From contig OY771587.1 in the NCBI GenBank assembly GCA_963674825.1, positions 704,001-768,000 on the forward strand: a stretch of DNA of 64,000 nt, written 5' to 3'. Positions 1-64,000 of this stretch are shown piece by piece; the first letter of the stretch is position 1, and each line of letters starts with the position of its first letter. Origin of the DNA: Candidatus Cloacimonadales bacterium (GTDB lineage Bacteria > Cloacimonadota > Cloacimonadia > Cloacimonadales > JAIOQZ01). A program made the translations under genes and the position numbers. A model generated the notes under the pieces. That model saw only the letters and a list, made by a program, of their open reading frames with translations. It made no database searches and was not told where the DNA came from.

Positions 1-504
1 CTCATCCATGATCTCTTTGTATGTTTGGATAGCAAAGTCATTTGCATCCTTGATCAGTACATGCGATGCCCGAACCACTTCGCGCGTTTTAAATTGATTC
101 TTGTTCATCTCATAGAAATCGCGCAGCTTTTCCTCCGGAACATCTTCCTCACGCACGCAGAAATTGTTCTGTACGTATCTGGAAACCATTAGGCGATCTC
201 TCAATCGTTCACGCATTGTCTCCTGATCAAGACCCGTCTCAGCAAGCATGTTGTTGAAATCATCTTCTGTCTCAAAATCCATCATCAACTCAAGCAGCTT
301 CTCCTGAATCTCGTCTGCCGAGATTTCAATGCTGGATTCACGAGCACGATTTAAAAGTAAAACCCCGTCGATAAGGTGCTCGATCGCACGTTCGCGACAC
401 TCCATATTGGCATCCGCGAGCTGCATCTGTTTCATTACGCGAACCAGTTCGAAACGATAGCTTTCGTCCGTGATTTGATAACCATTCACTTCTGCGATGA
501 TCAT
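1..504 (-). CDS. SurA/PrsA-type parvulin peptidyl-prolyl isomerase, 3' end runs off the window
   Basis: Not in the ORF track. Hand translation from ATG at 504 (GGGAG upstream): MIIAEVNGYQIT...AIEHLIDGVLLL...FKTREVVRASHVLIKD, open to position 1. RASHVL is the parvulin start motif. Confidence 0.85.
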   Translation of the reverse strand, partial: MIIAEVNGYQITDESYRFELVRVMKQMQLADANMECRERAIEHLIDGVLLLNRARESSIEISADEIQEKLLELMMDFETEDDFNNMLAETGLDQETMRERLRDRLMVSRYVQNNFCVREEDVPEEKLRDFYEMNKNQFKTREVVRASHVLIKDANDFAIQTYKEIMDE

Positions 505-516
505 ATTCGCTCCCAA

Positions 517-1428
517 TCAAATATCCAGGGTATCCAAAATTGCCCTGGTAACCGGATATATGTTAATATCGGTGCATTCCAATGTCAAATCGAATTCGAT
601 GCTTCGATACCATGTCATCTGGCGTTTGGCGTAATTCCTCGATTTCTGCTTGGCAAGGTCGATTGCCGCCTTGAAATCGCCGCCGTCATGTAGCCAATCG
701 ACTAGCTCCCGGTAACCCACAGCGTTCATTCCGGGATCCTCCGATTTGTAACCCATTTCCAGTAATCGTTTTACTTCGTCAAGGAATCCATTTTTCATCA
801 TATCGTCAAAACGGCCGTCTATCCTTTCGTAGAGCACATCCCGGCCAGGTTGGATGAGAATATTAAAGCTGTTGCAACGATATTCTTCCTGCTGATGCTT
901 CCAGTGCTCGCTCATCGACATGCCCGTCTGCTCGTAGATTTCCAGTGCACGGACAACTCGTTTGATGTCGTTGGGATGAACTCGCCCAGCAGAAATGGGA
1001 TCGACCTCCCTCAATCGCTCAAAAACCCTCACCGGCTCCGCTTCTGCCTGCTGCATCAGCCGTTGCCGCAAGTCCTCATCCACCTTTGGCGATTCGAATA
1101 AACCATTTTGCAGAGCACGGATATAGAATCCAGTACCACCGGCGATGATCGGGATTTTCTCCTCGCTGTTCAGCCGCCGCACGATCGCTCCAGCTTCATC
1201 GGTAAATCGCCCTGCGCTGTATGATTCATCGGGATCCACGACATCGATCAGATGATGCGGAATACCAGCCATCTCCAGCCTCGTGGGCTTGGCGGTTCCA
1301 ATATCCATGTAGCGATATACCTGCCGGGAATCGGCCGAGATGATCTCGGTATCCAGTTCCTTTGCCAGCTTCAGTGCAAGCGATGTCTTTCCCGAAGCGG
1401 TCGGGCCCTGAACCGTTATAAACTTCAT
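517..1428 (-). CDS. miaA: tRNA dimethylallyltransferase
   Basis: GPTASGKT, ISADSRQVY, DIGTAKP, GGTGFY, RNYAKRQMTW. Start set at MKFITV (ATGA overlap with the mutL stop), not at 1596. Confidence 0.97.
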   Translation of the reverse strand: MKFITVQGPTASGKTSLALKLAKELDTEIISADSRQVYRYMDIGTAKPTRLEMAGIPHHLIDVVDPDESYSAGRFTDEAGAIVRRLNSEEKIPIIAGGTGFYIRALQNGLFESPKVDEDLRQRLMQQAEAEPVRVFERLREVDPISAGRVHPNDIKRVVRALEIYEQTGMSMSEHWKHQQEEYRCNSFNILIQPGRDVLYERIDGRFDDMMKNGFLDEVKRLLEMGYKSEDPGMNAVGYRELVDWLHDGGDFKAAIDLAKQKSRNYAKRQMTWYRSIEFDLTLECTDINIYPVTRAILDTLDI

Positions 1429-3272
1429 GACTCGATTCGCTTGAACTTCTTCTCCAGTTCGGTAAGTGTCATCTTGATGATCAGCGGTCTTCCGTGCGGA
1501 CAGAAGTAAGGTACATCGCAGGAAAAGAGGTCGCTGATGAGCGCTACCATCTCCTTGCGTCCCATTTTGCGGTTCGCCTTGATGGCCGCCTTGCACGCTA
1601 CTGATTTGGCAAGACTGTCCCGGAAATCCTCCGTTTCGGAAAACTCGTCCCGGAGCTGCCGCAGGATGTCGATGAACACCTCTCCCCCATCCCAGTCTTC
1701 CAACTCGGCGGGGATTTCGTCGATCACGATCGAATTGCCGCTGAAACTCTTGATGGTGAAGCCGACCTTGTTGATCGTCTCCATATTGGCTTCCACGAGG
1801 TCTTGCACCACGTCGTAGAGATGCGTCGGGATATCCACAACCAGCGGGAATAAAAGCTTTTGTGTAGGTGCCGGCATACCGTGAATTCGGTGCAGCAGTT
1901 TCTCGTAAAGGATGCGTTCGTGCGCAGCGTGTTGGTCAATCATCATCAAGCCTTCTTCCACCTGCACCAGAATATACGTCTGATGAAGCTGCCAGGGATT
2001 GATCATGTCCTCTTCGGCCCTTAGCTTGACGCGTTGCGTCTCCTGGGGAATATCAGCCGGCGCTTGCGATTCTGGTTGTATCTGCTGCTCCACCGGGATA
2101 AATATATCCGGCTGGTAGAGGCTACCGAATTCGTCCTTCACCTGGCTGAAACGTCTGGGTTCGGTCCGCTGACGATAGATTTTCACATCCACAGGCTTGA
2201 TCTCTTTCCTTTCATGGCCCTGCTCGATCCGCTCCCGCACCGATTTGAAACGTTCGTCTTCGTACTTCATCAGACGCTTTCCGATGGCATTCTTGATGAA
2301 TCCATGCACGCTGCCGGCGTCTCGGAAACGAATTTCCAGCTTGGCGGGATGGACGTTGAAGTCGATAAGCGTGGGATCCATCTCCATGAAAAGAATGTAT
2401 GGCGGGACGCTACTGCCCTGGAATAGCCGAAGCTTCTGCACGTATGGCTCATATGCTGCCTTGAGCGCATGCAGTATGATCTTGTCGCGGATGAAGCGGC
2501 CGTTGACGAACATGTAGCGGTAGTCGTGCAGCCCTTCAGGGACCTCATCCAGACCTTTAATATAGCCTTCGAGCTTCATGTTGCCGCCCTCGGCTTCGAT
2601 CTCTACCATATCCAGCTTTTTGAAATCGCTACCGAACACTGCCAGAAGTCGCTTTTCACGCGTCTCGACAGCAGGATAGTTGAGCTTTGTTCTTCCGTTG
2701 GCAACGAGCTTGAAATGCACGCCCGGAAACAGAACCGCCTGATAATGTATGTAATTCTGAATATGTCGATATTCCACATCGTCCGACTTGAGAAACTTCT
2801 TGCGTGCAGGGATATTGGCGAAGAGTTTTCGTACGGTGACCGTCGTGCCCTGATTGGCAGCGGCCTTCTCCACACCGCGGATCACACCCGAATCGATTTC
2901 GATTTTGGTCGCCAGCTCGCTCTCTTCATCTCTCGTCAGGAGCGTCATGCGACTGACCGACGCGATACTGGGCATCGCTTCGCCACGGAAGCCAAGCGTC
3001 GAGATTTCGAAGATATCAGAGACAGTGCGGATTTTGGAGGTAGCATGCCGTTCCAGCGCGGTGAGAGCGTCGTCTTCGTTCATGCCGCAACCATTGTCGA
3101 TCACCTCGATCAGGGATTTTCCACCCCGCTCGACGTTGACCGTAATCGCCCCGGCTCCACTGTCCAACGCGTTCTCCACCAGTTCTTTCACCACCGACGC
3201 CGGGCGTTCGATAACCTCTCCCGCCGCGATCCGGTTGGCGACTTCCTCCGCTAAAACCTTGACTCTACGCAT
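1425..3272 (-). CDS. mutL: DNA mismatch repair protein MutL
   Basis: IAAGEVIERPASVVKELVEN, HATSKI, LGFRGEA, endonuclease motifs DQHAAHER, ACK, CPHGRP. Start set at MRRVKVL (3272). Confidence 0.98.
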   Translation of the reverse strand: MRRVKVLAEEVANRIAAGEVIERPASVVKELVENALDSGAGAITVNVERGGKSLIEVIDNGCGMNEDDALTALERHATSKIRTVSDIFEISTLGFRGEAMPSIASVSRMTLLTRDEESELATKIEIDSGVIRGVEKAAANQGTTVTVRKLFANIPARKKFLKSDDVEYRHIQNYIHYQAVLFPGVHFKLVANGRTKLNYPAVETREKRLLAVFGSDFKKLDMVEIEAEGGNMKLEGYIKGLDEVPEGLHDYRYMFVNGRFIRDKIILHALKAAYEPYVQKLRLFQGSSVPPYILFMEMDPTLIDFNVHPAKLEIRFRDAGSVHGFIKNAIGKRLMKYEDERFKSVRERIEQGHERKEIKPVDVKIYRQRTEPRRFSQVKDEFGSLYQPDIFIPVEQQIQPESQAPADIPQETQRVKLRAEEDMINPWQLHQTYILVQVEEGLMMIDQHAAHERILYEKLLHRIHGMPAPTQKLLFPLVVDIPTHLYDVVQDLVEANMETINKVGFTIKSFSGNSIVIDEIPAELEDWDGGEVFIDILRQLRDEFSETEDFRDSLAKSVACKAAIKANRKMGRKEMVALISDLFSCDVPYFCPHGRPLIIKMTLTELEKKFKRIES

Positions 3273-3413
3273 GATATGTCCCTTAAATCGAATTACTCCA
3301 ACTATCGCATGCGCGTGATTTTTGTAAAATGAAATCTTCCGATTGTTCGATGCAATCCGTAGCCGTATCATTGCAAAGACTCCGAACGGTTACCAACACG
3401 CCCCCGAATTGAC

Positions 3414-3692
3414 TTGATTGCTGTAGAATGGAGCAACCTTGATAAATATTTCTTTACATGCGAGGGGCGCATTACGTATGATGATACTAACAAAGTATAC
3501 GAGTTTGTATATGACATCACAGACTACCTGGGGAATACGCGTGTGAGCTTCAAACCATCGACCAGCGGACCTGATATCATGCAGGAAGACCACTACTACC
3601 CGTTCGGGATGAAAATGCCCGGCCTGTGTAGCGTGTACGACCACCCCGAAACCAAATTCACCAGTGGCGGCAAGGAGCTGGATATGAAATGA
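3414..3692 (+). pseudogene. Rhs repeat-associated core fragment 1 (truncated, lacks DPxG)
   Basis: YEFVYDITDYLGNTRVSF...QEDHYYPFGM...KFTSGGKELD; homology to the other copies stops abruptly at ~3682. Confidence 0.85.
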
Positions 3693-4060
3693 CATCAGCA
3701 AAAGGGAACATGATTGTAAGTCCCGAATTTCTACCCGTGATTCAAAGGGTTAATGGTGGTCATCATGATGGTTTTATGCCAGCAGAGGTTAATCCCTTTA
3801 GACATAACGCAACTGTTATTATCAGACCTGACATTGTCCTGCAGCAGAATAGCGCTGATATACCACGTACAAATCCTATATTTCATGAGTTTTCCGAAAT
3901 GAGGTACATGGTCAAGTCTGGCATGGTAAGATATCCGTTTCCATATATCCTTAGGGCAGCACATATTGAGGCTGGCAATGACGGTATCACAAGAGCCACA
4001 ATCGATGGATTAAATCCCTCAAGAGCCGGAGGCTGTGCCGACGGCTGGAGGTATAAATAA
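3689..4060 (+). CDS. Probable orphan Rhs C-terminal toxin tip 1, out of frame with core fragment 1
   Basis: Directly follows the Rhs core fragment and its stop overlaps the next ATG (TAATG). Contains HEFSE...AH. No family recognised. Confidence 0.5.
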   Translation: MTSAKGNMIVSPEFLPVIQRVNGGHHDGFMPAEVNPFRHNATVIIRPDIVLQQNSADIPRTNPIFHEFSEMRYMVKSGMVRYPFPYILRAAHIEAGNDGITRATIDGLNPSRAGGCADGWRYK

Positions 4061-4539
4061 TGAATCGTGCTTTTCTTCTTTTTCTTCTAACTATGTCATT
4101 CGGATTATCTTCACTGACGAGACAATCTTCATACCATAATGACGATATCCAGCTCAGTATAGCATTGCAGGACACTATATATTGTATTAATGATACCGTC
4201 ACACTTGAGGTAACTATCGTGAATATCAGTAAAAAACGCATGCTGGTGTTTCCCGTATTCGACACATCTCGTGCAGTTCCAAGTATTGTGAAAGCCGGAG
4301 AAGAAAGAAACGTGGTATTTGGAATATCATCATATTTAGGAGATTGGACCCATTTGGGGACATTGCCAGAGTTACGGGTGTTTTTTCCATCTGATACGAT
4401 CACAACAACACAGAAAATCATACTGACGGCTTCATTGGCTTTTCATGAAGCTTCATACTTGAATATTGCATATTCATTTAGTTATTTTCCATATTCGGAG
4501 CTCGCATTTCGTATGTCAAGTGAACATTGGATATCGTAG
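4060..4539 (+). CDS. Putative immunity protein 1 with signal peptide
   Basis: Translationally coupled to tip 1; hydrophobic N-terminus MNRAFLLFLLTMSFG; AT-rich. Confidence 0.55.
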   Translation: MNRAFLLFLLTMSFGLSSLTRQSSYHNDDIQLSIALQDTIYCINDTVTLEVTIVNISKKRMLVFPVFDTSRAVPSIVKAGEERNVVFGISSYLGDWTHLGTLPELRVFFPSDTITTTQKIILTASLAFHEASYLNIAYSFSYFPYSELAFRMSSEHWIS

Positions 4540-5413
4540 ATTCGCGGACTATAGAGGGGACCAAGGTATATTGGGATGCTTTTCGCACATTAGAAGTCAA
4601 TGGGCTACAGATAAAGATCGTCGAATAATACATTTGGATGAGAAAAACCACTACTACCCGTTCGAGATGAAAATGCCCGGCCTGTGTAGCGTGTACAACG
4701 ACCCCGAAACCAAGTTCACCGGTGGCGGCAAAGAGCTGGAGGATGACTACAACCTAAACCCTTTGAGTGACGACGGGTACCACTACGGCGTGCGCCACTA
4801 CGATCCGCAGCTCTGCCGATGGCAGCAGGTCGATCCCGCGGATGAGTTCCACAGCCCGTATGTGTATTGTGCGAATAATCCAGCCAACGTAATTGATCCG
4901 GATGGGACTACTGTGCTGTTTTTAAATGATGGTAGTTATAAAATCATAGATGACGAAATCGGGATTGAGAAGGGGGCATACGAGGATGACTACAAGGAAA
5001 AAGGGATGGATGCTGCAACCATAAATATATCCTTCATCACTCTAGAAGATATTAACAATGAAATTGATACCTATATTCAACCCAATGCTGTAGATATACT
5101 CTCGGATAACAATCTATCTTTCTATCAAATGGCAGAATCTTTCGAGACGCAACTCTTCGAAGGAGTAGGCAAACCACCAGAAACCTTGACACATTACCTG
5201 GTGACCGATTTAAACTCATGGTACAGGTCTGATGAGCTAAATTATATTGGAATTGGCACATTATACCGAAACCATCCAGATATGTATCGCTATCACATGC
5301 ACATTGATATCTTCGCTTGGAAATTATACAAATATTGGGAATTACCCACAAAAGGCGTTATATTTTGGGCTAATTATGGTTTTGACTATAGATCAAAGAG
5401 TGCTGGAGAATAG
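4466..5413 (+). pseudogene. Orphan Rhs core (from ~4644) plus C-terminal toxin tip 2 (4907-5413)
   Basis: HYYPF...GKELE...YHYGVRHYDPQLCRWQQVDPADEFHSPYVYCANNPANVIDPDG, then an unrelated AT-rich tail. Sequence before ~4644 is not Rhs-like and no convincing start is seen. Confidence 0.85.
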
Positions 5414-5416
5414 GCA

Positions 5417-6055
5417 ATGATAAAATCTATATTGCTGTGTGTTGCCACCTTCCTGCTAATCAGTTATGCCATAAGTTATATCGATGGATATCTAGTACTT
5501 GGCCTGCAAGAACATGGGGATGTTCAAATGCAAGTTCAACCCACAATATTATTCAGCGTGTTAATCTTACTGATAGTCATAAACCGCAGAGCCGGAATAA
5601 GGAAACTAATTCTTTCGGTTATCTTGTTTGTTTTACTTGCTGTTGTAGCATTCTTTTTCTCTAAACCCCTTAGAGATAAAGCCCAAGTATACGGCTTCCG
5701 CACGAGAATTGAAAGCTTGTGGAATTTAGAGAAATTAGAACAATGCACTGATAGCCTCGTATTTGAAAAAGGAATTTCACCTGGGACATCCTACTACAAA
5801 GTATTTACAAATGATGATTTGCCCAATTGCTTCACACTTTTTTTGAATAGCCAAGATGATCTGAAACCAAAAGTTACTTTAGATACAGGGCTTAGACATT
5901 GTTACATTAGCCTAGAATTTGAACTATATTCTGTTTCAATCGTGCCTTCTGGTTTTCCAGTGATAGAATTATTACAGTCAATTCGCAAAGACAGGGTTTT
6001 CTTCATTTTTAGCGACAGGCTTAACAGGAGTTGGAATCCGTATCTGAATTATTAA
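5417..6055 (+). CDS. Putative immunity protein 2, membrane-anchored
   Basis: Starts 3 nt after the tip 2 stop with GGAG upstream; three hydrophobic segments then a soluble domain. Confidence 0.6.
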   Translation: MIKSILLCVATFLLISYAISYIDGYLVLGLQEHGDVQMQVQPTILFSVLILLIVINRRAGIRKLILSVILFVLLAVVAFFFSKPLRDKAQVYGFRTRIESLWNLEKLEQCTDSLVFEKGISPGTSYYKVFTNDDLPNCFTLFLNSQDDLKPKVTLDTGLRHCYISLEFELYSVSIVPSGFPVIELLQSIRKDRVFFIFSDRLNRSWNPYLNY

Positions 6056-6073
6056 TGCGCAGAATCCCAAGCC

Positions 6074-6523
6074 GTGCTTTACGGTCATGTTTCTGTGGGG
6101 CTTGTCAGTTTTATCGGCAGCGCAATATACGAAGACAGCATCCTGAAAATTATCCTTACATCCGAAGGGCGCATTACATATGATGATACCAACAAAGTAT
6201 ATGAGTTTGTTTACGACATAACAGACTACCTGGGGAATACGCGCGTGAGCTTCAAACCATCGACCAGCGGACCTGATATCATGCAGGAAAACCACGACTA
6301 CCCGTTCGGGATGAAAATGCCCGGCGTGTGTAGCGTATACGACGACCCCGAAACCAAATTCACCGGTGGCGGCAAAGAGCTGGAGGATGACTACAACCTG
6401 AATTGGTATCACTACGGCGCTCGCTACTACGACCCGCAGCTCGGTAGATGGCAGCAGGTCGATCCGGTGGATGAAACAATCACATTGATTGAAGCACTTC
6501 GTTGGATATTGCCCTGCACATAG
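6074..6523 (+). pseudogene. Rhs core fragment 3 with no toxin tip
   Basis: EGRITYDD...DYLGNTRVSF...NWYHYGARYYDPQLGRWQQVDPVDE, then homology is lost before PxxxxDPxG. Confidence 0.85.
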
Positions 6524-6612
6524 ATCAGCACAGAATTGGTGTTGATTTTCAAATGATTCGTGATAATTATAGTAACTAATCGCCCATGCAAATGAATCTG
6601 ATGAGAAGAAAA

Positions 6613-6690
6613 TGGTCGGGATGAGAAGATTTGAACTTCCGACCTTACGGTCCCGAACCGTACGCGCTAACCGGACTGCGCTACATCCCG
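6613..6690 (-). tRNA. tRNA-Pro(CGG)
   Basis: CGGGATGTAGCGCAGTCCGGTTAGCGCG-TACGG TT CGG GA CCGTA-AGGTCGGAAGTTCAAATCTTCTCATCCCGACCA; cloverleaf with encoded CCA. Confidence 0.97.
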
Positions 6691-6875
6691 ACGTTCAAGT
6701 TATGCAAGAAACGCTGAGGGGGTTTTCTTGTCAAATGATTTTTCACACAATTCTCATCATGCATGCTGCGGTACATTGCAGTTCATTTCAGCAAGGAAAG
6801 TTGCATCCTTAAGTTGCTTGTGAAATCACCGCAAAATCGCTTAGTACGCGCCTCAACTTACGCATTCAGATTTTC

Positions 6876-6903
6876 TTGACAACCGAACTGAACCAGTTAT
6901 ATT
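6876..6903 (+). promoter_or_regulatory. Candidate sigma70 promoter for the 7028 gene
   Basis: TTGACA-16 nt-TATATT. Confidence 0.45.
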
Positions 6904-7027
6904 TTTCATACAGAAATGTGTAATGGTAACGATTGGATCAGAAACTACTCTAACAGGCCTTAATCAAACTGACACTATAAGCACTATGTTTCAATAATTT
7001 TATCTTCGCACGCATAGGGAGGTTATC

Positions 7028-9991
7028 ATGTTTCATATCCCAAAAGGCTTTGTTTTTATACTGTTATCCATCGCGTTTCTGACAGCTTTACCCCTTTCGG
7101 CCCAAAACACCACATTGGGTTTTGATGGCTCAAACGACTACGCTTCTGTCACTGGGCTTTCGGCTTCGAGCACGTCAATACTCACAGCCGAATGCTGGTT
7201 TATGTTCGAAAGCTATCCTTCTGAATATCGTTGGGTCTATCACCTCTATTCGGGTGACAGACGCAGGGTACTTCTCGGTGTTAATGAAAGCGGATATATC
7301 GCAGTATATATGGCTCCGCAGTTGAGCGACGACACCGGCGGCAATGTCTTGACATCCACAGTTCTTGCCGAGACAGGAAAATGGTATCACGCAGCCGTGG
7401 TCGTCAATGGGTCAAACCTGAAGTTCTATATCAATGGCATTTCATTGTTCGAGCAGAATTTCAGTTATTCATGGCAATTCAACGATAATCACACCCTCTA
7501 CCTCGCTACCGACTATTGGGCTGGAAGCACGGCTTATTCGGACATCCGTATAGATGAAATGCGCCTTTGGAGCAGCGTGCGTTCACAAAGCGACATACAA
7601 TCAACCATGCATACGCAGCTTAGCGGATCAGAATCCGGCTTGTTCGCATATTACAAGATGAGTGACGGAAGCGGAACCTCGCTGACCGATAACTCCAGTC
7701 ATGGCAATACCGGTACACTCCATAACGAGACGTACTGGGTATCGAACGACACCACACCGATCGCTGTTGCGCCTTCTGCCGGTGACGGTTCTGCCGGTAC
7801 ACCCTATCAGATCGCCAATCTGAATAATCTCTGGTGGATCTCGCAAAACTCGTCCGTTTTGGGGCAACATTTCACTCAGACAGCCGATATAAACCTGATT
7901 GACTACCAGGGCGGCGCTGGCTGGAAACCAATCGGCAACGCGACAACACAATTCACGGGCACATACGATGGCGATGGTCACAAGATCATGAACCTTTTCC
8001 TCTATTATCCTGGTGCCGGCACACCAACCACCGTTACCGAAGCGCAAGCATTACCCGGCAACATAGGCCTTTTCGGTTACATGACTTGTACCTCTTCATC
8101 GGACGCGATTATCCGTGACCTCGGCATCCTGAACGCTGATGTGACCGGTGGCAGGGCTACCGGTTCGTTAGTCGGTAAAATCTTGCTTCCCAGTAATGCA
8201 GCATATGTTACCTACGTAGAGAACTGCTACGTAGCCGGAACGGCAACGGTGCGTGGGTTTGGAGCAACAGGCGGCCTTGTGGGGGCTAACAACTCACAGA
8301 AAAAGAACATCGTACCCGTTATCCATTACTGTTATTCGGAAGCTGACGTCGAGAGCAGGTTCCCGACCAACACGTTACTGAATCCGGATGATAACGACGA
8401 GCTTTTCAACATCAAGTATGGATCCGTGGTTGGCTGCAACGAAAACGGCCTGACCATGGACAGTTATGGTAGAGGCGACGTATATGGTGGAAAGCGCGTT
8501 GGGGGTATATCAGGATGCTCCATTCGCGGTGCGGTGATTCGTTGCTACGCAACCGGGCAGATCAGAACAGCTTTCCAGAGTCCGCCATATAGTGGTGATG
8601 AAGATCCATATGTTGGCGGTATAGTAGGACGCGTAGTTGGTCAACTTCCTCCCGGACTGGGAGGATTCTCCGGAAGCGGCTCGATCCAGATGTGCTACTG
8701 GGATACAAGTACGTCCGGTAATACAACCTCCGGTGGCAGCCCGGGAGCCCTGGGAAGGACAACCTCCGAGATGCAGACGCAGGCCAACTACACCGATTGG
8801 AATTTCGACGGTGTCTGGCTCATCTCCGCAAGCCAGTATCCGAGACTCGGCTGGCAGGATGGCGTCAATATCAATCCGCAGGAAAACACCTACGAAGGGA
8901 TGCTGGCTCCGACTGTCGATGGCGGAACTGCACAGCCTAACCAACTTTATTCGACAACCAGCGTTGGTGGAAGCTCCGTCTATACCGGGTTCATGCCGTC
9001 AGCGACCGAGACGGTTAATATTTCCATCTACTCCATTTACTCGGAGAATCCGCAGTCTGTGGAAGGTGATTTCCCGAATCCGGAAAACCTTGGAGCCTAT
9101 TGGAAATTCTATTGCTCTGACGATGTCGTGCTGCGTAATGCGCAATACTTCGATATCCAGATGCCATTCGAATACACGCAGATTTGGTATCGCTATTCAC
9201 GTGACACTTCAGAGCTACTCTCATGGCGTCTAATTCCATCGGGAAGCATCGCCTATCAATCTGGCTCGTATATTTATCGAATCACGATAAGCGGCTTGAG
9301 CCTTCCTGCACCACTCAGGGTGGGAGAACTGGGTGAAATCGAATTCGCAGGTGATATCGGTAACGACAACACGCTCCCCGTTGTACTGTCTTCTTTCACC
9401 GCAGAAGTGACGTCTGAAAACTTTGCCAGAGTATCCTGGGAAACGCAATCTGAGACGGACATGAGCGGGTATTATCTTCATCGCTCCGAAACTGCCTCGC
9501 TTGAAGATGCCGTTCGCGTATCAACCATGATCTCCGCTGAAAACAGCTCCAACGGGGCATCTTATAGCTTCACGGATATCGAAGTAACCCGTGATGAGAC
9601 CTATCGTTACTGGCTTGAGAGCATCGGACTTGACGGAAGCTCGATTTTCTTCGGTCCTGTAACGATCACCATCGTACCGGATGGCGGACAGGGACAGGAA
9701 ACACCTGAGGCGATCGTCACGGAGCTTGTTGGGTGCTATCCTAATCCATTCAACCCCAATACGGTCGTGCAATTCTCGGTTGATAGCGATCGAAATGTCC
9801 GGCTGGCAATCTATAACCTCAAAGGACAGCTTGTGCGTATCCTTGCAGACGAGTCATTCGCGAAAGGTAAACATTGCGTATCGTGGGATGGAAGAGATTT
9901 TAACGGTGGCTCTGCATCCAGCGGAGTCTATTTCATCCGCATGGATTCAGGCGCACAGCAATTCACTACGCGCGCACTGCTACTGAAGTAA
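7028..9991 (+). CDS. Secreted LamG-like + GLUG-repeat-like surface protein with FlgD-Ig/T9SS-type C-terminal domain
   Basis: Signal peptide; FDGSNDY...WYHAAVV...IDEMRLWS (LamG); GDGSAGTPYQI...FTGTYDGDGH and GGLVG/GGIVG repeats; TLPVVLSSF; YPNPFNP...SGVYF...LLLK. Confidence 0.85.
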   Translation: MFHIPKGFVFILLSIAFLTALPLSAQNTTLGFDGSNDYASVTGLSASSTSILTAECWFMFESYPSEYRWVYHLYSGDRRRVLLGVNESGYIAVYMAPQLSDDTGGNVLTSTVLAETGKWYHAAVVVNGSNLKFYINGISLFEQNFSYSWQFNDNHTLYLATDYWAGSTAYSDIRIDEMRLWSSVRSQSDIQSTMHTQLSGSESGLFAYYKMSDGSGTSLTDNSSHGNTGTLHNETYWVSNDTTPIAVAPSAGDGSAGTPYQIANLNNLWWISQNSSVLGQHFTQTADINLIDYQGGAGWKPIGNATTQFTGTYDGDGHKIMNLFLYYPGAGTPTTVTEAQALPGNIGLFGYMTCTSSSDAIIRDLGILNADVTGGRATGSLVGKILLPSNAAYVTYVENCYVAGTATVRGFGATGGLVGANNSQKKNIVPVIHYCYSEADVESRFPTNTLLNPDDNDELFNIKYGSVVGCNENGLTMDSYGRGDVYGGKRVGGISGCSIRGAVIRCYATGQIRTAFQSPPYSGDEDPYVGGIVGRVVGQLPPGLGGFSGSGSIQMCYWDTSTSGNTTSGGSPGALGRTTSEMQTQANYTDWNFDGVWLISASQYPRLGWQDGVNINPQENTYEGMLAPTVDGGTAQPNQLYSTTSVGGSSVYTGFMPSATETVNISIYSIYSENPQSVEGDFPNPENLGAYWKFYCSDDVVLRNAQYFDIQMPFEYTQIWYRYSRDTSELLSWRLIPSGSIAYQSGSYIYRITISGLSLPAPLRVGELGEIEFAGDIGNDNTLPVVLSSFTAEVTSENFARVSWETQSETDMSGYYLHRSETASLEDAVRVSTMISAENSSNGASYSFTDIEVTRDETYRYWLESIGLDGSSIFFGPVTITIVPDGGQGQETPEAIVTELVGCYPNPFNPNTVVQFSVDSDRNVRLAIYNLKGQLVRILADESFAKGKHCVSWDGRDFNGGSASSGVYFIRMDSGAQQFTTRALLLK

Positions 9992-10014
9992 TAACGACTA
10001 CGTTCTGATAAATG

Positions 10015-10047
10015 AAAAGAGGCAGATTTTTATCTGCCTCTTTTTTT
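10015..10047. terminator. Bidirectional intrinsic terminator
   Basis: aaaagaggcagat-tttt-atctgcctctttt-ttt between convergent genes. Confidence 0.9.
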
Positions 10048-10081
10048 ATGCCTTGTGTTCTCAGAACTTGTTCGTATGCTG

Positions 10082-11893
10082 TTATTTCAGCAGGATCATC
10101 TTTTTCACCGACGAGGTGCTGCCGGTCTCGAGTTTGTAGAAATAGACACCAGAGCTTACACGGTGACCGCTATTATCCTGTCCGTTCCAGTCAACTGAAT
10201 GCTCACCCTGCTGCATTTTCTCGGCAACCAGGGTCTTGATCTTCTGACCACGCAGGTTGTAGATATCGATGTTCACGAATGCGTCTTCCGCGAGGTCGTA
10301 CGAGATCGTGGTGGTCGGATTGAAGGGATTGGGGTAGTTCTGGTTCAGTGTGAACTTCACGGACTGAACTTCTTCTTCGTCGTTGCCCAACGTACCGCCA
10401 TCATAGTAGATATCGTCGATGCCAAACTCACACATCGCGCCCTGTTCTTCCAGGATCACAAATTCATATGAGAGCATACGCATATCGATGTACTGACCGC
10501 GAAGGTCTTCCACCGGAATGATCGCCTGACCCCATTCACCATCGCGAACAAGATTGTAGGCAGTTGTGTTAGCCGGGAAAGTTACGTAGTTCTGGTTGCC
10601 CCAGGAGTCGATGACACCGATCTTGAAAGTGACGCCAGCAGGCATCTTGATCATGAACTTGAGGTCGCCATCTCCGAAGTTGAAGAGGTTTACCGGTTGC
10701 GTTGACATGATGCCAGCGCCAAACCAGCCCACACCGGCAGACTGCCAGCTGATGCCGTATTCACCTTCGTACGGCGGGATATTGCCGTCAACCAGCGTGC
10801 CTTCCCATACATAGATGTAGGAATCAACGCCGATCTCGAGCTGATTGTATGTCTCGGTCTCTTCGGTAAAGAGCCCGAATGATTCGTATTGCGACTCAGG
10901 AGGTCCGAGGTGAACCGAGCCCTGTCCATTCCACTCCATCACCTTGATGTAATCAACGTACATCTCGGCAGGGAACGTCATCGAGACAGGAAGTCCACTA
11001 CCTGGATCACCGAGGTTATAAGCGTCGGTAAATGCTCCGCCAATCGCCAGATCGACGATCAGATAGAAGGGATCCCAGAATTCAGCAGAAGTGCTGTCGA
11101 TTGCAAAAGGTGCTTCATAGAGGTCGTATTCGATATCGTTATCGACAACAGTGAGACGAAGGCTGTCCGCGTCCCAGTAGGTGCGGTACGTGAGAAAACG
11201 ACCGGTGAGAGTCGGATCATAGCTGTAATAGGGGCGGCAAGATTCGTCTGTCGGATCCCACGAGATACTTGCTGCACCCGATGGATTTTCCGGCGTAACC
11301 GCAGCGTCGGAATAATAGATCGCGTTAGCGCCAACCATCTGATTTACGGTAGAGTTATCCTGTCCGTTACCGCCATTGTGTGTGTCGTGAAGATTACGGA
11401 AGGACTGCGTGAATCCCATTTCCATCATGTCAATCTCACCACAGCGAGGCCAGGAGTAATTGCTTGTTCCAAGCATCCACACTGCCGGCCAGCCTCCGAG
11501 GTCGATATTCGGAACCAAAACGCGTGTTTCGATCATACCATATTGAATGGACACGAACGATTTCGTATTCAAACGTCCCGATGTGTAATTGAGCGGGTTT
11601 CCCCACTGATCCACGATATTCGGGCCGGATTCGTTGCGAGCGGTGATTTTGAGGGCGTTGTTTCCCGGTTCATCAGGAATCTCAGTGATTTCGATATTGT
11701 CCGCCTGATAGTATTCCAGCTCACCGTTACCCCAGCCCCATGAGCCGTTGCCGTTTTCGATCAGCCAGTTATCCAGATTGTCAAAGTTCTCTTCCCAGAT
11801 CACTTCTCCGACCTGTGCATACACAAGGCTTGCAGTGAAGATCAGGAGAATCAGTGCCAGATGTTTCAAAAGCTTTTGTCCGTGTTCAATCAT
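10082..11893 (-). CDS. GH16 laminarinase-type endo-beta-1,3-glucanase + putative binding module + FlgD-Ig/T9SS-type tail
   Basis: GWGNGELEYY, WPAVWMLG, WPRCGEIDMME (ExDxxE); signal peptide; NYPNPFNP...KKMILLK. Confidence 0.9.
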   Translation of the reverse strand: MIEHGQKLLKHLALILLIFTASLVYAQVGEVIWEENFDNLDNWLIENGNGSWGWGNGELEYYQADNIEITEIPDEPGNNALKITARNESGPNIVDQWGNPLNYTSGRLNTKSFVSIQYGMIETRVLVPNIDLGGWPAVWMLGTSNYSWPRCGEIDMMEMGFTQSFRNLHDTHNGGNGQDNSTVNQMVGANAIYYSDAAVTPENPSGAASISWDPTDESCRPYYSYDPTLTGRFLTYRTYWDADSLRLTVVDNDIEYDLYEAPFAIDSTSAEFWDPFYLIVDLAIGGAFTDAYNLGDPGSGLPVSMTFPAEMYVDYIKVMEWNGQGSVHLGPPESQYESFGLFTEETETYNQLEIGVDSYIYVWEGTLVDGNIPPYEGEYGISWQSAGVGWFGAGIMSTQPVNLFNFGDGDLKFMIKMPAGVTFKIGVIDSWGNQNYVTFPANTTAYNLVRDGEWGQAIIPVEDLRGQYIDMRMLSYEFVILEEQGAMCEFGIDDIYYDGGTLGNDEEEVQSVKFTLNQNYPNPFNPTTTISYDLAEDAFVNIDIYNLRGQKIKTLVAEKMQQGEHSVDWNGQDNSGHRVSSGVYFYKLETGSTSSVKKMILLK

Positions 11894-11926
11894 TTTATAC
11901 CTCGGTGTTATTGGTTCGTATTCGAT

Positions 11927-12547
11927 CTATTGTATCTTTGACATCGTACCCGATTCAAAATCGTACACATAGCCCCATTCGCTCATCTCGACGAGCGCTT
12001 CTGCAGGATCGCCATACAGCGACAGCAGGTTGAGGTCGGTCGGGTCGTACAGCGCTTCACCCACCATGTCACGCAGCGTTACCGCGTAATAAGCGTCTTC
12101 GCTGACCCACCATGCGTTCCACCAGGTAACGGAATCATAGAAATGATCCAGCACGGCGCGATAGGCCTTAATCGCCTGATCGTGTGCATTCGCGCTTCCG
12201 CCTTCGGTGTAAAGCTCATGCAAAGCCTGTGCGACGTAGTACTGATATTCACCCATGGGTTGGCGTGCAAGCATCGTCGCCCAGAGGTAGAACTTCGCTT
12301 TGGCCGACGGGCAATCGTTATACATATCCCACACATTCTCGCTGTTCAGGTTCGCGTTGGCATATGGGTTGTCGGGGTCGTCGAGGATATCGGTATTCGG
12401 GTAGAGTCCCTCGTCCGCCGAGTAGAGGTTCAGCACGACATCGGTGGGAAGGTCGATCATCGTCGATTCGGTTCCGTTCTTCACGTCGCAGCCTGCAATC
12501 AAGAGAATTGCTGCGGCAATGGCGATCCAGATAATGTTTTTCTTCAT
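11927..12547 (-). CDS. Lipoprotein of unknown function, helical/TPR-like C-terminal half
   Basis: Lipobox LLIAG-C; AGGAGG RBS; 12 nt after the upstream gene. Confidence 0.8.
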   Translation of the reverse strand: MKKNIIWIAIAAAILLIAGCDVKNGTESTMIDLPTDVVLNLYSADEGLYPNTDILDDPDNPYANANLNSENVWDMYNDCPSAKAKFYLWATMLARQPMGEYQYYVAQALHELYTEGGSANAHDQAIKAYRAVLDHFYDSVTWWNAWWVSEDAYYAVTLRDMVGEALYDPTDLNLLSLYGDPAEALVEMSEWGYVYDFESGTMSKIQ

Positions 12548-12559
12548 GATGTCCCCTCC

Positions 12560-15500
12560 TTAGAAATCGATCCGGTAATAAAGGCCGGTCTGGAATTCGT
12601 AGTCCTGGTTAAGGCCATCACCCTCGTTGGTGGGTGATGTATCATCCAGCGTCCTGAAGATTGTCTTGTATCCGATGCGGCTCGAGACCTGTTCATCGAG
12701 AAAATTGTCGATCAGCACTGAATAATCGAGCATATACTGATACGGGTAGGTGATATTGAACTGGCGATACCAGTCGTAAGGTCCCCAGGCATCCTTCTTC
12801 ACATAGCACTTTATAAGGTGCTTGTTGTTCACGATGAACTTGGCATCCAGCGTATAAAACTCGGCTGGATCACCTGCGGGGTTACCTGTGGATTGCTGCT
12901 TGCCAACTCCGAGATTGGTCACAATGCGAAGATTGGCTGTCGGATTCATGATGAAGTTGCCGCTGATCTCCCACACATCTTCCTTGGGAAGGCCCTTACC
13001 GAATGCGGCGTTCGTGTGCCCTTCCTGATAGAAGAAGAGATATGAATCGGTTTCAGACGTGTAGCTGGTGTAGTTACCGCCAAAGGTGAACGCGAACGGT
13101 GCGTCTTCCTTAAACTCACGATCCCAGTTGTAGAAATAGCTCGCGGGGGTCGGGTCCCAGGTGATGAAAAATTCGCCGGAAGTGGCTTCGCGGTTATCGA
13201 GTACGGCGAACGGATCGTCGTCACGGTTGCGCGGGGATGTTCCGGGATAGAATTCTGTGCCGTCCGTGTAAGGCTCGCTGGCCCCGACAGCATCCAGAAG
13301 GTTTTCGCGATGCATCGCACGCGGCAGCAACCAGAGGTTACCGATCGGAATCAGCATGCCGGCTTCGTAAACGATCTTGTTACCGAGTGAGGAATATGGC
13401 ATCGTCGAATTGCGTTCCACAAGCGTCTCACCGCCATCGGCGACAAGCCCGGCATAATGAACGGATGCGTCGATCAGAGTCGAGCCCAGTGTCAATGTCA
13501 GTTTCGCCTTGGCAGCCTGGGTGTCCTTGAATTCGATCTCATCGGTGTATATCTGACCGTCTTCGATATATTCGTAGTCTTCGTCGATCTTTTCGGTTCC
13601 AGAAACCAGATAACCGATCTGTATTGTCGTACCGGGGATGAAATCCGTTTCCAGCGAGAGCGCTGTCTGACGAGTCGCGCGTTCAGTCGCTTCGGTTGCC
13701 GTTGCAGAAGCATCCGCTTCGGAGAAATCCTCCGAGTGAACAAACGTGTACTGGAATTTATCGCTGCCGAACTGGTATTTGACAATCGCCTTTGGGTTAG
13801 CACCCCAGTAGATTTCGGGACCGGCCACAACTTTCAGACCTTCAAAAGTCTTCTTGCCTTCGAATTCCACGCCATATGGAGCTTTGGCGTTCCAGATGTC
13901 CATTCCTTCCATGTCTGTCGCTTCGTGCATCAGCCCAAAGAAGTCGCCTTGGTAGCCCCAATGGTAACGCGGGACGTGATAGAATGCGGTGAAATCGAAC
14001 GCATCACCTTCGTATTTCGCTTCAAAATCGTAGATCTCGATCCGCTCGTTGTCGGTGATCTCTTTGGTTGTATTGACGGTCACGCCATTGTCATTTTCTT
14101 CCGAGGTGACGGTTATATATTTCTCGCCACGCTTTCCATAATATTGTTCGAGCTGCTTGTCTGCGACATTGCCCAGAAGGTTGAGGGTAAATTGACCGCC
14201 AATCTTGCTCGTGGGCTGGAATTCGAAGTCGAGGAACAGCATTTCGCCGTTGGTGAACTCAAGTCCGTCCTTGCCGTCATCCTCTACATCCTGGCTCTTG
14301 CCGTTAAACGCGATATCGCCTTCGATTCTTCCGCCGGCGAGCTTGAACTTATCGTTGCCCACGCCGTCATTGGTAATCGAGCGAAGCGTGCTCTTCATGC
14401 TGAGGAAATCCATATCTATGCCGTCGATGCGGCTATTCATGTCGTTCTTGTCGGTTGTATAAGGGTCAATGTGCCAGATTTTGGTGAGGACATCGTACGC
14501 CATACGCGGTGTTGCCGTTGAGACCCCGTCTTCGTTGGGCTCGCCCAGGCGGCAGATTCCGAACCATTCTTCGTTCATGTTGTTCTTGCCATGCACGAAG
14601 TCGAAGGAGTAGCCACCGTTACTCCAGGATGCGTGTTTGTCGTGAATGTCCAGGTTTTCGGTCTGGAGATATTTCCACCATTCGTCGCGCCATTCGAAGA
14701 TGCATCCGCCAATCGCGTTGCCTTCTTCTCCCTTGTTGTAGCTTTTATTGTAAATCTCGCGCCAGTTGCCTCTGACCAGTGCGGCCTGACCTTCTTGCTC
14801 TTCTTTATAGGTAAGCGCATTGAAAGCGTCGCTGCCAAACTCGGTAAGCATGACCGGTAGTCCCAGCTCGTCGTGAACACGTTCCCACATGTCGGTAAAG
14901 CTGATACCGCGGTAGGCATTCACGCCCAGAATGTCCATGTCAGTACAGTATTGCTTGATCAGGTCGATGTATTGGATATCGCCGTTGACAATCAGGTATG
15001 GGTGGTTCGAATCGACCTTCTTGGCTTCCTGCATCACCTCGTTGTAGAGGCTGTAAAGGTATTTGGCCTTCTCTTTGTGGCGCTCGCCTTCGGGAATATT
15101 TTCGATCTCGTAGCTGGCCCACTCAAGGCCATAGTTGTTTTCATTACCCAGCGCAAACATCAGTACGCCGGGGGTGTCTTTATATTTCTTCACCATCTCA
15201 ACGAAATCATTCTTCAGGACTTCGCGCGTTCGGTCGTCGGCGTAGTTGGTCCATACGTACCAGACGCCATCGACGTTGTAGCCGTAACGGCCCATGAGGT
15301 GGTTGACCACGGTACGAATACCGTGCTGCTCATAGATGTACTGGATCCAGCGCGGCGGGATATTGCCGAACTGGCGGATCGTATTAACGCCAGCCTTTTT
15401 CATGAGGTCGCAATCGTAATCCAGCACCTTCTGGATCTGTTCGTCCGAGTCCGCCCACAGATTATAGGAGTAGGTTTCCCCAATCGGTGTATAGCCCCAA

Positions 15501-15673
15501 ACAACACCTTTCACAAAGTAGTCAGCGTCATTGACTTTCAGCTTCCAGCCATTCTGGTCGTTGTAAGTCGTAACGTAATCTGGTGTTGCAGCCATCGCCA
15601 CGGCGGCAAACAAAAATAGTGGTAACATAATGCAAAATCGTCTGATAGCTGTCGAGCAATCGTTTCTGAACAT
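12560..15673 (-). CDS. Clan GH-A (GH2 TIM-barrel-like) glycoside hydrolase fused to a probable outer-membrane beta-barrel
   Basis: GVNTIR, LGNENN (acid/base) and LTEFG (nucleophile) in the N-terminal part; ~600-aa C-terminal part of amphipathic strands ending FQTGLYYRIDF. Start set at MFRND (AAGGGAG upstream). Confidence 0.8.
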   Translation of the reverse strand: MFRNDCSTAIRRFCIMLPLFLFAAVAMAATPDYVTTYNDQNGWKLKVNDADYFVKGVVWGYTPIGETYSYNLWADSDEQIQKVLDYDCDLMKKAGVNTIRQFGNIPPRWIQYIYEQHGIRTVVNHLMGRYGYNVDGVWYVWTNYADDRTREVLKNDFVEMVKKYKDTPGVLMFALGNENNYGLEWASYEIENIPEGERHKEKAKYLYSLYNEVMQEAKKVDSNHPYLIVNGDIQYIDLIKQYCTDMDILGVNAYRGISFTDMWERVHDELGLPVMLTEFGSDAFNALTYKEEQEGQAALVRGNWREIYNKSYNKGEEGNAIGGCIFEWRDEWWKYLQTENLDIHDKHASWSNGGYSFDFVHGKNNMNEEWFGICRLGEPNEDGVSTATPRMAYDVLTKIWHIDPYTTDKNDMNSRIDGIDMDFLSMKSTLRSITNDGVGNDKFKLAGGRIEGDIAFNGKSQDVEDDGKDGLEFTNGEMLFLDFEFQPTSKIGGQFTLNLLGNVADKQLEQYYGKRGEKYITVTSEENDNGVTVNTTKEITDNERIEIYDFEAKYEGDAFDFTAFYHVPRYHWGYQGDFFGLMHEATDMEGMDIWNAKAPYGVEFEGKKTFEGLKVVAGPEIYWGANPKAIVKYQFGSDKFQYTFVHSEDFSEADASATATEATERATRQTALSLETDFIPGTTIQIGYLVSGTEKIDEDYEYIEDGQIYTDEIEFKDTQAAKAKLTLTLGSTLIDASVHYAGLVADGGETLVERNSTMPYSSLGNKIVYEAGMLIPIGNLWLLPRAMHRENLLDAVGASEPYTDGTEFYPGTSPRNRDDDPFAVLDNREATSGEFFITWDPTPASYFYNWDREFKEDAPFAFTFGGNYTSYTSETDSYLFFYQEGHTNAAFGKGLPKEDVWEISGNFIMNPTANLRIVTNLGVGKQQSTGNPAGDPAEFYTLDAKFIVNNKHLIKCYVKKDAWGPYDWYRQFNITYPYQYMLDYSVLIDNFLDEQVSSRIGYKTIFRTLDDTSPTNEGDGLNQDYEFQTGLYYRIDF

Positions 15674-15723
15674 AGTCTCGCTCCCTTTTGGAATCAGTGA
15701 AGTGATAATGGGGAAACCCACAC

Positions 15724-15762
15724 TTCTATATAGCAATCAATATTCACGATATTTACTGTCAA
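15724..15762 (-). promoter_or_regulatory. TTGACA -35 box (15757-15762) and operator copy TTCTATATAGCA (15724-15735)
   Basis: One mismatch to the palindrome TGCTATATAGCA, 21 nt downstream of the -35 box. Confidence 0.7.
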
Positions 15763-16025
15763 GGTTATTTTAACACTTTCCATTGATTTCTACTTGGCCG
15801 ATCTTCACAATTCCCCTCAGAATGCAGAATCTGGCGTGGTTATTATTTTCAATTAAATTGGATTTCCGGCCCGGAATCGGCATCCGGTACAGCCTGACAA
15901 TGTTTTCCGTTCATTGGTATTAAGCTGTTTTCGGACGCCCGTTATTTCAAAATGGAATTGCTCTCACAATGCTATATTTTTGAGATGACCGCAAGGAAAT
16001 GATCGCCGTACCGAGTGAAATCTAT

Positions 16026-16037
16026 TCCTATATAGCA
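16026..16037. promoter_or_regulatory. Auxiliary operator copy TCCTATATAGCA
   Basis: One mismatch to the palindrome; a half-site TGCTATAT also lies at 15970-15977. Confidence 0.6.
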
Positions 16038-16042
16038 GTACA

Positions 16043-17107
16043 TTAACCTTTGGTTTTCGCGCAAGAATTACGCACTACCAGCGGTACCGGAAGAATCGCG
16101 TGCTGGTAGTCAAGATCCGCGCCCCCAATCATATCCAGAAGCATGTTAACAGACTTCTGTGCAATACGATCCACCGGTGCCGCGATGGTCGTCAGCGCCG
16201 GGAAGACCTTGGATGCCACGATGATATCGTCGAAGCCGACAACGCTCATCTCTTCCGGGATCTGAATACCTTTCTCACGGATTGCCTTCATCGCGCCGAT
16301 CGCCATGGAGTCGTTCGCGCACATAATCGCGGTTGGAGGTTTCTTCAGCGATAGCAGGTATTTTGCGCCACGCTCTCCCGATTCATATGAGAAATCGCCT
16401 TGGTAGATCAATTCGTCATCCTTCTCCGCACCAAAATGCGCCATGGAACTCGTGTAGCCCGCAAGGCGCTCACTACATATATCCGAATCCATCAGACCCG
16501 TTATATAGCCAATACGACGATGTCCGAGCGACCACAGGTAATCAACTGCCTCGCTGCTGCCGTTGAAATTATCGAGCGTGACGGACGGAATCGATTTATC
16601 ATTCGAGAGGTTGTCCAGCAGCACGATAGGCAGCATCTTCTTGAGCTCCTGGATCTTGTTTTCGATGCGCGGGAAACAACAGATTATCACACCGTCGATC
16701 TTCTTGTGGTTATTCAGCGGATTGAGGTTATCGAGCTCGGAAAACAGCACCAGATTATAGCCCTTCTGCTTGACTTCCTTCTCCAACGCGTTGAAGATCA
16801 GTGAATAATAAGGACTGGAGATGCCTTCTTTAATACCGACATCCAGAAAGAAGCCAATGTTTTGCGTCATCTTCGGCGTCATCTTGCTATGACTGACAAA
16901 GGTTCCCTTGGTAGTGAATTTATGAAGAATCCCCTCTTCAACAAGTTCCGTAATGGCCCTGCGAATCGTCATATAAGAAACATCGTGCATTTTGGCCAAG
17001 GCACGCTCGCCAGGCAACTTCCCTGCTATCTCACCACTCCTGATCCCTTCTTTGATCTTCTCTTTTACAACAAGATATTTCAACGTTTTACCACTCATCT
17101 GTTCCAT
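16043..17107 (-). CDS. AraR-type regulator: GntR winged HTH + LacI-type sugar-binding domain
   Basis: KLPGERALAKMHDVSYMTIRRAITELVEEG...KGTFV; LGHRRIG, NDSMAIG, SVVGFDD, PALTT. Alternative start at 17098. Confidence 0.92.
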   Translation of the reverse strand: MEQMSGKTLKYLVVKEKIKEGIRSGEIAGKLPGERALAKMHDVSYMTIRRAITELVEEGILHKFTTKGTFVSHSKMTPKMTQNIGFFLDVGIKEGISSPYYSLIFNALEKEVKQKGYNLVLFSELDNLNPLNNHKKIDGVIICCFPRIENKIQELKKMLPIVLLDNLSNDKSIPSVTLDNFNGSSEAVDYLWSLGHRRIGYITGLMDSDICSERLAGYTSSMAHFGAEKDDELIYQGDFSYESGERGAKYLLSLKKPPTAIMCANDSMAIGAMKAIREKGIQIPEEMSVVGFDDIIVASKVFPALTTIAAPVDRIAQKSVNMLLDMIGGADLDYQHAILPVPLVVRNSCAKTKG

Positions 17108-17134
17108 CCATTAACACTGCCGTTAGCCTGCGAA

Positions 17135-17184
17135 ATAGCAATAGCGATAGCAGCACTATAGCAGTGCTGCCTAAACTGCTATAT
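17135..17184. promoter_or_regulatory. Cluster of ATAGC(A)/TGCTAT half-sites and an 8-bp inverted repeat upstream of the regulator
   Basis: atagca 17135, atagc 17141, atagca 17147, atagca 17158, tgctatat 17177; gcagcact-N5-agtgctgc at 17150-17170. Confidence 0.55.
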
Positions 17185-17560
17185 TTGGTCAAGTATTTTA
17201 TTCGTAATCTTTGCGTTCGCAAACCTAAATTCCATCAGAACATCCCGATTTCATCAACATTTACGAAGCATTGAAAGCAGCTCAATTTTTTTCGAATGCA
17301 CAGCACTCTAAAACTTGCACACCCGCCTATGTTGACACATATCTTGTTTTTGTACAGCACGATACAATAACATACGAATCAGGCTAACCATTCAGAGGAT
17401 ACTGCTGGAATGGAATATAATACTTGCTGCAGCGTCCCAAAGAAGACAGCATGAACTCCAAAACCATAGCAGTTGATTTTTTTTCGCAATCCAATCATAG
17501 CAGTACAAGCGGAACATCGGTAAATGTTTATGGAAAACACACACATTTCAGAAAAAAAGC

Positions 17561-17601
17561 TTGACGCATCAGAAAATGAAAATGTTATTTGCTATATAGC
17601 A
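17561..17601 (+). promoter_or_regulatory. TTGACG -35 box (17561-17566) and perfect operator palindrome TGCTATATAGCA (17590-17601)
   Basis: 12-bp perfect palindrome 23 nt after the -35 box, upstream of the rightward operon. Confidence 0.75.
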
Positions 17602-17661
17602 TCATGAATGGATGTTTATATTCATCCCCTGCGATGCAAAAAGATGTGCGAGGTCCTTATT

Positions 17662-20661
17662 GTGAAACGAAATATCCTGATTTTTTCCCTGATAGCTACA
17701 CTTTTCGTGATCCTGCTTGCAGGCTGTGACCCGATGACTGATCCGGATCACGTGGAAGACACAGTTCCCTCTTCAGACTATGAACTCGTATGGGCTGATG
17801 AATTCGATCAGACATCGACGATGCCCAATCCCGCCTACTGGAATTACGATACCGGCTACGGCACGAATGGATGGGGTAACGATGAATGGCAGTATTATAC
17901 CAACTCCGAAGACAACGTGAAAGTAGAAGACGGCAATCTCGTCATTACAGCAACTTGGGATTCGGAAAATTTCCTGGCACCTGGCAAAAGAGACGGTTCG
18001 ATCACTTCTGGACGTATCAACACGAAGGGAAACTTCTCCATGAAATACGGAAAAGTGGAAGCCCGTATCAAGACACCCGAAGGCGCAGGTATCTGGCCCG
18101 CGTTCTGGATGCTCGGTTCTAACTACAATGAAGTAGGCTGGCCCTATTGCGGTGAAATCGATATCATGGAAATGAGTCCGCTCTATTATAATGAAAAGAC
18201 CACGATCTGCACCGCGCATTGGTATGACGAAGACCTCGGCGCACACAACTCGTATGGCGGCACGAAAGTTTTCGACGAATCGCTCGCGAACAACTACCAC
18301 ATCTTTGAACTCGAATGGGATGCCTATCGTCTCGTGGGGCGCATCGACGGCATGACCTATATGATCAAAACCATCGATCCCGACACCATGGATGAATTCC
18401 GAAACAACTTCTTTATCTTATTAAATATCGCTGTCGGCGGCGGATTCGGTGGAGCTCCGAACGACACCACCGTCTGGCCGCAAAAAATGTACGTCGATTA
18501 CGTACGCTGCTATCAGCTCAATCCCGATAACGACGACGTGGAATCTTTCGGTATCTTCACCGACGACACAGCTACCGATGACGGAATCATCCCCGGACTC
18601 GACGCTGAGATCTACGTATGGGAAAGCACACTTTCCACCGGCTCCATCGAGCCCTACGAAGGTGACAACGTCATGGCGTTCATCACAACCGGGGCCGGTT
18701 GGTTTGGCGCAGGTATTCAAGCAAACGAACCGATCGACATCTCGAACTTCGCGGGTGGTGATCTCAAGTTTATGATCAAGATACCGGAGAATATCCATTT
18801 CTGGATCGGTATGAACGACAACAACGGCAGCGAAAGCTATGTCGAATTCCCCGCCGGTGAAACCGCATATGGACTCACTCGTGACGGTGAATGGGGACAG
18901 GTGACCATTCCTATTCAGGATATCGCAGGTAACCTGGACCTCAGCTCCATCAGCTACGCGTTCATGATCAAGGAAGAAGAAGGCGCGTCATGCCAGTTCG
19001 CCATCGACGATATCTATCTCGACGGCGGTGGCACATCCATCAGCAGCGTCAGCTTCAGCGCAAACAGCTATACGAATGAAGATAATGGCGCGACCATTAC
19101 CGTTATCGACGAAGAAGCAACCAGCACGGATGTGATCGCAACCGTCAGCAACGGCAGTGAATCGATCGAACTCAACGTAACAATCGACGAAAACGGAACT
19201 GGCTCTGCAACAGCCCTCTTCGGTGAGACCAATCAGGAGACCGGAACCATCGCAGTAAGCGTTGGAACCACGCTTTCCGTCAGCTACACTGACACCTATG
19301 GTGTAGAACGCACAGATTCCGCAATCATCACTGCATCGACCCCCGATGTAAACACGTTCGGCGTTTTCACCGAAACGACACCGGTAACATCGAGCCTCAC
19401 CATCGGCGAGGACTCTGAAATATATGTATGGGAAGGTACACTAACCTCCGCCAACATCGATCCGTGGGAAGGCGACAACGTCATCGCATGGCAAACAACC
19501 GGCGCTGGTTGGTTTGGCGCAGGCATTACGTCCCTCAGTTCGCTTGATCTGTCCGATTTTTCTACCGGCTCACTCAAATTCATGATGAAGATGCCGGCTG
19601 ACATCACCTTTAAAATAGGTGTCCAGGATCAATCGGGCCACGAGGACTACGTCACTTTCACAGCAAATCAGAATCTTTACGGCCTGACCCGCGACGGCGA
19701 ATGGGGACAGGCATCCATTCCGATCAGTGAACTGATCAACAATGTTGATCTCTCGGACATGAGCTACGTCTTCACCATCCTGGAAGAAAACGGCGCGACG
19801 TGCGAATTCGCGATCGACGACATATACTGGCAGGAAGGCGCGGCATCGTACCAGAGCAGCGTAAGCCTGGACGCCAGCAGCTACACCGAAGACGCGACCA
19901 GCGCGCAGATTCACGTGCTGGATGAAGCCATTCCCGGCTCGACCGTCTCCGTGACCGTCCAGAACGGTTCCGAATCCATCAGTGTCGCTGTCTCGCTCGA
20001 TAGCGAAGGCGAAGGCGACGCCACCCTGAACTTCGGGACAACCGACGACGCGACCGACACCATCGCCATCTCGGCAGGCATGACCCTTACCGTCACCTAT
20101 ACCGACCACAACGGCAACAACCTGACCGACAGCGCGACCATCCAATCGTCCGGTCCGTCCGTGGATACATTTGGCATCTACACCGAGTTGACGCCCGTAA
20201 CCGACGGCATTGCTATCGGCTCCGACGCATCGATCTACGTGTGGGAAAACACCCTCACGGGTGGAACCATCGAACCTTGGGAAGGCGAATACGCCATAAG
20301 CTGGCAATCGACCGGCGCAGGCTGGTTCGGCGGCGGCATCAAAGTCAGCCAGGCGCTGGACCTCTCCGCATACGACGGTGGTACCGTCAAGATGATGATC
20401 AAGATGCCTGCGAATGTCACCTTCAAGATCGGAATGACCGACACAGCCGGACACGAAAAGTACGTCTCCTTCCCCGCGAATCAGACCGCATACGGCCTGA
20501 CCCGTGATGGCGAATGGGGCCAGGCTTCGATTCCGGTCAGCGAATTCACCTCTACCATCGACATCTCCGCACTCGATTACGTCTTCACCATCCTGGAAGA
20601 AAACGGAACCCAATGTGACTTCTCGATCGATGACATCTACTGGGTAGAAGCTATAAACTAA
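17662..20661 (+). CDS. GH16 laminarinase-type lipoprotein with 3 putative binding modules and 2 Ig-like spacers
   Basis: GTG start after GAGG; lipobox LLAG-C; GWGNDEWQYY, WPAFWMLG, GEIDIME; three IYVWE...GAGWFG...GLTRDGEWGQ...IDDIY repeats. Confidence 0.9.
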   Translation: MKRNILIFSLIATLFVILLAGCDPMTDPDHVEDTVPSSDYELVWADEFDQTSTMPNPAYWNYDTGYGTNGWGNDEWQYYTNSEDNVKVEDGNLVITATWDSENFLAPGKRDGSITSGRINTKGNFSMKYGKVEARIKTPEGAGIWPAFWMLGSNYNEVGWPYCGEIDIMEMSPLYYNEKTTICTAHWYDEDLGAHNSYGGTKVFDESLANNYHIFELEWDAYRLVGRIDGMTYMIKTIDPDTMDEFRNNFFILLNIAVGGGFGGAPNDTTVWPQKMYVDYVRCYQLNPDNDDVESFGIFTDDTATDDGIIPGLDAEIYVWESTLSTGSIEPYEGDNVMAFITTGAGWFGAGIQANEPIDISNFAGGDLKFMIKIPENIHFWIGMNDNNGSESYVEFPAGETAYGLTRDGEWGQVTIPIQDIAGNLDLSSISYAFMIKEEEGASCQFAIDDIYLDGGGTSISSVSFSANSYTNEDNGATITVIDEEATSTDVIATVSNGSESIELNVTIDENGTGSATALFGETNQETGTIAVSVGTTLSVSYTDTYGVERTDSAIITASTPDVNTFGVFTETTPVTSSLTIGEDSEIYVWEGTLTSANIDPWEGDNVIAWQTTGAGWFGAGITSLSSLDLSDFSTGSLKFMMKMPADITFKIGVQDQSGHEDYVTFTANQNLYGLTRDGEWGQASIPISELINNVDLSDMSYVFTILEENGATCEFAIDDIYWQEGAASYQSSVSLDASSYTEDATSAQIHVLDEAIPGSTVSVTVQNGSESISVAVSLDSEGEGDATLNFGTTDDATDTIAISAGMTLTVTYTDHNGNNLTDSATIQSSGPSVDTFGIYTELTPVTDGIAIGSDASIYVWENTLTGGTIEPWEGEYAISWQSTGAGWFGGGIKVSQALDLSAYDGGTVKMMIKMPANVTFKIGMTDTAGHEKYVSFPANQTAYGLTRDGEWGQASIPVSEFTSTIDISALDYVFTILEENGTQCDFSIDDIYWVEAIN

Positions 20662-20685
20662 AATTCGTAAAATAGAGGACTGCAC

Positions 20686-22605
20686 ATGAGCAAGCGAACG
20701 CATCACTCGACTCGACCTGAAGACCGGATTTCGTTCGGCCAGAAAAGTTCTTACGCCATCGGTATGCTGGTGAATAACCTGCAAGCCGCCGCACTGCCGG
20801 CTATGGTTGTCATTCTCAACCTCGGCCTGGGCATGGATGTTCTGCTGGTGGGATTGATCGGATCGATCCCGAGAATCTTCGACGCTATCTCCGACCCGAT
20901 GGTTGGCTACATCTCGGACAACACCCGTACCCGTTGGGGCAGGAGGCGACCGTTCATCTTCGTTGGCGCGCTGCTGGCAGGATTGATCTTCGCGATCATG
21001 TGGCAGTTACCATCCGGATACATCGATATCCTGGGCGATAAGCCGGTGCATTCGCATCAGATTATTGCAGGAACCGAAACCGACGCAACGCTTGACGACT
21101 CGGGTAGCCTGGTCATCGATTACGATGCAGCGCAGACCAATGACATCTCGTTCGTCCTCTATGGACCCGAAGAACTTTCGCAAACGCAGGGCGAGATCGC
21201 GACAACCAATCTGGAAGGCTTCCCCCAGCTCGAGCTCAATGCGGATCTCCCTGAATATGAGACTATGACCCTGACATTCGATGGTGGCGAAGAGGATTAT
21301 TTACTCAGTCTCACGCAGGACGATTCACAGGATGGAAATGGAAAGCTTTACAAGGTCGCTCTCGCAGGTTTGAAAGCTTCCGATGGCAGCGATACGCAAA
21401 TCGATATGCAATCGATCGAAGATATCACCGTCACTCTCCACGGCGTGAAAGGTAGCGGAGAAGCCACTTTGCATGCGCTCAAGCTTCGCAAGAGCGAGAG
21501 TTTCTACAACGGCTATTTTATCTACTTTCTGATCATGTCGATCCTCTTCTTCCTGGCCTACACGCTTTACGCGACTCCGTTCGTGGCATTCGGCTACGAA
21601 ATGACTCCGGACTACCATGAACGCACCCGCCTGCATGCCTTCGCAAACACCGTCGGACAGCTCGCGTGGCTCGGCGTGCCGTGGTTCTACGCGATCATGG
21701 CAAGCAGCCTGTTCCGCGATACGGTTCACGGAGCCAGAACACTGGCTATCTTCGTGGGTATTGCTGTCGCCGTGCTTGGTATGATTCCAGCGATTTTCTT
21801 GCGTGAACGCGTCTCGCTTGAACCAGTCAAAAACGCGACCAAGGGCCTCTGGAAAAACATGGCGGAGTTCTTCTCGGGCGTTGCCACTACTTTCAAATGC
21901 AAACCTTTCGTAAAACTTTGCGGCGCAACCTTCCTGGTATTCAATGGATTCCAACTGGGTGCGTCATTCTCAATCTATGTAATGATTTACTTCCTTTTCC
22001 ACGGGAACGACGGCAGTGCCGGCAAGCTCATGGGCTGGTTCGGCATGCTCACCTCTATCGCAACGCTCGTCGTAATCCCACTGACAGGCTGGATTGCAAC
22101 TCGTATCGGCAAAAAGAAAACCTTCTTCATCACCATCTCGATGTCCCTGATCGGTTATGTGGTCAAATGGTTTGGCTACAACCCGGCGCACCCTTATTGG
22201 CTTCTCTTTGCCGCGCCGTTCATCGCTTTCGGTACCGGATCCCTTTTCACCCTTATGGGCTCTATGATCTCGGATGTCTGCGATTATGACGAACTCGAAA
22301 CCCACAAGAGACGCGAAGGTGTTTTTGGCGCTATCTACTGGTGGATGGTCAAGATTGGTATGTCTATCGCGGGGCTGATGACCGGTGTACTGCTCAAAGT
22401 TGTAAAATTTGATCAAGCGCTGGGGGCTGGCCAAGATGCAACCACCCTTCAACTGCTGCGATTCTTCGATGTAGCGATTCCTTTCCTCACCTCGGCGATC
22501 GCCATCTGGATCATCGCATCTTACGCCTTGAACGAGGATAAGGTGTATGAGATCCGCAACATACTGGAGCTTCGTCATGCAAAAGGCGTGGCTAAAGAGT
22601 CATAG
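20686..22605 (+). CDS. MFS glycoside-pentoside-hexuronide (MelB-like) sugar transporter with a large inserted domain
   Basis: DAISDPMVGYISDNTRTRWGRRRPF, EMTPDYHERTRL, DVCDYDE...RREG; hydrophilic insert ~21013-21510. Confidence 0.9.
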   Translation: MSKRTHHSTRPEDRISFGQKSSYAIGMLVNNLQAAALPAMVVILNLGLGMDVLLVGLIGSIPRIFDAISDPMVGYISDNTRTRWGRRRPFIFVGALLAGLIFAIMWQLPSGYIDILGDKPVHSHQIIAGTETDATLDDSGSLVIDYDAAQTNDISFVLYGPEELSQTQGEIATTNLEGFPQLELNADLPEYETMTLTFDGGEEDYLLSLTQDDSQDGNGKLYKVALAGLKASDGSDTQIDMQSIEDITVTLHGVKGSGEATLHALKLRKSESFYNGYFIYFLIMSILFFLAYTLYATPFVAFGYEMTPDYHERTRLHAFANTVGQLAWLGVPWFYAIMASSLFRDTVHGARTLAIFVGIAVAVLGMIPAIFLRERVSLEPVKNATKGLWKNMAEFFSGVATTFKCKPFVKLCGATFLVFNGFQLGASFSIYVMIYFLFHGNDGSAGKLMGWFGMLTSIATLVVIPLTGWIATRIGKKKTFFITISMSLIGYVVKWFGYNPAHPYWLLFAAPFIAFGTGSLFTLMGSMISDVCDYDELETHKRREGVFGAIYWWMVKIGMSIAGLMTGVLLKVVKFDQALGAGQDATTLQLLRFFDVAIPFLTSAIAIWIIASYALNEDKVYEIRNILELRHAKGVAKES

Positions 22606-22614
22606 GAACGCTGT

Positions 22615-24252
22615 ATGCAGTGGTTGCTGATTTTCTCCATACTCGTGACAATGCTGGTTGCTCCCTCCAGGAATTGGGGGGAGCCTCCGTTTTCGACTCG
22701 CGAAATCATTGTTACGTCCGCAGCCGGCGATAAGCTCGCCAGAAAGGACAACGTCGAATTTCTCACCGGCGAAGCCACCGGAAACGTTTTAGTAATACTT
22801 CCCGAAAAGACACAACAAACAATGGACGGCATCGGTACCTCCTTCACCGAGTCGTCCTCTTTTGTTTTAGCCCATCTGGACAAAAACCTCCGCGATGAGG
22901 TTATGCAGAACATCTTCGGTAAAAACGGGGCGAATTTCACACTCACAAGAACCCACATCGGCGCATGCGATTTCACCGTCGAAGGCAAATACTCCTACGC
23001 GAAAAGCTCACTCGACGATTTCTCAATTGCTGTCGATTCCGAGGGATTCAATCCCAAACGCTATCCCGGAATCAAGGATCCGAAATACGATCTGCTGCCC
23101 ATGATCAAAGAAGCGCTGGAGATTAATCCCGATTTGCGTATTATTGCCTCAGCATGGACAGCGCCCGACTGGATGAAAGACATCGAGACCTGGTATATCC
23201 CGGGAAGCCCGGAAAATAACTGGCAGGGAACCGGTGGATCGCTCAAATACGAACACATTCCCACCTATGCCGAGTATCTAATCAAATACCTGCAACAATA
23301 CAAGGATGAAGGCGTCAATATCTGGGGGATCACACCCGTGAACGAACCACACGGCAACAACGGCCAGTGGGAAAGCATGAGTTTCACGCCGGAATCGCAG
23401 AGTCGCTTCATCCAGAAGCACCTCGGCCCCCGGCTTAAGGAAAACGGTTTCGCCGACATCAAAGTTCTAATCTACGACCAGAACCGCGACGGTATAGAAC
23501 ACTGGGCAGACGTTATCCTCTCCGATCCCAAGACTTCGCCTTATGTGTACGGAACTGCCATTCACTGGTACGAGAGCACCAACAAGGTCTCTGAAGACGT
23601 GCTGGATCGCGTTCACGAGAAGTATCCCGGATTCGCCATCATCCACACTGAAGGTTGCATCGACGACCTCGGTAAGGACGCGCCCGGAGGCGTGACCGAC
23701 CCCGAAGGCTACAAGGAAGAGAACTGGTTCGACAACGACGACTTCTGGTGGAGCAAGACCGCTACCGACTGGGCTTATTCGGTTACATGGCAGGGTGTAG
23801 ATGTTGAAGACCATCCCATGTACACACCGGTTCATCGATATGCTCGCAACATAATCGAAAGTATCGATCACTGGGTACAGGGCTGGATCGACTGGAATAT
23901 CGTTCTGGATAAGGATGGCGGGCCTAATCACGTCGGAAACTTCTGTGGCGCACCAATCATGATCGACACCGAGAAGCAACACGTCTATTACACACCGATT
24001 TTCCATGTACTGAAGCAATTTAGCCGCACCATCCGTCCTGGCGATGAAGCAGTCAAAACCAATCTTGTCATGCCAGACCTTGGCAACGACGATTTCCACG
24101 CATGCGCTACGGTAAATCCGGATGGTATCCTCAGCGTACAGGTGCTCAACACGACCCGGAATCCGATTGAGTACAAGCTGCAGATTGGAGAGCGTTACGC
24201 GCCGATCACGGCTCCAGCAAACTCAGTACAAACCGTGAGGGTACAGTTGTGA
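22615..24252 (+). CDS. GH30 glycoside hydrolase, probable beta-1,6-debranching enzyme
   Basis: QTMDGIGTSFTE, RTHIGACDF, SAWTAPDWMK, NEP (acid/base), HWY, TEG (nucleophile), DWNIVLD..GGPNH; signal peptide. Confidence 0.9.
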   Translation: MQWLLIFSILVTMLVAPSRNWGEPPFSTREIIVTSAAGDKLARKDNVEFLTGEATGNVLVILPEKTQQTMDGIGTSFTESSSFVLAHLDKNLRDEVMQNIFGKNGANFTLTRTHIGACDFTVEGKYSYAKSSLDDFSIAVDSEGFNPKRYPGIKDPKYDLLPMIKEALEINPDLRIIASAWTAPDWMKDIETWYIPGSPENNWQGTGGSLKYEHIPTYAEYLIKYLQQYKDEGVNIWGITPVNEPHGNNGQWESMSFTPESQSRFIQKHLGPRLKENGFADIKVLIYDQNRDGIEHWADVILSDPKTSPYVYGTAIHWYESTNKVSEDVLDRVHEKYPGFAIIHTEGCIDDLGKDAPGGVTDPEGYKEENWFDNDDFWWSKTATDWAYSVTWQGVDVEDHPMYTPVHRYARNIIESIDHWVQGWIDWNIVLDKDGGPNHVGNFCGAPIMIDTEKQHVYYTPIFHVLKQFSRTIRPGDEAVKTNLVMPDLGNDDFHACATVNPDGILSVQVLNTTRNPIEYKLQIGERYAPITAPANSVQTVRVQL

Positions 24253-25313
24253 TACGATTCTGCCTGATCCTGATTGCGGTTTTTTCCCTCCTCGCAGCCT
24301 GCGCCAAACAGAAAGAAATGCCACAGAACACAATGGTCAGGCAGCTCCTCGAAGAGGGAATCACCCCTCCCCCATCCGAACCTTTCGGTATTCGCGAGTT
24401 TTTACAACCATTGGATCTCAGAGCTGTTTCTTATGGACCGTATCGCAAAGGACAAGCACCTGGTGGTGCTTCGCCTACCGAAGTAGAGCTGGAAGAAGAC
24501 CTGACTCTCATCGCGAATTACTGGCATCTAATCCGAGTCTACAACGCGGACGATCTTTCGGAGAACATGCTTTCCATCATTGATGAAAACACGCTCCCTA
24601 TCCGCGTCATGCTGGGAATCTGGCTGGAAAAAGAGGCAATAGGTACCGACGCAAAACTGCACAATATCGACAACACCCTTCGAGCTATCGAGCTCGCAAA
24701 TCGCTACAAAGACATTGTAGTGGCTGTAAGTGTGGGCAATGAAACGCAGGTCGAGTGGTCAGCACACCGCATGAATCCCGAAAACCTGATTCGATACATC
24801 CGCACCGTGCGCAACAATATCCAGCAGCCGGTTACCAGTGCAGACGATTACAATTTTTGGAATAAAAAAATCAGCGTGGAGATTGCCGACGAGATCGATT
24901 TCATCACCATGCACATGCATCCGCTTTGGAACGGAAGGACACTCGCAACCACCGCCGAATGGCTATCACGAACACTCGATGCCGTCCAAAGCATGCATCA
25001 GCGTCCTGTGATAGTGGGCGAAACAGGATGGGCAACCGACTACAATGCCAACCGCAAAGGTACTGGTGAGCAGGGAACGCTGGTCAAAGGAGAAGTGAGT
25101 GTGGAAGGGCAACAGGACTTCCTGATGCTACTCGATCGCTGGATTGAAGAGAACCAGACCACAACGTTTTTATTCGAAGCGTTCGACGAGCCCTGGAAAG
25201 GTTCTGGCGAACACGATATAGAGAATAACTGGGGCGTTTTTTACGAGGATCGCACACCCAAGTCATCCTTTAAAGCGTTCCAGGAGCATATAGATAATGG
25301 AACACTCAAATAA
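24249..25313 (+). CDS. GH17 beta-1,3-glucanase/glucosidase lipoprotein
   Basis: Lipobox LLAA-C; VSYGPYR, VSVGNE, VGETGW, FEAFDEPWK, ENNWG; GTGA overlap with the GH30 stop. Confidence 0.9.
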   Translation: MIRFCLILIAVFSLLAACAKQKEMPQNTMVRQLLEEGITPPPSEPFGIREFLQPLDLRAVSYGPYRKGQAPGGASPTEVELEEDLTLIANYWHLIRVYNADDLSENMLSIIDENTLPIRVMLGIWLEKEAIGTDAKLHNIDNTLRAIELANRYKDIVVAVSVGNETQVEWSAHRMNPENLIRYIRTVRNNIQQPVTSADDYNFWNKKISVEIADEIDFITMHMHPLWNGRTLATTAEWLSRTLDAVQSMHQRPVIVGETGWATDYNANRKGTGEQGTLVKGEVSVEGQQDFLMLLDRWIEENQTTTFLFEAFDEPWKGSGEHDIENNWGVFYEDRTPKSSFKAFQEHIDNGTLK

Positions 25314-25329
25314 AAAAATGGAGGCGAAA

Positions 25330-28300
25330 ATGAAAAGCACCCACATGATTGTTTTCCTGATGTTCATTCTGACTGCTTTCTCCGGGCTGTTTGCAGCGTC
25401 TACAACCATCGACTTCGAGTCTAGCGACAATGGAACCGGATGGACGTGGACCGTTGCAGAAAACGCAACAAACCCGGCATTGACTTTCCCGGCAAACCCA
25501 GTCAGTGGCGGTATCAACACGTCGGCAACCGTTGCCGAATATACCGCTCTCGATGCTGGTAATCCCTGGGCTCTTTGTTTCACTGACGACATCGACGGTT
25601 TCACGTTTACAGAAAGCAACAGCACCGTCACAATCCAGGTCTATAAGACCGTAGCAACCAACATCGGTATCAAGTTTGAAGGAATTAGCCCCGCAGTTGA
25701 ACTGCAGGTAGCAAACACATCTGTCAACCAGTGGGAAACCGTTACCTTCGATTTCTCCAGTGCGATCGGCAACACCTACACCAGACTGGTCATCATCCCC
25801 GATTTCCAGGACCGCAGCGAAGATCACACAATCTACTTCGATAACATCGTGATCCCCGCAAGCAACACTATTATCCCAGACCCAGAAGCACCTGAAGTGG
25901 CCGCACCGGTTCCCACCGAAGCACCCGAAGATGTAATTTCTATCTACAGCGACAGCTACACTAACCTTGAAGGCACCAACTTCGCAGCTCCGTGGGGACA
26001 GTCCACTGTCGTCACGTTCGACGAAGTTGAAGGCAACGGGTACATGTACTACTCGATGTTCAACTACCAGGGTACGCAACTTCTCGGCGCGCATAATCTT
26101 TCCAGCATGACCCACGTTCATATCGACATGTGGACACCGGACGCAACCGTTGTTCAGTTCACACCCATCAGCGCATCGACCGGCGAACACCTTGTCTCGC
26201 TGACTCCGATCAACCTGGAAGCATGGAATAGCTACGATATTCCGCTTTCAAGCTTCACCGGCGTCGCGATGACCGACATTCACCAGCTCAAGTTCGACGG
26301 ACAAGCCGGCGTCTCGCCGTCCAACGTCTATCTTGACAACATCTACTTCTACGCCGGCGACATCTCCGGCACCGACGCAACGCTCAGCGACCTTAAGGTC
26401 GATGGCACAACCGTCGATGGTTTCGCTTCCAATGTTTATTCCTACGATGTCGAGCTTCCGGAAGGAACCACAACCGTCCCGACCGTTACCGCAACGACTA
26501 ACGACGTGAACGCAAGCCATGTGGTGAACGCTGCGTCCGCACTTCCGGGAACGACCACTGTCGTCGTGACTGCTGAAGACGGAACGACAAGCCTCACATA
26601 CAGCGTCAACTTCACGGTTGAGAATAACAATCCGACCGAACCGTCCGAAGCAGCTCCGACACCTACCCACCTTCACGAGAATGTCACATCCGTATTCAGC
26701 AACGTGTACGGCGATATGGCCGGGGCAAACTTCAACCCCGCATGGGGACAAACAACAACCGTTGGCTTCGTACTGGTTGGCGGCGATGTTACCCTGCAAT
26801 ATGCTAACTTCAACTACCAGGGAACCGAATTCCCGAGTATCAATCTTTCCGCGATGGAATATATCCACTTTGATCTGTGGACTCCGGACGCAACCGTCAT
26901 CGAGTTCTCGCCGATCAGCGAAACAACCGGCGAACACCTTGTAGCGATCGATCCACTCGTTCAGGGAACCTGGAACAGTATTGATATGCCGCTTACCGAT
27001 TTCACGGGCGTTAGCATGGCCGATATCAATCAGCTCAAGTTCAATGGCCAGAACGGTGTATTCCCGTCCAGTGTATGGATCGATAATATCTTCTTCTGGA
27101 AAAGCCCTGCAGGCGATGACGAAGACGCGACTCTCAGCAACCTGCTGGTGAACGGCACGACCGTCAGCGGCTTCTCACCCGCAACTTATGATTACGATGT
27201 CGAGCTTCCGTTCGGCACTACCGTAGTTCCCACCGTAACCGCTGTCACAACCGATCTGGATGCAAGCTACGTCGTTAACGACGCTGCTGCTCTTCCGGGA
27301 TCCACAACCGTTGTCACCACCTCTGAAAACGGAGAGAACAGCCTCACGTACACGCTCAACTTTACCGTTGCCACAGAAACCAGCGATCCGACCCAAGGTG
27401 CACCGGCTCCGACCCATGCAAACGCGGATGTCGTCTCTGTGTTCAGTAACACTTACGGTGACATGGCCGGCGTAAACTTCAACCCGCCTTGGGGACAGTC
27501 CACCACCGTGACCCTCGAATCGATCGGCGGCAACACAACCCTGAAATATGCAAACTTCAACTACCAGGGAACGCAGTTCGCAGGAACTGTTGACCTTTCT
27601 CTGATGGAATACGTTCATATCGACATTTGGACACATGACGCAACGATCGTTAAATTCTCTCCCATCAGCGTTAGCACGGGCGAAGTCCTGACCATTCTCT
27701 CACCGCTTGAGCAGGATACATGGAACAGCCTCGATATCCCGCTTGAAGACTTCACTGGCATGACCATGTCCGACATCCATCAGCTCAAGTTCGATGGACA
27801 GGCCGGCGTCTCGCCCTCGACCATCTGGCTCGACAACATCTACTTCTGGAAGAACCCGACCCAAGCTGGCAGCGATGCAACCCTCAGCGACCTGAAGGTT
27901 GACGATGTAACCATCCCGGGATTCTTATCAGGAACTCTTAACTACACCTACGAGCTTCCGATGGATGCGACAGAGGTTCCGACCGTAACCGCAACCACAA
28001 CCGACGTAAATGCTTCCTATGTCATCAATGACGCTACCGAGCTCCCGGGCTCCACGACTGTCGTTGTAACCGCGCAGGACAACACCACGGTCCTTACCTA
28101 TACCATCAACTTCACGATCGCAGATCCGGTACCGAATGAGGCAGCTCCGATCCCAACCGTCGATCCTGCTAACGTAATCTCGATCTTCAGCAACACCTAC
28201 GGCGATATCGCAGGTGCAAACTTCAACCCCAACTGGGGTCAATCTACTACCGTTACCTTCGAAAACATCGATGGCAACACAACCCTTAAATATGCAAACT

Positions 28301-28842
28301 TCAACTACCAGGGAACCGAGTTTATGCAAACCGATTTCTCGGCTCTGGATTACGTTCATATCGATATCTGGACACCGGACGCAACTGTCATTCTGTTCTC
28401 GCCCATCAGCGCAACCACAGGCGAACATCTCGTCTCTGTTCTTCCGCTCGAATCAATGACCTGGAACAGCGTTGACATTCCACTCACTGATTTCACAGGC
28501 GTTTCGATGAGCGATCTCTTCCAGCTCAAATTCGACGGGCAGACTGGTGTATCACCGTCTACCGTCTATATTGACAACATCTACTTCTACAGCGAACCAA
28601 CCGGACTCGAAGCTCCGCAGAATGTGGTCGTCACCATTACCGGAGATCAGGTCACCGTTTCCTGGGATGCCGTCGATGGCGCGAACAGCTACAAGATCTA
28701 CGCATGCGACACTCCTTACGGAACATTCGAAGAAGTGACCATGGGTGTCTTCTATCCCACAAGCTGGACTGGAATCGTTGAAGAAGGCCACAAATTCTAC
28801 TACGTCAAAGCAAGTGACGAATCTGGAATTTTACGTAAATAA
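25330..28842 (+). CDS. Secreted non-catalytic repeat protein: N-domain + 4 CBM-like repeats alternating with 3 cadherin-like beta-sandwiches + FN3-like tail
   Basis: GGAGG then ATG at 25330; repeats AP.PT...V.S.FS..Y...WGQ.T...FNYQG...H.D.WT...DNI; spacers DATLS.L.V...VPTVTA. Confidence 0.85.
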   Translation: MKSTHMIVFLMFILTAFSGLFAASTTIDFESSDNGTGWTWTVAENATNPALTFPANPVSGGINTSATVAEYTALDAGNPWALCFTDDIDGFTFTESNSTVTIQVYKTVATNIGIKFEGISPAVELQVANTSVNQWETVTFDFSSAIGNTYTRLVIIPDFQDRSEDHTIYFDNIVIPASNTIIPDPEAPEVAAPVPTEAPEDVISIYSDSYTNLEGTNFAAPWGQSTVVTFDEVEGNGYMYYSMFNYQGTQLLGAHNLSSMTHVHIDMWTPDATVVQFTPISASTGEHLVSLTPINLEAWNSYDIPLSSFTGVAMTDIHQLKFDGQAGVSPSNVYLDNIYFYAGDISGTDATLSDLKVDGTTVDGFASNVYSYDVELPEGTTTVPTVTATTNDVNASHVVNAASALPGTTTVVVTAEDGTTSLTYSVNFTVENNNPTEPSEAAPTPTHLHENVTSVFSNVYGDMAGANFNPAWGQTTTVGFVLVGGDVTLQYANFNYQGTEFPSINLSAMEYIHFDLWTPDATVIEFSPISETTGEHLVAIDPLVQGTWNSIDMPLTDFTGVSMADINQLKFNGQNGVFPSSVWIDNIFFWKSPAGDDEDATLSNLLVNGTTVSGFSPATYDYDVELPFGTTVVPTVTAVTTDLDASYVVNDAAALPGSTTVVTTSENGENSLTYTLNFTVATETSDPTQGAPAPTHANADVVSVFSNTYGDMAGVNFNPPWGQSTTVTLESIGGNTTLKYANFNYQGTQFAGTVDLSLMEYVHIDIWTHDATIVKFSPISVSTGEVLTILSPLEQDTWNSLDIPLEDFTGMTMSDIHQLKFDGQAGVSPSTIWLDNIYFWKNPTQAGSDATLSDLKVDDVTIPGFLSGTLNYTYELPMDATEVPTVTATTTDVNASYVINDATELPGSTTVVVTAQDNTTVLTYTINFTIADPVPNEAAPIPTVDPANVISIFSNTYGDIAGANFNPNWGQSTTVTFENIDGNTTLKYANFNYQGTEFMQTDFSALDYVHIDIWTPDATVILFSPISATTGEHLVSVLPLESMTWNSVDIPLTDFTGVSMSDLFQLKFDGQTGVSPSTVYIDNIYFYSEPTGLEAPQNVVVTITGDQVTVSWDAVDGANSYKIYACDTPYGTFEEVTMGVFYPTSWTGIVEEGHKFYYVKASDESGILRK

Positions 28843-28860
28843 TCTTGCCGGAGGAAAATA

Positions 28861-30741
28861 ATGAAGAAGACCATCATCATGACGATGCTTATCCTCCTGA
28901 TAAGCGCTGCCATGTACGCACAATACGAAACTGTTGATTTCGAAGCTGGCGGAACGGGAGCCGATTGGGGCTGGACCGTCGGCGAAAACGGCGATAATCC
29001 GCCGTTGGATTTCGTCAACAATCCGTCCGCAAGCGGAATTAACACATCCGCAATCGTCGCGCAGTTTACCGCTCGCGCAGCTGGTATGTCTTGGGCACTC
29101 TGCTACACAGACGACATCTCTGATTTCGAATTCGACGCAACCAACACCACCATTACAATCATGGTTTATAAGTCCGTGATTAGCCCGGTGGGTGTGAAAT
29201 TCGAAGGTACAAGCGCTGCTGTCGAAGTACAGGCCAGCAACACCGTCACCAACCAGTGGGAAAGCCTTACGTTCAATTTCTCGAGCGCTATCGGCAACAC
29301 CTACAACCGTCTCGTAATCATCCCGGATTTCGCGGAACGAACCGAAGATCACGTTGTTTATTTCGACAACCTCCAGATCCCCGAAGGCAACGCAAACCCG
29401 ATCCCGGAGCCACAAGTCGCTGCTCCGACTCCTACATACGACGAGAGCACAGTGATTTCTCTGTTCTCTGATGCGTACAACAACGTAACCGTCGATACAT
29501 GGTCGGCAGACTGGGATAACGCTGTCGTAAGCGACGTGCAGATCCAGGGCAACAACACTAAGCTTTATACAAGCATGGTTTTCGCCGGTATCGAATTCAT
29601 CAACCAGACCATCGACGCAACCTCGATGGATTTCTTCCACCTCGATGTCTGGACTCCGGACGAAATCACAGGCGACATCTCGCTTAACGTGAAACTCGTC
29701 GATTTCGGTGCTGATGGCGTGTACGGCGGCGGTGACGACGTGGAGCATGAGGTTTCCTACGGTTCCGGAACCATGACCTCCGAAGAATGGGTCAGCCTCG
29801 ATATCCCGATGGACGATTTCACCGGTCTGACCACCCGTGGTCACCTGGCACAGCTCATATTCTCCGGTGGAATCACCACCCTCTATGTCGATAACATCTA
29901 CTTCCGCTCGGGCAATTCGGCTCCGAACCAGCCCGAAGTGGCAGCTCCGACGCCGTCCTACAACCAGGACGCGGTAATCTCGCTCTTCAGCAACGCATAT
30001 AGCAATGTAACCGTAGATACATGGTCTGCCGAATGGGATCAGGCCAACGTGGGTGACGTGCAGATTCAAGGTAACGATACCAAGCTTTACACAAGCCTGG
30101 TTTATGCCGGAATCGAATTCACCTCCGCAACCCTCAACATCACTGAAATGACCCACTTCCACATGGATATCTGGACTCCCGATACCATCGATGACGAATC
30201 CACATTCGCCGTGAAGTTGGTCGATTTCGGCGCCGATGGCGCATACGATGGCGGCGATGACGTTGAAGCCGAAGTCACTTTCGACAACACGACACTGCAA
30301 TCAGAAAACTGGATCAGCCTGGACATGAACCTGGACGACTTCACAGCCCTCACCACCCGTGAGCACATTGCGCAACTCGTCCTCACCAGCGGTCCCAACA
30401 CCGTTTATATCGACAATATCTACTTCCGTGACGACACACAGGCAGCGGACGACGAAGTTGTGGATGTTACCGGCGCTCGCTACGAGCTCAACGGAAACTA
30501 CCCCAACCCGTTCAACCCGGTCACCAGTATCAAGTTCTCCATGAGCCAGCCCGGCCATGCCGTACTCAAGGTGTACGATGTCCGCGGTCGCCTTGTGAAG
30601 ACACTAGTCGACAACCGGTTGGATGCCGATAATCATGAGATCGTCTGGAACGCTGAGAACACAGCTTCCGGCGTCTATTTCTACTCGCTGAAAGTCGATA
30701 ACGGTCCGATCGAGACCAAGCGCATGGTCCTACTTAAATAA
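28861..30741 (+). CDS. Secreted non-catalytic protein: same N-domain + 2 CBM-like repeats + FlgD-Ig/T9SS-type tail
   Basis: N-domain nearly collinear with that of the 25330 gene (W.WTV.EN...NQWE...FSSAIGNTY.RLVIIPDF); 2x AAPTP...VISLFS.AY..VTVDTWSA.W...KLVDFGADG; NYPNPFNP...MVLLK. Confidence 0.85.
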   Translation: MKKTIIMTMLILLISAAMYAQYETVDFEAGGTGADWGWTVGENGDNPPLDFVNNPSASGINTSAIVAQFTARAAGMSWALCYTDDISDFEFDATNTTITIMVYKSVISPVGVKFEGTSAAVEVQASNTVTNQWESLTFNFSSAIGNTYNRLVIIPDFAERTEDHVVYFDNLQIPEGNANPIPEPQVAAPTPTYDESTVISLFSDAYNNVTVDTWSADWDNAVVSDVQIQGNNTKLYTSMVFAGIEFINQTIDATSMDFFHLDVWTPDEITGDISLNVKLVDFGADGVYGGGDDVEHEVSYGSGTMTSEEWVSLDIPMDDFTGLTTRGHLAQLIFSGGITTLYVDNIYFRSGNSAPNQPEVAAPTPSYNQDAVISLFSNAYSNVTVDTWSAEWDQANVGDVQIQGNDTKLYTSLVYAGIEFTSATLNITEMTHFHMDIWTPDTIDDESTFAVKLVDFGADGAYDGGDDVEAEVTFDNTTLQSENWISLDMNLDDFTALTTREHIAQLVLTSGPNTVYIDNIYFRDDTQAADDEVVDVTGARYELNGNYPNPFNPVTSIKFSMSQPGHAVLKVYDVRGRLVKTLVDNRLDADNHEIVWNAENTASGVYFYSLKVDNGPIETKRMVLLK

Positions 30742-30749
30742 GCACTGTC

Positions 30750-30788
30750 GAATCAGCCGGTGCGCCGGTCGTGCCGGCTGATTCTTTT
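30750..30788 (+). terminator. Intra-operon stem-loop with short U tail
   Basis: gaatcagccgg(30750-30760)...ccggctgattc(30774-30784)-tttt. Confidence 0.6.
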
Positions 30789-30810
30789 CAATAACGCAAA
30801 GGAGATCGTG

Positions 30811-33800
30811 TTGAAGTCCATCAACAACGTACACTATCAACTGAAGGAATCGGGTGAATTCGTTATCGGCGATTACAACTCATCCAAGCTCTTCTCCAGC
30901 TTCTTTCCCGGAGTCGCGGGTAAAGAAGGCATCCCGATGTGGACATTCTACGTCAATCGCGGACAATGCATCTGCAGCATGGGCATCGAAGGGAAACATA
31001 ACCCCATTATGGAATTCCTGCCGGCGAACCAGGCATACAATCTGGTTACATCGCAGGGCTTCCGCACCTTCGTGAAGCTCATCCGCGACAGCGAGACCAC
31101 TTACTACGAGCCCTTCCAGAAGAGCCTGCAAAATCGCGATATGAAGATCGATCAACGCATGATCATCAATCCCGCACGACTGATTCTGGAAGAGATCAAC
31201 CACACCCTGAAACTCAAATTTACCGTCGAATACTTCAACGTTCCGCAAGATCGCTATGCCGGCCTGATTCGCAAACTGCACATCGAGAATCTTGGCGATG
31301 AAACCATTCGCTTCGAAGCACTTGATGGCCTTCCGCTCATTATTCCTTACGGCCTCGACAACGGCGCACTCAAGTTTATCCGCCGCCTGGTAGAGGCATT
31401 CGTGGAAGTGAAAAACCACGAGAACAAAGCCCCGCTCTTCAAAGGCAAAGTAGAACCGCACGACAGACCGGAAGTTGTCCATATCAAGAAAGGTAACTTC
31501 TACCTCGGATTCGTGGACGGTGGTATGGTGGATACAATCGTTGATCCCGTGCGCATCTTCGGTATTCGCGGCGACTACCAGTTCCCGGAAAGATTCCTGG
31601 AAGCATCCGTGGACGAATTGGTCCGCGACCAGATTTTAGAAAACAGACTCCCCTCCGCGATGGGCTGCCTGAGCGGATCCATCGAACCAGGAAAAATATT
31701 TGGCTACACATCCATCATCGGACAGGCCAGTTCAGCTGCAACGCTCAACCATATGGTTCCAGAAATCGCCACGCAAGATTATGTAAACACCAAATATAAC
31801 GAGAATCGTAACATCATCGCCAAGCTGACCCAGAATAACTTCATCTGTAGTCAGGAACCGGTACTGGACCACTACGCGCGCATGAATTTCCTCGATAACA
31901 CCCTCCGCGGCGGCTTCCCGTATACATTCAAGGGCAGCAAGGAATCGACCACCCTCTACCTCTATTCGCGCAAGCATGGTGACCTCGAACGCGACTACAA
32001 CGACTATCGTCTCATGCCTACTCCTTATTCGCAAGGCAACGGCAATTTCCGCGACGTCAACCAGAACCGCCGCTGCGACCTCTGGTTCAATCCCGACGTC
32101 CGCGACGGCAATATCGAGCACTTTTACAACCTCATCCAGCTTGACGGTTACAATCCGCTGGTCATCAAAGACGTACGCTTCAAAGCCCCGGAACAGAATG
32201 GTCTTGAGGAAGTACTTCGTACTTACTTCGACAAGGATCACGTTCCCGCGCTGAAGAAATACATACAGAATCCTTTCACACCCGGTGAACTCATCCTCTT
32301 CCTGCGGGAAGAAGGCTTTGAGATCAAGGGGGACAGCGAACAGCTCCTTGGCGATCTGATGAGCATATGCGAGAAAGATCACGATGCCGATTTCGGCGAA
32401 GGCTACTGGATCGACCACTGGACTTACAATATCGATCTTCTGGAAAACTATCTGTCAATCTACCCAGAGCAAAAGCAAAACCTGCTCTTCGAAAAGAAAA
32501 CGTTCACCTTCTACGACAGTCCACACCACGTGACACCACGTGACGACAAGTACGTGCTCTGGGATGGTAAGCCCATGCAGCTTAACAGCGTCGAGTTCGA
32601 CGAAGAGCACAATGACCTGATCGAAAGTCGCACCAAAGACCGTCACCAAATGCATACAGCGCACGGAACCGGCGAAGTTTACCGCACCACGCTGTTCAAC
32701 AAGATGCTGTGCCTCGTCGTCAACAAACTCGCCTCGCTTGATCCCAATGGCGTGGGTATCGAGATGGAATCAGACAAGCCGGACTGGTATGACGCACTCA
32801 ATGGTATGCCTGCTCTCATCGGCTCCAGCCTGAATGAAACCCTGGAACTCAAGCGCTTGATCCTGTTCGCGCTCCAGAGCATCGAAGAAATCAACAGCCC
32901 AGACCGCAATCTTTTGCTTTTTACCGAAATACACGCTTTCCTCGTTGCACTAGCCGAGCTTCTGGCAAAGGATCTTACTCCGTTCGCTTACTGGAATCAG
33001 GCAACAGCGCTCAAAGAGAACTATCGCGACGCGACCCGCATGGGAATCTCTGGCGAAGAGAAGCCTGTCTCGCTCAAAGCAGTGAAAACAACGCTGCAAA
33101 AGGGTCTGGAGCGCATTGAAGATGGCATCGCCCGAGCATGGAACGATGAGCAAAATGTCATCTCGACATACTTCATCAACCACGTAACCAGCTATGAACC
33201 GCTCTTCATCGAAAAGGACGTCCCCAAGAAGAACGCAAAAGGCCTCCTCTGCTTCCGCGCCACAGGCTTCAAGCAGACAGCGCTTCCGCTCTTCCTGGAG
33301 GGCCCGGTTCACTATCTGCGTTGCAGCACCGACCGCGATAAGTCCCGCGAACTGGTGCAGAACATCCGGCAAAGCGGCCTTTTCGACCAGAAGCTGGAGA
33401 TGTACAAAGTCAACGAAAAGCTGACGGATCAGCCCATGGAAATCGGGCGCGCCCGGACGTTCTCGCCCGGATGGTTCGAAAACGAATCCATCTGGCTGCA
33501 CATGGAGTACAAGTACATGCTGGAAATCCTTCGAAATGATCTCCACGACGAGTTCTTCCAGGATTTCAAGAACGTGTGTGTTCCTTTCATGAAGCCAGAA
33601 GTCTATGGCCGCAGCATCCTGGAGAACTCCTCCTTCATCGTCAGCAGCGCTAATCCCGATCCGTCCATTCACGGCAACGGATTTGTCGCGCGGCTTAGCG
33701 GAGCAACGGCGGAGTTCATCAACATTCTCATGTTCATGGTCATCGGCAAAAAGCCCTTTAGTCTGGATGAAAACGGCGAGCTCGAACTTCACCTGAACCC

Positions 33801-34101
33801 GGTCATTCCGCAGTGGCTCTTCACCGAAGAGGAGAAGACCCATCGCCTGTTCATCAACGGCGAATGGACGGATGTGAGATTCGAGAAGGACACCTTCAGC
33901 TTCATTTTCCTCGGCGAAACGCTGGTAACCTACCACAATCCGCAGCGGAAGGATACGTTCGGCAAAGTAAGTGTTGCGCCGGTGTCGTATTCCATTGAGG
34001 ACAAACAAGGTAACGTCGTGAAGACCGACCGCATCGTCGGTGAATTGGCGGAAAAAATACGTAAGAGAGACGTCGTGCGGATACGCATCGACCTCGCATA
34101 G
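30811..34101 (+). CDS. GH161-like beta-1,3-glucan phosphorylase, cytoplasmic
   Basis: FSSFFPGVAG..GIPMWTFYVNRGQ, EFLPANQAY, GFRTF, SRKHGDLERDYN, QGNGNFRDVNQNRR, GEGYWIDHWTY, KPDWYDALNG, PGWFENESIWLHMEYKY, GFVARLSG.TAEF; no signal peptide; TTG (or GTG 30808) after GGAG. Confidence 0.8.
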   Translation: MKSINNVHYQLKESGEFVIGDYNSSKLFSSFFPGVAGKEGIPMWTFYVNRGQCICSMGIEGKHNPIMEFLPANQAYNLVTSQGFRTFVKLIRDSETTYYEPFQKSLQNRDMKIDQRMIINPARLILEEINHTLKLKFTVEYFNVPQDRYAGLIRKLHIENLGDETIRFEALDGLPLIIPYGLDNGALKFIRRLVEAFVEVKNHENKAPLFKGKVEPHDRPEVVHIKKGNFYLGFVDGGMVDTIVDPVRIFGIRGDYQFPERFLEASVDELVRDQILENRLPSAMGCLSGSIEPGKIFGYTSIIGQASSAATLNHMVPEIATQDYVNTKYNENRNIIAKLTQNNFICSQEPVLDHYARMNFLDNTLRGGFPYTFKGSKESTTLYLYSRKHGDLERDYNDYRLMPTPYSQGNGNFRDVNQNRRCDLWFNPDVRDGNIEHFYNLIQLDGYNPLVIKDVRFKAPEQNGLEEVLRTYFDKDHVPALKKYIQNPFTPGELILFLREEGFEIKGDSEQLLGDLMSICEKDHDADFGEGYWIDHWTYNIDLLENYLSIYPEQKQNLLFEKKTFTFYDSPHHVTPRDDKYVLWDGKPMQLNSVEFDEEHNDLIESRTKDRHQMHTAHGTGEVYRTTLFNKMLCLVVNKLASLDPNGVGIEMESDKPDWYDALNGMPALIGSSLNETLELKRLILFALQSIEEINSPDRNLLLFTEIHAFLVALAELLAKDLTPFAYWNQATALKENYRDATRMGISGEEKPVSLKAVKTTLQKGLERIEDGIARAWNDEQNVISTYFINHVTSYEPLFIEKDVPKKNAKGLLCFRATGFKQTALPLFLEGPVHYLRCSTDRDKSRELVQNIRQSGLFDQKLEMYKVNEKLTDQPMEIGRARTFSPGWFENESIWLHMEYKYMLEILRNDLHDEFFQDFKNVCVPFMKPEVYGRSILENSSFIVSSANPDPSIHGNGFVARLSGATAEFINILMFMVIGKKPFSLDENGELELHLNPVIPQWLFTEEEKTHRLFINGEWTDVRFEKDTFSFIFLGETLVTYHNPQRKDTFGKVSVAPVSYSIEDKQGNVVKTDRIVGELAEKIRKRDVVRIRIDLA

Positions 34102-34204
34102 ATTCCCGTAAGAACCTTCCGCGGGAGTATTTCCCCGTTTATTGCCAGGGAGGTTCTTACCCCATTTTCTATCATCGTGTAGAAAGAACCCTCCACTTGC
34201 TGGC

Positions 34205-34243
34205 AAGGCTCAACTGGGAAACCGGCTGAGCCTTCCTGTTTTT
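34205..34243 (+). terminator. Probable terminator of the glucan operon
   Basis: aaggctca(34205-34212)...tgagcctt(34227-34234) followed by a T run. Confidence 0.6.
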
Positions 34244-34382
34244 ATTGCAATCCATTGTGATTGCCCCTACGGCTAATCGAAGAATTCTCCTGCATATCGC
34301 TTGACACGACGCAGACAATTCTTCACGATTTGTAATGCTATCGGATGATCTTGTATTACTTGATTATAGATTTGGAGGCATC

Positions 34383-35941
34383 ATGGTACGCTCTATTCGC
34401 TTATGGAAAATAGCTCTCTTTTCTCTTCTGTTTTTACCCATTCTTCTTGCTGCCGAAACCCAATACGAAATAACGCTGGTTGATTCCGTTATCATCCCAT
34501 ATTCTTATGAATATGTACAGGTTACACAGGATTCATTGCTTCGGTTCTGGGATTTGGAAATTGAAACCGAATCCATCACCGTTAACACATTACACTCGAT
34601 CGGCAAGGTAACCTTACAACACCGGAACAAGTGCTGTCCACACCCAATGAACATGGGTATGAAACTCCATTGTCGTATTATTCACAGTTCTACGAGAGTG
34701 AAGACCGTATCTGTGTTGGGTGCAATAATGACAGCCTGTTAACGCTTCATGTTTTTGAGAATGACGTATATCAATACGAGAGAGAGTATCAGCTTGAGTT
34801 TCAAATCGATGAATCCCAAAGAAGAGCCCAAACCTTATTGTGGGACACGAATACGTTTCTTATTGCCCTGGATCAAGCTGTAATACGCTGCAACCTCGAC
34901 GAAAATGTGGCTGATACCCTAATAACATTTGAAGACAACTGGCCAAATGAATGGTACACTGAACTATATCCCTTATCGAGTCAATATCTAATCATTTCAA
35001 GAAACATGTGCGATTGGTACTTGATGGATTCTAATCTGGAACTGCTGCAGGAAATCGATACAGAGGATGAGTTTGGATTCACTTTCTTCATTTATGATGG
35101 TGCCTATCCCGCTGAAGAAATTTCAGGGGGGTATCTCGTAAGTTTATATGATGGGGGATTTACTGAACACATGATCTTCATGCAGGTAGAAGATGAGATG
35201 CTTCATGTTGGGTATGGCATCGATTGTGAACTGGATTCTTATCGGCATCTTGCCTATCCTGTTGCTTTAAACGATTCGATTTTCTTTTTCACGGATTTAG
35301 GTGGGCCGTTTGTGGTTATTGGTGAATATACCGATGACGACATTGGATATTACGGAGGTGGTAATGCTATTTCATACGGTTGCACGGTGGCGAAAATGAA
35401 TTCCTACTTGGCGATTCTGCGTCAGATGGACGATCTGCATCGTGTCCGAATCTATGACGATACGTTCCCTGAGTACCATGAAGAAGAGTTCTCCGTACCG
35501 GCACCTCCGGATGCAGAATACTGGCCAAGCGAGTGGCACAATTATATTATTGAGCCATATATATTCTTTGAAAGAAAATATCACGCTTATTCGGGGGAAT
35601 TGACTCGTATTTATCAGTACAGTGTCGACACGTACGAACCAACTTCAAATCAGGACATACCTAAACCGGAATTAACACTTTCTTGTTATCCCAACCCGTT
35701 CAACCCGGAATTGACCGTTTCGTATTCAATTCCACAGGACGGAACTGTGGAGATTTCGGTTTATAACATAAAGGGTCAAAAAGTCAGAAGCATCCAAAGC
35801 GATTACCGGTATGCCGGTAATCACAATGTCGTTTGGGATGGCAGAAACGATTGCGGTCAATCCGCTTCGTCCGGCCTTTATTTCGTGAAAATATCGTATG
35901 GAAATTCAGAACTAATCAGGAAAGCGATTTTGATGAAATAG
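34383..35941 (+). pseudogene. Secreted protein with FlgD-Ig/T9SS-type tail, split by a frameshift near 34586-34600
   Basis: GGAGG + ATG 34383 with signal peptide in one frame; the second frame opens at 34586 (TLDRQGNLTTPEQV...) and ends YPNPFNP...AILMK. Confidence 0.7.
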
Positions 35942-35963
35942 CGATGAAATCATGATCTTCTGC

Positions 35964-36008
35964 GTCGTGCCTCGATACAATCCGACAAGTCGGGTCACTC
36001 AGCATGAC
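35964..36008. repeat. Nested extragenic palindrome (REP-like)
   Basis: Outer gtcgtgc...gcatgac enclosing inner ccgac-aa-gtcgg; single copy in the window. Confidence 0.4.
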
Positions 36009-36110
36009 ACGGGATGGATGTGCTCAGTGCTCCGGCAAATCATTCTTTTCCTTTGACAGTCAGCGGCATGCGATTTGACTTGCTTCATCAAAGGCAGCAA
36101 AGGAAAATCA

Positions 36111-37250
36111 ATGCATCATTATCAGGAATTTCAAACGTGGTTCGGGCAGGTCGCAGGTGGGATGGAATACCTCGCGGTCATGGAACTCGAGAAGCTCGGA
36201 GCCAGCGACATCCGCCAGCAGCAGCGCGGCGTCCTCTTCAGAGCAACCAAGGAACAGATGTACCGCATCGTTTACAACACGCGCCTCATGACCCGGATCC
36301 TCGGCACCATCACCACCTTCAGCTGCCATGATACCGACTACCTCTACAAGAAAGCCCTCACTATCGACTGGCGCGACTTCATAAAAGAAGGCCAGACCTT
36401 CATCATCCAGTATCACGTGGCCAACAGCAAGATCCAGCACTCTCATTTCGCGGCCCTGCGACTCAAGGACGCTATCGTCGATCAACTGCGAGAGCTCTAC
36501 CCGGAAAGGCCGTCAATCGACCATGACAATCCCGATGTCACCCTACATATAGCCATCCACAACAACCGCGCCGATATTGCCGTCGATTGCGCCGGATTTT
36601 CGCTGAACAAACGCTGGTATCGCAAGAAAAGCGTGGAAGCTCCCATGCGGGAGACGCTCGCTTCAGCAGTTGTGATGCTCTCGGGCTGGAATGGCGAAAC
36701 ACCGCTCCACGACCCATTCTGCGGCAGCGGAACCCTCCTCGCGGAGGCTTTGATGCAATACTGTAGGATCCCCGCGTCGTACCTGCACGACCAGTTCGGC
36801 TTCATGAACCTGCCGGACTACGATCCCGAAGTGTGGGAGAAAGTGCGAAACGGAGTACAGATTCGCGAATTACCGGAGGGCCTTATCAGCGGAAGCGATG
36901 TTGATCCGCGTTCCATCGAGGCCAGCCGCACCAACCTGGCGAACCTCCCCTATGGCGACCGTGTAGCACTCAAGCAGATCGATTTCCGTAATCTTCCGCC
37001 CAAGCCCCGCACGACCATCGTCGCAAATCCGCCCTACGGCGTACGCCTCAATCGCGTGGATACCGAACAGCTATACAAGGATTTCGGGAAGTATGTGCGC
37101 GAAAATTGCCCCGGTGGCACAATCTGCGCCTTCAGCTCGGATCAGGAACTACTCAAGTGCATGAACCTCCGACCCAGAACCAAAAAGCAGATCAACAACG
37201 GCGGTCTGGACGGCTGGTTCTACAAGATGCTGGTGTTTGACAGAGGATAG
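36111..37250 (+). CDS. rlmL: THUMP-domain SAM-dependent rRNA methyltransferase (RlmL/YpsC type)
   Basis: LKDAIVD, RWYR...APMRETLA, DPFCGSGT, ANPPYG; start MHHYQ after AAGGA. Confidence 0.85.
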   Translation: MHHYQEFQTWFGQVAGGMEYLAVMELEKLGASDIRQQQRGVLFRATKEQMYRIVYNTRLMTRILGTITTFSCHDTDYLYKKALTIDWRDFIKEGQTFIIQYHVANSKIQHSHFAALRLKDAIVDQLRELYPERPSIDHDNPDVTLHIAIHNNRADIAVDCAGFSLNKRWYRKKSVEAPMRETLASAVVMLSGWNGETPLHDPFCGSGTLLAEALMQYCRIPASYLHDQFGFMNLPDYDPEVWEKVRNGVQIRELPEGLISGSDVDPRSIEASRTNLANLPYGDRVALKQIDFRNLPPKPRTTIVANPPYGVRLNRVDTEQLYKDFGKYVRENCPGGTICAFSSDQELLKCMNLRPRTKKQINNGGLDGWFYKMLVFDRG

Positions 37251-37262
37251 TTAATCCCGAAA

Positions 37263-38666
37263 TTACGTTCGGATTCGGAAGAATTTGTTCATCATGCTGC
37301 GCATCTGCATGAATCGCGATGAGAAAAGGATACTCAAGGTACGTTTCAGCGGCACGCTTCGCGGCTCTTGCACCCACTGAAGCGGGATCTCGGCAGTAAG
37401 ACGCAGGAGAGCCGTTATCGCGAAAAGCACCTGCTCGGGCTGAAGCGAGATGAAACCAATCTTTAATGCCGGCGGGAAAAAACTACCCGATAAAATCGTC
37501 GATACCATCATGCAAAGTCCAGCTACCGACCAATAGATCGCCGAATAGGTCTGCCGTTGCTCGGTGGGTGCGATCGATAACACGAAGTTGGTGTAGATAA
37601 TACCCACACCCGACCACATGAATCCCGACGATGCCGCCTCAATCCACAAGAGCCAGTAGCTGTCCGGTGTCACGAAGCACCATACCGCGGGGTTGATCGA
37701 GCCTAAAACGATGGCGATCTTCATGGCGGTTTTATTGCCGTAACGATCGATAAACCGGCCCCACCCGCGAATAAACAGCATCATCGAGATTGAGGAGATT
37801 GTTCCATACACCGTGATCTCGAAGGTGCTCATCCGAAGCTTTTCCAGCATGAACGGCTGCCAGAACGCGGAGCCGATCCCAAGCGCAAGCATCCACCAGG
37901 TAGTGAAATAGAGCAGCCGACGGAAATTGGCGTTCTTCAGCGGTTCGACGAGGATCACACGCAGCTTCCGGTGATCAGGTTCTTTTCCTCGGTCCGGCTG
38001 CCGATAGAGGTAGATCAGGCCCACCAACGAGATAAGCGCTCCCGCGACGATGACCATTGTGATGCCATATCTCTCATTCTGTGCTGTGAAAAAACCGGAG
38101 ACGCCCAGTTTTTGCATCAAGCCGAATTTCCACCCTTCGCGCGGTGTTACGAAGGCATCAACGAACAGGCTGGAGAGGAATCCCACGACCATCCCCACCA
38201 TGAGGTGCACCTGAGAACGGGTCGAGAAGAACCGGCCTCTCACCCGCCTCGGAAATAGATCGGACACCCATGCGATCCAGATATTTCCGCTCATGGACGC
38301 AAACGAGCACGACAGGAACATGATGGTCAGGAATACCCATATCGCCCAGCCGCGATCCATGAACAGAAGCGGTATTACGAGCAAAATCGGTAAGAAACGC
38401 GCCACCAGCGCAAGCAAAACGGAGGGCATCTTGTGGTGATGAAGGCGTCGCGAGACAACCACGCCGAAGATCTGGAAAGCTTGCGAAAACTGCGCGGCAG
38501 CCATCAAAAGTCCGAACTGAAACGGCGTTGCGCCCAGCATGATCGCGAATTTGGATATGAAGACGCTTCCGATGTACGCCAGAGCCGTATAGACCTGCGC
38601 AAACGATCCCTCTACCGTGGAAATCCGCATAATGGATTTCAAGTCATCTCGATTATCAAACTTCAT
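37263..38666 (-). CDS. MFS transporter
   Basis: About 12 hydrophobic segments, WVSDLFPRRVRGRFF, WGRFIDRYG. Start ambiguous (38666 or 38747). Confidence 0.85.
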   Translation of the reverse strand: MKFDNRDDLKSIMRISTVEGSFAQVYTALAYIGSVFISKFAIMLGATPFQFGLLMAAAQFSQAFQIFGVVVSRRLHHHKMPSVLLALVARFLPILLVIPLLFMDRGWAIWVFLTIMFLSCSFASMSGNIWIAWVSDLFPRRVRGRFFSTRSQVHLMVGMVVGFLSSLFVDAFVTPREGWKFGLMQKLGVSGFFTAQNERYGITMVIVAGALISLVGLIYLYRQPDRGKEPDHRKLRVILVEPLKNANFRRLLYFTTWWMLALGIGSAFWQPFMLEKLRMSTFEITVYGTISSISMMLFIRGWGRFIDRYGNKTAMKIAIVLGSINPAVWCFVTPDSYWLLWIEAASSGFMWSGVGIIYTNFVLSIAPTEQRQTYSAIYWSVAGLCMMVSTILSGSFFPPALKIGFISLQPEQVLFAITALLRLTAEIPLQWVQEPRSVPLKRTLSILFSSRFMQMRSMMNKFFRIRT

Positions 38667-38790
38667 CGCGTCCTCAGCTCCATTGATTTCCAGCCCAGCG
38701 GTTTGTAAAGAAAATTGGTCGCCTTGACAGGGGATTTTCTTTGACATCCGGTATCCTCCTATAGATCAATGTCAAGCAAAGGAGGCTGCC

Positions 38791-39192
38791 ATGATTCGAT
38801 ACACCGACGAGCTCTGCGATCCTACGCTGTTGATGTCGCTCTTTGAGACCACAGGCTGGAACGCGAAATATAAGCTCACCACCGAGGAGCTCCACCAGGC
38901 ATTCGAACAGAGCTGGTATCACACTTTCGCCTACGACGGCGAACGGCTTGTCGCGTCGGGACGCGTGATCTGCGACGGCGTTGTGCACGCACTAATCCTT
39001 GATGTAATCGTGCATCCCTCCTTGCAGACACAAGGCGTCGGACGCGAGATCATGCAGCGAATCATAGCCCACTGCAGGCACCAAAAAATCCGCGATATCC
39101 AGCTCTTTTCAGCGCGAGACAAAGCTGGATTCTACAATAAACTCGGCTTCCGCGAACGCCCATTGAACGCACCCGGGATGGAATATGCTTGA
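38791..39192 (+). CDS. GNAT N-acetyltransferase
   Basis: LDVIVHPSLQTQGVG, GFYNKLGF; GGAGG RBS. Confidence 0.9.
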   Translation: MIRYTDELCDPTLLMSLFETTGWNAKYKLTTEELHQAFEQSWYHTFAYDGERLVASGRVICDGVVHALILDVIVHPSLQTQGVGREIMQRIIAHCRHQKIRDIQLFSARDKAGFYNKLGFRERPLNAPGMEYA

Positions 39193-39913
39193 ACTGGTCT
39201 TGCTGTTCATCGGTGTGATCCTGCTGTCAATGACCGTCCGCGCAACCTTCGGATTCGGCGATGCGCTCTTCAACATGCCGCTTCTGACGCTGCTTTTCGG
39301 GCTCAAAGTCGCTGCACCGCTCTCCGCGATGCTCTCCAGCACCATCACGGCGGCAATCCTGGCTACGCATTGGAGAAACGTCGATATCAAGAGCGCATGG
39401 CGGCTCATCGTCGCTTCGCTGCTCGGTATCCCGATTGGACTCTGGATGCTCAAGGGCATTCCCGAAGCCGTGATGCTGATCTTCCTGGCGCTAGTCTTGA
39501 TCGGAACAGCGCTTAATCGCTTCCTGCACCCGGACAAGCTGCACCTCAAATCCAATATGTGGGCTTTCCCCTTCGGCTTTGTCGCCGGTGTACTGGGCGG
39601 AGCCTACAACACCAACGGTCCTCCCATCGTGGTTTACGGGTCCATGCGACGCTGGGATGCCGCAACCTTCCGCGCGACAATACAGGGTTATACGTTTCCG
39701 GTGGGGCTGACCATTCTGGCGGGGCATTATTCGGCGGGACTCTGGACAAGACAGGTTGCAATGATGTACCTCACCGCGCTTCCGGTTGTTGCTGCGGCAT
39801 TTCTGATCGGTAATATCCTGCACGGACGCCTGCAAGGCAATCGTTTTCAAGTCGCACTACATATCATGCTGATGGTGATGGGCTTTGCACTGATCTTGAA
39901 GGCGTGTTTGTAG
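39185..39913 (+). CDS. TauE/SafE (sulfite exporter) family membrane protein
   Basis: GFGDAL..MP, GIPIG, AGVLGGAYNTNGPP, FRAT. Confidence 0.85.
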   Translation: MLELVLLFIGVILLSMTVRATFGFGDALFNMPLLTLLFGLKVAAPLSAMLSSTITAAILATHWRNVDIKSAWRLIVASLLGIPIGLWMLKGIPEAVMLIFLALVLIGTALNRFLHPDKLHLKSNMWAFPFGFVAGVLGGAYNTNGPPIVVYGSMRRWDAATFRATIQGYTFPVGLTILAGHYSAGLWTRQVAMMYLTALPVVAAAFLIGNILHGRLQGNRFQVALHIMLMVMGFALILKACL

Positions 39914-39953
39914 AAAGGATTCTCCCCCCCATGACAAGGGGAATTAAGGGGGG

Positions 39954-41231
39954 TTATTCAGCCGCGACAGGTTTCGGCAGCACTTTGTTGTAAAGGAAGT
40001 AAGCGCTGAGGATCACGGAGAAAGTGATCGCGGATACTGTTGCGATGGATGCTCCCACAATTCCAAAGCTCGAGATGAGCCAGATATCCAGACAGACATG
40101 CAGGATCGTGGTGACGATGCCTACAATCAGGTTGTACTTGATTTTGAGCTGGCTGGCGATGGTGTTGCCGATGGGTACGCGGAACGTTCCGCTGATGAAA
40201 TAACCAATAGAGAGAATGCGGAACGGGACCACTGCGTCCATATACTCTGGCCCAAACACATACCTGATGATCCAGGGCGCGAGCGTGATCAGGAAAACTA
40301 CGATCAGGATGTTGAGCATACCCAGATAGAGCTGAATCTTGTGAACCATCTTGCGCAGGTTCTGATCCTTGTTCTTGATGAGATACGGGAACACGAACAC
40401 CAGCATCGACTTGGGTATGAAGTTGATCGCGAAAGGTATTACTGTCGCAATCTTGTAGGTCGCGACCGTCTCAGGAGTAGTGATGATAAGCCCAATCAGG
40501 AAAGTGTCGATGAGAAAGAGAATCTGCGAAACGCTGTTGGTCAGCATTGCGGTTACGGAGTAGCTCAGAAAGCCACGTTTCTCCGGCTTGGTGAGGTTGA
40601 TTTTGCCATCAGGAAGCTTCATTTCGCGACGGAAAAGAATAAACGCGATCGTCGCCGAGATTATGAAAGAGAAGTAAATAAATAACGATGCACCTTCAAC
40701 GGAAAAGAGGATCGCGCCCGAGATCGCGAAGATGAGCATAAGCGATGAATTGGTGAGGTTCATATAGGCATAAGCACGATTCCAGAAGAGGCTGCGCAGA
40801 TATTGCAAACCCGCCTGAAAGAGATGGAACGCCAGCGGCAGGAACGCCATGATACGCAAGAGATGCGTCGAACCCTCTACGGGTAACTTCACAAAGTGAG
40901 TGAAGATCAGGATACCGAATCCCAATACAAGACCGAACCATATCTCGATCTTTATGCCGAAACGCAGGTAAGAAGAGCGCTTACCTGTCTCATCCGCACG
41001 GGTGCAGAATTGCATGATGCCCGATTCGATCCCCAGGCCACCGATGATATAGAGCATATTGATGATGTTGCGAGCATAGGAAAACTGGCCCATCTCAGTC
41101 TTGGACAGAATCCGCACCAGCACGAGTGAAATCGAGAATACAATGATATTGTGCAACACACTCGCGCCCACGATGTGGAACAGACCCCGCTTTGTCGATT
41201 TGATCAGGTCACCGATGATTTTTTGCTTCAA
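39954..41231 (-). CDS. Oligosaccharide flippase (Wzx/MOP superfamily)
   Basis: LVRILSKTEMGQFSY, IDTFLIG, FGPEY, FGIVGASIAT; many TM segments. Confidence 0.85.
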   Translation of the reverse strand: MKQKIIGDLIKSTKRGLFHIVGASVLHNIIVFSISLVLVRILSKTEMGQFSYARNIINMLYIIGGLGIESGIMQFCTRADETGKRSSYLRFGIKIEIWFGLVLGFGILIFTHFVKLPVEGSTHLLRIMAFLPLAFHLFQAGLQYLRSLFWNRAYAYMNLTNSSLMLIFAISGAILFSVEGASLFIYFSFIISATIAFILFRREMKLPDGKINLTKPEKRGFLSYSVTAMLTNSVSQILFLIDTFLIGLIITTPETVATYKIATVIPFAINFIPKSMLVFVFPYLIKNKDQNLRKMVHKIQLYLGMLNILIVVFLITLAPWIIRYVFGPEYMDAVVPFRILSIGYFISGTFRVPIGNTIASQLKIKYNLIVGIVTTILHVCLDIWLISSFGIVGASIATVSAITFSVILSAYFLYNKVLPKPVAAE

Positions 41232-41315
41232 CTATTATCCTCGCTCATTTACCATTCGGTTCGATCCAGCAACAAAGCCCTATTTCGGTCAAGAGATAGT
41301 TTGCCCGTAGGCTTG

Positions 41316-43697
41316 CTACTCCGTGCGCAGGTTCTCGATAAGGTTGGAGCGATTGAGCCGCAGCCAATGCAACAGCACAGCCATCAGGATAAGGATGAAG
41401 CTTACCAGCAAACCCACGATGAAATCGAGCACGGTGAGGCTTACCCGGCTGTTAAAGCCTTCCAGCCACCGCTGCAAGACGTATTGTGCCACAGGAATCG
41501 ATATCCCGAGAGCAATCCCGAGCAGTACGACATAGCTGCGCAGCAGGTATGTCACCGTATCCAATGGAGACGCGCCAAGGACCTTGCGAATGGCCATGTT
41601 CTTGGTTTGCTGACGCAACGTGTAGGCAGTCAGGCCGAATATCCCGATAAAGGTGAAAAGCATACCGAGTGTAGCCACGAAAACCATCAGGCGCATGAAG
41701 TTACGTTCGGGGTCGTACTGGTGCGTCACTTCCCAGTCGGTATCGAACATGCTCGCGAAGAATATATTCGCTTTGGCGTTCTGCTTGAAGATATCCCATA
41801 GCTGCATCCGTGCCTCGGCTTCGGCACCCGGTGCAAGCCGGAAGTGGAAATAAGACTCGATGAAGTTCATCTTCTTGTAAACCATCGGGCGGACAGGATT
41901 TTGCAGGCCTTCCCAATAGGAATCTCCTACCACACCGATAAGCGGACCGCTGAAGTAGAACATGTTTGGGGCATCCATACCGATTTCGATCATCGTGCCC
42001 AGTTCGATGCCATAATGCCCATATCGTTCCATGAATGCTTCATTGACCACCACGCCTGTCGAATCGCTTCCGTGCCATGTATCGCCCTCGATCACCGGTA
42101 TGTGGAACATATCGAAAAATTCGCCGCCCACCAGGCCAAAGGGACACATCCGGTCTTTCTTTGTTCCTTTCTCGCTATGTATAGTCAGGTACGATTCGTG
42201 GATTTGCTTTCCGGGGAAGAAATTCGAATGCGATGCCGATTCCACGCCAGGTATCTTACTCGCCTGCTCCAGGATTTCATCCTGGTAGCGTCCTGTATTG
42301 AGCAAATGGTGGAAACTGGTAATATTCTTGGCGTCGAAGCCCGGAAACTTGTTGTCCAGCAGATGAATCTGTCGAATCAACAGCATCGCGGTTATGATCA
42401 GCACCAGCGAGATGGTCAGTTGAAAAAGCATCGCGACTTTCCAATGTTGCGAAGAGCGCTTCTTGTAAAGGATCGCGCGTGCCACCATTGAGGGATAGAG
42501 AACGATGATCATGCCGGCGATGACCAGCCCTACGGCGATCACCCCAAGAACCTTCGTCCAGCCAATGTTCTCCAGCGTGTAGCCAGGGATGAATACATTC
42601 AGATACGGCAGAAGCAGATAGATGAGGAATCCGGCCACGAGTACCATCAAGATATAGAGAAAGAGATGCTCCAGCATGAATTGTCGCACGATATCTCCCG
42701 ATGCCGCACCCATGCTGCGGCGAATATCGATCTCCTTCTTGCGGCTCATAGCGCGCACGGTAAGAAGGATCATGCTGTTGGTAACCAGCACCATCAGGAT
42801 CGCCAGCGCGACGATGCCGTACTTGAGCAGTTCTTTTTTATCGAAGGTCTCGTATTGCTTCATGTAGGTCTCGTTATAATGGGTCTCGTCCAGCCTGATC
42901 GCCTCGAAAGTGACCTTCGTATTCTCATCCAGATCGGGGATACCGTCTCGATACTCCGCCAGGATATCCGCGGCGGTCTGCACCAGGATTTTGGGATCGG
43001 TACCGTCTTCCAGCTCCACATAGACCTGCGAGCGCGAATAGAATTCGCTCGGATCTTCCATCACTGTGCAGGAATCCGCGATAGCGTTATTGTAGTCCCA
43101 TGTAAAATAGTCGCCCTGGATATGCTGGTTGGGTGGAAAATCCTCGTAGACACCCGCGATGGTATAGCGATGGATCTGTTTACTTTGTACATTGAGCATC
43201 AGCCGCTCTCCGCAGGGGTCCGTGTCACCGAATATTTCCAGCGCACGCGATCTGGATACGAGCATGGACTTGCTATCTTCCAGGCAATTCTCCCGTGTGC
43301 CATAGACCATCTTGAGATCGAGCCATTCAGGAACGTTCTGAGAGACGAAATTGATGTTCTTGAGCGGAATACTCTCGTCGTCATGGGTAAACAGCAGGTT
43401 GAAATCGATCTGATCGACTGTATAGAAATTCTTGATCTGCGGCAGGCGATTCAGCATCACTTTGAAGACCTCGATGGACATCGAAGGAGAGCTCATATCG
43501 ATCTCGTTCTGCAACCGCATCTGTAATCGCCAGGTGTTCTTGTAGTTGGGGAAATGCTCATCCCAGGAAAGTTGGTACGTAACGTGGATCGTCAGCAGTA
43601 CGAACATGGCGATACCGATCACCATGCAGATCATCAGGATTGGGCTCAGAAGCGGCTCACTCAGCCACGTGCGAATCATTCGAGGGATTTTGTGCAT
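41316..43697 (-). CDS. FtsX/MacB-like ABC permease with duplicated architecture, no ATPase domain
   Basis: RKKEIDIRRSMGA, AIRKVLGA, two periplasmic domains; start MHKIPR after GGAG. Confidence 0.88.
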   Translation of the reverse strand: MHKIPRMIRTWLSEPLLSPILMICMVIGIAMFVLLTIHVTYQLSWDEHFPNYKNTWRLQMRLQNEIDMSSPSMSIEVFKVMLNRLPQIKNFYTVDQIDFNLLFTHDDESIPLKNINFVSQNVPEWLDLKMVYGTRENCLEDSKSMLVSRSRALEIFGDTDPCGERLMLNVQSKQIHRYTIAGVYEDFPPNQHIQGDYFTWDYNNAIADSCTVMEDPSEFYSRSQVYVELEDGTDPKILVQTAADILAEYRDGIPDLDENTKVTFEAIRLDETHYNETYMKQYETFDKKELLKYGIVALAILMVLVTNSMILLTVRAMSRKKEIDIRRSMGAASGDIVRQFMLEHLFLYILMVLVAGFLIYLLLPYLNVFIPGYTLENIGWTKVLGVIAVGLVIAGMIIVLYPSMVARAILYKKRSSQHWKVAMLFQLTISLVLIITAMLLIRQIHLLDNKFPGFDAKNITSFHHLLNTGRYQDEILEQASKIPGVESASHSNFFPGKQIHESYLTIHSEKGTKKDRMCPFGLVGGEFFDMFHIPVIEGDTWHGSDSTGVVVNEAFMERYGHYGIELGTMIEIGMDAPNMFYFSGPLIGVVGDSYWEGLQNPVRPMVYKKMNFIESYFHFRLAPGAEAEARMQLWDIFKQNAKANIFFASMFDTDWEVTHQYDPERNFMRLMVFVATLGMLFTFIGIFGLTAYTLRQQTKNMAIRKVLGASPLDTVTYLLRSYVVLLGIALGISIPVAQYVLQRWLEGFNSRVSLTVLDFIVGLLVSFILILMAVLLHWLRLNRSNLIENLRTE

Positions 43698-43709
43698 TAT
43701 TGTCTCCAA

Positions 43710-46103
43710 TTATTCAGTTCGAAGATAGTCATTCAAGGTGGTGCGGTTCAGCTTTATCCAGTGGAATAACACCGCGAACAGGATCAGTGCGATACAGGCG
43801 ATGAGTCCCGCGACGAAATCGAATGCGGAAAGGCTCACGCCATTGCTGAAGCCCTGTAGCCATTTCCGCAGAAAATACACCGCGATCGGGATCGATATCC
43901 CAAACGCGATTCCAAGCAACATCAGGTAACTTCGCAGCAGTATCCAGAGCGTATCGAACGAGGTTGCACCGAGCACCTTGCGAATCGCCAGATTCTTCAT
44001 TTGACGGCGCAGCGTGAAGGCTGTGAGACCGTAGATCCCTACGAACGTAAAGAACATACCTAACCCCGCGATGAATACCGTCAATCTCATGAAATTCCGC
44101 TCCGGATCGTACTGGTGCGTCACTTCCCAATCCGTGTCGTACATTTCAGGATGAAAGATGCCTGTATATTTATTATCTTCAAGTATCTCCATGATCTTTT
44201 CTTGCGCTTCCGCCTCTCTGGACGGTGCGATCTTGAAGTGATAAAACACACTAATATCACTTCCTCGCTTATATACGATTGGGGCGGCCTGATATCGCAT
44301 ACCCCGCCAATAAGTGTCGTCCACCACCCCGATGATCGTTCCTTCGAAGGTCACGCCTTCGGGGTTGTCTTCGCCTATTTTCACATCCGTTCCCATGCCG
44401 ATGCCATGTTGGGCGTATCGTTCCATGAAATTCCGGTTCACGATGACACCCGTCGAATCGGAGCCTTCCCAAACCCGTCCTTGTATCAGCTCGATGTTGA
44501 AAACATCAAAAAAGTTAGGCTCGACCATCCCCAACCCGCATTGCCGGTAGTTTCCGAGGGATTTATCACCGTGGATGGTCAGTGGCTCCTGATAGTAGTA
44601 CATCACCGGCGTGAAATTCAGGTACGTTGAAGCTGTGGACTCCTCCACACCGGGGATCTTCATGATCCTGTCGATATCCTCCTGAGAAAGTACACGAGCA
44701 CCGGCCCCCAAGTACGAGGTAATTCCGGTCGCATCGAATCCAGGACTGCGATTGGTGAGGAAACTCACCTGACGGAACAGCAATATCGCGCTGATCATCA
44801 GAACCACCGAGATCACGAGTTGCACCAGCATGGCAAGTTTCCAGTAGTGCGTCGAACGACTTCCGAAGTGGATCATCCGCGCTACCAGCGCCGGGTAAAC
44901 GACGATGATCGATCCAGCCGCCAGAAGACCGAGCAGGGAGACTACGATCGCTTTTTGCCAGTTAATGTTTTCGATGGTAAAGCCGGGAATAATCAAATGC
45001 AGCCAGGGCAAAATGGCATGAATCAGGAACCCGGCCAGGACAATCATCAGAACGTAGATCCAGAGATGCTCCATCATGAACTGACGCAGAATATCGGCGC
45101 TGCCAGCGCCCATGCTCCTGCGAATATCGATCTCTTTTTTTCGACTCATAACACCCACTGTCAGCAGGATCATGCTGTTGGCCACGAGCACCATGAGGAT
45201 CGCCAGCGCCACCACGCCGTACTTCGTCATCTTTTTTCGGTCGAAACGCACATAGTCGAAGATATCATCCGTGTTGTCATCGTAATGAATTTCGTCCAGA
45301 CGCGTCACCCGGAAGGAGACCTTTTCGTCATCAGCAAGGTCTTCGATATTCTTGTGGTTCTCCTCGAAAAGCCGGTACGCCTCATCCACCAGAATCTGCG
45401 GGTCTGTTCCGTCTTCCAGAACGGCGTAGATCTGCGTAGTGTACCCGAAGGTCGTTGGGTTTTCCCATACTGAGGATGACCGATCGAGGTCGAATCGATT
45501 CATATAGCCGTAGGCTTCACCCTGCAAGTGCTGGTTTAGTGGCTGATCCTCGAAAACACCCGTAATGGTCACGCGTGGCACCAACTTCCCATCATCCCAA
45601 ACCAGGAGCTTCTCGCCGGTTGGATCAACATCGCCGAAGATTTCCAGCGACTTGGAATGGGAGATGATTATCGATGTTTCATCCGGGAAACAGTTGTCTC
45701 GCGTGCCATAGACCATCTTGAGGTCGAGCAGCTCGGGGAAATTTCTCGAACAGTAATTGATATTGTCGAATATGGCATTTCGATCGTTATAGATGAAGCT
45801 ATGTTCGATCAATACCGGAAGAATGACATACCATTCCTTGATCTGAGGCAACCTCCCCAGCATTGCCTTGAACATCTCGTTCGAGATCGTTGACGAACGC
45901 TCGATGTTGTTCGACTCACGGGTCATCTGGACGCGCCAGGTATTCTCGTAGTTCGGCAGGTGTTCATCCCAGGAAAGCTGGTATATAATATGGGTCGTCA
46001 GAAGCACAAACACCGTAATGCCGATAATCATGCACAGCATCAGGATCAAGCTCAATAACGGTTCGGACAGCCAGAATCGAAGAAACCTCGGTACTTTAAA
46101 CAA
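43710..46103 (-). CDS. FtsX/MacB-like ABC permease, paralogue of the adjacent gene
   Basis: Same motifs. TTG start at 46103 (FKVPR aligns with HKIPR; GGGAG upstream); the ORF-track start 46145 lies inside the sigma54 promoter. Confidence 0.88.
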   Translation of the reverse strand: MFKVPRFLRFWLSEPLLSLILMLCMIIGITVFVLLTTHIIYQLSWDEHLPNYENTWRVQMTRESNNIERSSTISNEMFKAMLGRLPQIKEWYVILPVLIEHSFIYNDRNAIFDNINYCSRNFPELLDLKMVYGTRDNCFPDETSIIISHSKSLEIFGDVDPTGEKLLVWDDGKLVPRVTITGVFEDQPLNQHLQGEAYGYMNRFDLDRSSSVWENPTTFGYTTQIYAVLEDGTDPQILVDEAYRLFEENHKNIEDLADDEKVSFRVTRLDEIHYDDNTDDIFDYVRFDRKKMTKYGVVALAILMVLVANSMILLTVGVMSRKKEIDIRRSMGAGSADILRQFMMEHLWIYVLMIVLAGFLIHAILPWLHLIIPGFTIENINWQKAIVVSLLGLLAAGSIIVVYPALVARMIHFGSRSTHYWKLAMLVQLVISVVLMISAILLFRQVSFLTNRSPGFDATGITSYLGAGARVLSQEDIDRIMKIPGVEESTASTYLNFTPVMYYYQEPLTIHGDKSLGNYRQCGLGMVEPNFFDVFNIELIQGRVWEGSDSTGVIVNRNFMERYAQHGIGMGTDVKIGEDNPEGVTFEGTIIGVVDDTYWRGMRYQAAPIVYKRGSDISVFYHFKIAPSREAEAQEKIMEILEDNKYTGIFHPEMYDTDWEVTHQYDPERNFMRLTVFIAGLGMFFTFVGIYGLTAFTLRRQMKNLAIRKVLGATSFDTLWILLRSYLMLLGIAFGISIPIAVYFLRKWLQGFSNGVSLSAFDFVAGLIACIALILFAVLFHWIKLNRTTLNDYLRTE

Positions 46104-46137
46104 GCATAACTCCCACAAATTCAGTAAAAATCCCTTA

Positions 46138-46153
46138 TGCAACAATTGTGCCG
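46138..46153 (-). promoter_or_regulatory. Sigma54 -24/-12 promoter
   Basis: Minus strand CGGCACAATTGTTGCA: GG-N10-GC in GGCAC and TTGCA contexts. Confidence 0.8.
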
Positions 46154-46194
46154 GAATCGTTAAGAAAAGGCAAGCAGAAAGTCTGTTTGTTACA

Positions 46195-46207
46195 TAGCAA
46201 ACGGTTA
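46195..46207 (+). promoter_or_regulatory. IHF-like site
   Basis: TAGCAAACGGTTA, one mismatch to WATCAAN4TTR, between promoter and enhancer. Confidence 0.45.
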
Positions 46208-46284
46208 CGCGCCAGTCGTTGGAAATACGCTTTGAACAGGAGCTGCTCGAATCGCGATGACCTCAGGCGTTATCGTTCGGTGGA

Positions 46285-46300
46285 TGTTCGCATTCGAACA
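46285..46300. promoter_or_regulatory. Candidate enhancer (bEBP binding site)
   Basis: TGTTCG-catt-CGAACA inverted repeat ~130-150 bp upstream of the -24 box. Confidence 0.6.
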
Positions 46301-46372
46301 AGCGGAAAAACATAGACAAAATCGCATATCATTATTTTCTGCCGCAAGAATGATCCGTAAATCGGAGGAATC

Positions 46373-48472
46373 ATGCAGAGACAAGATTTTCTATACGAAA
46401 TCGGTGTGGAGGAAATACCCGCCGGATTCATCGACAAGGCAATGAAGAAGCTTGAGTCGTGGTTCAAGGAACAGCTCAAGCAGCATAAACTTTCATACGA
46501 AGCAATGCACCTCTATAGCACGCCACGCCGCTTCGCTATCCTGATCGAGCAGCTTCAGACCATGCAGGAAGACGAAGTCATGGAGCGTATCGGACCAGCC
46601 GAACGCATCGCTTACGACGCCGATGGCAACCTCTCCAAAGCAGGACAGGGCTTTCTGCGCGGTGCCGGCGCTACAGAGGACGACGTTTACATCAAAGAAA
46701 CCGACAAGGGCAGATACATCGGTATTCGCATCGAGAAGAAAGGGCAACCGGCAAAGGATATCCTTAAGGAAATCTGCACCGGAATCCTGCGGGAATTCAA
46801 CTTCCCAAAATCGATGCGCTGGAATACCCGCGAATTCACCTTCGCAAGACCGGTTCGCTGGTTACTGGCGCTTCTTGGTGAGGAAATCATCCCCATCCGC
46901 GAAACCGGCCTGAAGAGCGACCGCTATACCTGGGGTAATCGCTGGCAGAAACTGGAAAACCGGATCGAGATTGCATCGCCGTCCGAATACCTTCAAAAGC
47001 TCGAAGCCGTGAAGGTCATCCCGCAGCGGGAACGCCGTGAACAGATGATTCGCGAACAGCTCGCCAACCTCGAGAAGAGCGACAATCTGCATGTTATCAT
47101 GGATGAACGTCTGATCGAAATCTGCACCGACCTGGTGGAATCCCCGACGGCTGTTGCCGCTGAATTCGACGAACGTTTCCTTCGTTTGCCCGAAAAGATC
47201 ATCACCTCTACCCTCTCCGAGCACCAGAAATGCTTTGCGGCAGAGGACAAAGACGGCAAGCTGGTCAACAAGTTCATCTTCATCTCCAATGGTGATCCGA
47301 ACTACTCCGACCTGATCAAGCTGGGCAACGAGAAGGTTATTCGCCCAAGATTGAACGACGCCGAATTTTACTACGACGAAGATACCGCACAGCCGCTGGA
47401 GAGCTTCGTGCCGCGCCTCGAGGATGTTACATTCCAGGCGAAGCTCGGAACCCTTCTGGAAAAGACGGGACGCATCCGCAACCTGTGCGAATTCATAAGC
47501 AAGCAAGTCAGCCTCGATGCAGAAACCGCAACGAACGCCGACCGCGCAGCGCTGCTCTGCAAAACCGACCTGGTGACCACCATGCTCGGTGAGAAAGAGT
47601 TCACCAAGCTCCAGGGCTATATCGGCGGCAAATACGCCCTCCAGTGCGGCGAACCGCAAGATGTGGCGACCGCTATCGAAGAGCATTACCTTCCGCGCGG
47701 CCAGAACGACGGACTACCCACCACGATTCCCGGCGCACTCGTCGCTATCAGCGACAAGCTGGACACTGTATGTGGCATTATCGGCGTCGATATGATCCCC
47801 ACCGGATCGAACGACCCCTTCGCGCTCCGTCGCGCCGCCAACGGTATTGTGCTCATCATCGACCAGTTCGGATTCGAACTCAGCATCCTCGATCTCATCG
47901 ATCACAGTTTCCAACTGCTGGAAGAAAAGCTCGAGGAGAAGGATCACAACAAGAAAATCGTGCGCGATTTCTTCAAGCAACGGGTCGATTGGCTCCTCCA
48001 ACAGAAGAACATCGACTACGACGTAATCGCCAGCGTGATGCACATCGATTACAGCAACATCCCGGACCTCGTCCACCGTGCACAGGCACTGCAGGCTTTT
48101 AAAACGCGTGACGACTTCACCCGGCTGGTGCTTGGTTTCAAGCGCGTTTCCAACATCATCGAGGAAGCCGGCGAGCTGAAGCCGGTCAATCCCGAATTGC
48201 TGCAAGAGGCCGCAGAAAAAGCACTCTACGAAGGCTATGTTGCCCTTGAAAAGCGTATCGTCGAGTTGCTTCCCAAGAAAGACTACACTACATGTCTCGA
48301 TCTGCTGGTCGAATACGGCGCTGCCATCGACCGGTTCTTCGACGACGTGCTGGTCAACACCGAAGATATTCCAATAAGAAAAAATCGATACAGCCTGTTA
48401 TCCGGCATCAGGAAACTTTTCCTGCGTATTGCCGATATCGCCAAAATCGTTGTTGAAGGAGATCAATCATGA
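46373..48472 (+). CDS. glyS: Glycine--tRNA ligase beta subunit
   Basis: EIGVEEIPA, TPRR, PKSMRW, FARPVRW, GNEKVIRPRLNDAEF, LQGYIG, EHYLP, DKLDT, PTGSNDPFALRR. Confidence 0.97.
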   Translation: MQRQDFLYEIGVEEIPAGFIDKAMKKLESWFKEQLKQHKLSYEAMHLYSTPRRFAILIEQLQTMQEDEVMERIGPAERIAYDADGNLSKAGQGFLRGAGATEDDVYIKETDKGRYIGIRIEKKGQPAKDILKEICTGILREFNFPKSMRWNTREFTFARPVRWLLALLGEEIIPIRETGLKSDRYTWGNRWQKLENRIEIASPSEYLQKLEAVKVIPQRERREQMIREQLANLEKSDNLHVIMDERLIEICTDLVESPTAVAAEFDERFLRLPEKIITSTLSEHQKCFAAEDKDGKLVNKFIFISNGDPNYSDLIKLGNEKVIRPRLNDAEFYYDEDTAQPLESFVPRLEDVTFQAKLGTLLEKTGRIRNLCEFISKQVSLDAETATNADRAALLCKTDLVTTMLGEKEFTKLQGYIGGKYALQCGEPQDVATAIEEHYLPRGQNDGLPTTIPGALVAISDKLDTVCGIIGVDMIPTGSNDPFALRRAANGIVLIIDQFGFELSILDLIDHSFQLLEEKLEEKDHNKKIVRDFFKQRVDWLLQQKNIDYDVIASVMHIDYSNIPDLVHRAQALQAFKTRDDFTRLVLGFKRVSNIIEEAGELKPVNPELLQEAAEKALYEGYVALEKRIVELLPKKDYTTCLDLLVEYGAAIDRFFDDVLVNTEDIPIRKNRYSLLSGIRKLFLRIADIAKIVVEGDQS

Positions 48473-49458
48473 ACATCGTTGAAACTCTGAGAGAAAAGGC
48501 GAAACAAAACGTTCGCACCGTCGTCCTTCCAGAAGCATACGACGATCGCACCCTCATCGCCTGCGCCGAAATCCAGCGTCTGGGACTGGCCAAGCCGCTC
48601 CTGCTGGGTGACCCGGAAACCGTTAAACAGCAAGCCGCGAAGCTCAACGTCGAGCTTGGCGATACACAGATCATCGACCCCGCTACCTACGAGAAGAACG
48701 CCGAATTCGCGGAGTTCCTCTACGATCGCCGTAAAAAACGCGGTATGACAATGGAAGTTGCCACCGAGACCGTAAAAGACGCCCTTTATTCCGGCGCGCT
48801 GATGGTCAAGTTCGGTGTCGCTCACTGCATGGTTGCCGGCGCTGCGAATACCACTGCGGACGTCCTGCGCGCCGCGCTACAGGTAGTCGGTGTCCAGGCC
48901 GGACTCAAGACCGTCTCCAGCTCGTTCATCATGGTCGTTCCAGACTACATGGGCGAAGACCGCATTTACCTCTTTGCAGACTGTGCCGTTGTCCCGAATC
49001 CGGATGCCGCGCAGCTTGCCGACATCGCCATGAGTACTGCAACCACTCGCAAGAAACTCATCGGCGACGATCCGAAAGTCGCGCTTCTTTCCTTCGCGAC
49101 CAAAGGCAGCGCTCAGCACGAGCTGGTGGACAAGGTTCTCGAAACCAGGTCCATCCTCGACGAACGCAAGGTCGATTTCGAATACGATGGCGAGCTCCAG
49201 CTCGACGCCGCGATCGTTCCAAAGATCGCCGAGAAGAAAGCTCCCGGCAGTAAAGTTGCCGGTAACGCCAACGTCCTGATTTTCCCCGACCTGCAAGCAG
49301 GAAACATTGGCTACAAGCTCGTTCAGCGCTTCGCCAAAGCTGAAGCGATCGGCCCGGTTATCCAGGGTCTCGCGGCACCGATCTGCGATCTTTCGCGCGG
49401 TTGTTCCGCGGAAGACATCGTCAACACGAGCGTGCTGGCATCGTTGATGTCCGTATAA
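48469..49458 (+). CDS. pta: Phosphate acetyltransferase
   Basis: VVLPE, FADCAVVPNP, VALLSF.TKGSA, DGELQLDAAIV, IFPDLQAGNIGYK, DLSRGCS. Confidence 0.95.
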   Translation: MNIVETLREKAKQNVRTVVLPEAYDDRTLIACAEIQRLGLAKPLLLGDPETVKQQAAKLNVELGDTQIIDPATYEKNAEFAEFLYDRRKKRGMTMEVATETVKDALYSGALMVKFGVAHCMVAGAANTTADVLRAALQVVGVQAGLKTVSSSFIMVVPDYMGEDRIYLFADCAVVPNPDAAQLADIAMSTATTRKKLIGDDPKVALLSFATKGSAQHELVDKVLETRSILDERKVDFEYDGELQLDAAIVPKIAEKKAPGSKVAGNANVLIFPDLQAGNIGYKLVQRFAKAEAIGPVIQGLAAPICDLSRGCSAEDIVNTSVLASLMSV

Positions 49459-49476
49459 TCAATTCTTTTACACTAC

Positions 49477-49508
49477 AAAGGATCAGGTGAATGCCTGATC
49501 CTTTTTTT
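49477..49508 (+). terminator. Intrinsic terminator after pta
   Basis: aaaggatcagg-tgaatg-cctgatccttt-tttt. Confidence 0.9.
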
Positions 49509-49817
49509 ATCCGCGACCCGACGAAATCGTCTTCTGAATGTCCCGAACGTAGCGAGGCTTTCAAAAGAAGAGATGCCAAGCAATGTAAGATTCGATTTAT
49601 CAGACTACGTCTGAAAATCACAGGGCTTGGCGCTCCAAGGAGAGGGGACCCAGTCGCTTGAAGATTCCAGGTATTGTTCAAAACCTACTTGGCGTCCGCG
49701 TAACCAGGTTAAGCTGCAGGGGGCAGACCACTGTGTCTGCCCTTCTCTTATAATATCATCTTCCGAATGTTGATTTTATGGGTTATTGATGATTGATGAG
49801 GAGGTAGGGAATTAGAG

Positions 49818-49850
49818 ATGCAGAGCTGGAGCTCTGCGCAACCAGGCGGA
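49818..49850. repeat. REP-like hairpin element, copy A
   Basis: atgcagagc-tgga-gctctgcgcaaccaggcgga; 26/33 identical to 53357-53389. Confidence 0.7.
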
Positions 49851-49961
49851 GAAAAGAAACGGAACCAGCGAGCCGGTTCCGCATTTGTTTCTATCTGTAG
49901 CCCTTGAATGAGAAAAGGCCTCTCTTGTTGCATTTACTCGTACTTGGTAACTCGTACCTTC

Positions 49962-51179
49962 TTACTCGTATCTGAGCGCGTCGATCGGGTTTAATCTCGA
50001 CGCCTTACGCGCCGGATACCATCCGAAGAACACGCCGACGAAGCCTGCAAACAGGAACGAGATTGTGATAATCTTCGGTTCAGCAACCGCCGGAAGCCCG
50101 GCGTAGTTGTTCAGGATGAAGATCAATCCGAAGGCCAGCAGGATACCTGTGATACCGCCGATCATGCTCAGCACAATCGATTCGGTGAGGAACTGCATCA
50201 TGACGTCCTTGCCGCGCGCACCTACCGAAAGCCGGATACCAATCTCACGAGTACGCTCGGTAACGGAGACCAGCATGATGTTCATGATACCGATACCGCC
50301 AACAATCAGCGATACGCCGGCAATCGCCGCCAGGAGCGCTGTCATTGTATCCGCGGTGGATGTCATCATATCGGTGAGTTCCGACTGGCTACGCACCCAG
50401 AAATCCGCGTTCTCGAGATCCGCCTGCTCGTGAGCCCTGAGCATCAATTGCTCCACTTCCGCGATAGCCTGATCCACAACTTCCGCCGAATTAGCGCTGA
50501 TGTAAATCTGATCCAGGCTGGTTCCACCTTTGAGGCGATACAGCGCTGTCGTGACCGGCATCAGGATGAGATCGTCCTGGTCATGCCCCATCTGGTTCTC
50601 ACCCTTTTCTTTGAGCGTACCGATCACCTTGAACGGCGTGTTTCTGATACGGATGCGCGATCCAACCGGATCGATTCCGCTATCGCCGTAAAGCTCCTCG
50701 ATGACCGTCTGACCAAGAAGGCAGACCTTCTTCTTGCTGGTAACATCGCGATCAGTGAACATCGTGCCGGTTTCGATTTCCCATTTTCGAATGTTGAGAT
50801 ATGGCGGCTCGACACCTTCGATCGAAGTATTGATATTATTACCGTTTGCGACCACCTGTGCCGAGGTTCGCACATTGGCGGAGATATCCGTAAAATTCTT
50901 GCCGTTTTCCTGAAGGAACTCCACATCGTCGAAGCTTAGTTCGTTCCTGTCGCTGGATGATACACCACGGAAGCGGAAACGGGCGTTACCAACTATAATC
51001 ATGTTGGTTCCCATCGACTGAATGTTTTGCTCGATCTGCTTCGAAGAACCGCGCCCCACACCGACCATCACAATCACCGAACACACGCCGATGATTATGC
51101 CCAGCGAGGTGAGGAACGAGCGCATCTTGTTCTTCATGATGCTCAAGAGGGAGACTTTGAGAATGTTAAGCCACTTCAT
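49962..51179 (-). CDS. MacB-family ABC permease
   Basis: [57 protein letters not shown]. Confidence 0.95.
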
Positions 51180-51915
51180 CGTCCACCTCCTTGAGTCGCT
51201 TCAATTCTTCGTTAGCATTCAAGCGCTTCGTAACTACTTCATCTTTGACGATGCGACCATCTAGAAGTACTACCTTACGCTTGGCATAGAGTGATATATC
51301 CGGCTCGTGGGTCACCAGAACGATGGTAATCCCTTGGTTGTTCAGCTCTTGAAAGAGTTTCATTACATCGACGGATGTTCGGGAGTCGAGGTTACCCGTC
51401 GGTTCGTCAGCTAGCAGAATCGCCGGTTCGTTGACCAGCGATCGCGCGATCGCGACACGCTGTTGCTGTCCGCCGGAAAGCTGGTTTGGTTCGTGATGCG
51501 CCCGTTCGGTGAGTCCAACCATGTCGAGGCACTCAAGTGCTTTCTTTTTTGCATTCTCGATACGATGCGAGCGATCATAAAGCAACGGCAGCTCCACATT
51601 CTCCAACGCGGTGGTACGTGCGAGCAGATTGAAGCTCTGGAATACGAATCCGATCTTCTGGTTGCGGATATCGGCGTACTGGTCCGGCTTCAGAGAACTC
51701 ACATCGGTATCGTCCAGCAGATAGGTACCGGAGGTCATTTCATCAAGACAGCCGATAATATTCATCAGCGTCGATTTCCCCGAACCGGACGCTCCCATGA
51801 TGGCTACAAATTCGCCTTCGTGAATACTCAGATCAACTCCGCGGAGCGCATGTACCTTCTGGGATCCAAGCATATAGTCCTTGGTCAGGTTCTTTATTTC
51901 GATTACCGGTTTCAT
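51166..51915 (-). CDS. MacB/LolD-family ABC ATPase
   Basis: [30 protein letters not shown]. Confidence 0.96.
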
Positions 51916-51917
51916 TT

Positions 51918-53177
51918 TCAGTGTCTCCCAGGACCACGCATACTACCTCCGAAAAGGTTGTTGCTCTGCTTTGCACTGGTACTACTGGATGAACTCGACG
52001 AGGCCATCTTGGTTACAACCTGCATACCTTCTTTGAGATTCTTGCCGGTCACTTCGGTGAAAACACCGTCCGTGGATCCCGTCTTCACAAACATCATGTC
52101 AAGTTCACCATTCTCATTGACAAACCACAGCGTCGGGCGATCCTGAAAGTTTTTGCCTGATCGTGCTGAAGATGCGCCCTGCGGTCTCTGGCCTGATTGC
52201 GGTGCATTACCATCTTTCTGACGCTGACTGAATTTACGTTGCATTACCTGACGGATTACATCCATCGAAGGCTGGAAGCTGAGCGCTGTATTGGGTACAC
52301 GCAGGACATCTTTCTTCTGATCGATGATAAAATCGACTGTCGCTGTCATGCCTGGCATAAGGATCAAGTCGGGATTTGTTGCTGAAATCACGACGATGTA
52401 GTTTACCACATTGGAGACCGTTTCGGGTAGAAGTCGCACCTGTTTTACAGAACCCGAATACACACTGTCCGGGAAGGCATCCACGCTGAACGTTACTTCC
52501 TGGCCTTTCTTGATCTGACCGATATCGCTTTCATCGACGTATGCAAAGATTTCCATCTCGGTGAGGTCTTTTGCAATGGTGAAAAGTGTTGGCGTCGAAT
52601 AGCTTGCTGCAACTGTCTGACCTTCTTCGATGTCACGGTCGATCACAATGCCGTTGATTGGCGAGCGGATGACCGAGTAAAGGTCCAGGTTGTTGCGGTT
52701 CTGCATGTATTTTGTCTTTATGGATGAATATGAGGCATCGGCAGAAATATAGCTGATTCGCGAATCCTCCAGGTCGAATTCTGAGATTAATTCTTCCTCG
52801 AATAATTTCTTGTTGCTCTCGTATTCGAGCTTGGCTTTTAGCATTTTAGCTTCGGACGCCTTTAACTCCGCTCTTGACGACTCCATCGTTAGGTGGAGCT
52901 GAGTAGTATCCATTATTGCCAGAACCTGATCGACCTTTACGATATCGTTGTAATCAACCAGAACTTTGGAAACGGTTCCGGATATCTGCGTGCCGACTTC
53001 AACGGTCCCGGTCGTTTCGAGCGTTCCCGTACTACTTACCAGATTCTCGATATCACCGCGCGTTACTTCCCCGTAGGTTGTTTGGGACTCGGTTTCCGGC
53101 GATTCCTTGCGGACGAAATATAGCACTGCTGCTGCAATTACTGCAAGAATCACGATTGCTATCAGGATTTTTTTCAT
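51918..53177 (-). CDS. MacA-like periplasmic adaptor
   Basis: [42 protein letters not shown]. Confidence 0.93.
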
Positions 53178-53356
53178 GTGTGCTCCAGTCTATTTTGCTT
53201 TATACTCTAAGACACTCTGTACTGAAAATAACTGCGAAAACTCTGTTGGGAAATATTATTCCCGAAACATTCTGTAAAGACATTTCGAGACGAGAATGGC
53301 TACAACTTCCAGGATAACCTCTTGTGTCAATTCCATGTGCTTCCAAGAGGATGGTT

Positions 53357-53389
53357 ATGCAGACGAGGACGTCTGCGCACCCAGGTGGA
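53357..53389. repeat. REP-like hairpin element, copy B
   Basis: atgcagacg-agga-cgtctgcgcacccaggtgga. Confidence 0.7.
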
Positions 53390-53394
53390 AGGAT

Positions 53395-53425
53395 AAAAAA
53401 AGCCCCGAGGCATTTGCATCGGGGC
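53395..53425 (-). terminator. Intrinsic terminator after clpX
   Basis: gccccga...tcggggc with a 7-T run on the minus strand. Confidence 0.8.
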
Positions 53426-53445
53426 GTTGATTATCGTAGTGGGAA

Positions 53446-54684
<1,239 letters not shown>

Positions 54685-54709
54685 AATAAAACCTCTCTAA
54701 AAGGAACAC

Positions 54710-55303
54710 CTATTTCTTATCTGGTCTCTTCTCTTTTACATCGTCAATCAAGCCGTATTCTTTAGCTTCATTTGCGCGCATGAAGAAGTTTCTGTCGGTG
54801 TCCTTTTCGATCTTTTCAAGCGGTTGCCCGGTATGGAAAGCGAGCAGTTCGTTCATCCGCTTTTTTGTATAGAGAATTTCTTTCGTCTGAATCTCGATAT
54901 CGCTTGCCTGACCCTGCGCACCACCGAGGGGCTGGTGGATCATGACACGGCTATTGGGCAGCGCGTAGCGTTTGCCCTTTTCGCCTGCCGCTAGCAGAAA
55001 TGCCGCCATGCTGGCTGCCTGACCGAGTGCGATGGTGCTCACGGCCGGACGAATGAACTGCATGGTGTCATAGATCGCCATACCAGAGGTGATGATACCG
55101 CCGGGACTATTGATGTACATGTAGATATCCTTCTCGGGATTCTCGCCTTCAAGGTGAATCAACTGCGCAATAATCGTATTGGCCACGATGTCGTCAATGG
55201 GCGAACCGAGAAAGATGATACGGTCCTTGAGCAGGCGTGAATAGATATCATACGCCCGTTCGTTACGACCGCTCTGTTCTACGACTATCGGTACTAACGG
55301 CAT
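54710..55303 (-). CDS. clpP: Clp protease proteolytic subunit
   Basis: [38 protein letters not shown]. Confidence 0.98.
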
Positions 55304-55305
55304 GG

Positions 55306-56622
55306 TTACTCCTTGGTTTCTTCGGTAGCTTCCGCGTTCTCTTCCCTTTTCGGAACCGGCACGATCTTCGAGCTGTCTTTCACTGTCTGCATGATTTTCT
55401 TGCGAACGATCGCATCCCGGAAATCATCCGAGTCGATCTGCTTCTGATACCGCTCGCGGTATTCTTCCGGCTTCAGGTTCATGCTTTCAGCCAGCTCATC
55501 GATCATTGCTGATTTATCATCATCAGTAACGTCTATATCAAGCATCTGTTTCAGCTTATCAACGATATAATACTCGCGAACACTGCGCTCGGCAACCGGG
55601 ATGTATGCGGGAGCGATCTGCTCAACCGGCATGTTGTATTGTTTTGCCATCGATTCAGACATCTGATAGGCATAGTTTTCCACAAAACGCTTCGGAACGT
55701 CAAATTCGTTCGCTTTGATCAGCGCGGTGATGATCGCTTCTTCCTCAACCTGGCGATTCTCGCGATCGGCTTGGGTCTGGAGTTCCTTGCGGATGCTCTC
55801 TCGCATTGCGTCCATCGATTCGAAATCGGCGTCTTTCGCGAAGTCGTCGTTCAGCTCAGGCAGCACAAGCTGCTTCACCTGCTTCACGACGAAGCGGAAT
55901 TTATTGTTGGAATAGTGCGCGCGGACTTCGTCCTTCTCATCTTCGCGTTTGTCGAAGAGTTCGGCTTCACCCTGATCACCGGGCTTCATGCCGATAAGCT
56001 GTTCGTTGAGCGATTTGGAGAAGGGGTTCTTGCCCACTTCGATTTCACGCTCAACCGGCTTGACATCCTGGCCTTCAAGTTCGCCTTCTTCTTCGCCCTG
56101 GATGCTGGAATTGATATAAAGTTCGATATCGACGAACGAATTTTCGCCAACCGGTTCATCCACCGGCTCAACGTTTCCAACTTCGCGACGGGTCTTTTCG
56201 ATTGTCTCGTCAACCATCTCGTCGGTCACTTCCCGCGGATCGAATTCGATTTCCAAATTCTGGTACGTCATGTCGCCGAGTTCAGGCTTGATCTCATAAC
56301 GATACGTAGCCACGAACGGCTTATCGCGTTCCCATTCCCACTTGGTGGGTTCGGCTTCGGTGACGGGATGAATATCTTCTTTCTCAAGCGCTTCGATATA
56401 ATAATCTTTCAGCTTCTCGTTAATGAATTCGTCTTTTGCGCGATCGCCGTAAAGGTTCTCGACCATGGCCATCGGCGCTTTGCCCTTACGGAAACCCGGA
56501 ACAACCGCATACTTGCGGAACTGCCCAAGCATTTTCCGGTAATCCTGCATCGCTTCTTCAGCCGGAACCGTTACGGTCAGCTCATATTCGCAGGATGTGA
56601 TTGCTTTGATTTCTCTTTCCAA
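55306..56622 (-). CDS. tig: Trigger factor
   Basis: [19 protein letters not shown]; tig-clpP-clpX order; TTG start after AGGAG. Confidence 0.95.
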
Positions 56623-56654
56623 TTTTATCTCCTGATTTTGTATAATTTAAATTC

Positions 56655-56741
56655 TGGTGCGAAAGAGGGGATTTGAACCCCTACGAGATCTCTCCCACTG
56701 GATTCTAAGTCCAGCGCGTCTGCCAATTCCGCCACTTTCGC
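56655..56741 (-). tRNA. tRNA-Leu(TAG)
   Basis: GCGAAAGTGGCGGAATTGGCAGACGCG-CTGGA CT TAG AA TCCAG-long variable arm-AGGGGTTCAAATCCCCTCTTTCGCACCA. Confidence 0.97.
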
Positions 56742-56817
56742 AACCTATTGGTATTTTAATGGGTAAGCGAATTTCAGAACCGCTTTTATGTCAAGCGGAA
56801 TCCGTTCCCATAACGAA

Positions 56818-56843
56818 GAAAAGCGGCATGAGTGCCGCTTTTC
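56818..56843 (-). terminator. Intrinsic terminator after the TPR gene
   Basis: gaaaagcggca-tgag-tgccgcttttc. Confidence 0.8.
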
Positions 56844-56863
56844 GTATATCTTTGAAGGCCTGC

Positions 56864-58012
56864 TTAATTCATCTTTTTGAGCATGTCTTCGTATTTCTTA
56901 GTCAGTTCCTTGTTACCAAGTTCCGTAGCAGCGCGGTACATGAGCTGAACCGGTTCTTTCTTGGTCGGCTGGAGTTCATGCCACTTGTTCGCGGCTTCGA
57001 TGACCTTTTCATACTGCTTGACGTTGTAATACTTATAGCTCAATGACATCAGATAATCAACGTTCTCGGGATCGATTTCAACCATCTTTTCAAGGAACTT
57101 GACGCTGTTGTCCGGCTCGTTGAAGTCCAGCGAGTAGTTGTATGCATATGGAAGAGCTTCGATGTTGGCGGGATCGATTTCCAGCACCTTCTTGAAGTTC
57201 GTGTAGGCTTTCTCGTGGTCTTTCAGGCTGACATAGCAGATCGCCATGTTCATGTAGTTGGCCACTGAATCTGGCTGAGCTTCTGCAAGTTCCTGGTAAA
57301 TATTGGCTGCTTCCTGGTATTTCTGAAGACTGAACAGGATCGATGCGGCTGTTTCTTTCCAATCGAGATGTTCCGGAGCCTTCTGTGCAGCGGTCAGCAT
57401 GTATTCGGCTGCTTTCTCCATGTTTTTCTGCTTGATCTCGACGTTGCCGAGAAGCAGGTATGCGTTCGCATATTCGGGATCGATTGCAAGAAGGCGATCG
57501 ATCGCGGCTTTGGTCTGATCCATCTCATCTTTCGTGAAATGACCCAGCGCAACGTTGTATATCTTGACGACGCAAGCGTAGAGCTTTGATTCGCTGACTT
57601 TCTTCACGTCGGCAAAGGTCATCTTGCGTACTTTTCCATTTTCGTCTTCAAATTTCAGATCGATATTTTCTTTCTCGATGTTGACCTTATCCTGGACCTT
57701 CTCAATCGCTGCAATACATGTGGAATAATATTCGTAAGCCTTTTCGTAGAGATCGACCTTCGTTCCGTCCGGTGAAGGGACCTTCTCGTAGAAGTACGTC
57801 TCACCAACAGCGTAAAGCGCTTCGATGTAATCTTCGTCTTCGGTATCCTTGACTTCTCCCAGATATTTCTGGTAGTACTCGAGGGCCTTGTCGTCCTTTC
57901 CCTGCGAGCTATACAGCTTGGCGCTGCGTAAATCTCTTGAACCGGCAAACAGTGCGCCGAATGCAAACAGCAGCAGTGTTGTCAGTACGATCAGATTCTT
58001 CTTTCGTAACAT
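56864..58012 (-). CDS. Exported tetratricopeptide-repeat protein
   Basis: Signal peptide; repeated A...Y/F..VL.IDP.N patterns. Confidence 0.85.
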   Translation of the reverse strand: MLRKKNLIVLTTLLLFAFGALFAGSRDLRSAKLYSSQGKDDKALEYYQKYLGEVKDTEDEDYIEALYAVGETYFYEKVPSPDGTKVDLYEKAYEYYSTCIAAIEKVQDKVNIEKENIDLKFEDENGKVRKMTFADVKKVSESKLYACVVKIYNVALGHFTKDEMDQTKAAIDRLLAIDPEYANAYLLLGNVEIKQKNMEKAAEYMLTAAQKAPEHLDWKETAASILFSLQKYQEAANIYQELAEAQPDSVANYMNMAICYVSLKDHEKAYTNFKKVLEIDPANIEALPYAYNYSLDFNEPDNSVKFLEKMVEIDPENVDYLMSLSYKYYNVKQYEKVIEAANKWHELQPTKKEPVQLMYRAATELGNKELTKKYEDMLKKMN

Positions 58013-58177
58013 TGTAATCCTCCATCTATCGTGTCATAAACCTCAAGCTGAGAACTGCCGCAAGCCAATTGACCTGCGGCAATTCATAGATTATGATCTT
58101 TTTTAATACCGATTTTCGGTCAAGGACTTTTTCTGATCCGACCGCCCGGGAAATACCCGAAACTACCTGAAATAAAT

Positions 58178-59911
58178 TCAGTTACGAACTTCACAAGGCA
58201 TAAGAGCTTGTACCGGATCATCCTCAATCACATGGAGAAGCAGTTCCGCCTCATCGCGAGCATCTTCAGGAAGAATCATCCGGGCCAGATCCATGCGGGA
58301 AAGCGGTATGTTAAACTTATCCTTCAGGAGCTCTTCGAAGAGCGATCGTTTCTCAGGATAATAGACGGTTCCAAAGCCATCCGTTTCGGCCAATATGGAA
58401 GCCTTGACAATCGCGTCATGCAACGTACCGACTTCGTCGATCAAGCCAATATCCTTCGCCATTGCGCTAGTGTAAACCTTGCCTTGGGCAATCTCCTGCA
58501 CCTGGTCCATATCAATCTTGCGACCCTCGGAAACACGCTGTTTGAATTCGGTATATACGATCTGGATATGATCGCGCATCGAACCCTTGAACTCCGGCGT
58601 CATATCTTTCCAGGGATTGAACGGCTCGGCGAATTTTCCGCGACGGACACCATCAGTTTTTACACCGATCATATCGCCGGTATCCTTCAGAACGGGGATT
58701 ATGGCGATTACGCCGATCGATCCGGTGATCGTCGCCGGTTCCGCAAATACGTAGTCCGCCGGGCAGGCGATGTAGTATCCACCCGATGCCGCAACGCCCC
58801 CCATCGATACCACGACAGGTAGGCCGTCTTTCTTCAGATCGAGGATGCGGTTCCAGATTTTATCCGATTCAAGCGCGCTTCCGCCGGGGCTGTTTATGCG
58901 AAGCACCACCGCTTTTATAGTCGGGTCATCCTGGATCGCGTCGAATGCTTTATCGATCTTCTTGTTACTTAAAACCGTTTGGCCGAAGTGATCGGTTGAG
59001 TTCGTTATCATACCCTCTGCATAAACAACTGCAACATTTTTCAGGCTGGGCATACTGGGCTTGATATTGTAGCGCGAGAATTTGACCAGATGATCACGGT
59101 CGATATCGAGATCGGTCAGAAGGTCATCACGATACTTGAGCTCGTCAATGAGCTTATACTCAAGCGCTTTATCCGGTGTGATGAAGAAATTTTCCCGTCC
59201 TTCATAGAGCTGCTTCAGGCTGTCGTAATCGAGCCCTTCCCGACGCTCGGAAACCGCCTGGAGCTTGTATTCGTAGATACCGTCGATGATGCCTTCGAGG
59301 TTCTTACGCATGTAAGGCGACATTGAATCGCGAGAATAGGTCTCACCCGCGCCCTTGTAGTCACCCGCCTGGAACACCTCGAAGTGGATACCGATCTTGG
59401 AAAGCATCGTCTTGTAAAAGATATAGCTTCCACCAACACCCGTAAGAGTAAGCGCGGAGGAATTTGACGGCGGCATAAAGATTTTATCCGCATAGGATGC
59501 CAGATAGTAGTTACCGTCCGAAGCATTCTCCAGATAGGCATAGACCGGCTTGCCGCTTGCCTGGAACTGTTTAAGCGCATTACCGATTCGATCGCGAATA
59601 ACCATACTGGTGCTCATACCGTATGGTTCGAGCAGGATTCCCTTTATATGATCATCGGTCTCGGCCTGCTGAATCGCAGCAACGATATCATGGCACGAGG
59701 TGACATCCATGTTCGGCATAAAGGTGTCGTCGTATTCAAAATATTCCTGAATATTACCTGCTAATGGCAGCCATAGCCATGAATTTGATGTCACTTTTTT
59801 GGGGCTTGCATCCGGCATGACGGATGATATCCCAATCACAAGCAGAAAAAACATGAGGACCAGGACTCCGACCGAAGTCAGACATCCCAGTAAAAACCAT
59901 TTACCTTTCAT
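58178..59911 (-). CDS. sppA: Signal peptide peptidase SppA, long form
   Basis: SGKPVYAY, YYLAS, GDYKGAGE, LRINSPGGS, SMGGVAASGGYY, TITGSIGV. Confidence 0.95.
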   Translation of the reverse strand: MKGKWFLLGCLTSVGVLVLMFFLLVIGISSVMPDASPKKVTSNSWLWLPLAGNIQEYFEYDDTFMPNMDVTSCHDIVAAIQQAETDDHIKGILLEPYGMSTSMVIRDRIGNALKQFQASGKPVYAYLENASDGNYYLASYADKIFMPPSNSSALTLTGVGGSYIFYKTMLSKIGIHFEVFQAGDYKGAGETYSRDSMSPYMRKNLEGIIDGIYEYKLQAVSERREGLDYDSLKQLYEGRENFFITPDKALEYKLIDELKYRDDLLTDLDIDRDHLVKFSRYNIKPSMPSLKNVAVVYAEGMITNSTDHFGQTVLSNKKIDKAFDAIQDDPTIKAVVLRINSPGGSALESDKIWNRILDLKKDGLPVVVSMGGVAASGGYYIACPADYVFAEPATITGSIGVIAIIPVLKDTGDMIGVKTDGVRRGKFAEPFNPWKDMTPEFKGSMRDHIQIVYTEFKQRVSEGRKIDMDQVQEIAQGKVYTSAMAKDIGLIDEVGTLHDAIVKASILAETDGFGTVYYPEKRSLFEELLKDKFNIPLSRMDLARMILPEDARDEAELLLHVIEDDPVQALMPCEVRN

Positions 59912-60037
59912 CGCTTATCCTCCAATGTATCATTGATTGATTGCTTCTATTACTATGATGCTCCACCAACTATAAGTTCTTTCGACAGCTGTGGATTCAC
60001 AATATGTCACGCTGAAAATCAGTGAATCGAGGCCAGA

Positions 60038-61393
60038 TTACTCACCGTCCTGAAAAATATCAAGTTCTTTCAATTTTCGGGACAGATTACTCTGATGTAG
60101 CGAGAGGGCTTTGGCTGTATTTGAAATGTGATTATCGAATTTCTGGAGTTGCGTTGCAAGATATCGCGTCTCGAATTCCTTCTTCTTATCGTTGAACGGC
60201 TGTGTATCCTGCCAGAAGCTGGAATCGCATTCTGCCTTCTCGGAGCCTTCCACGGGAAGGATACTCGGAAGAATATGCTGCTCCTCGACCAGGATGTAGA
60301 TGCGCTCGATAAGGTTACGCAACTCGCGAACATTACCCGGAAAACGCCATGTTTTGAGCTCGTTGATGGTCGAGAGATCAAAATCTTTTTCTTGAACATT
60401 CAGTTCCTGTGCGAAAAAGTGCGAGAAATGCTTGATGAGTATCGGGATATCGCTAGCCCGTTCACGCAAGGGTGGACAAAAGACCGGTACAACGTTGAGC
60501 CGGTAAAAAAGGTCCTCGCGAAACAATCCTTCTTTCACCATCTGGCTGAGGTCCTTGTGCGTCGCTGCGATGATACGTGCGTCGATCTTGCGGGTGTTGG
60601 TGCTACCAACCCGCTCAAACTCGCCTTCCTGCATCACACGAAGAATCTTCGCCTGCGCCGAGAGTGACATATCGCCGATCTCGTCCAGAAAGATGGTTCC
60701 GCCATCAGCTTCTTCGAGCTTGCCGCGTTTTGTCTTGATCGCACCGGTAAACGCACCCTTTTCGTAGCCGAAGAGCTCACTTTCCACCAACTCCGTGGGG
60801 ATCGCTGCGGAATTGAACTTGATGAAAGGCTTGTCGGCACGCCGACTCTGGCTGTGGATCGCGTAAGCGACCAACTCCTTGCCCGTACCGCTCTCACCCT
60901 GGATGAGCACCTTGGAATTGCTGCCGGAGACCTTGCGGATGATCTCTTTCAGCTTCAGCATACCATCACTCTCACCCACCAACCGATAGCCTTCTTCCAA
61001 GCTGGATTTAAATCTGCGGTATTCGCGGTTGATGGAGCCGAACTCGAGAGCTTTCTTTACGGCCAGCTTGACCTTGGGAAGGCTGAGCGGTTTCTCGAGG
61101 AAATCGAATGCCCCGAGTTTGATGGCGCGTACCGCCTCGCTGATACCGCTGTGGCCAGATATCATGATCACTTCGATCGATTTGTCAAAATGGAGGACTT
61201 TCTCGAGCGTCTCCAGACCATTCAACCCATCCATCTGTACATCCAGCAGGATCACGTCCGGATCGAAATTCTCCAGCTTCCGGAGGCCTTCGATGCCATT
61301 TTCAGCAATCTCACAGGTGTAACCTTCGTCGTGCATAATGCTGCAAAGAGTGTTCCGAATGTTAGGTTCATCATCGATGATCAGAATGTTCAT
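60038..61393 (-). CDS. Sigma54-dependent response regulator (NtrX/NtrC family)
   Basis: IDDE...LLD receiver, GESGTGKE, ESELFGYEKGAFTGA, FLDEIG, FREDLFYRLNV, GNVREL, C-terminal HTH. Confidence 0.93.
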   Translation of the reverse strand: MNILIIDDEPNIRNTLCSIMHDEGYTCEIAENGIEGLRKLENFDPDVILLDVQMDGLNGLETLEKVLHFDKSIEVIMISGHSGISEAVRAIKLGAFDFLEKPLSLPKVKLAVKKALEFGSINREYRRFKSSLEEGYRLVGESDGMLKLKEIIRKVSGSNSKVLIQGESGTGKELVAYAIHSQSRRADKPFIKFNSAAIPTELVESELFGYEKGAFTGAIKTKRGKLEEADGGTIFLDEIGDMSLSAQAKILRVMQEGEFERVGSTNTRKIDARIIAATHKDLSQMVKEGLFREDLFYRLNVVPVFCPPLRERASDIPILIKHFSHFFAQELNVQEKDFDLSTINELKTWRFPGNVRELRNLIERIYILVEEQHILPSILPVEGSEKAECDSSFWQDTQPFNDKKKEFETRYLATQLQKFDNHISNTAKALSLHQSNLSRKLKELDIFQDGE

Positions 61394-62543
61394 GATATTC
61401 CTCCATTATCAATTCAAATCGCGTCTCTTCGCCGGGTGTCGACTTGGCACGTATCACGCCATGATTGACCTCTGTGAGACGCTTGACCAGCGCCAGACCA
61501 AGTCCGGTTCCACGCTGCTTGCGTGTAAAATAGGGATCGAAGATGCGTGAGATATCCTCCTGCTTGATGCCCTTGCCATGATCGATAATCTCCAGCACCA
61601 GATAGCTGCGGCTGGAGAAAAGGTTGATGTCGATCACACCTTCCTGAGGTGAGGCGTCGATGGCATTTTGCAAAACGTTTGTAAAAATCTGGTAGAAGTG
61701 GGTTTTATCAAACCGTATTTGATGAACCCGAACCAGGTCGGTTTTGATCGTATAACTGTGCTGATAGGAACGAAGGATTTCATTGATCACCGTTGAGGGA
61801 TCGAATACTTCGGGCTGCGGTGTCGAGGCCTTGGCGAAAGTAGAGAATTCCTGCACAAGCTTGCGCAGGTTATTGACCTCCTGGGTGATGACGGATGAGG
61901 ATTCGGGAAATATCTCATAGAAACGGTCGCGATCAAGCTCGTACTTCTCCTCCATGCGCTGCACCGCGAGCTGGATTGGAGTAAGGGGATTCTTGATCTC
62001 ATGCGCCAGGATGCGCGACATCTCTTTCCAGATCATCTCTTTTTCCGCTTGCAAAAGCTTGCGCTGGGTGGTTTCGAGCTGTCGGCTCATGTCGTTGAAT
62101 GACTGTTTTAGCCGTCGCATCTCCTCGGTGCCGGACTCGGGAAGCCGGACATTATAGTCGCCTTCGCGGATCTTCTCCGTGGCACGCCGCATCTGTTGCA
62201 GAGGTCGCGTCAGATACATGAACACGAAGATGAAGATGGTGATTGATACTACCGCGATGACCAGCAGCACCAGCGAAAAATTGCGCCGCATATCGACCTG
62301 CACAGCGCGAATTCCGGCGATAGAGTCGTTCAGATGCGTAAAATACTGCTTGGCAGCCGTGCTGTCGGAGGCTGTCTCGAAGACCATGTTAGGAAAGAGA
62401 TTCCTTGAAGACATCTGGTGGAAGATGTCGTTCATTTTCTCCTGATTCGACTTGAAGAAGCCGTTGAATACCAGCAGACCGAGCAGGTAGAGAGCGATGA
62501 ATACCACGAAAACCGAAAAACGCAATCCAAGCCTAATTTTCAT
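61371..62543 (-). CDS. HAMP sensor histidine kinase (NtrY-like)
   Basis: Two TM segments, HAMP, AHEIKNPLTPIQL, NVLQNA, DHGKG, GTGLGL. Confidence 0.92.
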   Translation of the reverse strand: MKIRLGLRFSVFVVFIALYLLGLLVFNGFFKSNQEKMNDIFHQMSSRNLFPNMVFETASDSTAAKQYFTHLNDSIAGIRAVQVDMRRNFSLVLLVIAVVSITIFIFVFMYLTRPLQQMRRATEKIREGDYNVRLPESGTEEMRRLKQSFNDMSRQLETTQRKLLQAEKEMIWKEMSRILAHEIKNPLTPIQLAVQRMEEKYELDRDRFYEIFPESSSVITQEVNNLRKLVQEFSTFAKASTPQPEVFDPSTVINEILRSYQHSYTIKTDLVRVHQIRFDKTHFYQIFTNVLQNAIDASPQEGVIDINLFSSRSYLVLEIIDHGKGIKQEDISRIFDPYFTRKQRGTGLGLALVKRLTEVNHGVIRAKSTPGEETRFELIMEEYHEHSDHR

Positions 62544-63096
62544 CCGGATAACCCCACACGAATTTTCCCCGAGCTATCGGGCGTTTATGATGCCAGAGAT
62601 TCATCAGGTCGAATTCCTCGTCCGTGGATTCCAGGCGAAGCTTGGTCAGATAGCCGCTGACCACTACCTCGAATTCGTCTCCGGGATTATACTGCGGAGG
62701 CACTTCCCATTTGCAGTGAAAGCCACGTATTGCCTCCAACACCTGCTCGTGCGAATCGAGTGTAATCAGCTGATCATTTTCCTGGATGAATACAGTGTAG
62801 AAATGCAGGAGCGGATCGTATTTGACCCGGTGCGCATAATACATCTCGGCAACATTATAGCGATTATAACGTACCTGAATAAGAAACCACACCGTGATGG
62901 GTTTTCCGCAGCGGAAGAACTCTTCAAAATCGTTTTCGAAGGCGTTTTCGAGGTTTGCAGAGATCTCGATGCCAGTCTTGTCCTGTTGCAACGCAACTCC
63001 GTCAAACTCTGCGAAGTTGCCCTTATACGATGAGAAAAGCATCGATGTAAAGGTAACAACGCTTGTAATTACTTTCTTTCCGAACGCCCCGAACAT
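62533..63096 (-). CDS. DUF4390-like protein
   Basis: G.PIT..F...VKYDPL...YTV pattern and position just upstream of an NtrY/NtrX-like pair. Confidence 0.6.
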   Translation of the reverse strand: MFGAFGKKVITSVVTFTSMLFSSYKGNFAEFDGVALQQDKTGIEISANLENAFENDFEEFFRCGKPITVWFLIQVRYNRYNVAEMYYAHRVKYDPLLHFYTVFIQENDQLITLDSHEQVLEAIRGFHCKWEVPPQYNPGDEFEVVVSGYLTKLRLESTDEEFDLMNLWHHKRPIARGKFVWGYPDEN

Positions 63097-63250
63097 AGTG
63101 CCAACCCGTTGTTTATCACGTATAATATACCGTTATGTTTCTCACGCACGATTGCGTCTGGTTCTATTACGTCAAGATTTTATTGCTCTCAAAAAGGGGA
63201 TGACGGGTGCTCCAGGTCGAAACACCCGTCCTGAGAAGAGAGTGGGAGGA

Positions 63251-64000
63251 TTAAAAACCAAGCCATGGTCCGATACTGAAGGTCAGACCATTATAGGAAG
63301 TGTTCGGTGAACCTTCCATATCAAAACTTTTATCCATCATCTTCGCTTGCCAGCCCGAATGCCAGGAGTAGCCAAGCATGTAACCCGCTTCAGCGCGAAG
63401 TCTGAGCCAGCTGAGGATCTTTATATAGGTCGCGACACGCGGATGGAAGATCATGTATTCCTTTTTCAGTTCGAGATGGTTGTTTCCGCTCATATCCATG
63501 CCATCGGCGATGTTTTCCCAATTAACATTTCCTGCATCCGCTGCGGTCTGGGTAATCTTGACCATGCTGGTACTCTTACCTACGGTAAAACCTACGGAAG
63601 TAGTAAGCCAACTCGCCAGGCGGAAGCGACGATCGAGGCTGACTCCCCAATAGTTCGTCCAGTAGCGAAGCCTTCGAGTGGTCATTACACCATCTTCGGT
63701 TACATGATTTTTCGAGCGACTGAGCTCCGGATACCAGAAGTAAGAACCGCCAAGGTAGAATTTTCCGCCTACATGGAAATTACCGTGGAATCCCTGCATG
63801 AGCAAGCCGCTGTCGTCCATATCACTGAACCCGAACTGATTCATGATGTGATTGAGGTCATCCATATCGGGCTGATAAAGCTCAGGTGTCCAGCCGAAGC
63901 CACCGTGGCCTGTTGACGCGGAGTCATCATTGTAGTCCTTCAGCGTGAAGTATTCTTCTTCGAATGAATTTCCCTTGCGGCCAAAGGTGAAATCGATGAC
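63251..64000 (-). CDS. Probable outer-membrane beta-barrel-like protein, 5' end outside the window
   Basis: Frame stays open to 64000 (VIDFTFGRKG...PDMDDL); amphipathic strands ending GLTFSIGPWLGF. Confidence 0.65.
   Translation of the reverse strand, partial: VIDFTFGRKGNSFEEEYFTLKDYNDDSASTGHGGFGWTPELYQPDMDDLNHIMNQFGFSDMDDSGLLMQGFHGNFHVGGKFYLGGSYFWYPELSRSKNHVTEDGVMTTRRLRYWTNYWGVSLDRRFRLASWLTTSVGFTVGKSTSMVKITQTAADAGNVNWENIADGMDMSGNNHLELKKEYMIFHPRVATYIKILSWLRLRAEAGYMLGYSWHSGWQAKMMDKSFDMEGSPNTSYNGLTFSIGPWLGF

Follow-up and report, generated by a model that had tools for sequence, protein, structure and literature searches.

The locus described here occupies positions 10082 to 34101 of a 64,000-nucleotide stretch of DNA (the window) from a Cloacimonadota-like genome that is 99.6% complete. 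It consists of two gene runs and a regulator, with the following features:

10082..11893, minus strand: secreted GH16 of laminarinase type (motif, Pfam) with one CBM-like domain and a T9SS type-A-like C-terminal domain (CTD)
11927..12547, minus strand: lipoprotein, 206 aa, lipobox IAG-C20, no family
12560..15673, minus strand: hydrolase-barrel fusion, 1037 aa, signal peptide, no Pfam or NCBIfam match
15724..15735: operator-like palindrome TTCTATATAGCA, one mismatch, ~50 bp before the fusion start
16026..16037: operator-like site, one mismatch, just downstream of the regulator
16043..17107, minus strand: regulator with GntR helix-turn-helix and LacI-type sugar-binding domain (PF00392 and PF13377 above cut-off)
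17590..17601: perfect palindrome TGCTATATAGCA ahead of the plus-strand operon, with no further exact copy in the genome
17608..20661, plus strand: GH16 lipoprotein of laminarinase type with three CBM-like repeats (PF00722)
20686..22605, plus strand: GPH-family MFS symporter (PF13347; TIGR00792 below cut-off)
22615..24252, plus strand: GH30 (PF02055; NEP and TEGC motifs)
24249..25313, plus strand: GH17-like lipoprotein (PF00332 weak; GNE and GETGW motifs)
25297..28842, plus strand: non-catalytic multi-CBM protein with one 8qx6-like domain, four repeats and cadherin-like spacers
28861..30741, plus strand: non-catalytic CBM protein with a T9SS type-A-like CTD (PF18962)
30760..34101, plus strand: cytoplasmic GH161 beta-1,3-glucan phosphorylase (PDB matches)

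Both gene runs, the regulator and every gene named in an earlier reading of the same DNA without database searches (the sequence-only reading) were recovered, and, where measured, neighbours within a run overlap or are separated by 9-33 bp. For the fusion the most probable start is ATG 15673, which is preceded by a ribosome-binding site (RBS; AAAGGGAG) and at which close homologues begin, and TTG 15736 was set aside on these grounds; the GH16 at 17608-20661 probably starts at GTG 17662 (RBS present) and GH161 at ~30808-30811 (RBS seen). A scan for sigma-70 promoters and terminators returned fewer sites than in shuffled sequence.

As in a polysaccharide utilisation locus (PUL), CAZymes, binding proteins, a transporter and a local regulator for one glycan are clustered. 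The GH16 at 10082-11893 has the motif EIDMME at residue 153, the CBM-like domain at 337-500 and a C-terminus matching Por_Secre_tail/FlgD_ig above cut-off, and the GH16 at 17608-20661 (repeats at 311-474, 582-744 and 852-1014) has endo-1,3-beta-glucanases/laminarinases as its best PDB matches (E 2e-55). The GH30 is, judging by its sequence, likely to be a beta-1,6 debranching enzyme (NF053856 endo-1,6-beta-glucanase, E 4e-61, below cut-off), and the GH17-like protein matches the Formosa GH17 6fcg (E 4e-19). Full-length similarity places the phosphorylase in GH161, not GH149: it matches PDB 9qqk (GH161A, E 3e-217) and 9h8v (E ~1e-216) over residues 33-1033, scores 727 bits with GH161 versus 55 with GH149 (6hq6, E 3e-14) and reaches 124 bits against NF058639 (GH149), for which the cut-off is 1150. 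Residues 32-144 of the CBM protein at 28861-30741 match PDB 8qx6 (E 4e-9), a 'PKD domain-containing protein' that may be the C. forsetii laminarin-binding module of family CBM102; a literature search found no paper tying 8qx6 to that family. The MFS symporter carries a ~165-aa insertion, also present in 10 related loci, which gave no alignment with the CBMs of the locus (hhalign <=1.7%).

The enzyme set (two GH16s, GH17, GH30 and GH161) supports the assignment, already made in the sequence-only reading, to beta-1,3-glucan catabolism under local regulation. The accompanying claim that the locus is complete goes further than the evidence: genome searches found no GH1, GH94 or GH149, and the sole GH3, a 367-aa protein that adjoins a TonB receptor at C1:601751, has a NagZ-like best match and for that reason was not accepted as a glucan partner. 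The last step to glucose is without a visible enzyme unless the GH161 here phosphorolyses laminaribiose. The surrounding pathway is of a familiar type; its outer-membrane component is outside all families tested.

The TGCTATATAGCA motif occurs in 37 of 37 related loci with a GntR-HTH-type regulator, across phyla, and in 1 of 40 with a LacI-type regulator. One exact copy was seen in the genome where 0.095 were expected, and the three sites in the locus score 23.6, 22.1 and 19.5, with the next best elsewhere in the genome at 14.9. At one mismatch the motif is not enriched genome-wide (3 seen versus 4.4 expected), so that the evidence for the operator is its position and conservation. The barrel is the only outer-membrane barrel under this operator; a genome-wide search for a co-regulated TonB receptor, which the sequence-only reading had proposed as a check, placed no operator before any of the five receptors.

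The fusion combines a clan GH-A TIM barrel (~29-436) with a predicted outer-membrane barrel (~443-1037) ending in Phe, joined by a linker helix at 393-408 of the mature model. The enzyme domain has the (beta/alpha)8 fold and the two catalytic glutamates of a clan GH-A retaining glycosidase, E178 (acid/base) and E278 (nucleophile) by alignment, which do not vary among 119 close homologues and are retained by 30 of 34 distant ones. The folds nearest to its model are GH158(Pro) 9oro (Z 27.5, rmsd 3.6, 310 residues aligned) and LaGH157 9fz9 (Z 27.5, rmsd 3.0, 312 aligned). GH2 and GH5 folds score nearly as well (Z 25-27), and the substrate is consequently suggested by genomic context. The protein falls outside GH158, with similarity at E 1e-6 over 124 residues only and a membrane barrel in place of the Ig-like domain. 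Given the topology of the predicted barrel, the periplasm is the most likely place for the fused hydrolase, which would therefore act during or after passage.

The barrel portion was modelled with a pLDDT of 90 and a pTM of 0.85 as 24 amphipathic strands, counted from DSSP of both predicted models. Together with the signal peptide, the alternation of long loops and short turns, and the C-terminal aromatic residue (Phe in 105 of 120 homologues), the predicted model and a fold search agree with the earlier view that this is a true outer-membrane barrel. There is no plug: strand 1 comes immediately after the GH linker or, in enzyme-less homologues, after the signal peptide, no PF07715 match was found, and 24 strands are predicted versus the 22 of TonB-dependent transporters. 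Likewise, its ~595 residues and 24 strands, with no Pfam match, differ from the 12 strands and ~300 residues of type Va autotransporters. Neither Pfam and NCBIfam nor the PDB sequences connect it to the sugar-specific porin families LamB, OprB, ChiP or Occ, and it has no sequence relative among PDB chains. Its fold matches are unspecific, the best reaching Z 15.1 with rmsd values of 4.6-5.9: sugar porins, at Z 12-15 and rmsd 4.6-7 with partial coverage (rmsd 6-8 over model residues 3-475), tie with exporters and ushers, and the structure search gave no close solved fold, which is not in itself a sign of a new fold. The conserved positions are concentrated in long loops with many aromatic and acidic residues, for example HVPRYHWGYEGD and YWGANP, and a 20-residue periplasmic turn, D405-A423, is also conserved. 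A literature search that covered mainly open-access text found no description of the barrel, and one may exist.

A barrel search gave 4893 matches among 8000 sequences scored, and the best 80 of 357 and the best 80 of 256 confirmed stretches were retained; the related loci span 10 kb on each side, and all counts over loci and genomes include kin that are not independent. Among 151 genomes of the phylum, 28 contain the barrel and 30 contain GH161. The fusion tracks GH161, which is present in 26 of the 28 barrel genomes, and in 17 of these 26 the two lie on one contig within ~30 kb. The lipoprotein gene comes immediately after the fusion in 103 of the 105 fused loci that extend far enough (set apart were 19 fused and 5 enzyme-less loci that end too early downstream, 12 truncated ones and 2 that lack a barrel) and is present in 27 of 28 barrel-bearing genomes of the phylum, so that the synteny survey suggested by the sequence-only reading revealed a conserved arrangement of barrel, lipoprotein and GH161. 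The gene is missing in both Bacteroidota loci and in 13 of 16 enzyme-less loci. A predicted lipoprotein-fusion complex scored 0.53 versus 0.00 for the best control, which is weak support; TPR neighbours in the Atlas at 0.86-0.90 offer a lead only, and the lipoprotein has no sequence relative in the PDB. It is likely to be a partner of the barrel fusion.

In a FastTree phylogeny rooted at the midpoint, enzyme-less barrels (18 rows, support 99) form a derived clade nested inside the fused forms, and the enzyme was lost at least twice. These barrels keep the same invariant loops and have their own signal peptides. Of 13 distinct examples, 9 have an SBP_bac_5 ABC importer next to them, 8 a GH16 and 12 at least one glucan gene, a neighbourhood that by analogy has the layout of porin, binding protein and ABC importer. 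That a derived clade without enzyme sits beside ABC importers and GH16 argues that the barrel is more than an anchor. Across the 159 related loci the neighbours are importers, exported GH16s, CBMs, glucokinase and GH1/GH3, in a Pfam scan that covered all but 9 of 53 unassigned ORFs of at least 550 aa (apparent antisense shadows). In the two Bacteroidota loci, annotated plasmid-collection records from B. finegoldii and Persicobacter, the fusion directly precedes a CBM lipoprotein, which shares the repeats of the 25297-28842 protein, and a GH16; this is the position of SusC/SusD in Bacteroides 1,3GULs, and no SusC/SusD occurs in the 30 kb (B. finegoldii) and 39 kb (Persicobacter) covered.

A Pfam scan of 37 window proteins found no TonB receptor, SusD or GH3, no ABC component lies within 10082-34101, and the absence of PF00593, PF07715 and PF07980 matches from the locus means that there is no tandem susC/susD pair. 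The earlier statement that no TonB-dependent receptor is present is accurate at the locus and does not extend to the genome, which encodes five such receptors, none near glucanases, and five TonB_C proteins. No LamB, OprB or SusD, nor any other sugar porin, was found in the genome. We rejected the absence of SusC/SusD as a surprise, since SusD occurs in only 2 of 151 phylum genomes and lacking it is the norm; what stands out is the barrel. A TonB-dependent receptor also occurs in 5 of the 159 related loci (L044, L052, L059, L061 and L062), a co-occurrence that is under-counted because the loci reach only 10 kb each side, and the barrel is therefore not always a replacement. At E 1e-25, a threshold too strict to show absence, 50 of 151 phylum genomes have a TonB receptor. 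In a separate search, one barrel-bearing MAG of unstated completeness (G152) gave no TonB-receptor match.

We favour, at slightly better than even odds (roughly 0.55), the reading that the fusion is a TonB-independent, glucan-selective channel whose glucanase-like domain is likely held at the periplasmic exit. It builds on what was observed: the gene content and the operator, the fold class and the catalytic residues, co-inheritance, and survival of the barrel without the enzyme. A glucan oligomer would release the GntR/LacI repressor from TGCTATATAGCA; outside the cell, the secreted and lipid-anchored GH16s and the multi-CBM proteins would, going by their families, bind and cut the glucan. 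Chains or oligomers would then enter the barrel, its pore narrowed by the long conserved loops and the lipoprotein serving as lid or assembly partner, and the tethered GH-A domain would cut arriving chains, maintaining an inward gradient without Ton energy. As is typical of their families, GH30 would debranch and GH17 shorten the products, the MFS symporter would bring in oligomers and GH161 would free glucose 1-phosphate. The "different route" of the sequence-only reading is partly supported: the catabolic locus, the lack of a co-regulated TonB receptor, the true barrel and the synteny stand, passage of glucan through the barrel is putative, and the fused hydrolase is most likely periplasmic.

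Several of the same features can be read otherwise. The conserved barrel residues lie mostly in long outer loops, and the fold search also matched Wzi, a carbohydrate-binding barrel (Z 13.1, rmsd 7.2, 272 aligned), as might be expected of an occluded, Wzi-like scaffold that binds glucan or the CBM/GH16 proteins while small products enter via general porins or an unlinked TonB receptor, such receptors co-occurring in those five loci. We regard this as unlikely, because the periplasm-side enzyme and the D405-A423 turn would have no role in a sealed barrel, enzyme-less barrels adjoin ABC importers and the genome yielded no other sugar porin. The succession of N-terminal enzyme, linker helix and C-terminal barrel is also the autotransporter layout, and two 24-stranded ushers, FimD (Z 13.1) and PapC (Z 12.4), are among the full-length fold matches. 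However, a type-V-like translocator or anchor displaying its own glucanase on the cell surface sits poorly with barrels that persist after losing the enzyme, with the lack of an autotransporter Pfam match, and with the PorV-like genes and 145 T9SS-like C-terminal tails that the genome has for surface enzymes; we give it perhaps one chance in eight.

A slightly smaller chance goes to an energised importer in which the place of the plug is taken by the lipoprotein or the GH domain, coupled to TonB in trans. The lipoprotein gene follows the fused barrel as susD follows susC, the complex score, weak as it is, points the same way and TonB_C proteins are available, but the locus has no Plug or TonB-receptor Pfam match, the strands number 24 and not 22, the lipoprotein is absent from Bacteroidota and most enzyme-less loci, and G152 has no TonB-receptor match. 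Finally, barrel, TPR-like lipoprotein and periplasmic hydrolase make up an exporter layout, AlgE is tied for the best barrel fold match (Z 15.1) and GH161 enzymes make glucan in vitro; export of beta-1,3-glucan in the manner of AlgE/AlgK/AlgL or BcsC/BcsZ, with GH161 run in reverse, is nevertheless very improbable, given that the 64-kb window contains no synthase, that a crude motif scan of the 159 loci found no QxxRW-type candidate, and that the neighbours are those of import and breakdown listed above.

Among marine carbon pools laminarin is a major one, and its passage over the outer membrane is attributed almost entirely to TonB-dependent SusC/SusD-type systems, which serve as the marker for finding PULs and for reading substrate use from metaproteomes. 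Somewhat short of even odds, in our estimate, is the wider proposal that the fusion represents an undescribed importer class: a 24-stranded TonB-independent channel threading beta-1,3-glucan to a tethered periplasmic glucanase in a cut-as-you-import ratchet, filed in databases as 'GH2' or hypothetical, carried as a regulated cassette in Cloacimonadota, Pseudomonadota, Gemmatimonadota, Delongbacteria and Bacteroidota, and cut down, in some Gammaproteobacteria from marine habitats, to a laminarin porin that stands alone and feeds an ABC importer. If true, a second, energy-independent route present in thousands of sequences would change SusC/SusD-based read-outs, bring in a new barrel architecture and account for polymer feeding in anaerobic phyla poor in SusD, Cloacimonadota among them. 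With a homologue in B. finegoldii and a conserved operator, the proposal can be tested directly.

Among known systems, LamB, ChiP, CymA and OprB are sugar-specific porins, which the barrel resembles in being plug-less and in having enzyme-less members that adjoin binding-protein ABC importers, and from which it differs in its ~600 residues, 24 strands and usual fusion to a hydrolase. The enzyme domain shares with GH158 (BuGH158 6pal, 9oro) and GH157 (9fz9) the TIM barrel and the aligned NE acid/base and TEFG nucleophile motifs, at 16-21% identity, with a membrane barrel instead of the C-terminal Ig domain, which in processive GH158(Pro) 9oro is described in the available text as forming the processive tunnel (PMC13195107). 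The phosphorylase matches the GH161 enzymes PapP and THA_1941 over its full length (E ~1e-217), whereas GH161 is described, in the parts of those reports available, mostly from clusters of Gram-positive bacteria that also hold ABC importers and GH1/GH3/GH94 (PMC6484121, 10.1101/2025.04.05.647330); here the host is diderm, with an MFS transporter and no GH1/GH3/GH94 partner. The order of a large barrel gene, a lipoprotein gene, surface CBM proteins and GH16 recalls SusC/SusD of Bacteroides 1,3GULs, as far as the accessible text shows (PMC7974029), but the fusion lacks a plug and any match to TonB receptors or SusD, has 24 predicted strands and an N-terminal enzyme, and the lipoprotein is only 206 aa long. 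In gene content the closest likeness, judging from the available portions of the papers, is to the flavobacterial laminarin PUL variant B of Polaribacter Hel1_33_49, Formosa Hel1_33_131 and Muricauda (PMC6298971, PMC6246565, PMC13188888), in line with the earlier remark that this is the usual laminarin enzyme set (PMC6298971): both combine GH16, GH17, GH30, MFS, a beta-1,3-glucan phosphorylase as well as CBM/PKD proteins, and the locus here differs in having GH161 rather than GH149, a single GH17, a GntR/LacI repressor and no SusC/SusD. The Muricauda laminarin clusters list a 'GH2' after the regulator, with no mention of a barrel in the text available (PMC6298971, PMC6246565, PMC13188888); because 'GH2' is also the RefSeq name of the B. 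finegoldii homologue, this may be the same protein as the fusion.

Every gene that the sequence-only reading had named in the locus was recovered in the ORF list and family scans, and in this single-contig, 99.57% complete genome the catalytic and transport genes of the locus are all single-copy (tblastn). Both GH16 domains carry ExDxxE motifs and have laminarinases among their matches, GH17 and GH30 retain their catalytic motifs, and the last gene, read as a GH161-like phosphorylase, indeed encodes GH161, not GH149. The proposed completeness of the locus stays unproven: no GH1, GH94, GH149 or BglX-type GH3 was found in the genome, and the final step must fall to the locus GH161 or to a periplasmic exo activity. 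In the available parts of the respective papers, PapP-type GH161 is unable to cleave the disaccharide (PMC6484121), and the GH161 THA_1941 is reported to cleave it, with mention of conflicting earlier data (10.1101/2025.04.05.647330). The MFS symporter (20686-22605) contains a ~165-aa soluble insertion (residues about 108-272), which 10 related loci of Cloacimonadota share and the ~480-aa forms lack. It matched no family, did not align to the locus CBMs and may give the permease a binding domain. Three ORFs at 4466-6523 (315, 212 and 149 aa) lack Pfam matches; GC content is lower in this stretch (0.40 at 4001-6000).

The genome contains three copies of the palindrome TGCTATATAGCA at ≤1 mismatch; their number matches chance (4.4 expected) and their placement does not, all three lying within 15724-17601. 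In a genome scan with a matrix built from 72 sites in related loci, the three locus sites ranked top (23.6, 22.1 and 19.5; next 14.9). The motif was present in 37 of 37 loci with a GntR-type HTH regulator, among them records from Gemmatimonadota, Mariprofundus, Leucothrix and Delongbacteria, versus 1 of 40 with a LacI-type regulator; regulator binding to it, and the inducer, we infer. SusD, LamB and OprB had no match in the genome, and since just 2 of the 151 genomes sampled from the phylum encode SusD, both of them lacking the barrel, its absence is the phylum default. Outside the locus the genome encodes five plug-bearing TonB receptors; none has a glucanase-sized gene cluster beside it (ORF sequences, NCBIfam), and no receptor has the operator upstream. 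On this evidence the regulon seems restricted to the locus, with the fusion as its sole predicted outer-membrane barrel. At G000:C1:598926-602854 on the genome contig, a NagZ-like GH3 gene lies immediately 5' of one for a TonB-dependent receptor of 919 aa.

The proteins at issue are:
12560-15673, minus strand: fusion, 1037 aa, signal peptide, GH-A TIM barrel and predicted outer-membrane beta-barrel
11927-12547, minus strand: small lipoprotein, 206 aa

The fusion is 85-89% identical to its counterparts in Candidatus Cloacimonadales MAGs, on which the assignment of the genome to Cloacimonadota is based. Its AlphaFold2 model (pLDDT 84.8; barrel modelled alone, 90.0) has a TIM barrel at the N-terminus and a beta-barrel at the C-terminus. 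The enzyme domain retains E178 and E278, and its nearest folds are GH158(Pro) and LaGH157, both at Z 27.5, nearly equalled by a GH2 (27.4). The predicted barrel alternates in hydrophobicity, has long loops on one side and short turns on the other, and ends in Phe. Its sequence has no match in Pfam, NCBIfam or PDB, and the closest Atlas clusters are hypothetical proteins. Its fold matches to solved structures, OpdQ and AlgE (Z 15.1 each, covering model 3-475) and, over the whole length, FimD (Z 13.1) and PapC (Z 12.4), appear generic (rmsd 4.6-7.7; TM-scores ≤0.40). Even-stranded outer-membrane barrels have both ends toward the periplasm, and predicted secondary structure gives 24 strands, which by default would place the fused enzyme in the periplasm.

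We consider it somewhat better than an even bet (roughly 0.55) that the fusion is a TonB-independent glucan channel with a glucanase tethered on its periplasmic side; we infer all activity steps. Surface display of the enzyme is improbable. A sealed scaffold for glycan binding we rate unlikely, though the strongest of the alternatives. Relatives of 560-625 aa lack the enzyme, begin with a signal peptide of their own and keep the invariant loops. In a midpoint-rooted FastTree phylogeny these form an 18-row clade nested in fused gammaproteobacterial forms, with one further separate loss. Among 13 distinct examples, an SBP_bac_5 ABC importer adjoins 9 and GH16 adjoins 8, and 12 adjoin at least one of that importer, GH16, glucokinase and GH1. 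Kept without the enzyme beside a binding-protein importer, the barrel behaves like a sugar porin rather than an enzyme anchor. Glucan export is very improbable. A TonB receptor is also present, 7-12 kb from the barrel, in 5 of the 159 fetched loci, many of which end short of that distance, and this counts against strict replacement of the receptor by the barrel. In L089-L091:3535-10021, enzyme-less barrels have a large GH16 on one side and on the other a type I secretion operon, and those of L097 and L100 lie 3' of type II secretion genes.

A Ton-energised importer with the lipoprotein as its lid is improbable, slightly more so than surface display. Relatives made up 4893 of 8000 scored candidates. 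Across the 151 phylum genomes, the barrel is present in 28, GH161 in 30 and both in 26, the four with GH161 only being fragmented MAGs; the lipoprotein is encoded in 27 of those 28 barrel-bearing genomes, the exception stopping at a contig edge. Where the fetched loci have downstream room, it directly follows 103 of 105 fused barrels versus 3 of 16 enzyme-less ones. The synteny of barrel, lipoprotein and GH161 proved conserved. Co-folding with the fusion scored 0.53 versus 0.00 for the best control (≥95% of contacts agreeing between runs; partner pLDDT 86-88), against a mark reached by 116 of the 157 solved complexes and by 2 of the 215 mismatches tried, those at ≤0.60 being just 18 solved complexes and both mismatches; this hints weakly that the lipoprotein binds the fusion. 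In many loci (L013:15826-17634 and L047:13926-15710 among them) the lipoprotein is followed by a second GH-A protein of ~600 aa that shares 21-29% identity with the enzyme domain of the fusion, had no Pfam match in the copies scanned and was not found in the window's genome. In a Gemmatimonadota locus (L030:6446-9515), a sugar ABC importer (SBP_bac_1) separates the regulator from the fused barrel, and an MFS is encoded as well.

Bacteroides finegoldii and Persicobacter encode fusion homologues (37-38% identity); next in both loci come a lipoprotein with CBM repeats and GH16, and neither SusC/SusD nor a small-lipoprotein homologue is present. The B. finegoldii locus (L080:11867-22903), a tractable gut model, comprises a DUF6377 protein, the fusion (annotated GH2 TIM barrel), the CBM lipoprotein, GH16, a fimbrillin-family protein and GH3. 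In the window's genome, 145 ORFs end in a T9SS-like tail of PNPFNP type, including 7028-9991, 10082-11893, 28861-30741 and 34631-35941 of the window, and two PorV-like genes are present, which suggests that this Cloacimonadota member has a T9SS-like export system. The 1181-aa CBM protein instead has a distinct ~75-aa C-terminal domain (28600-28842), common to five other genome proteins, which may serve as a second sorting signal.

No description of the barrel was found in the literature searched. The outer-membrane component is outside every family tested and could be new in kind. In its enzymes the locus is similar to laminarin PUL variant B, as far as the available sections describe it (PMC6298971, PMC6246565, PMC13188888); in those on Muricauda, laminarin clusters include a 'GH2', which may be a counterpart of the fusion, and no SusC or TonB gene is named (PMC13188888), and gammaproteobacterial laminarin clusters are described, in the part available, with other TonB receptors (PMC8371827). 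To these systems the analysis adds the genome-wide exclusion of a co-regulated receptor, an operator conserved across phyla, co-inheritance of barrel and GH161 in the phylum, and derived enzyme-less barrels beside ABC importers.
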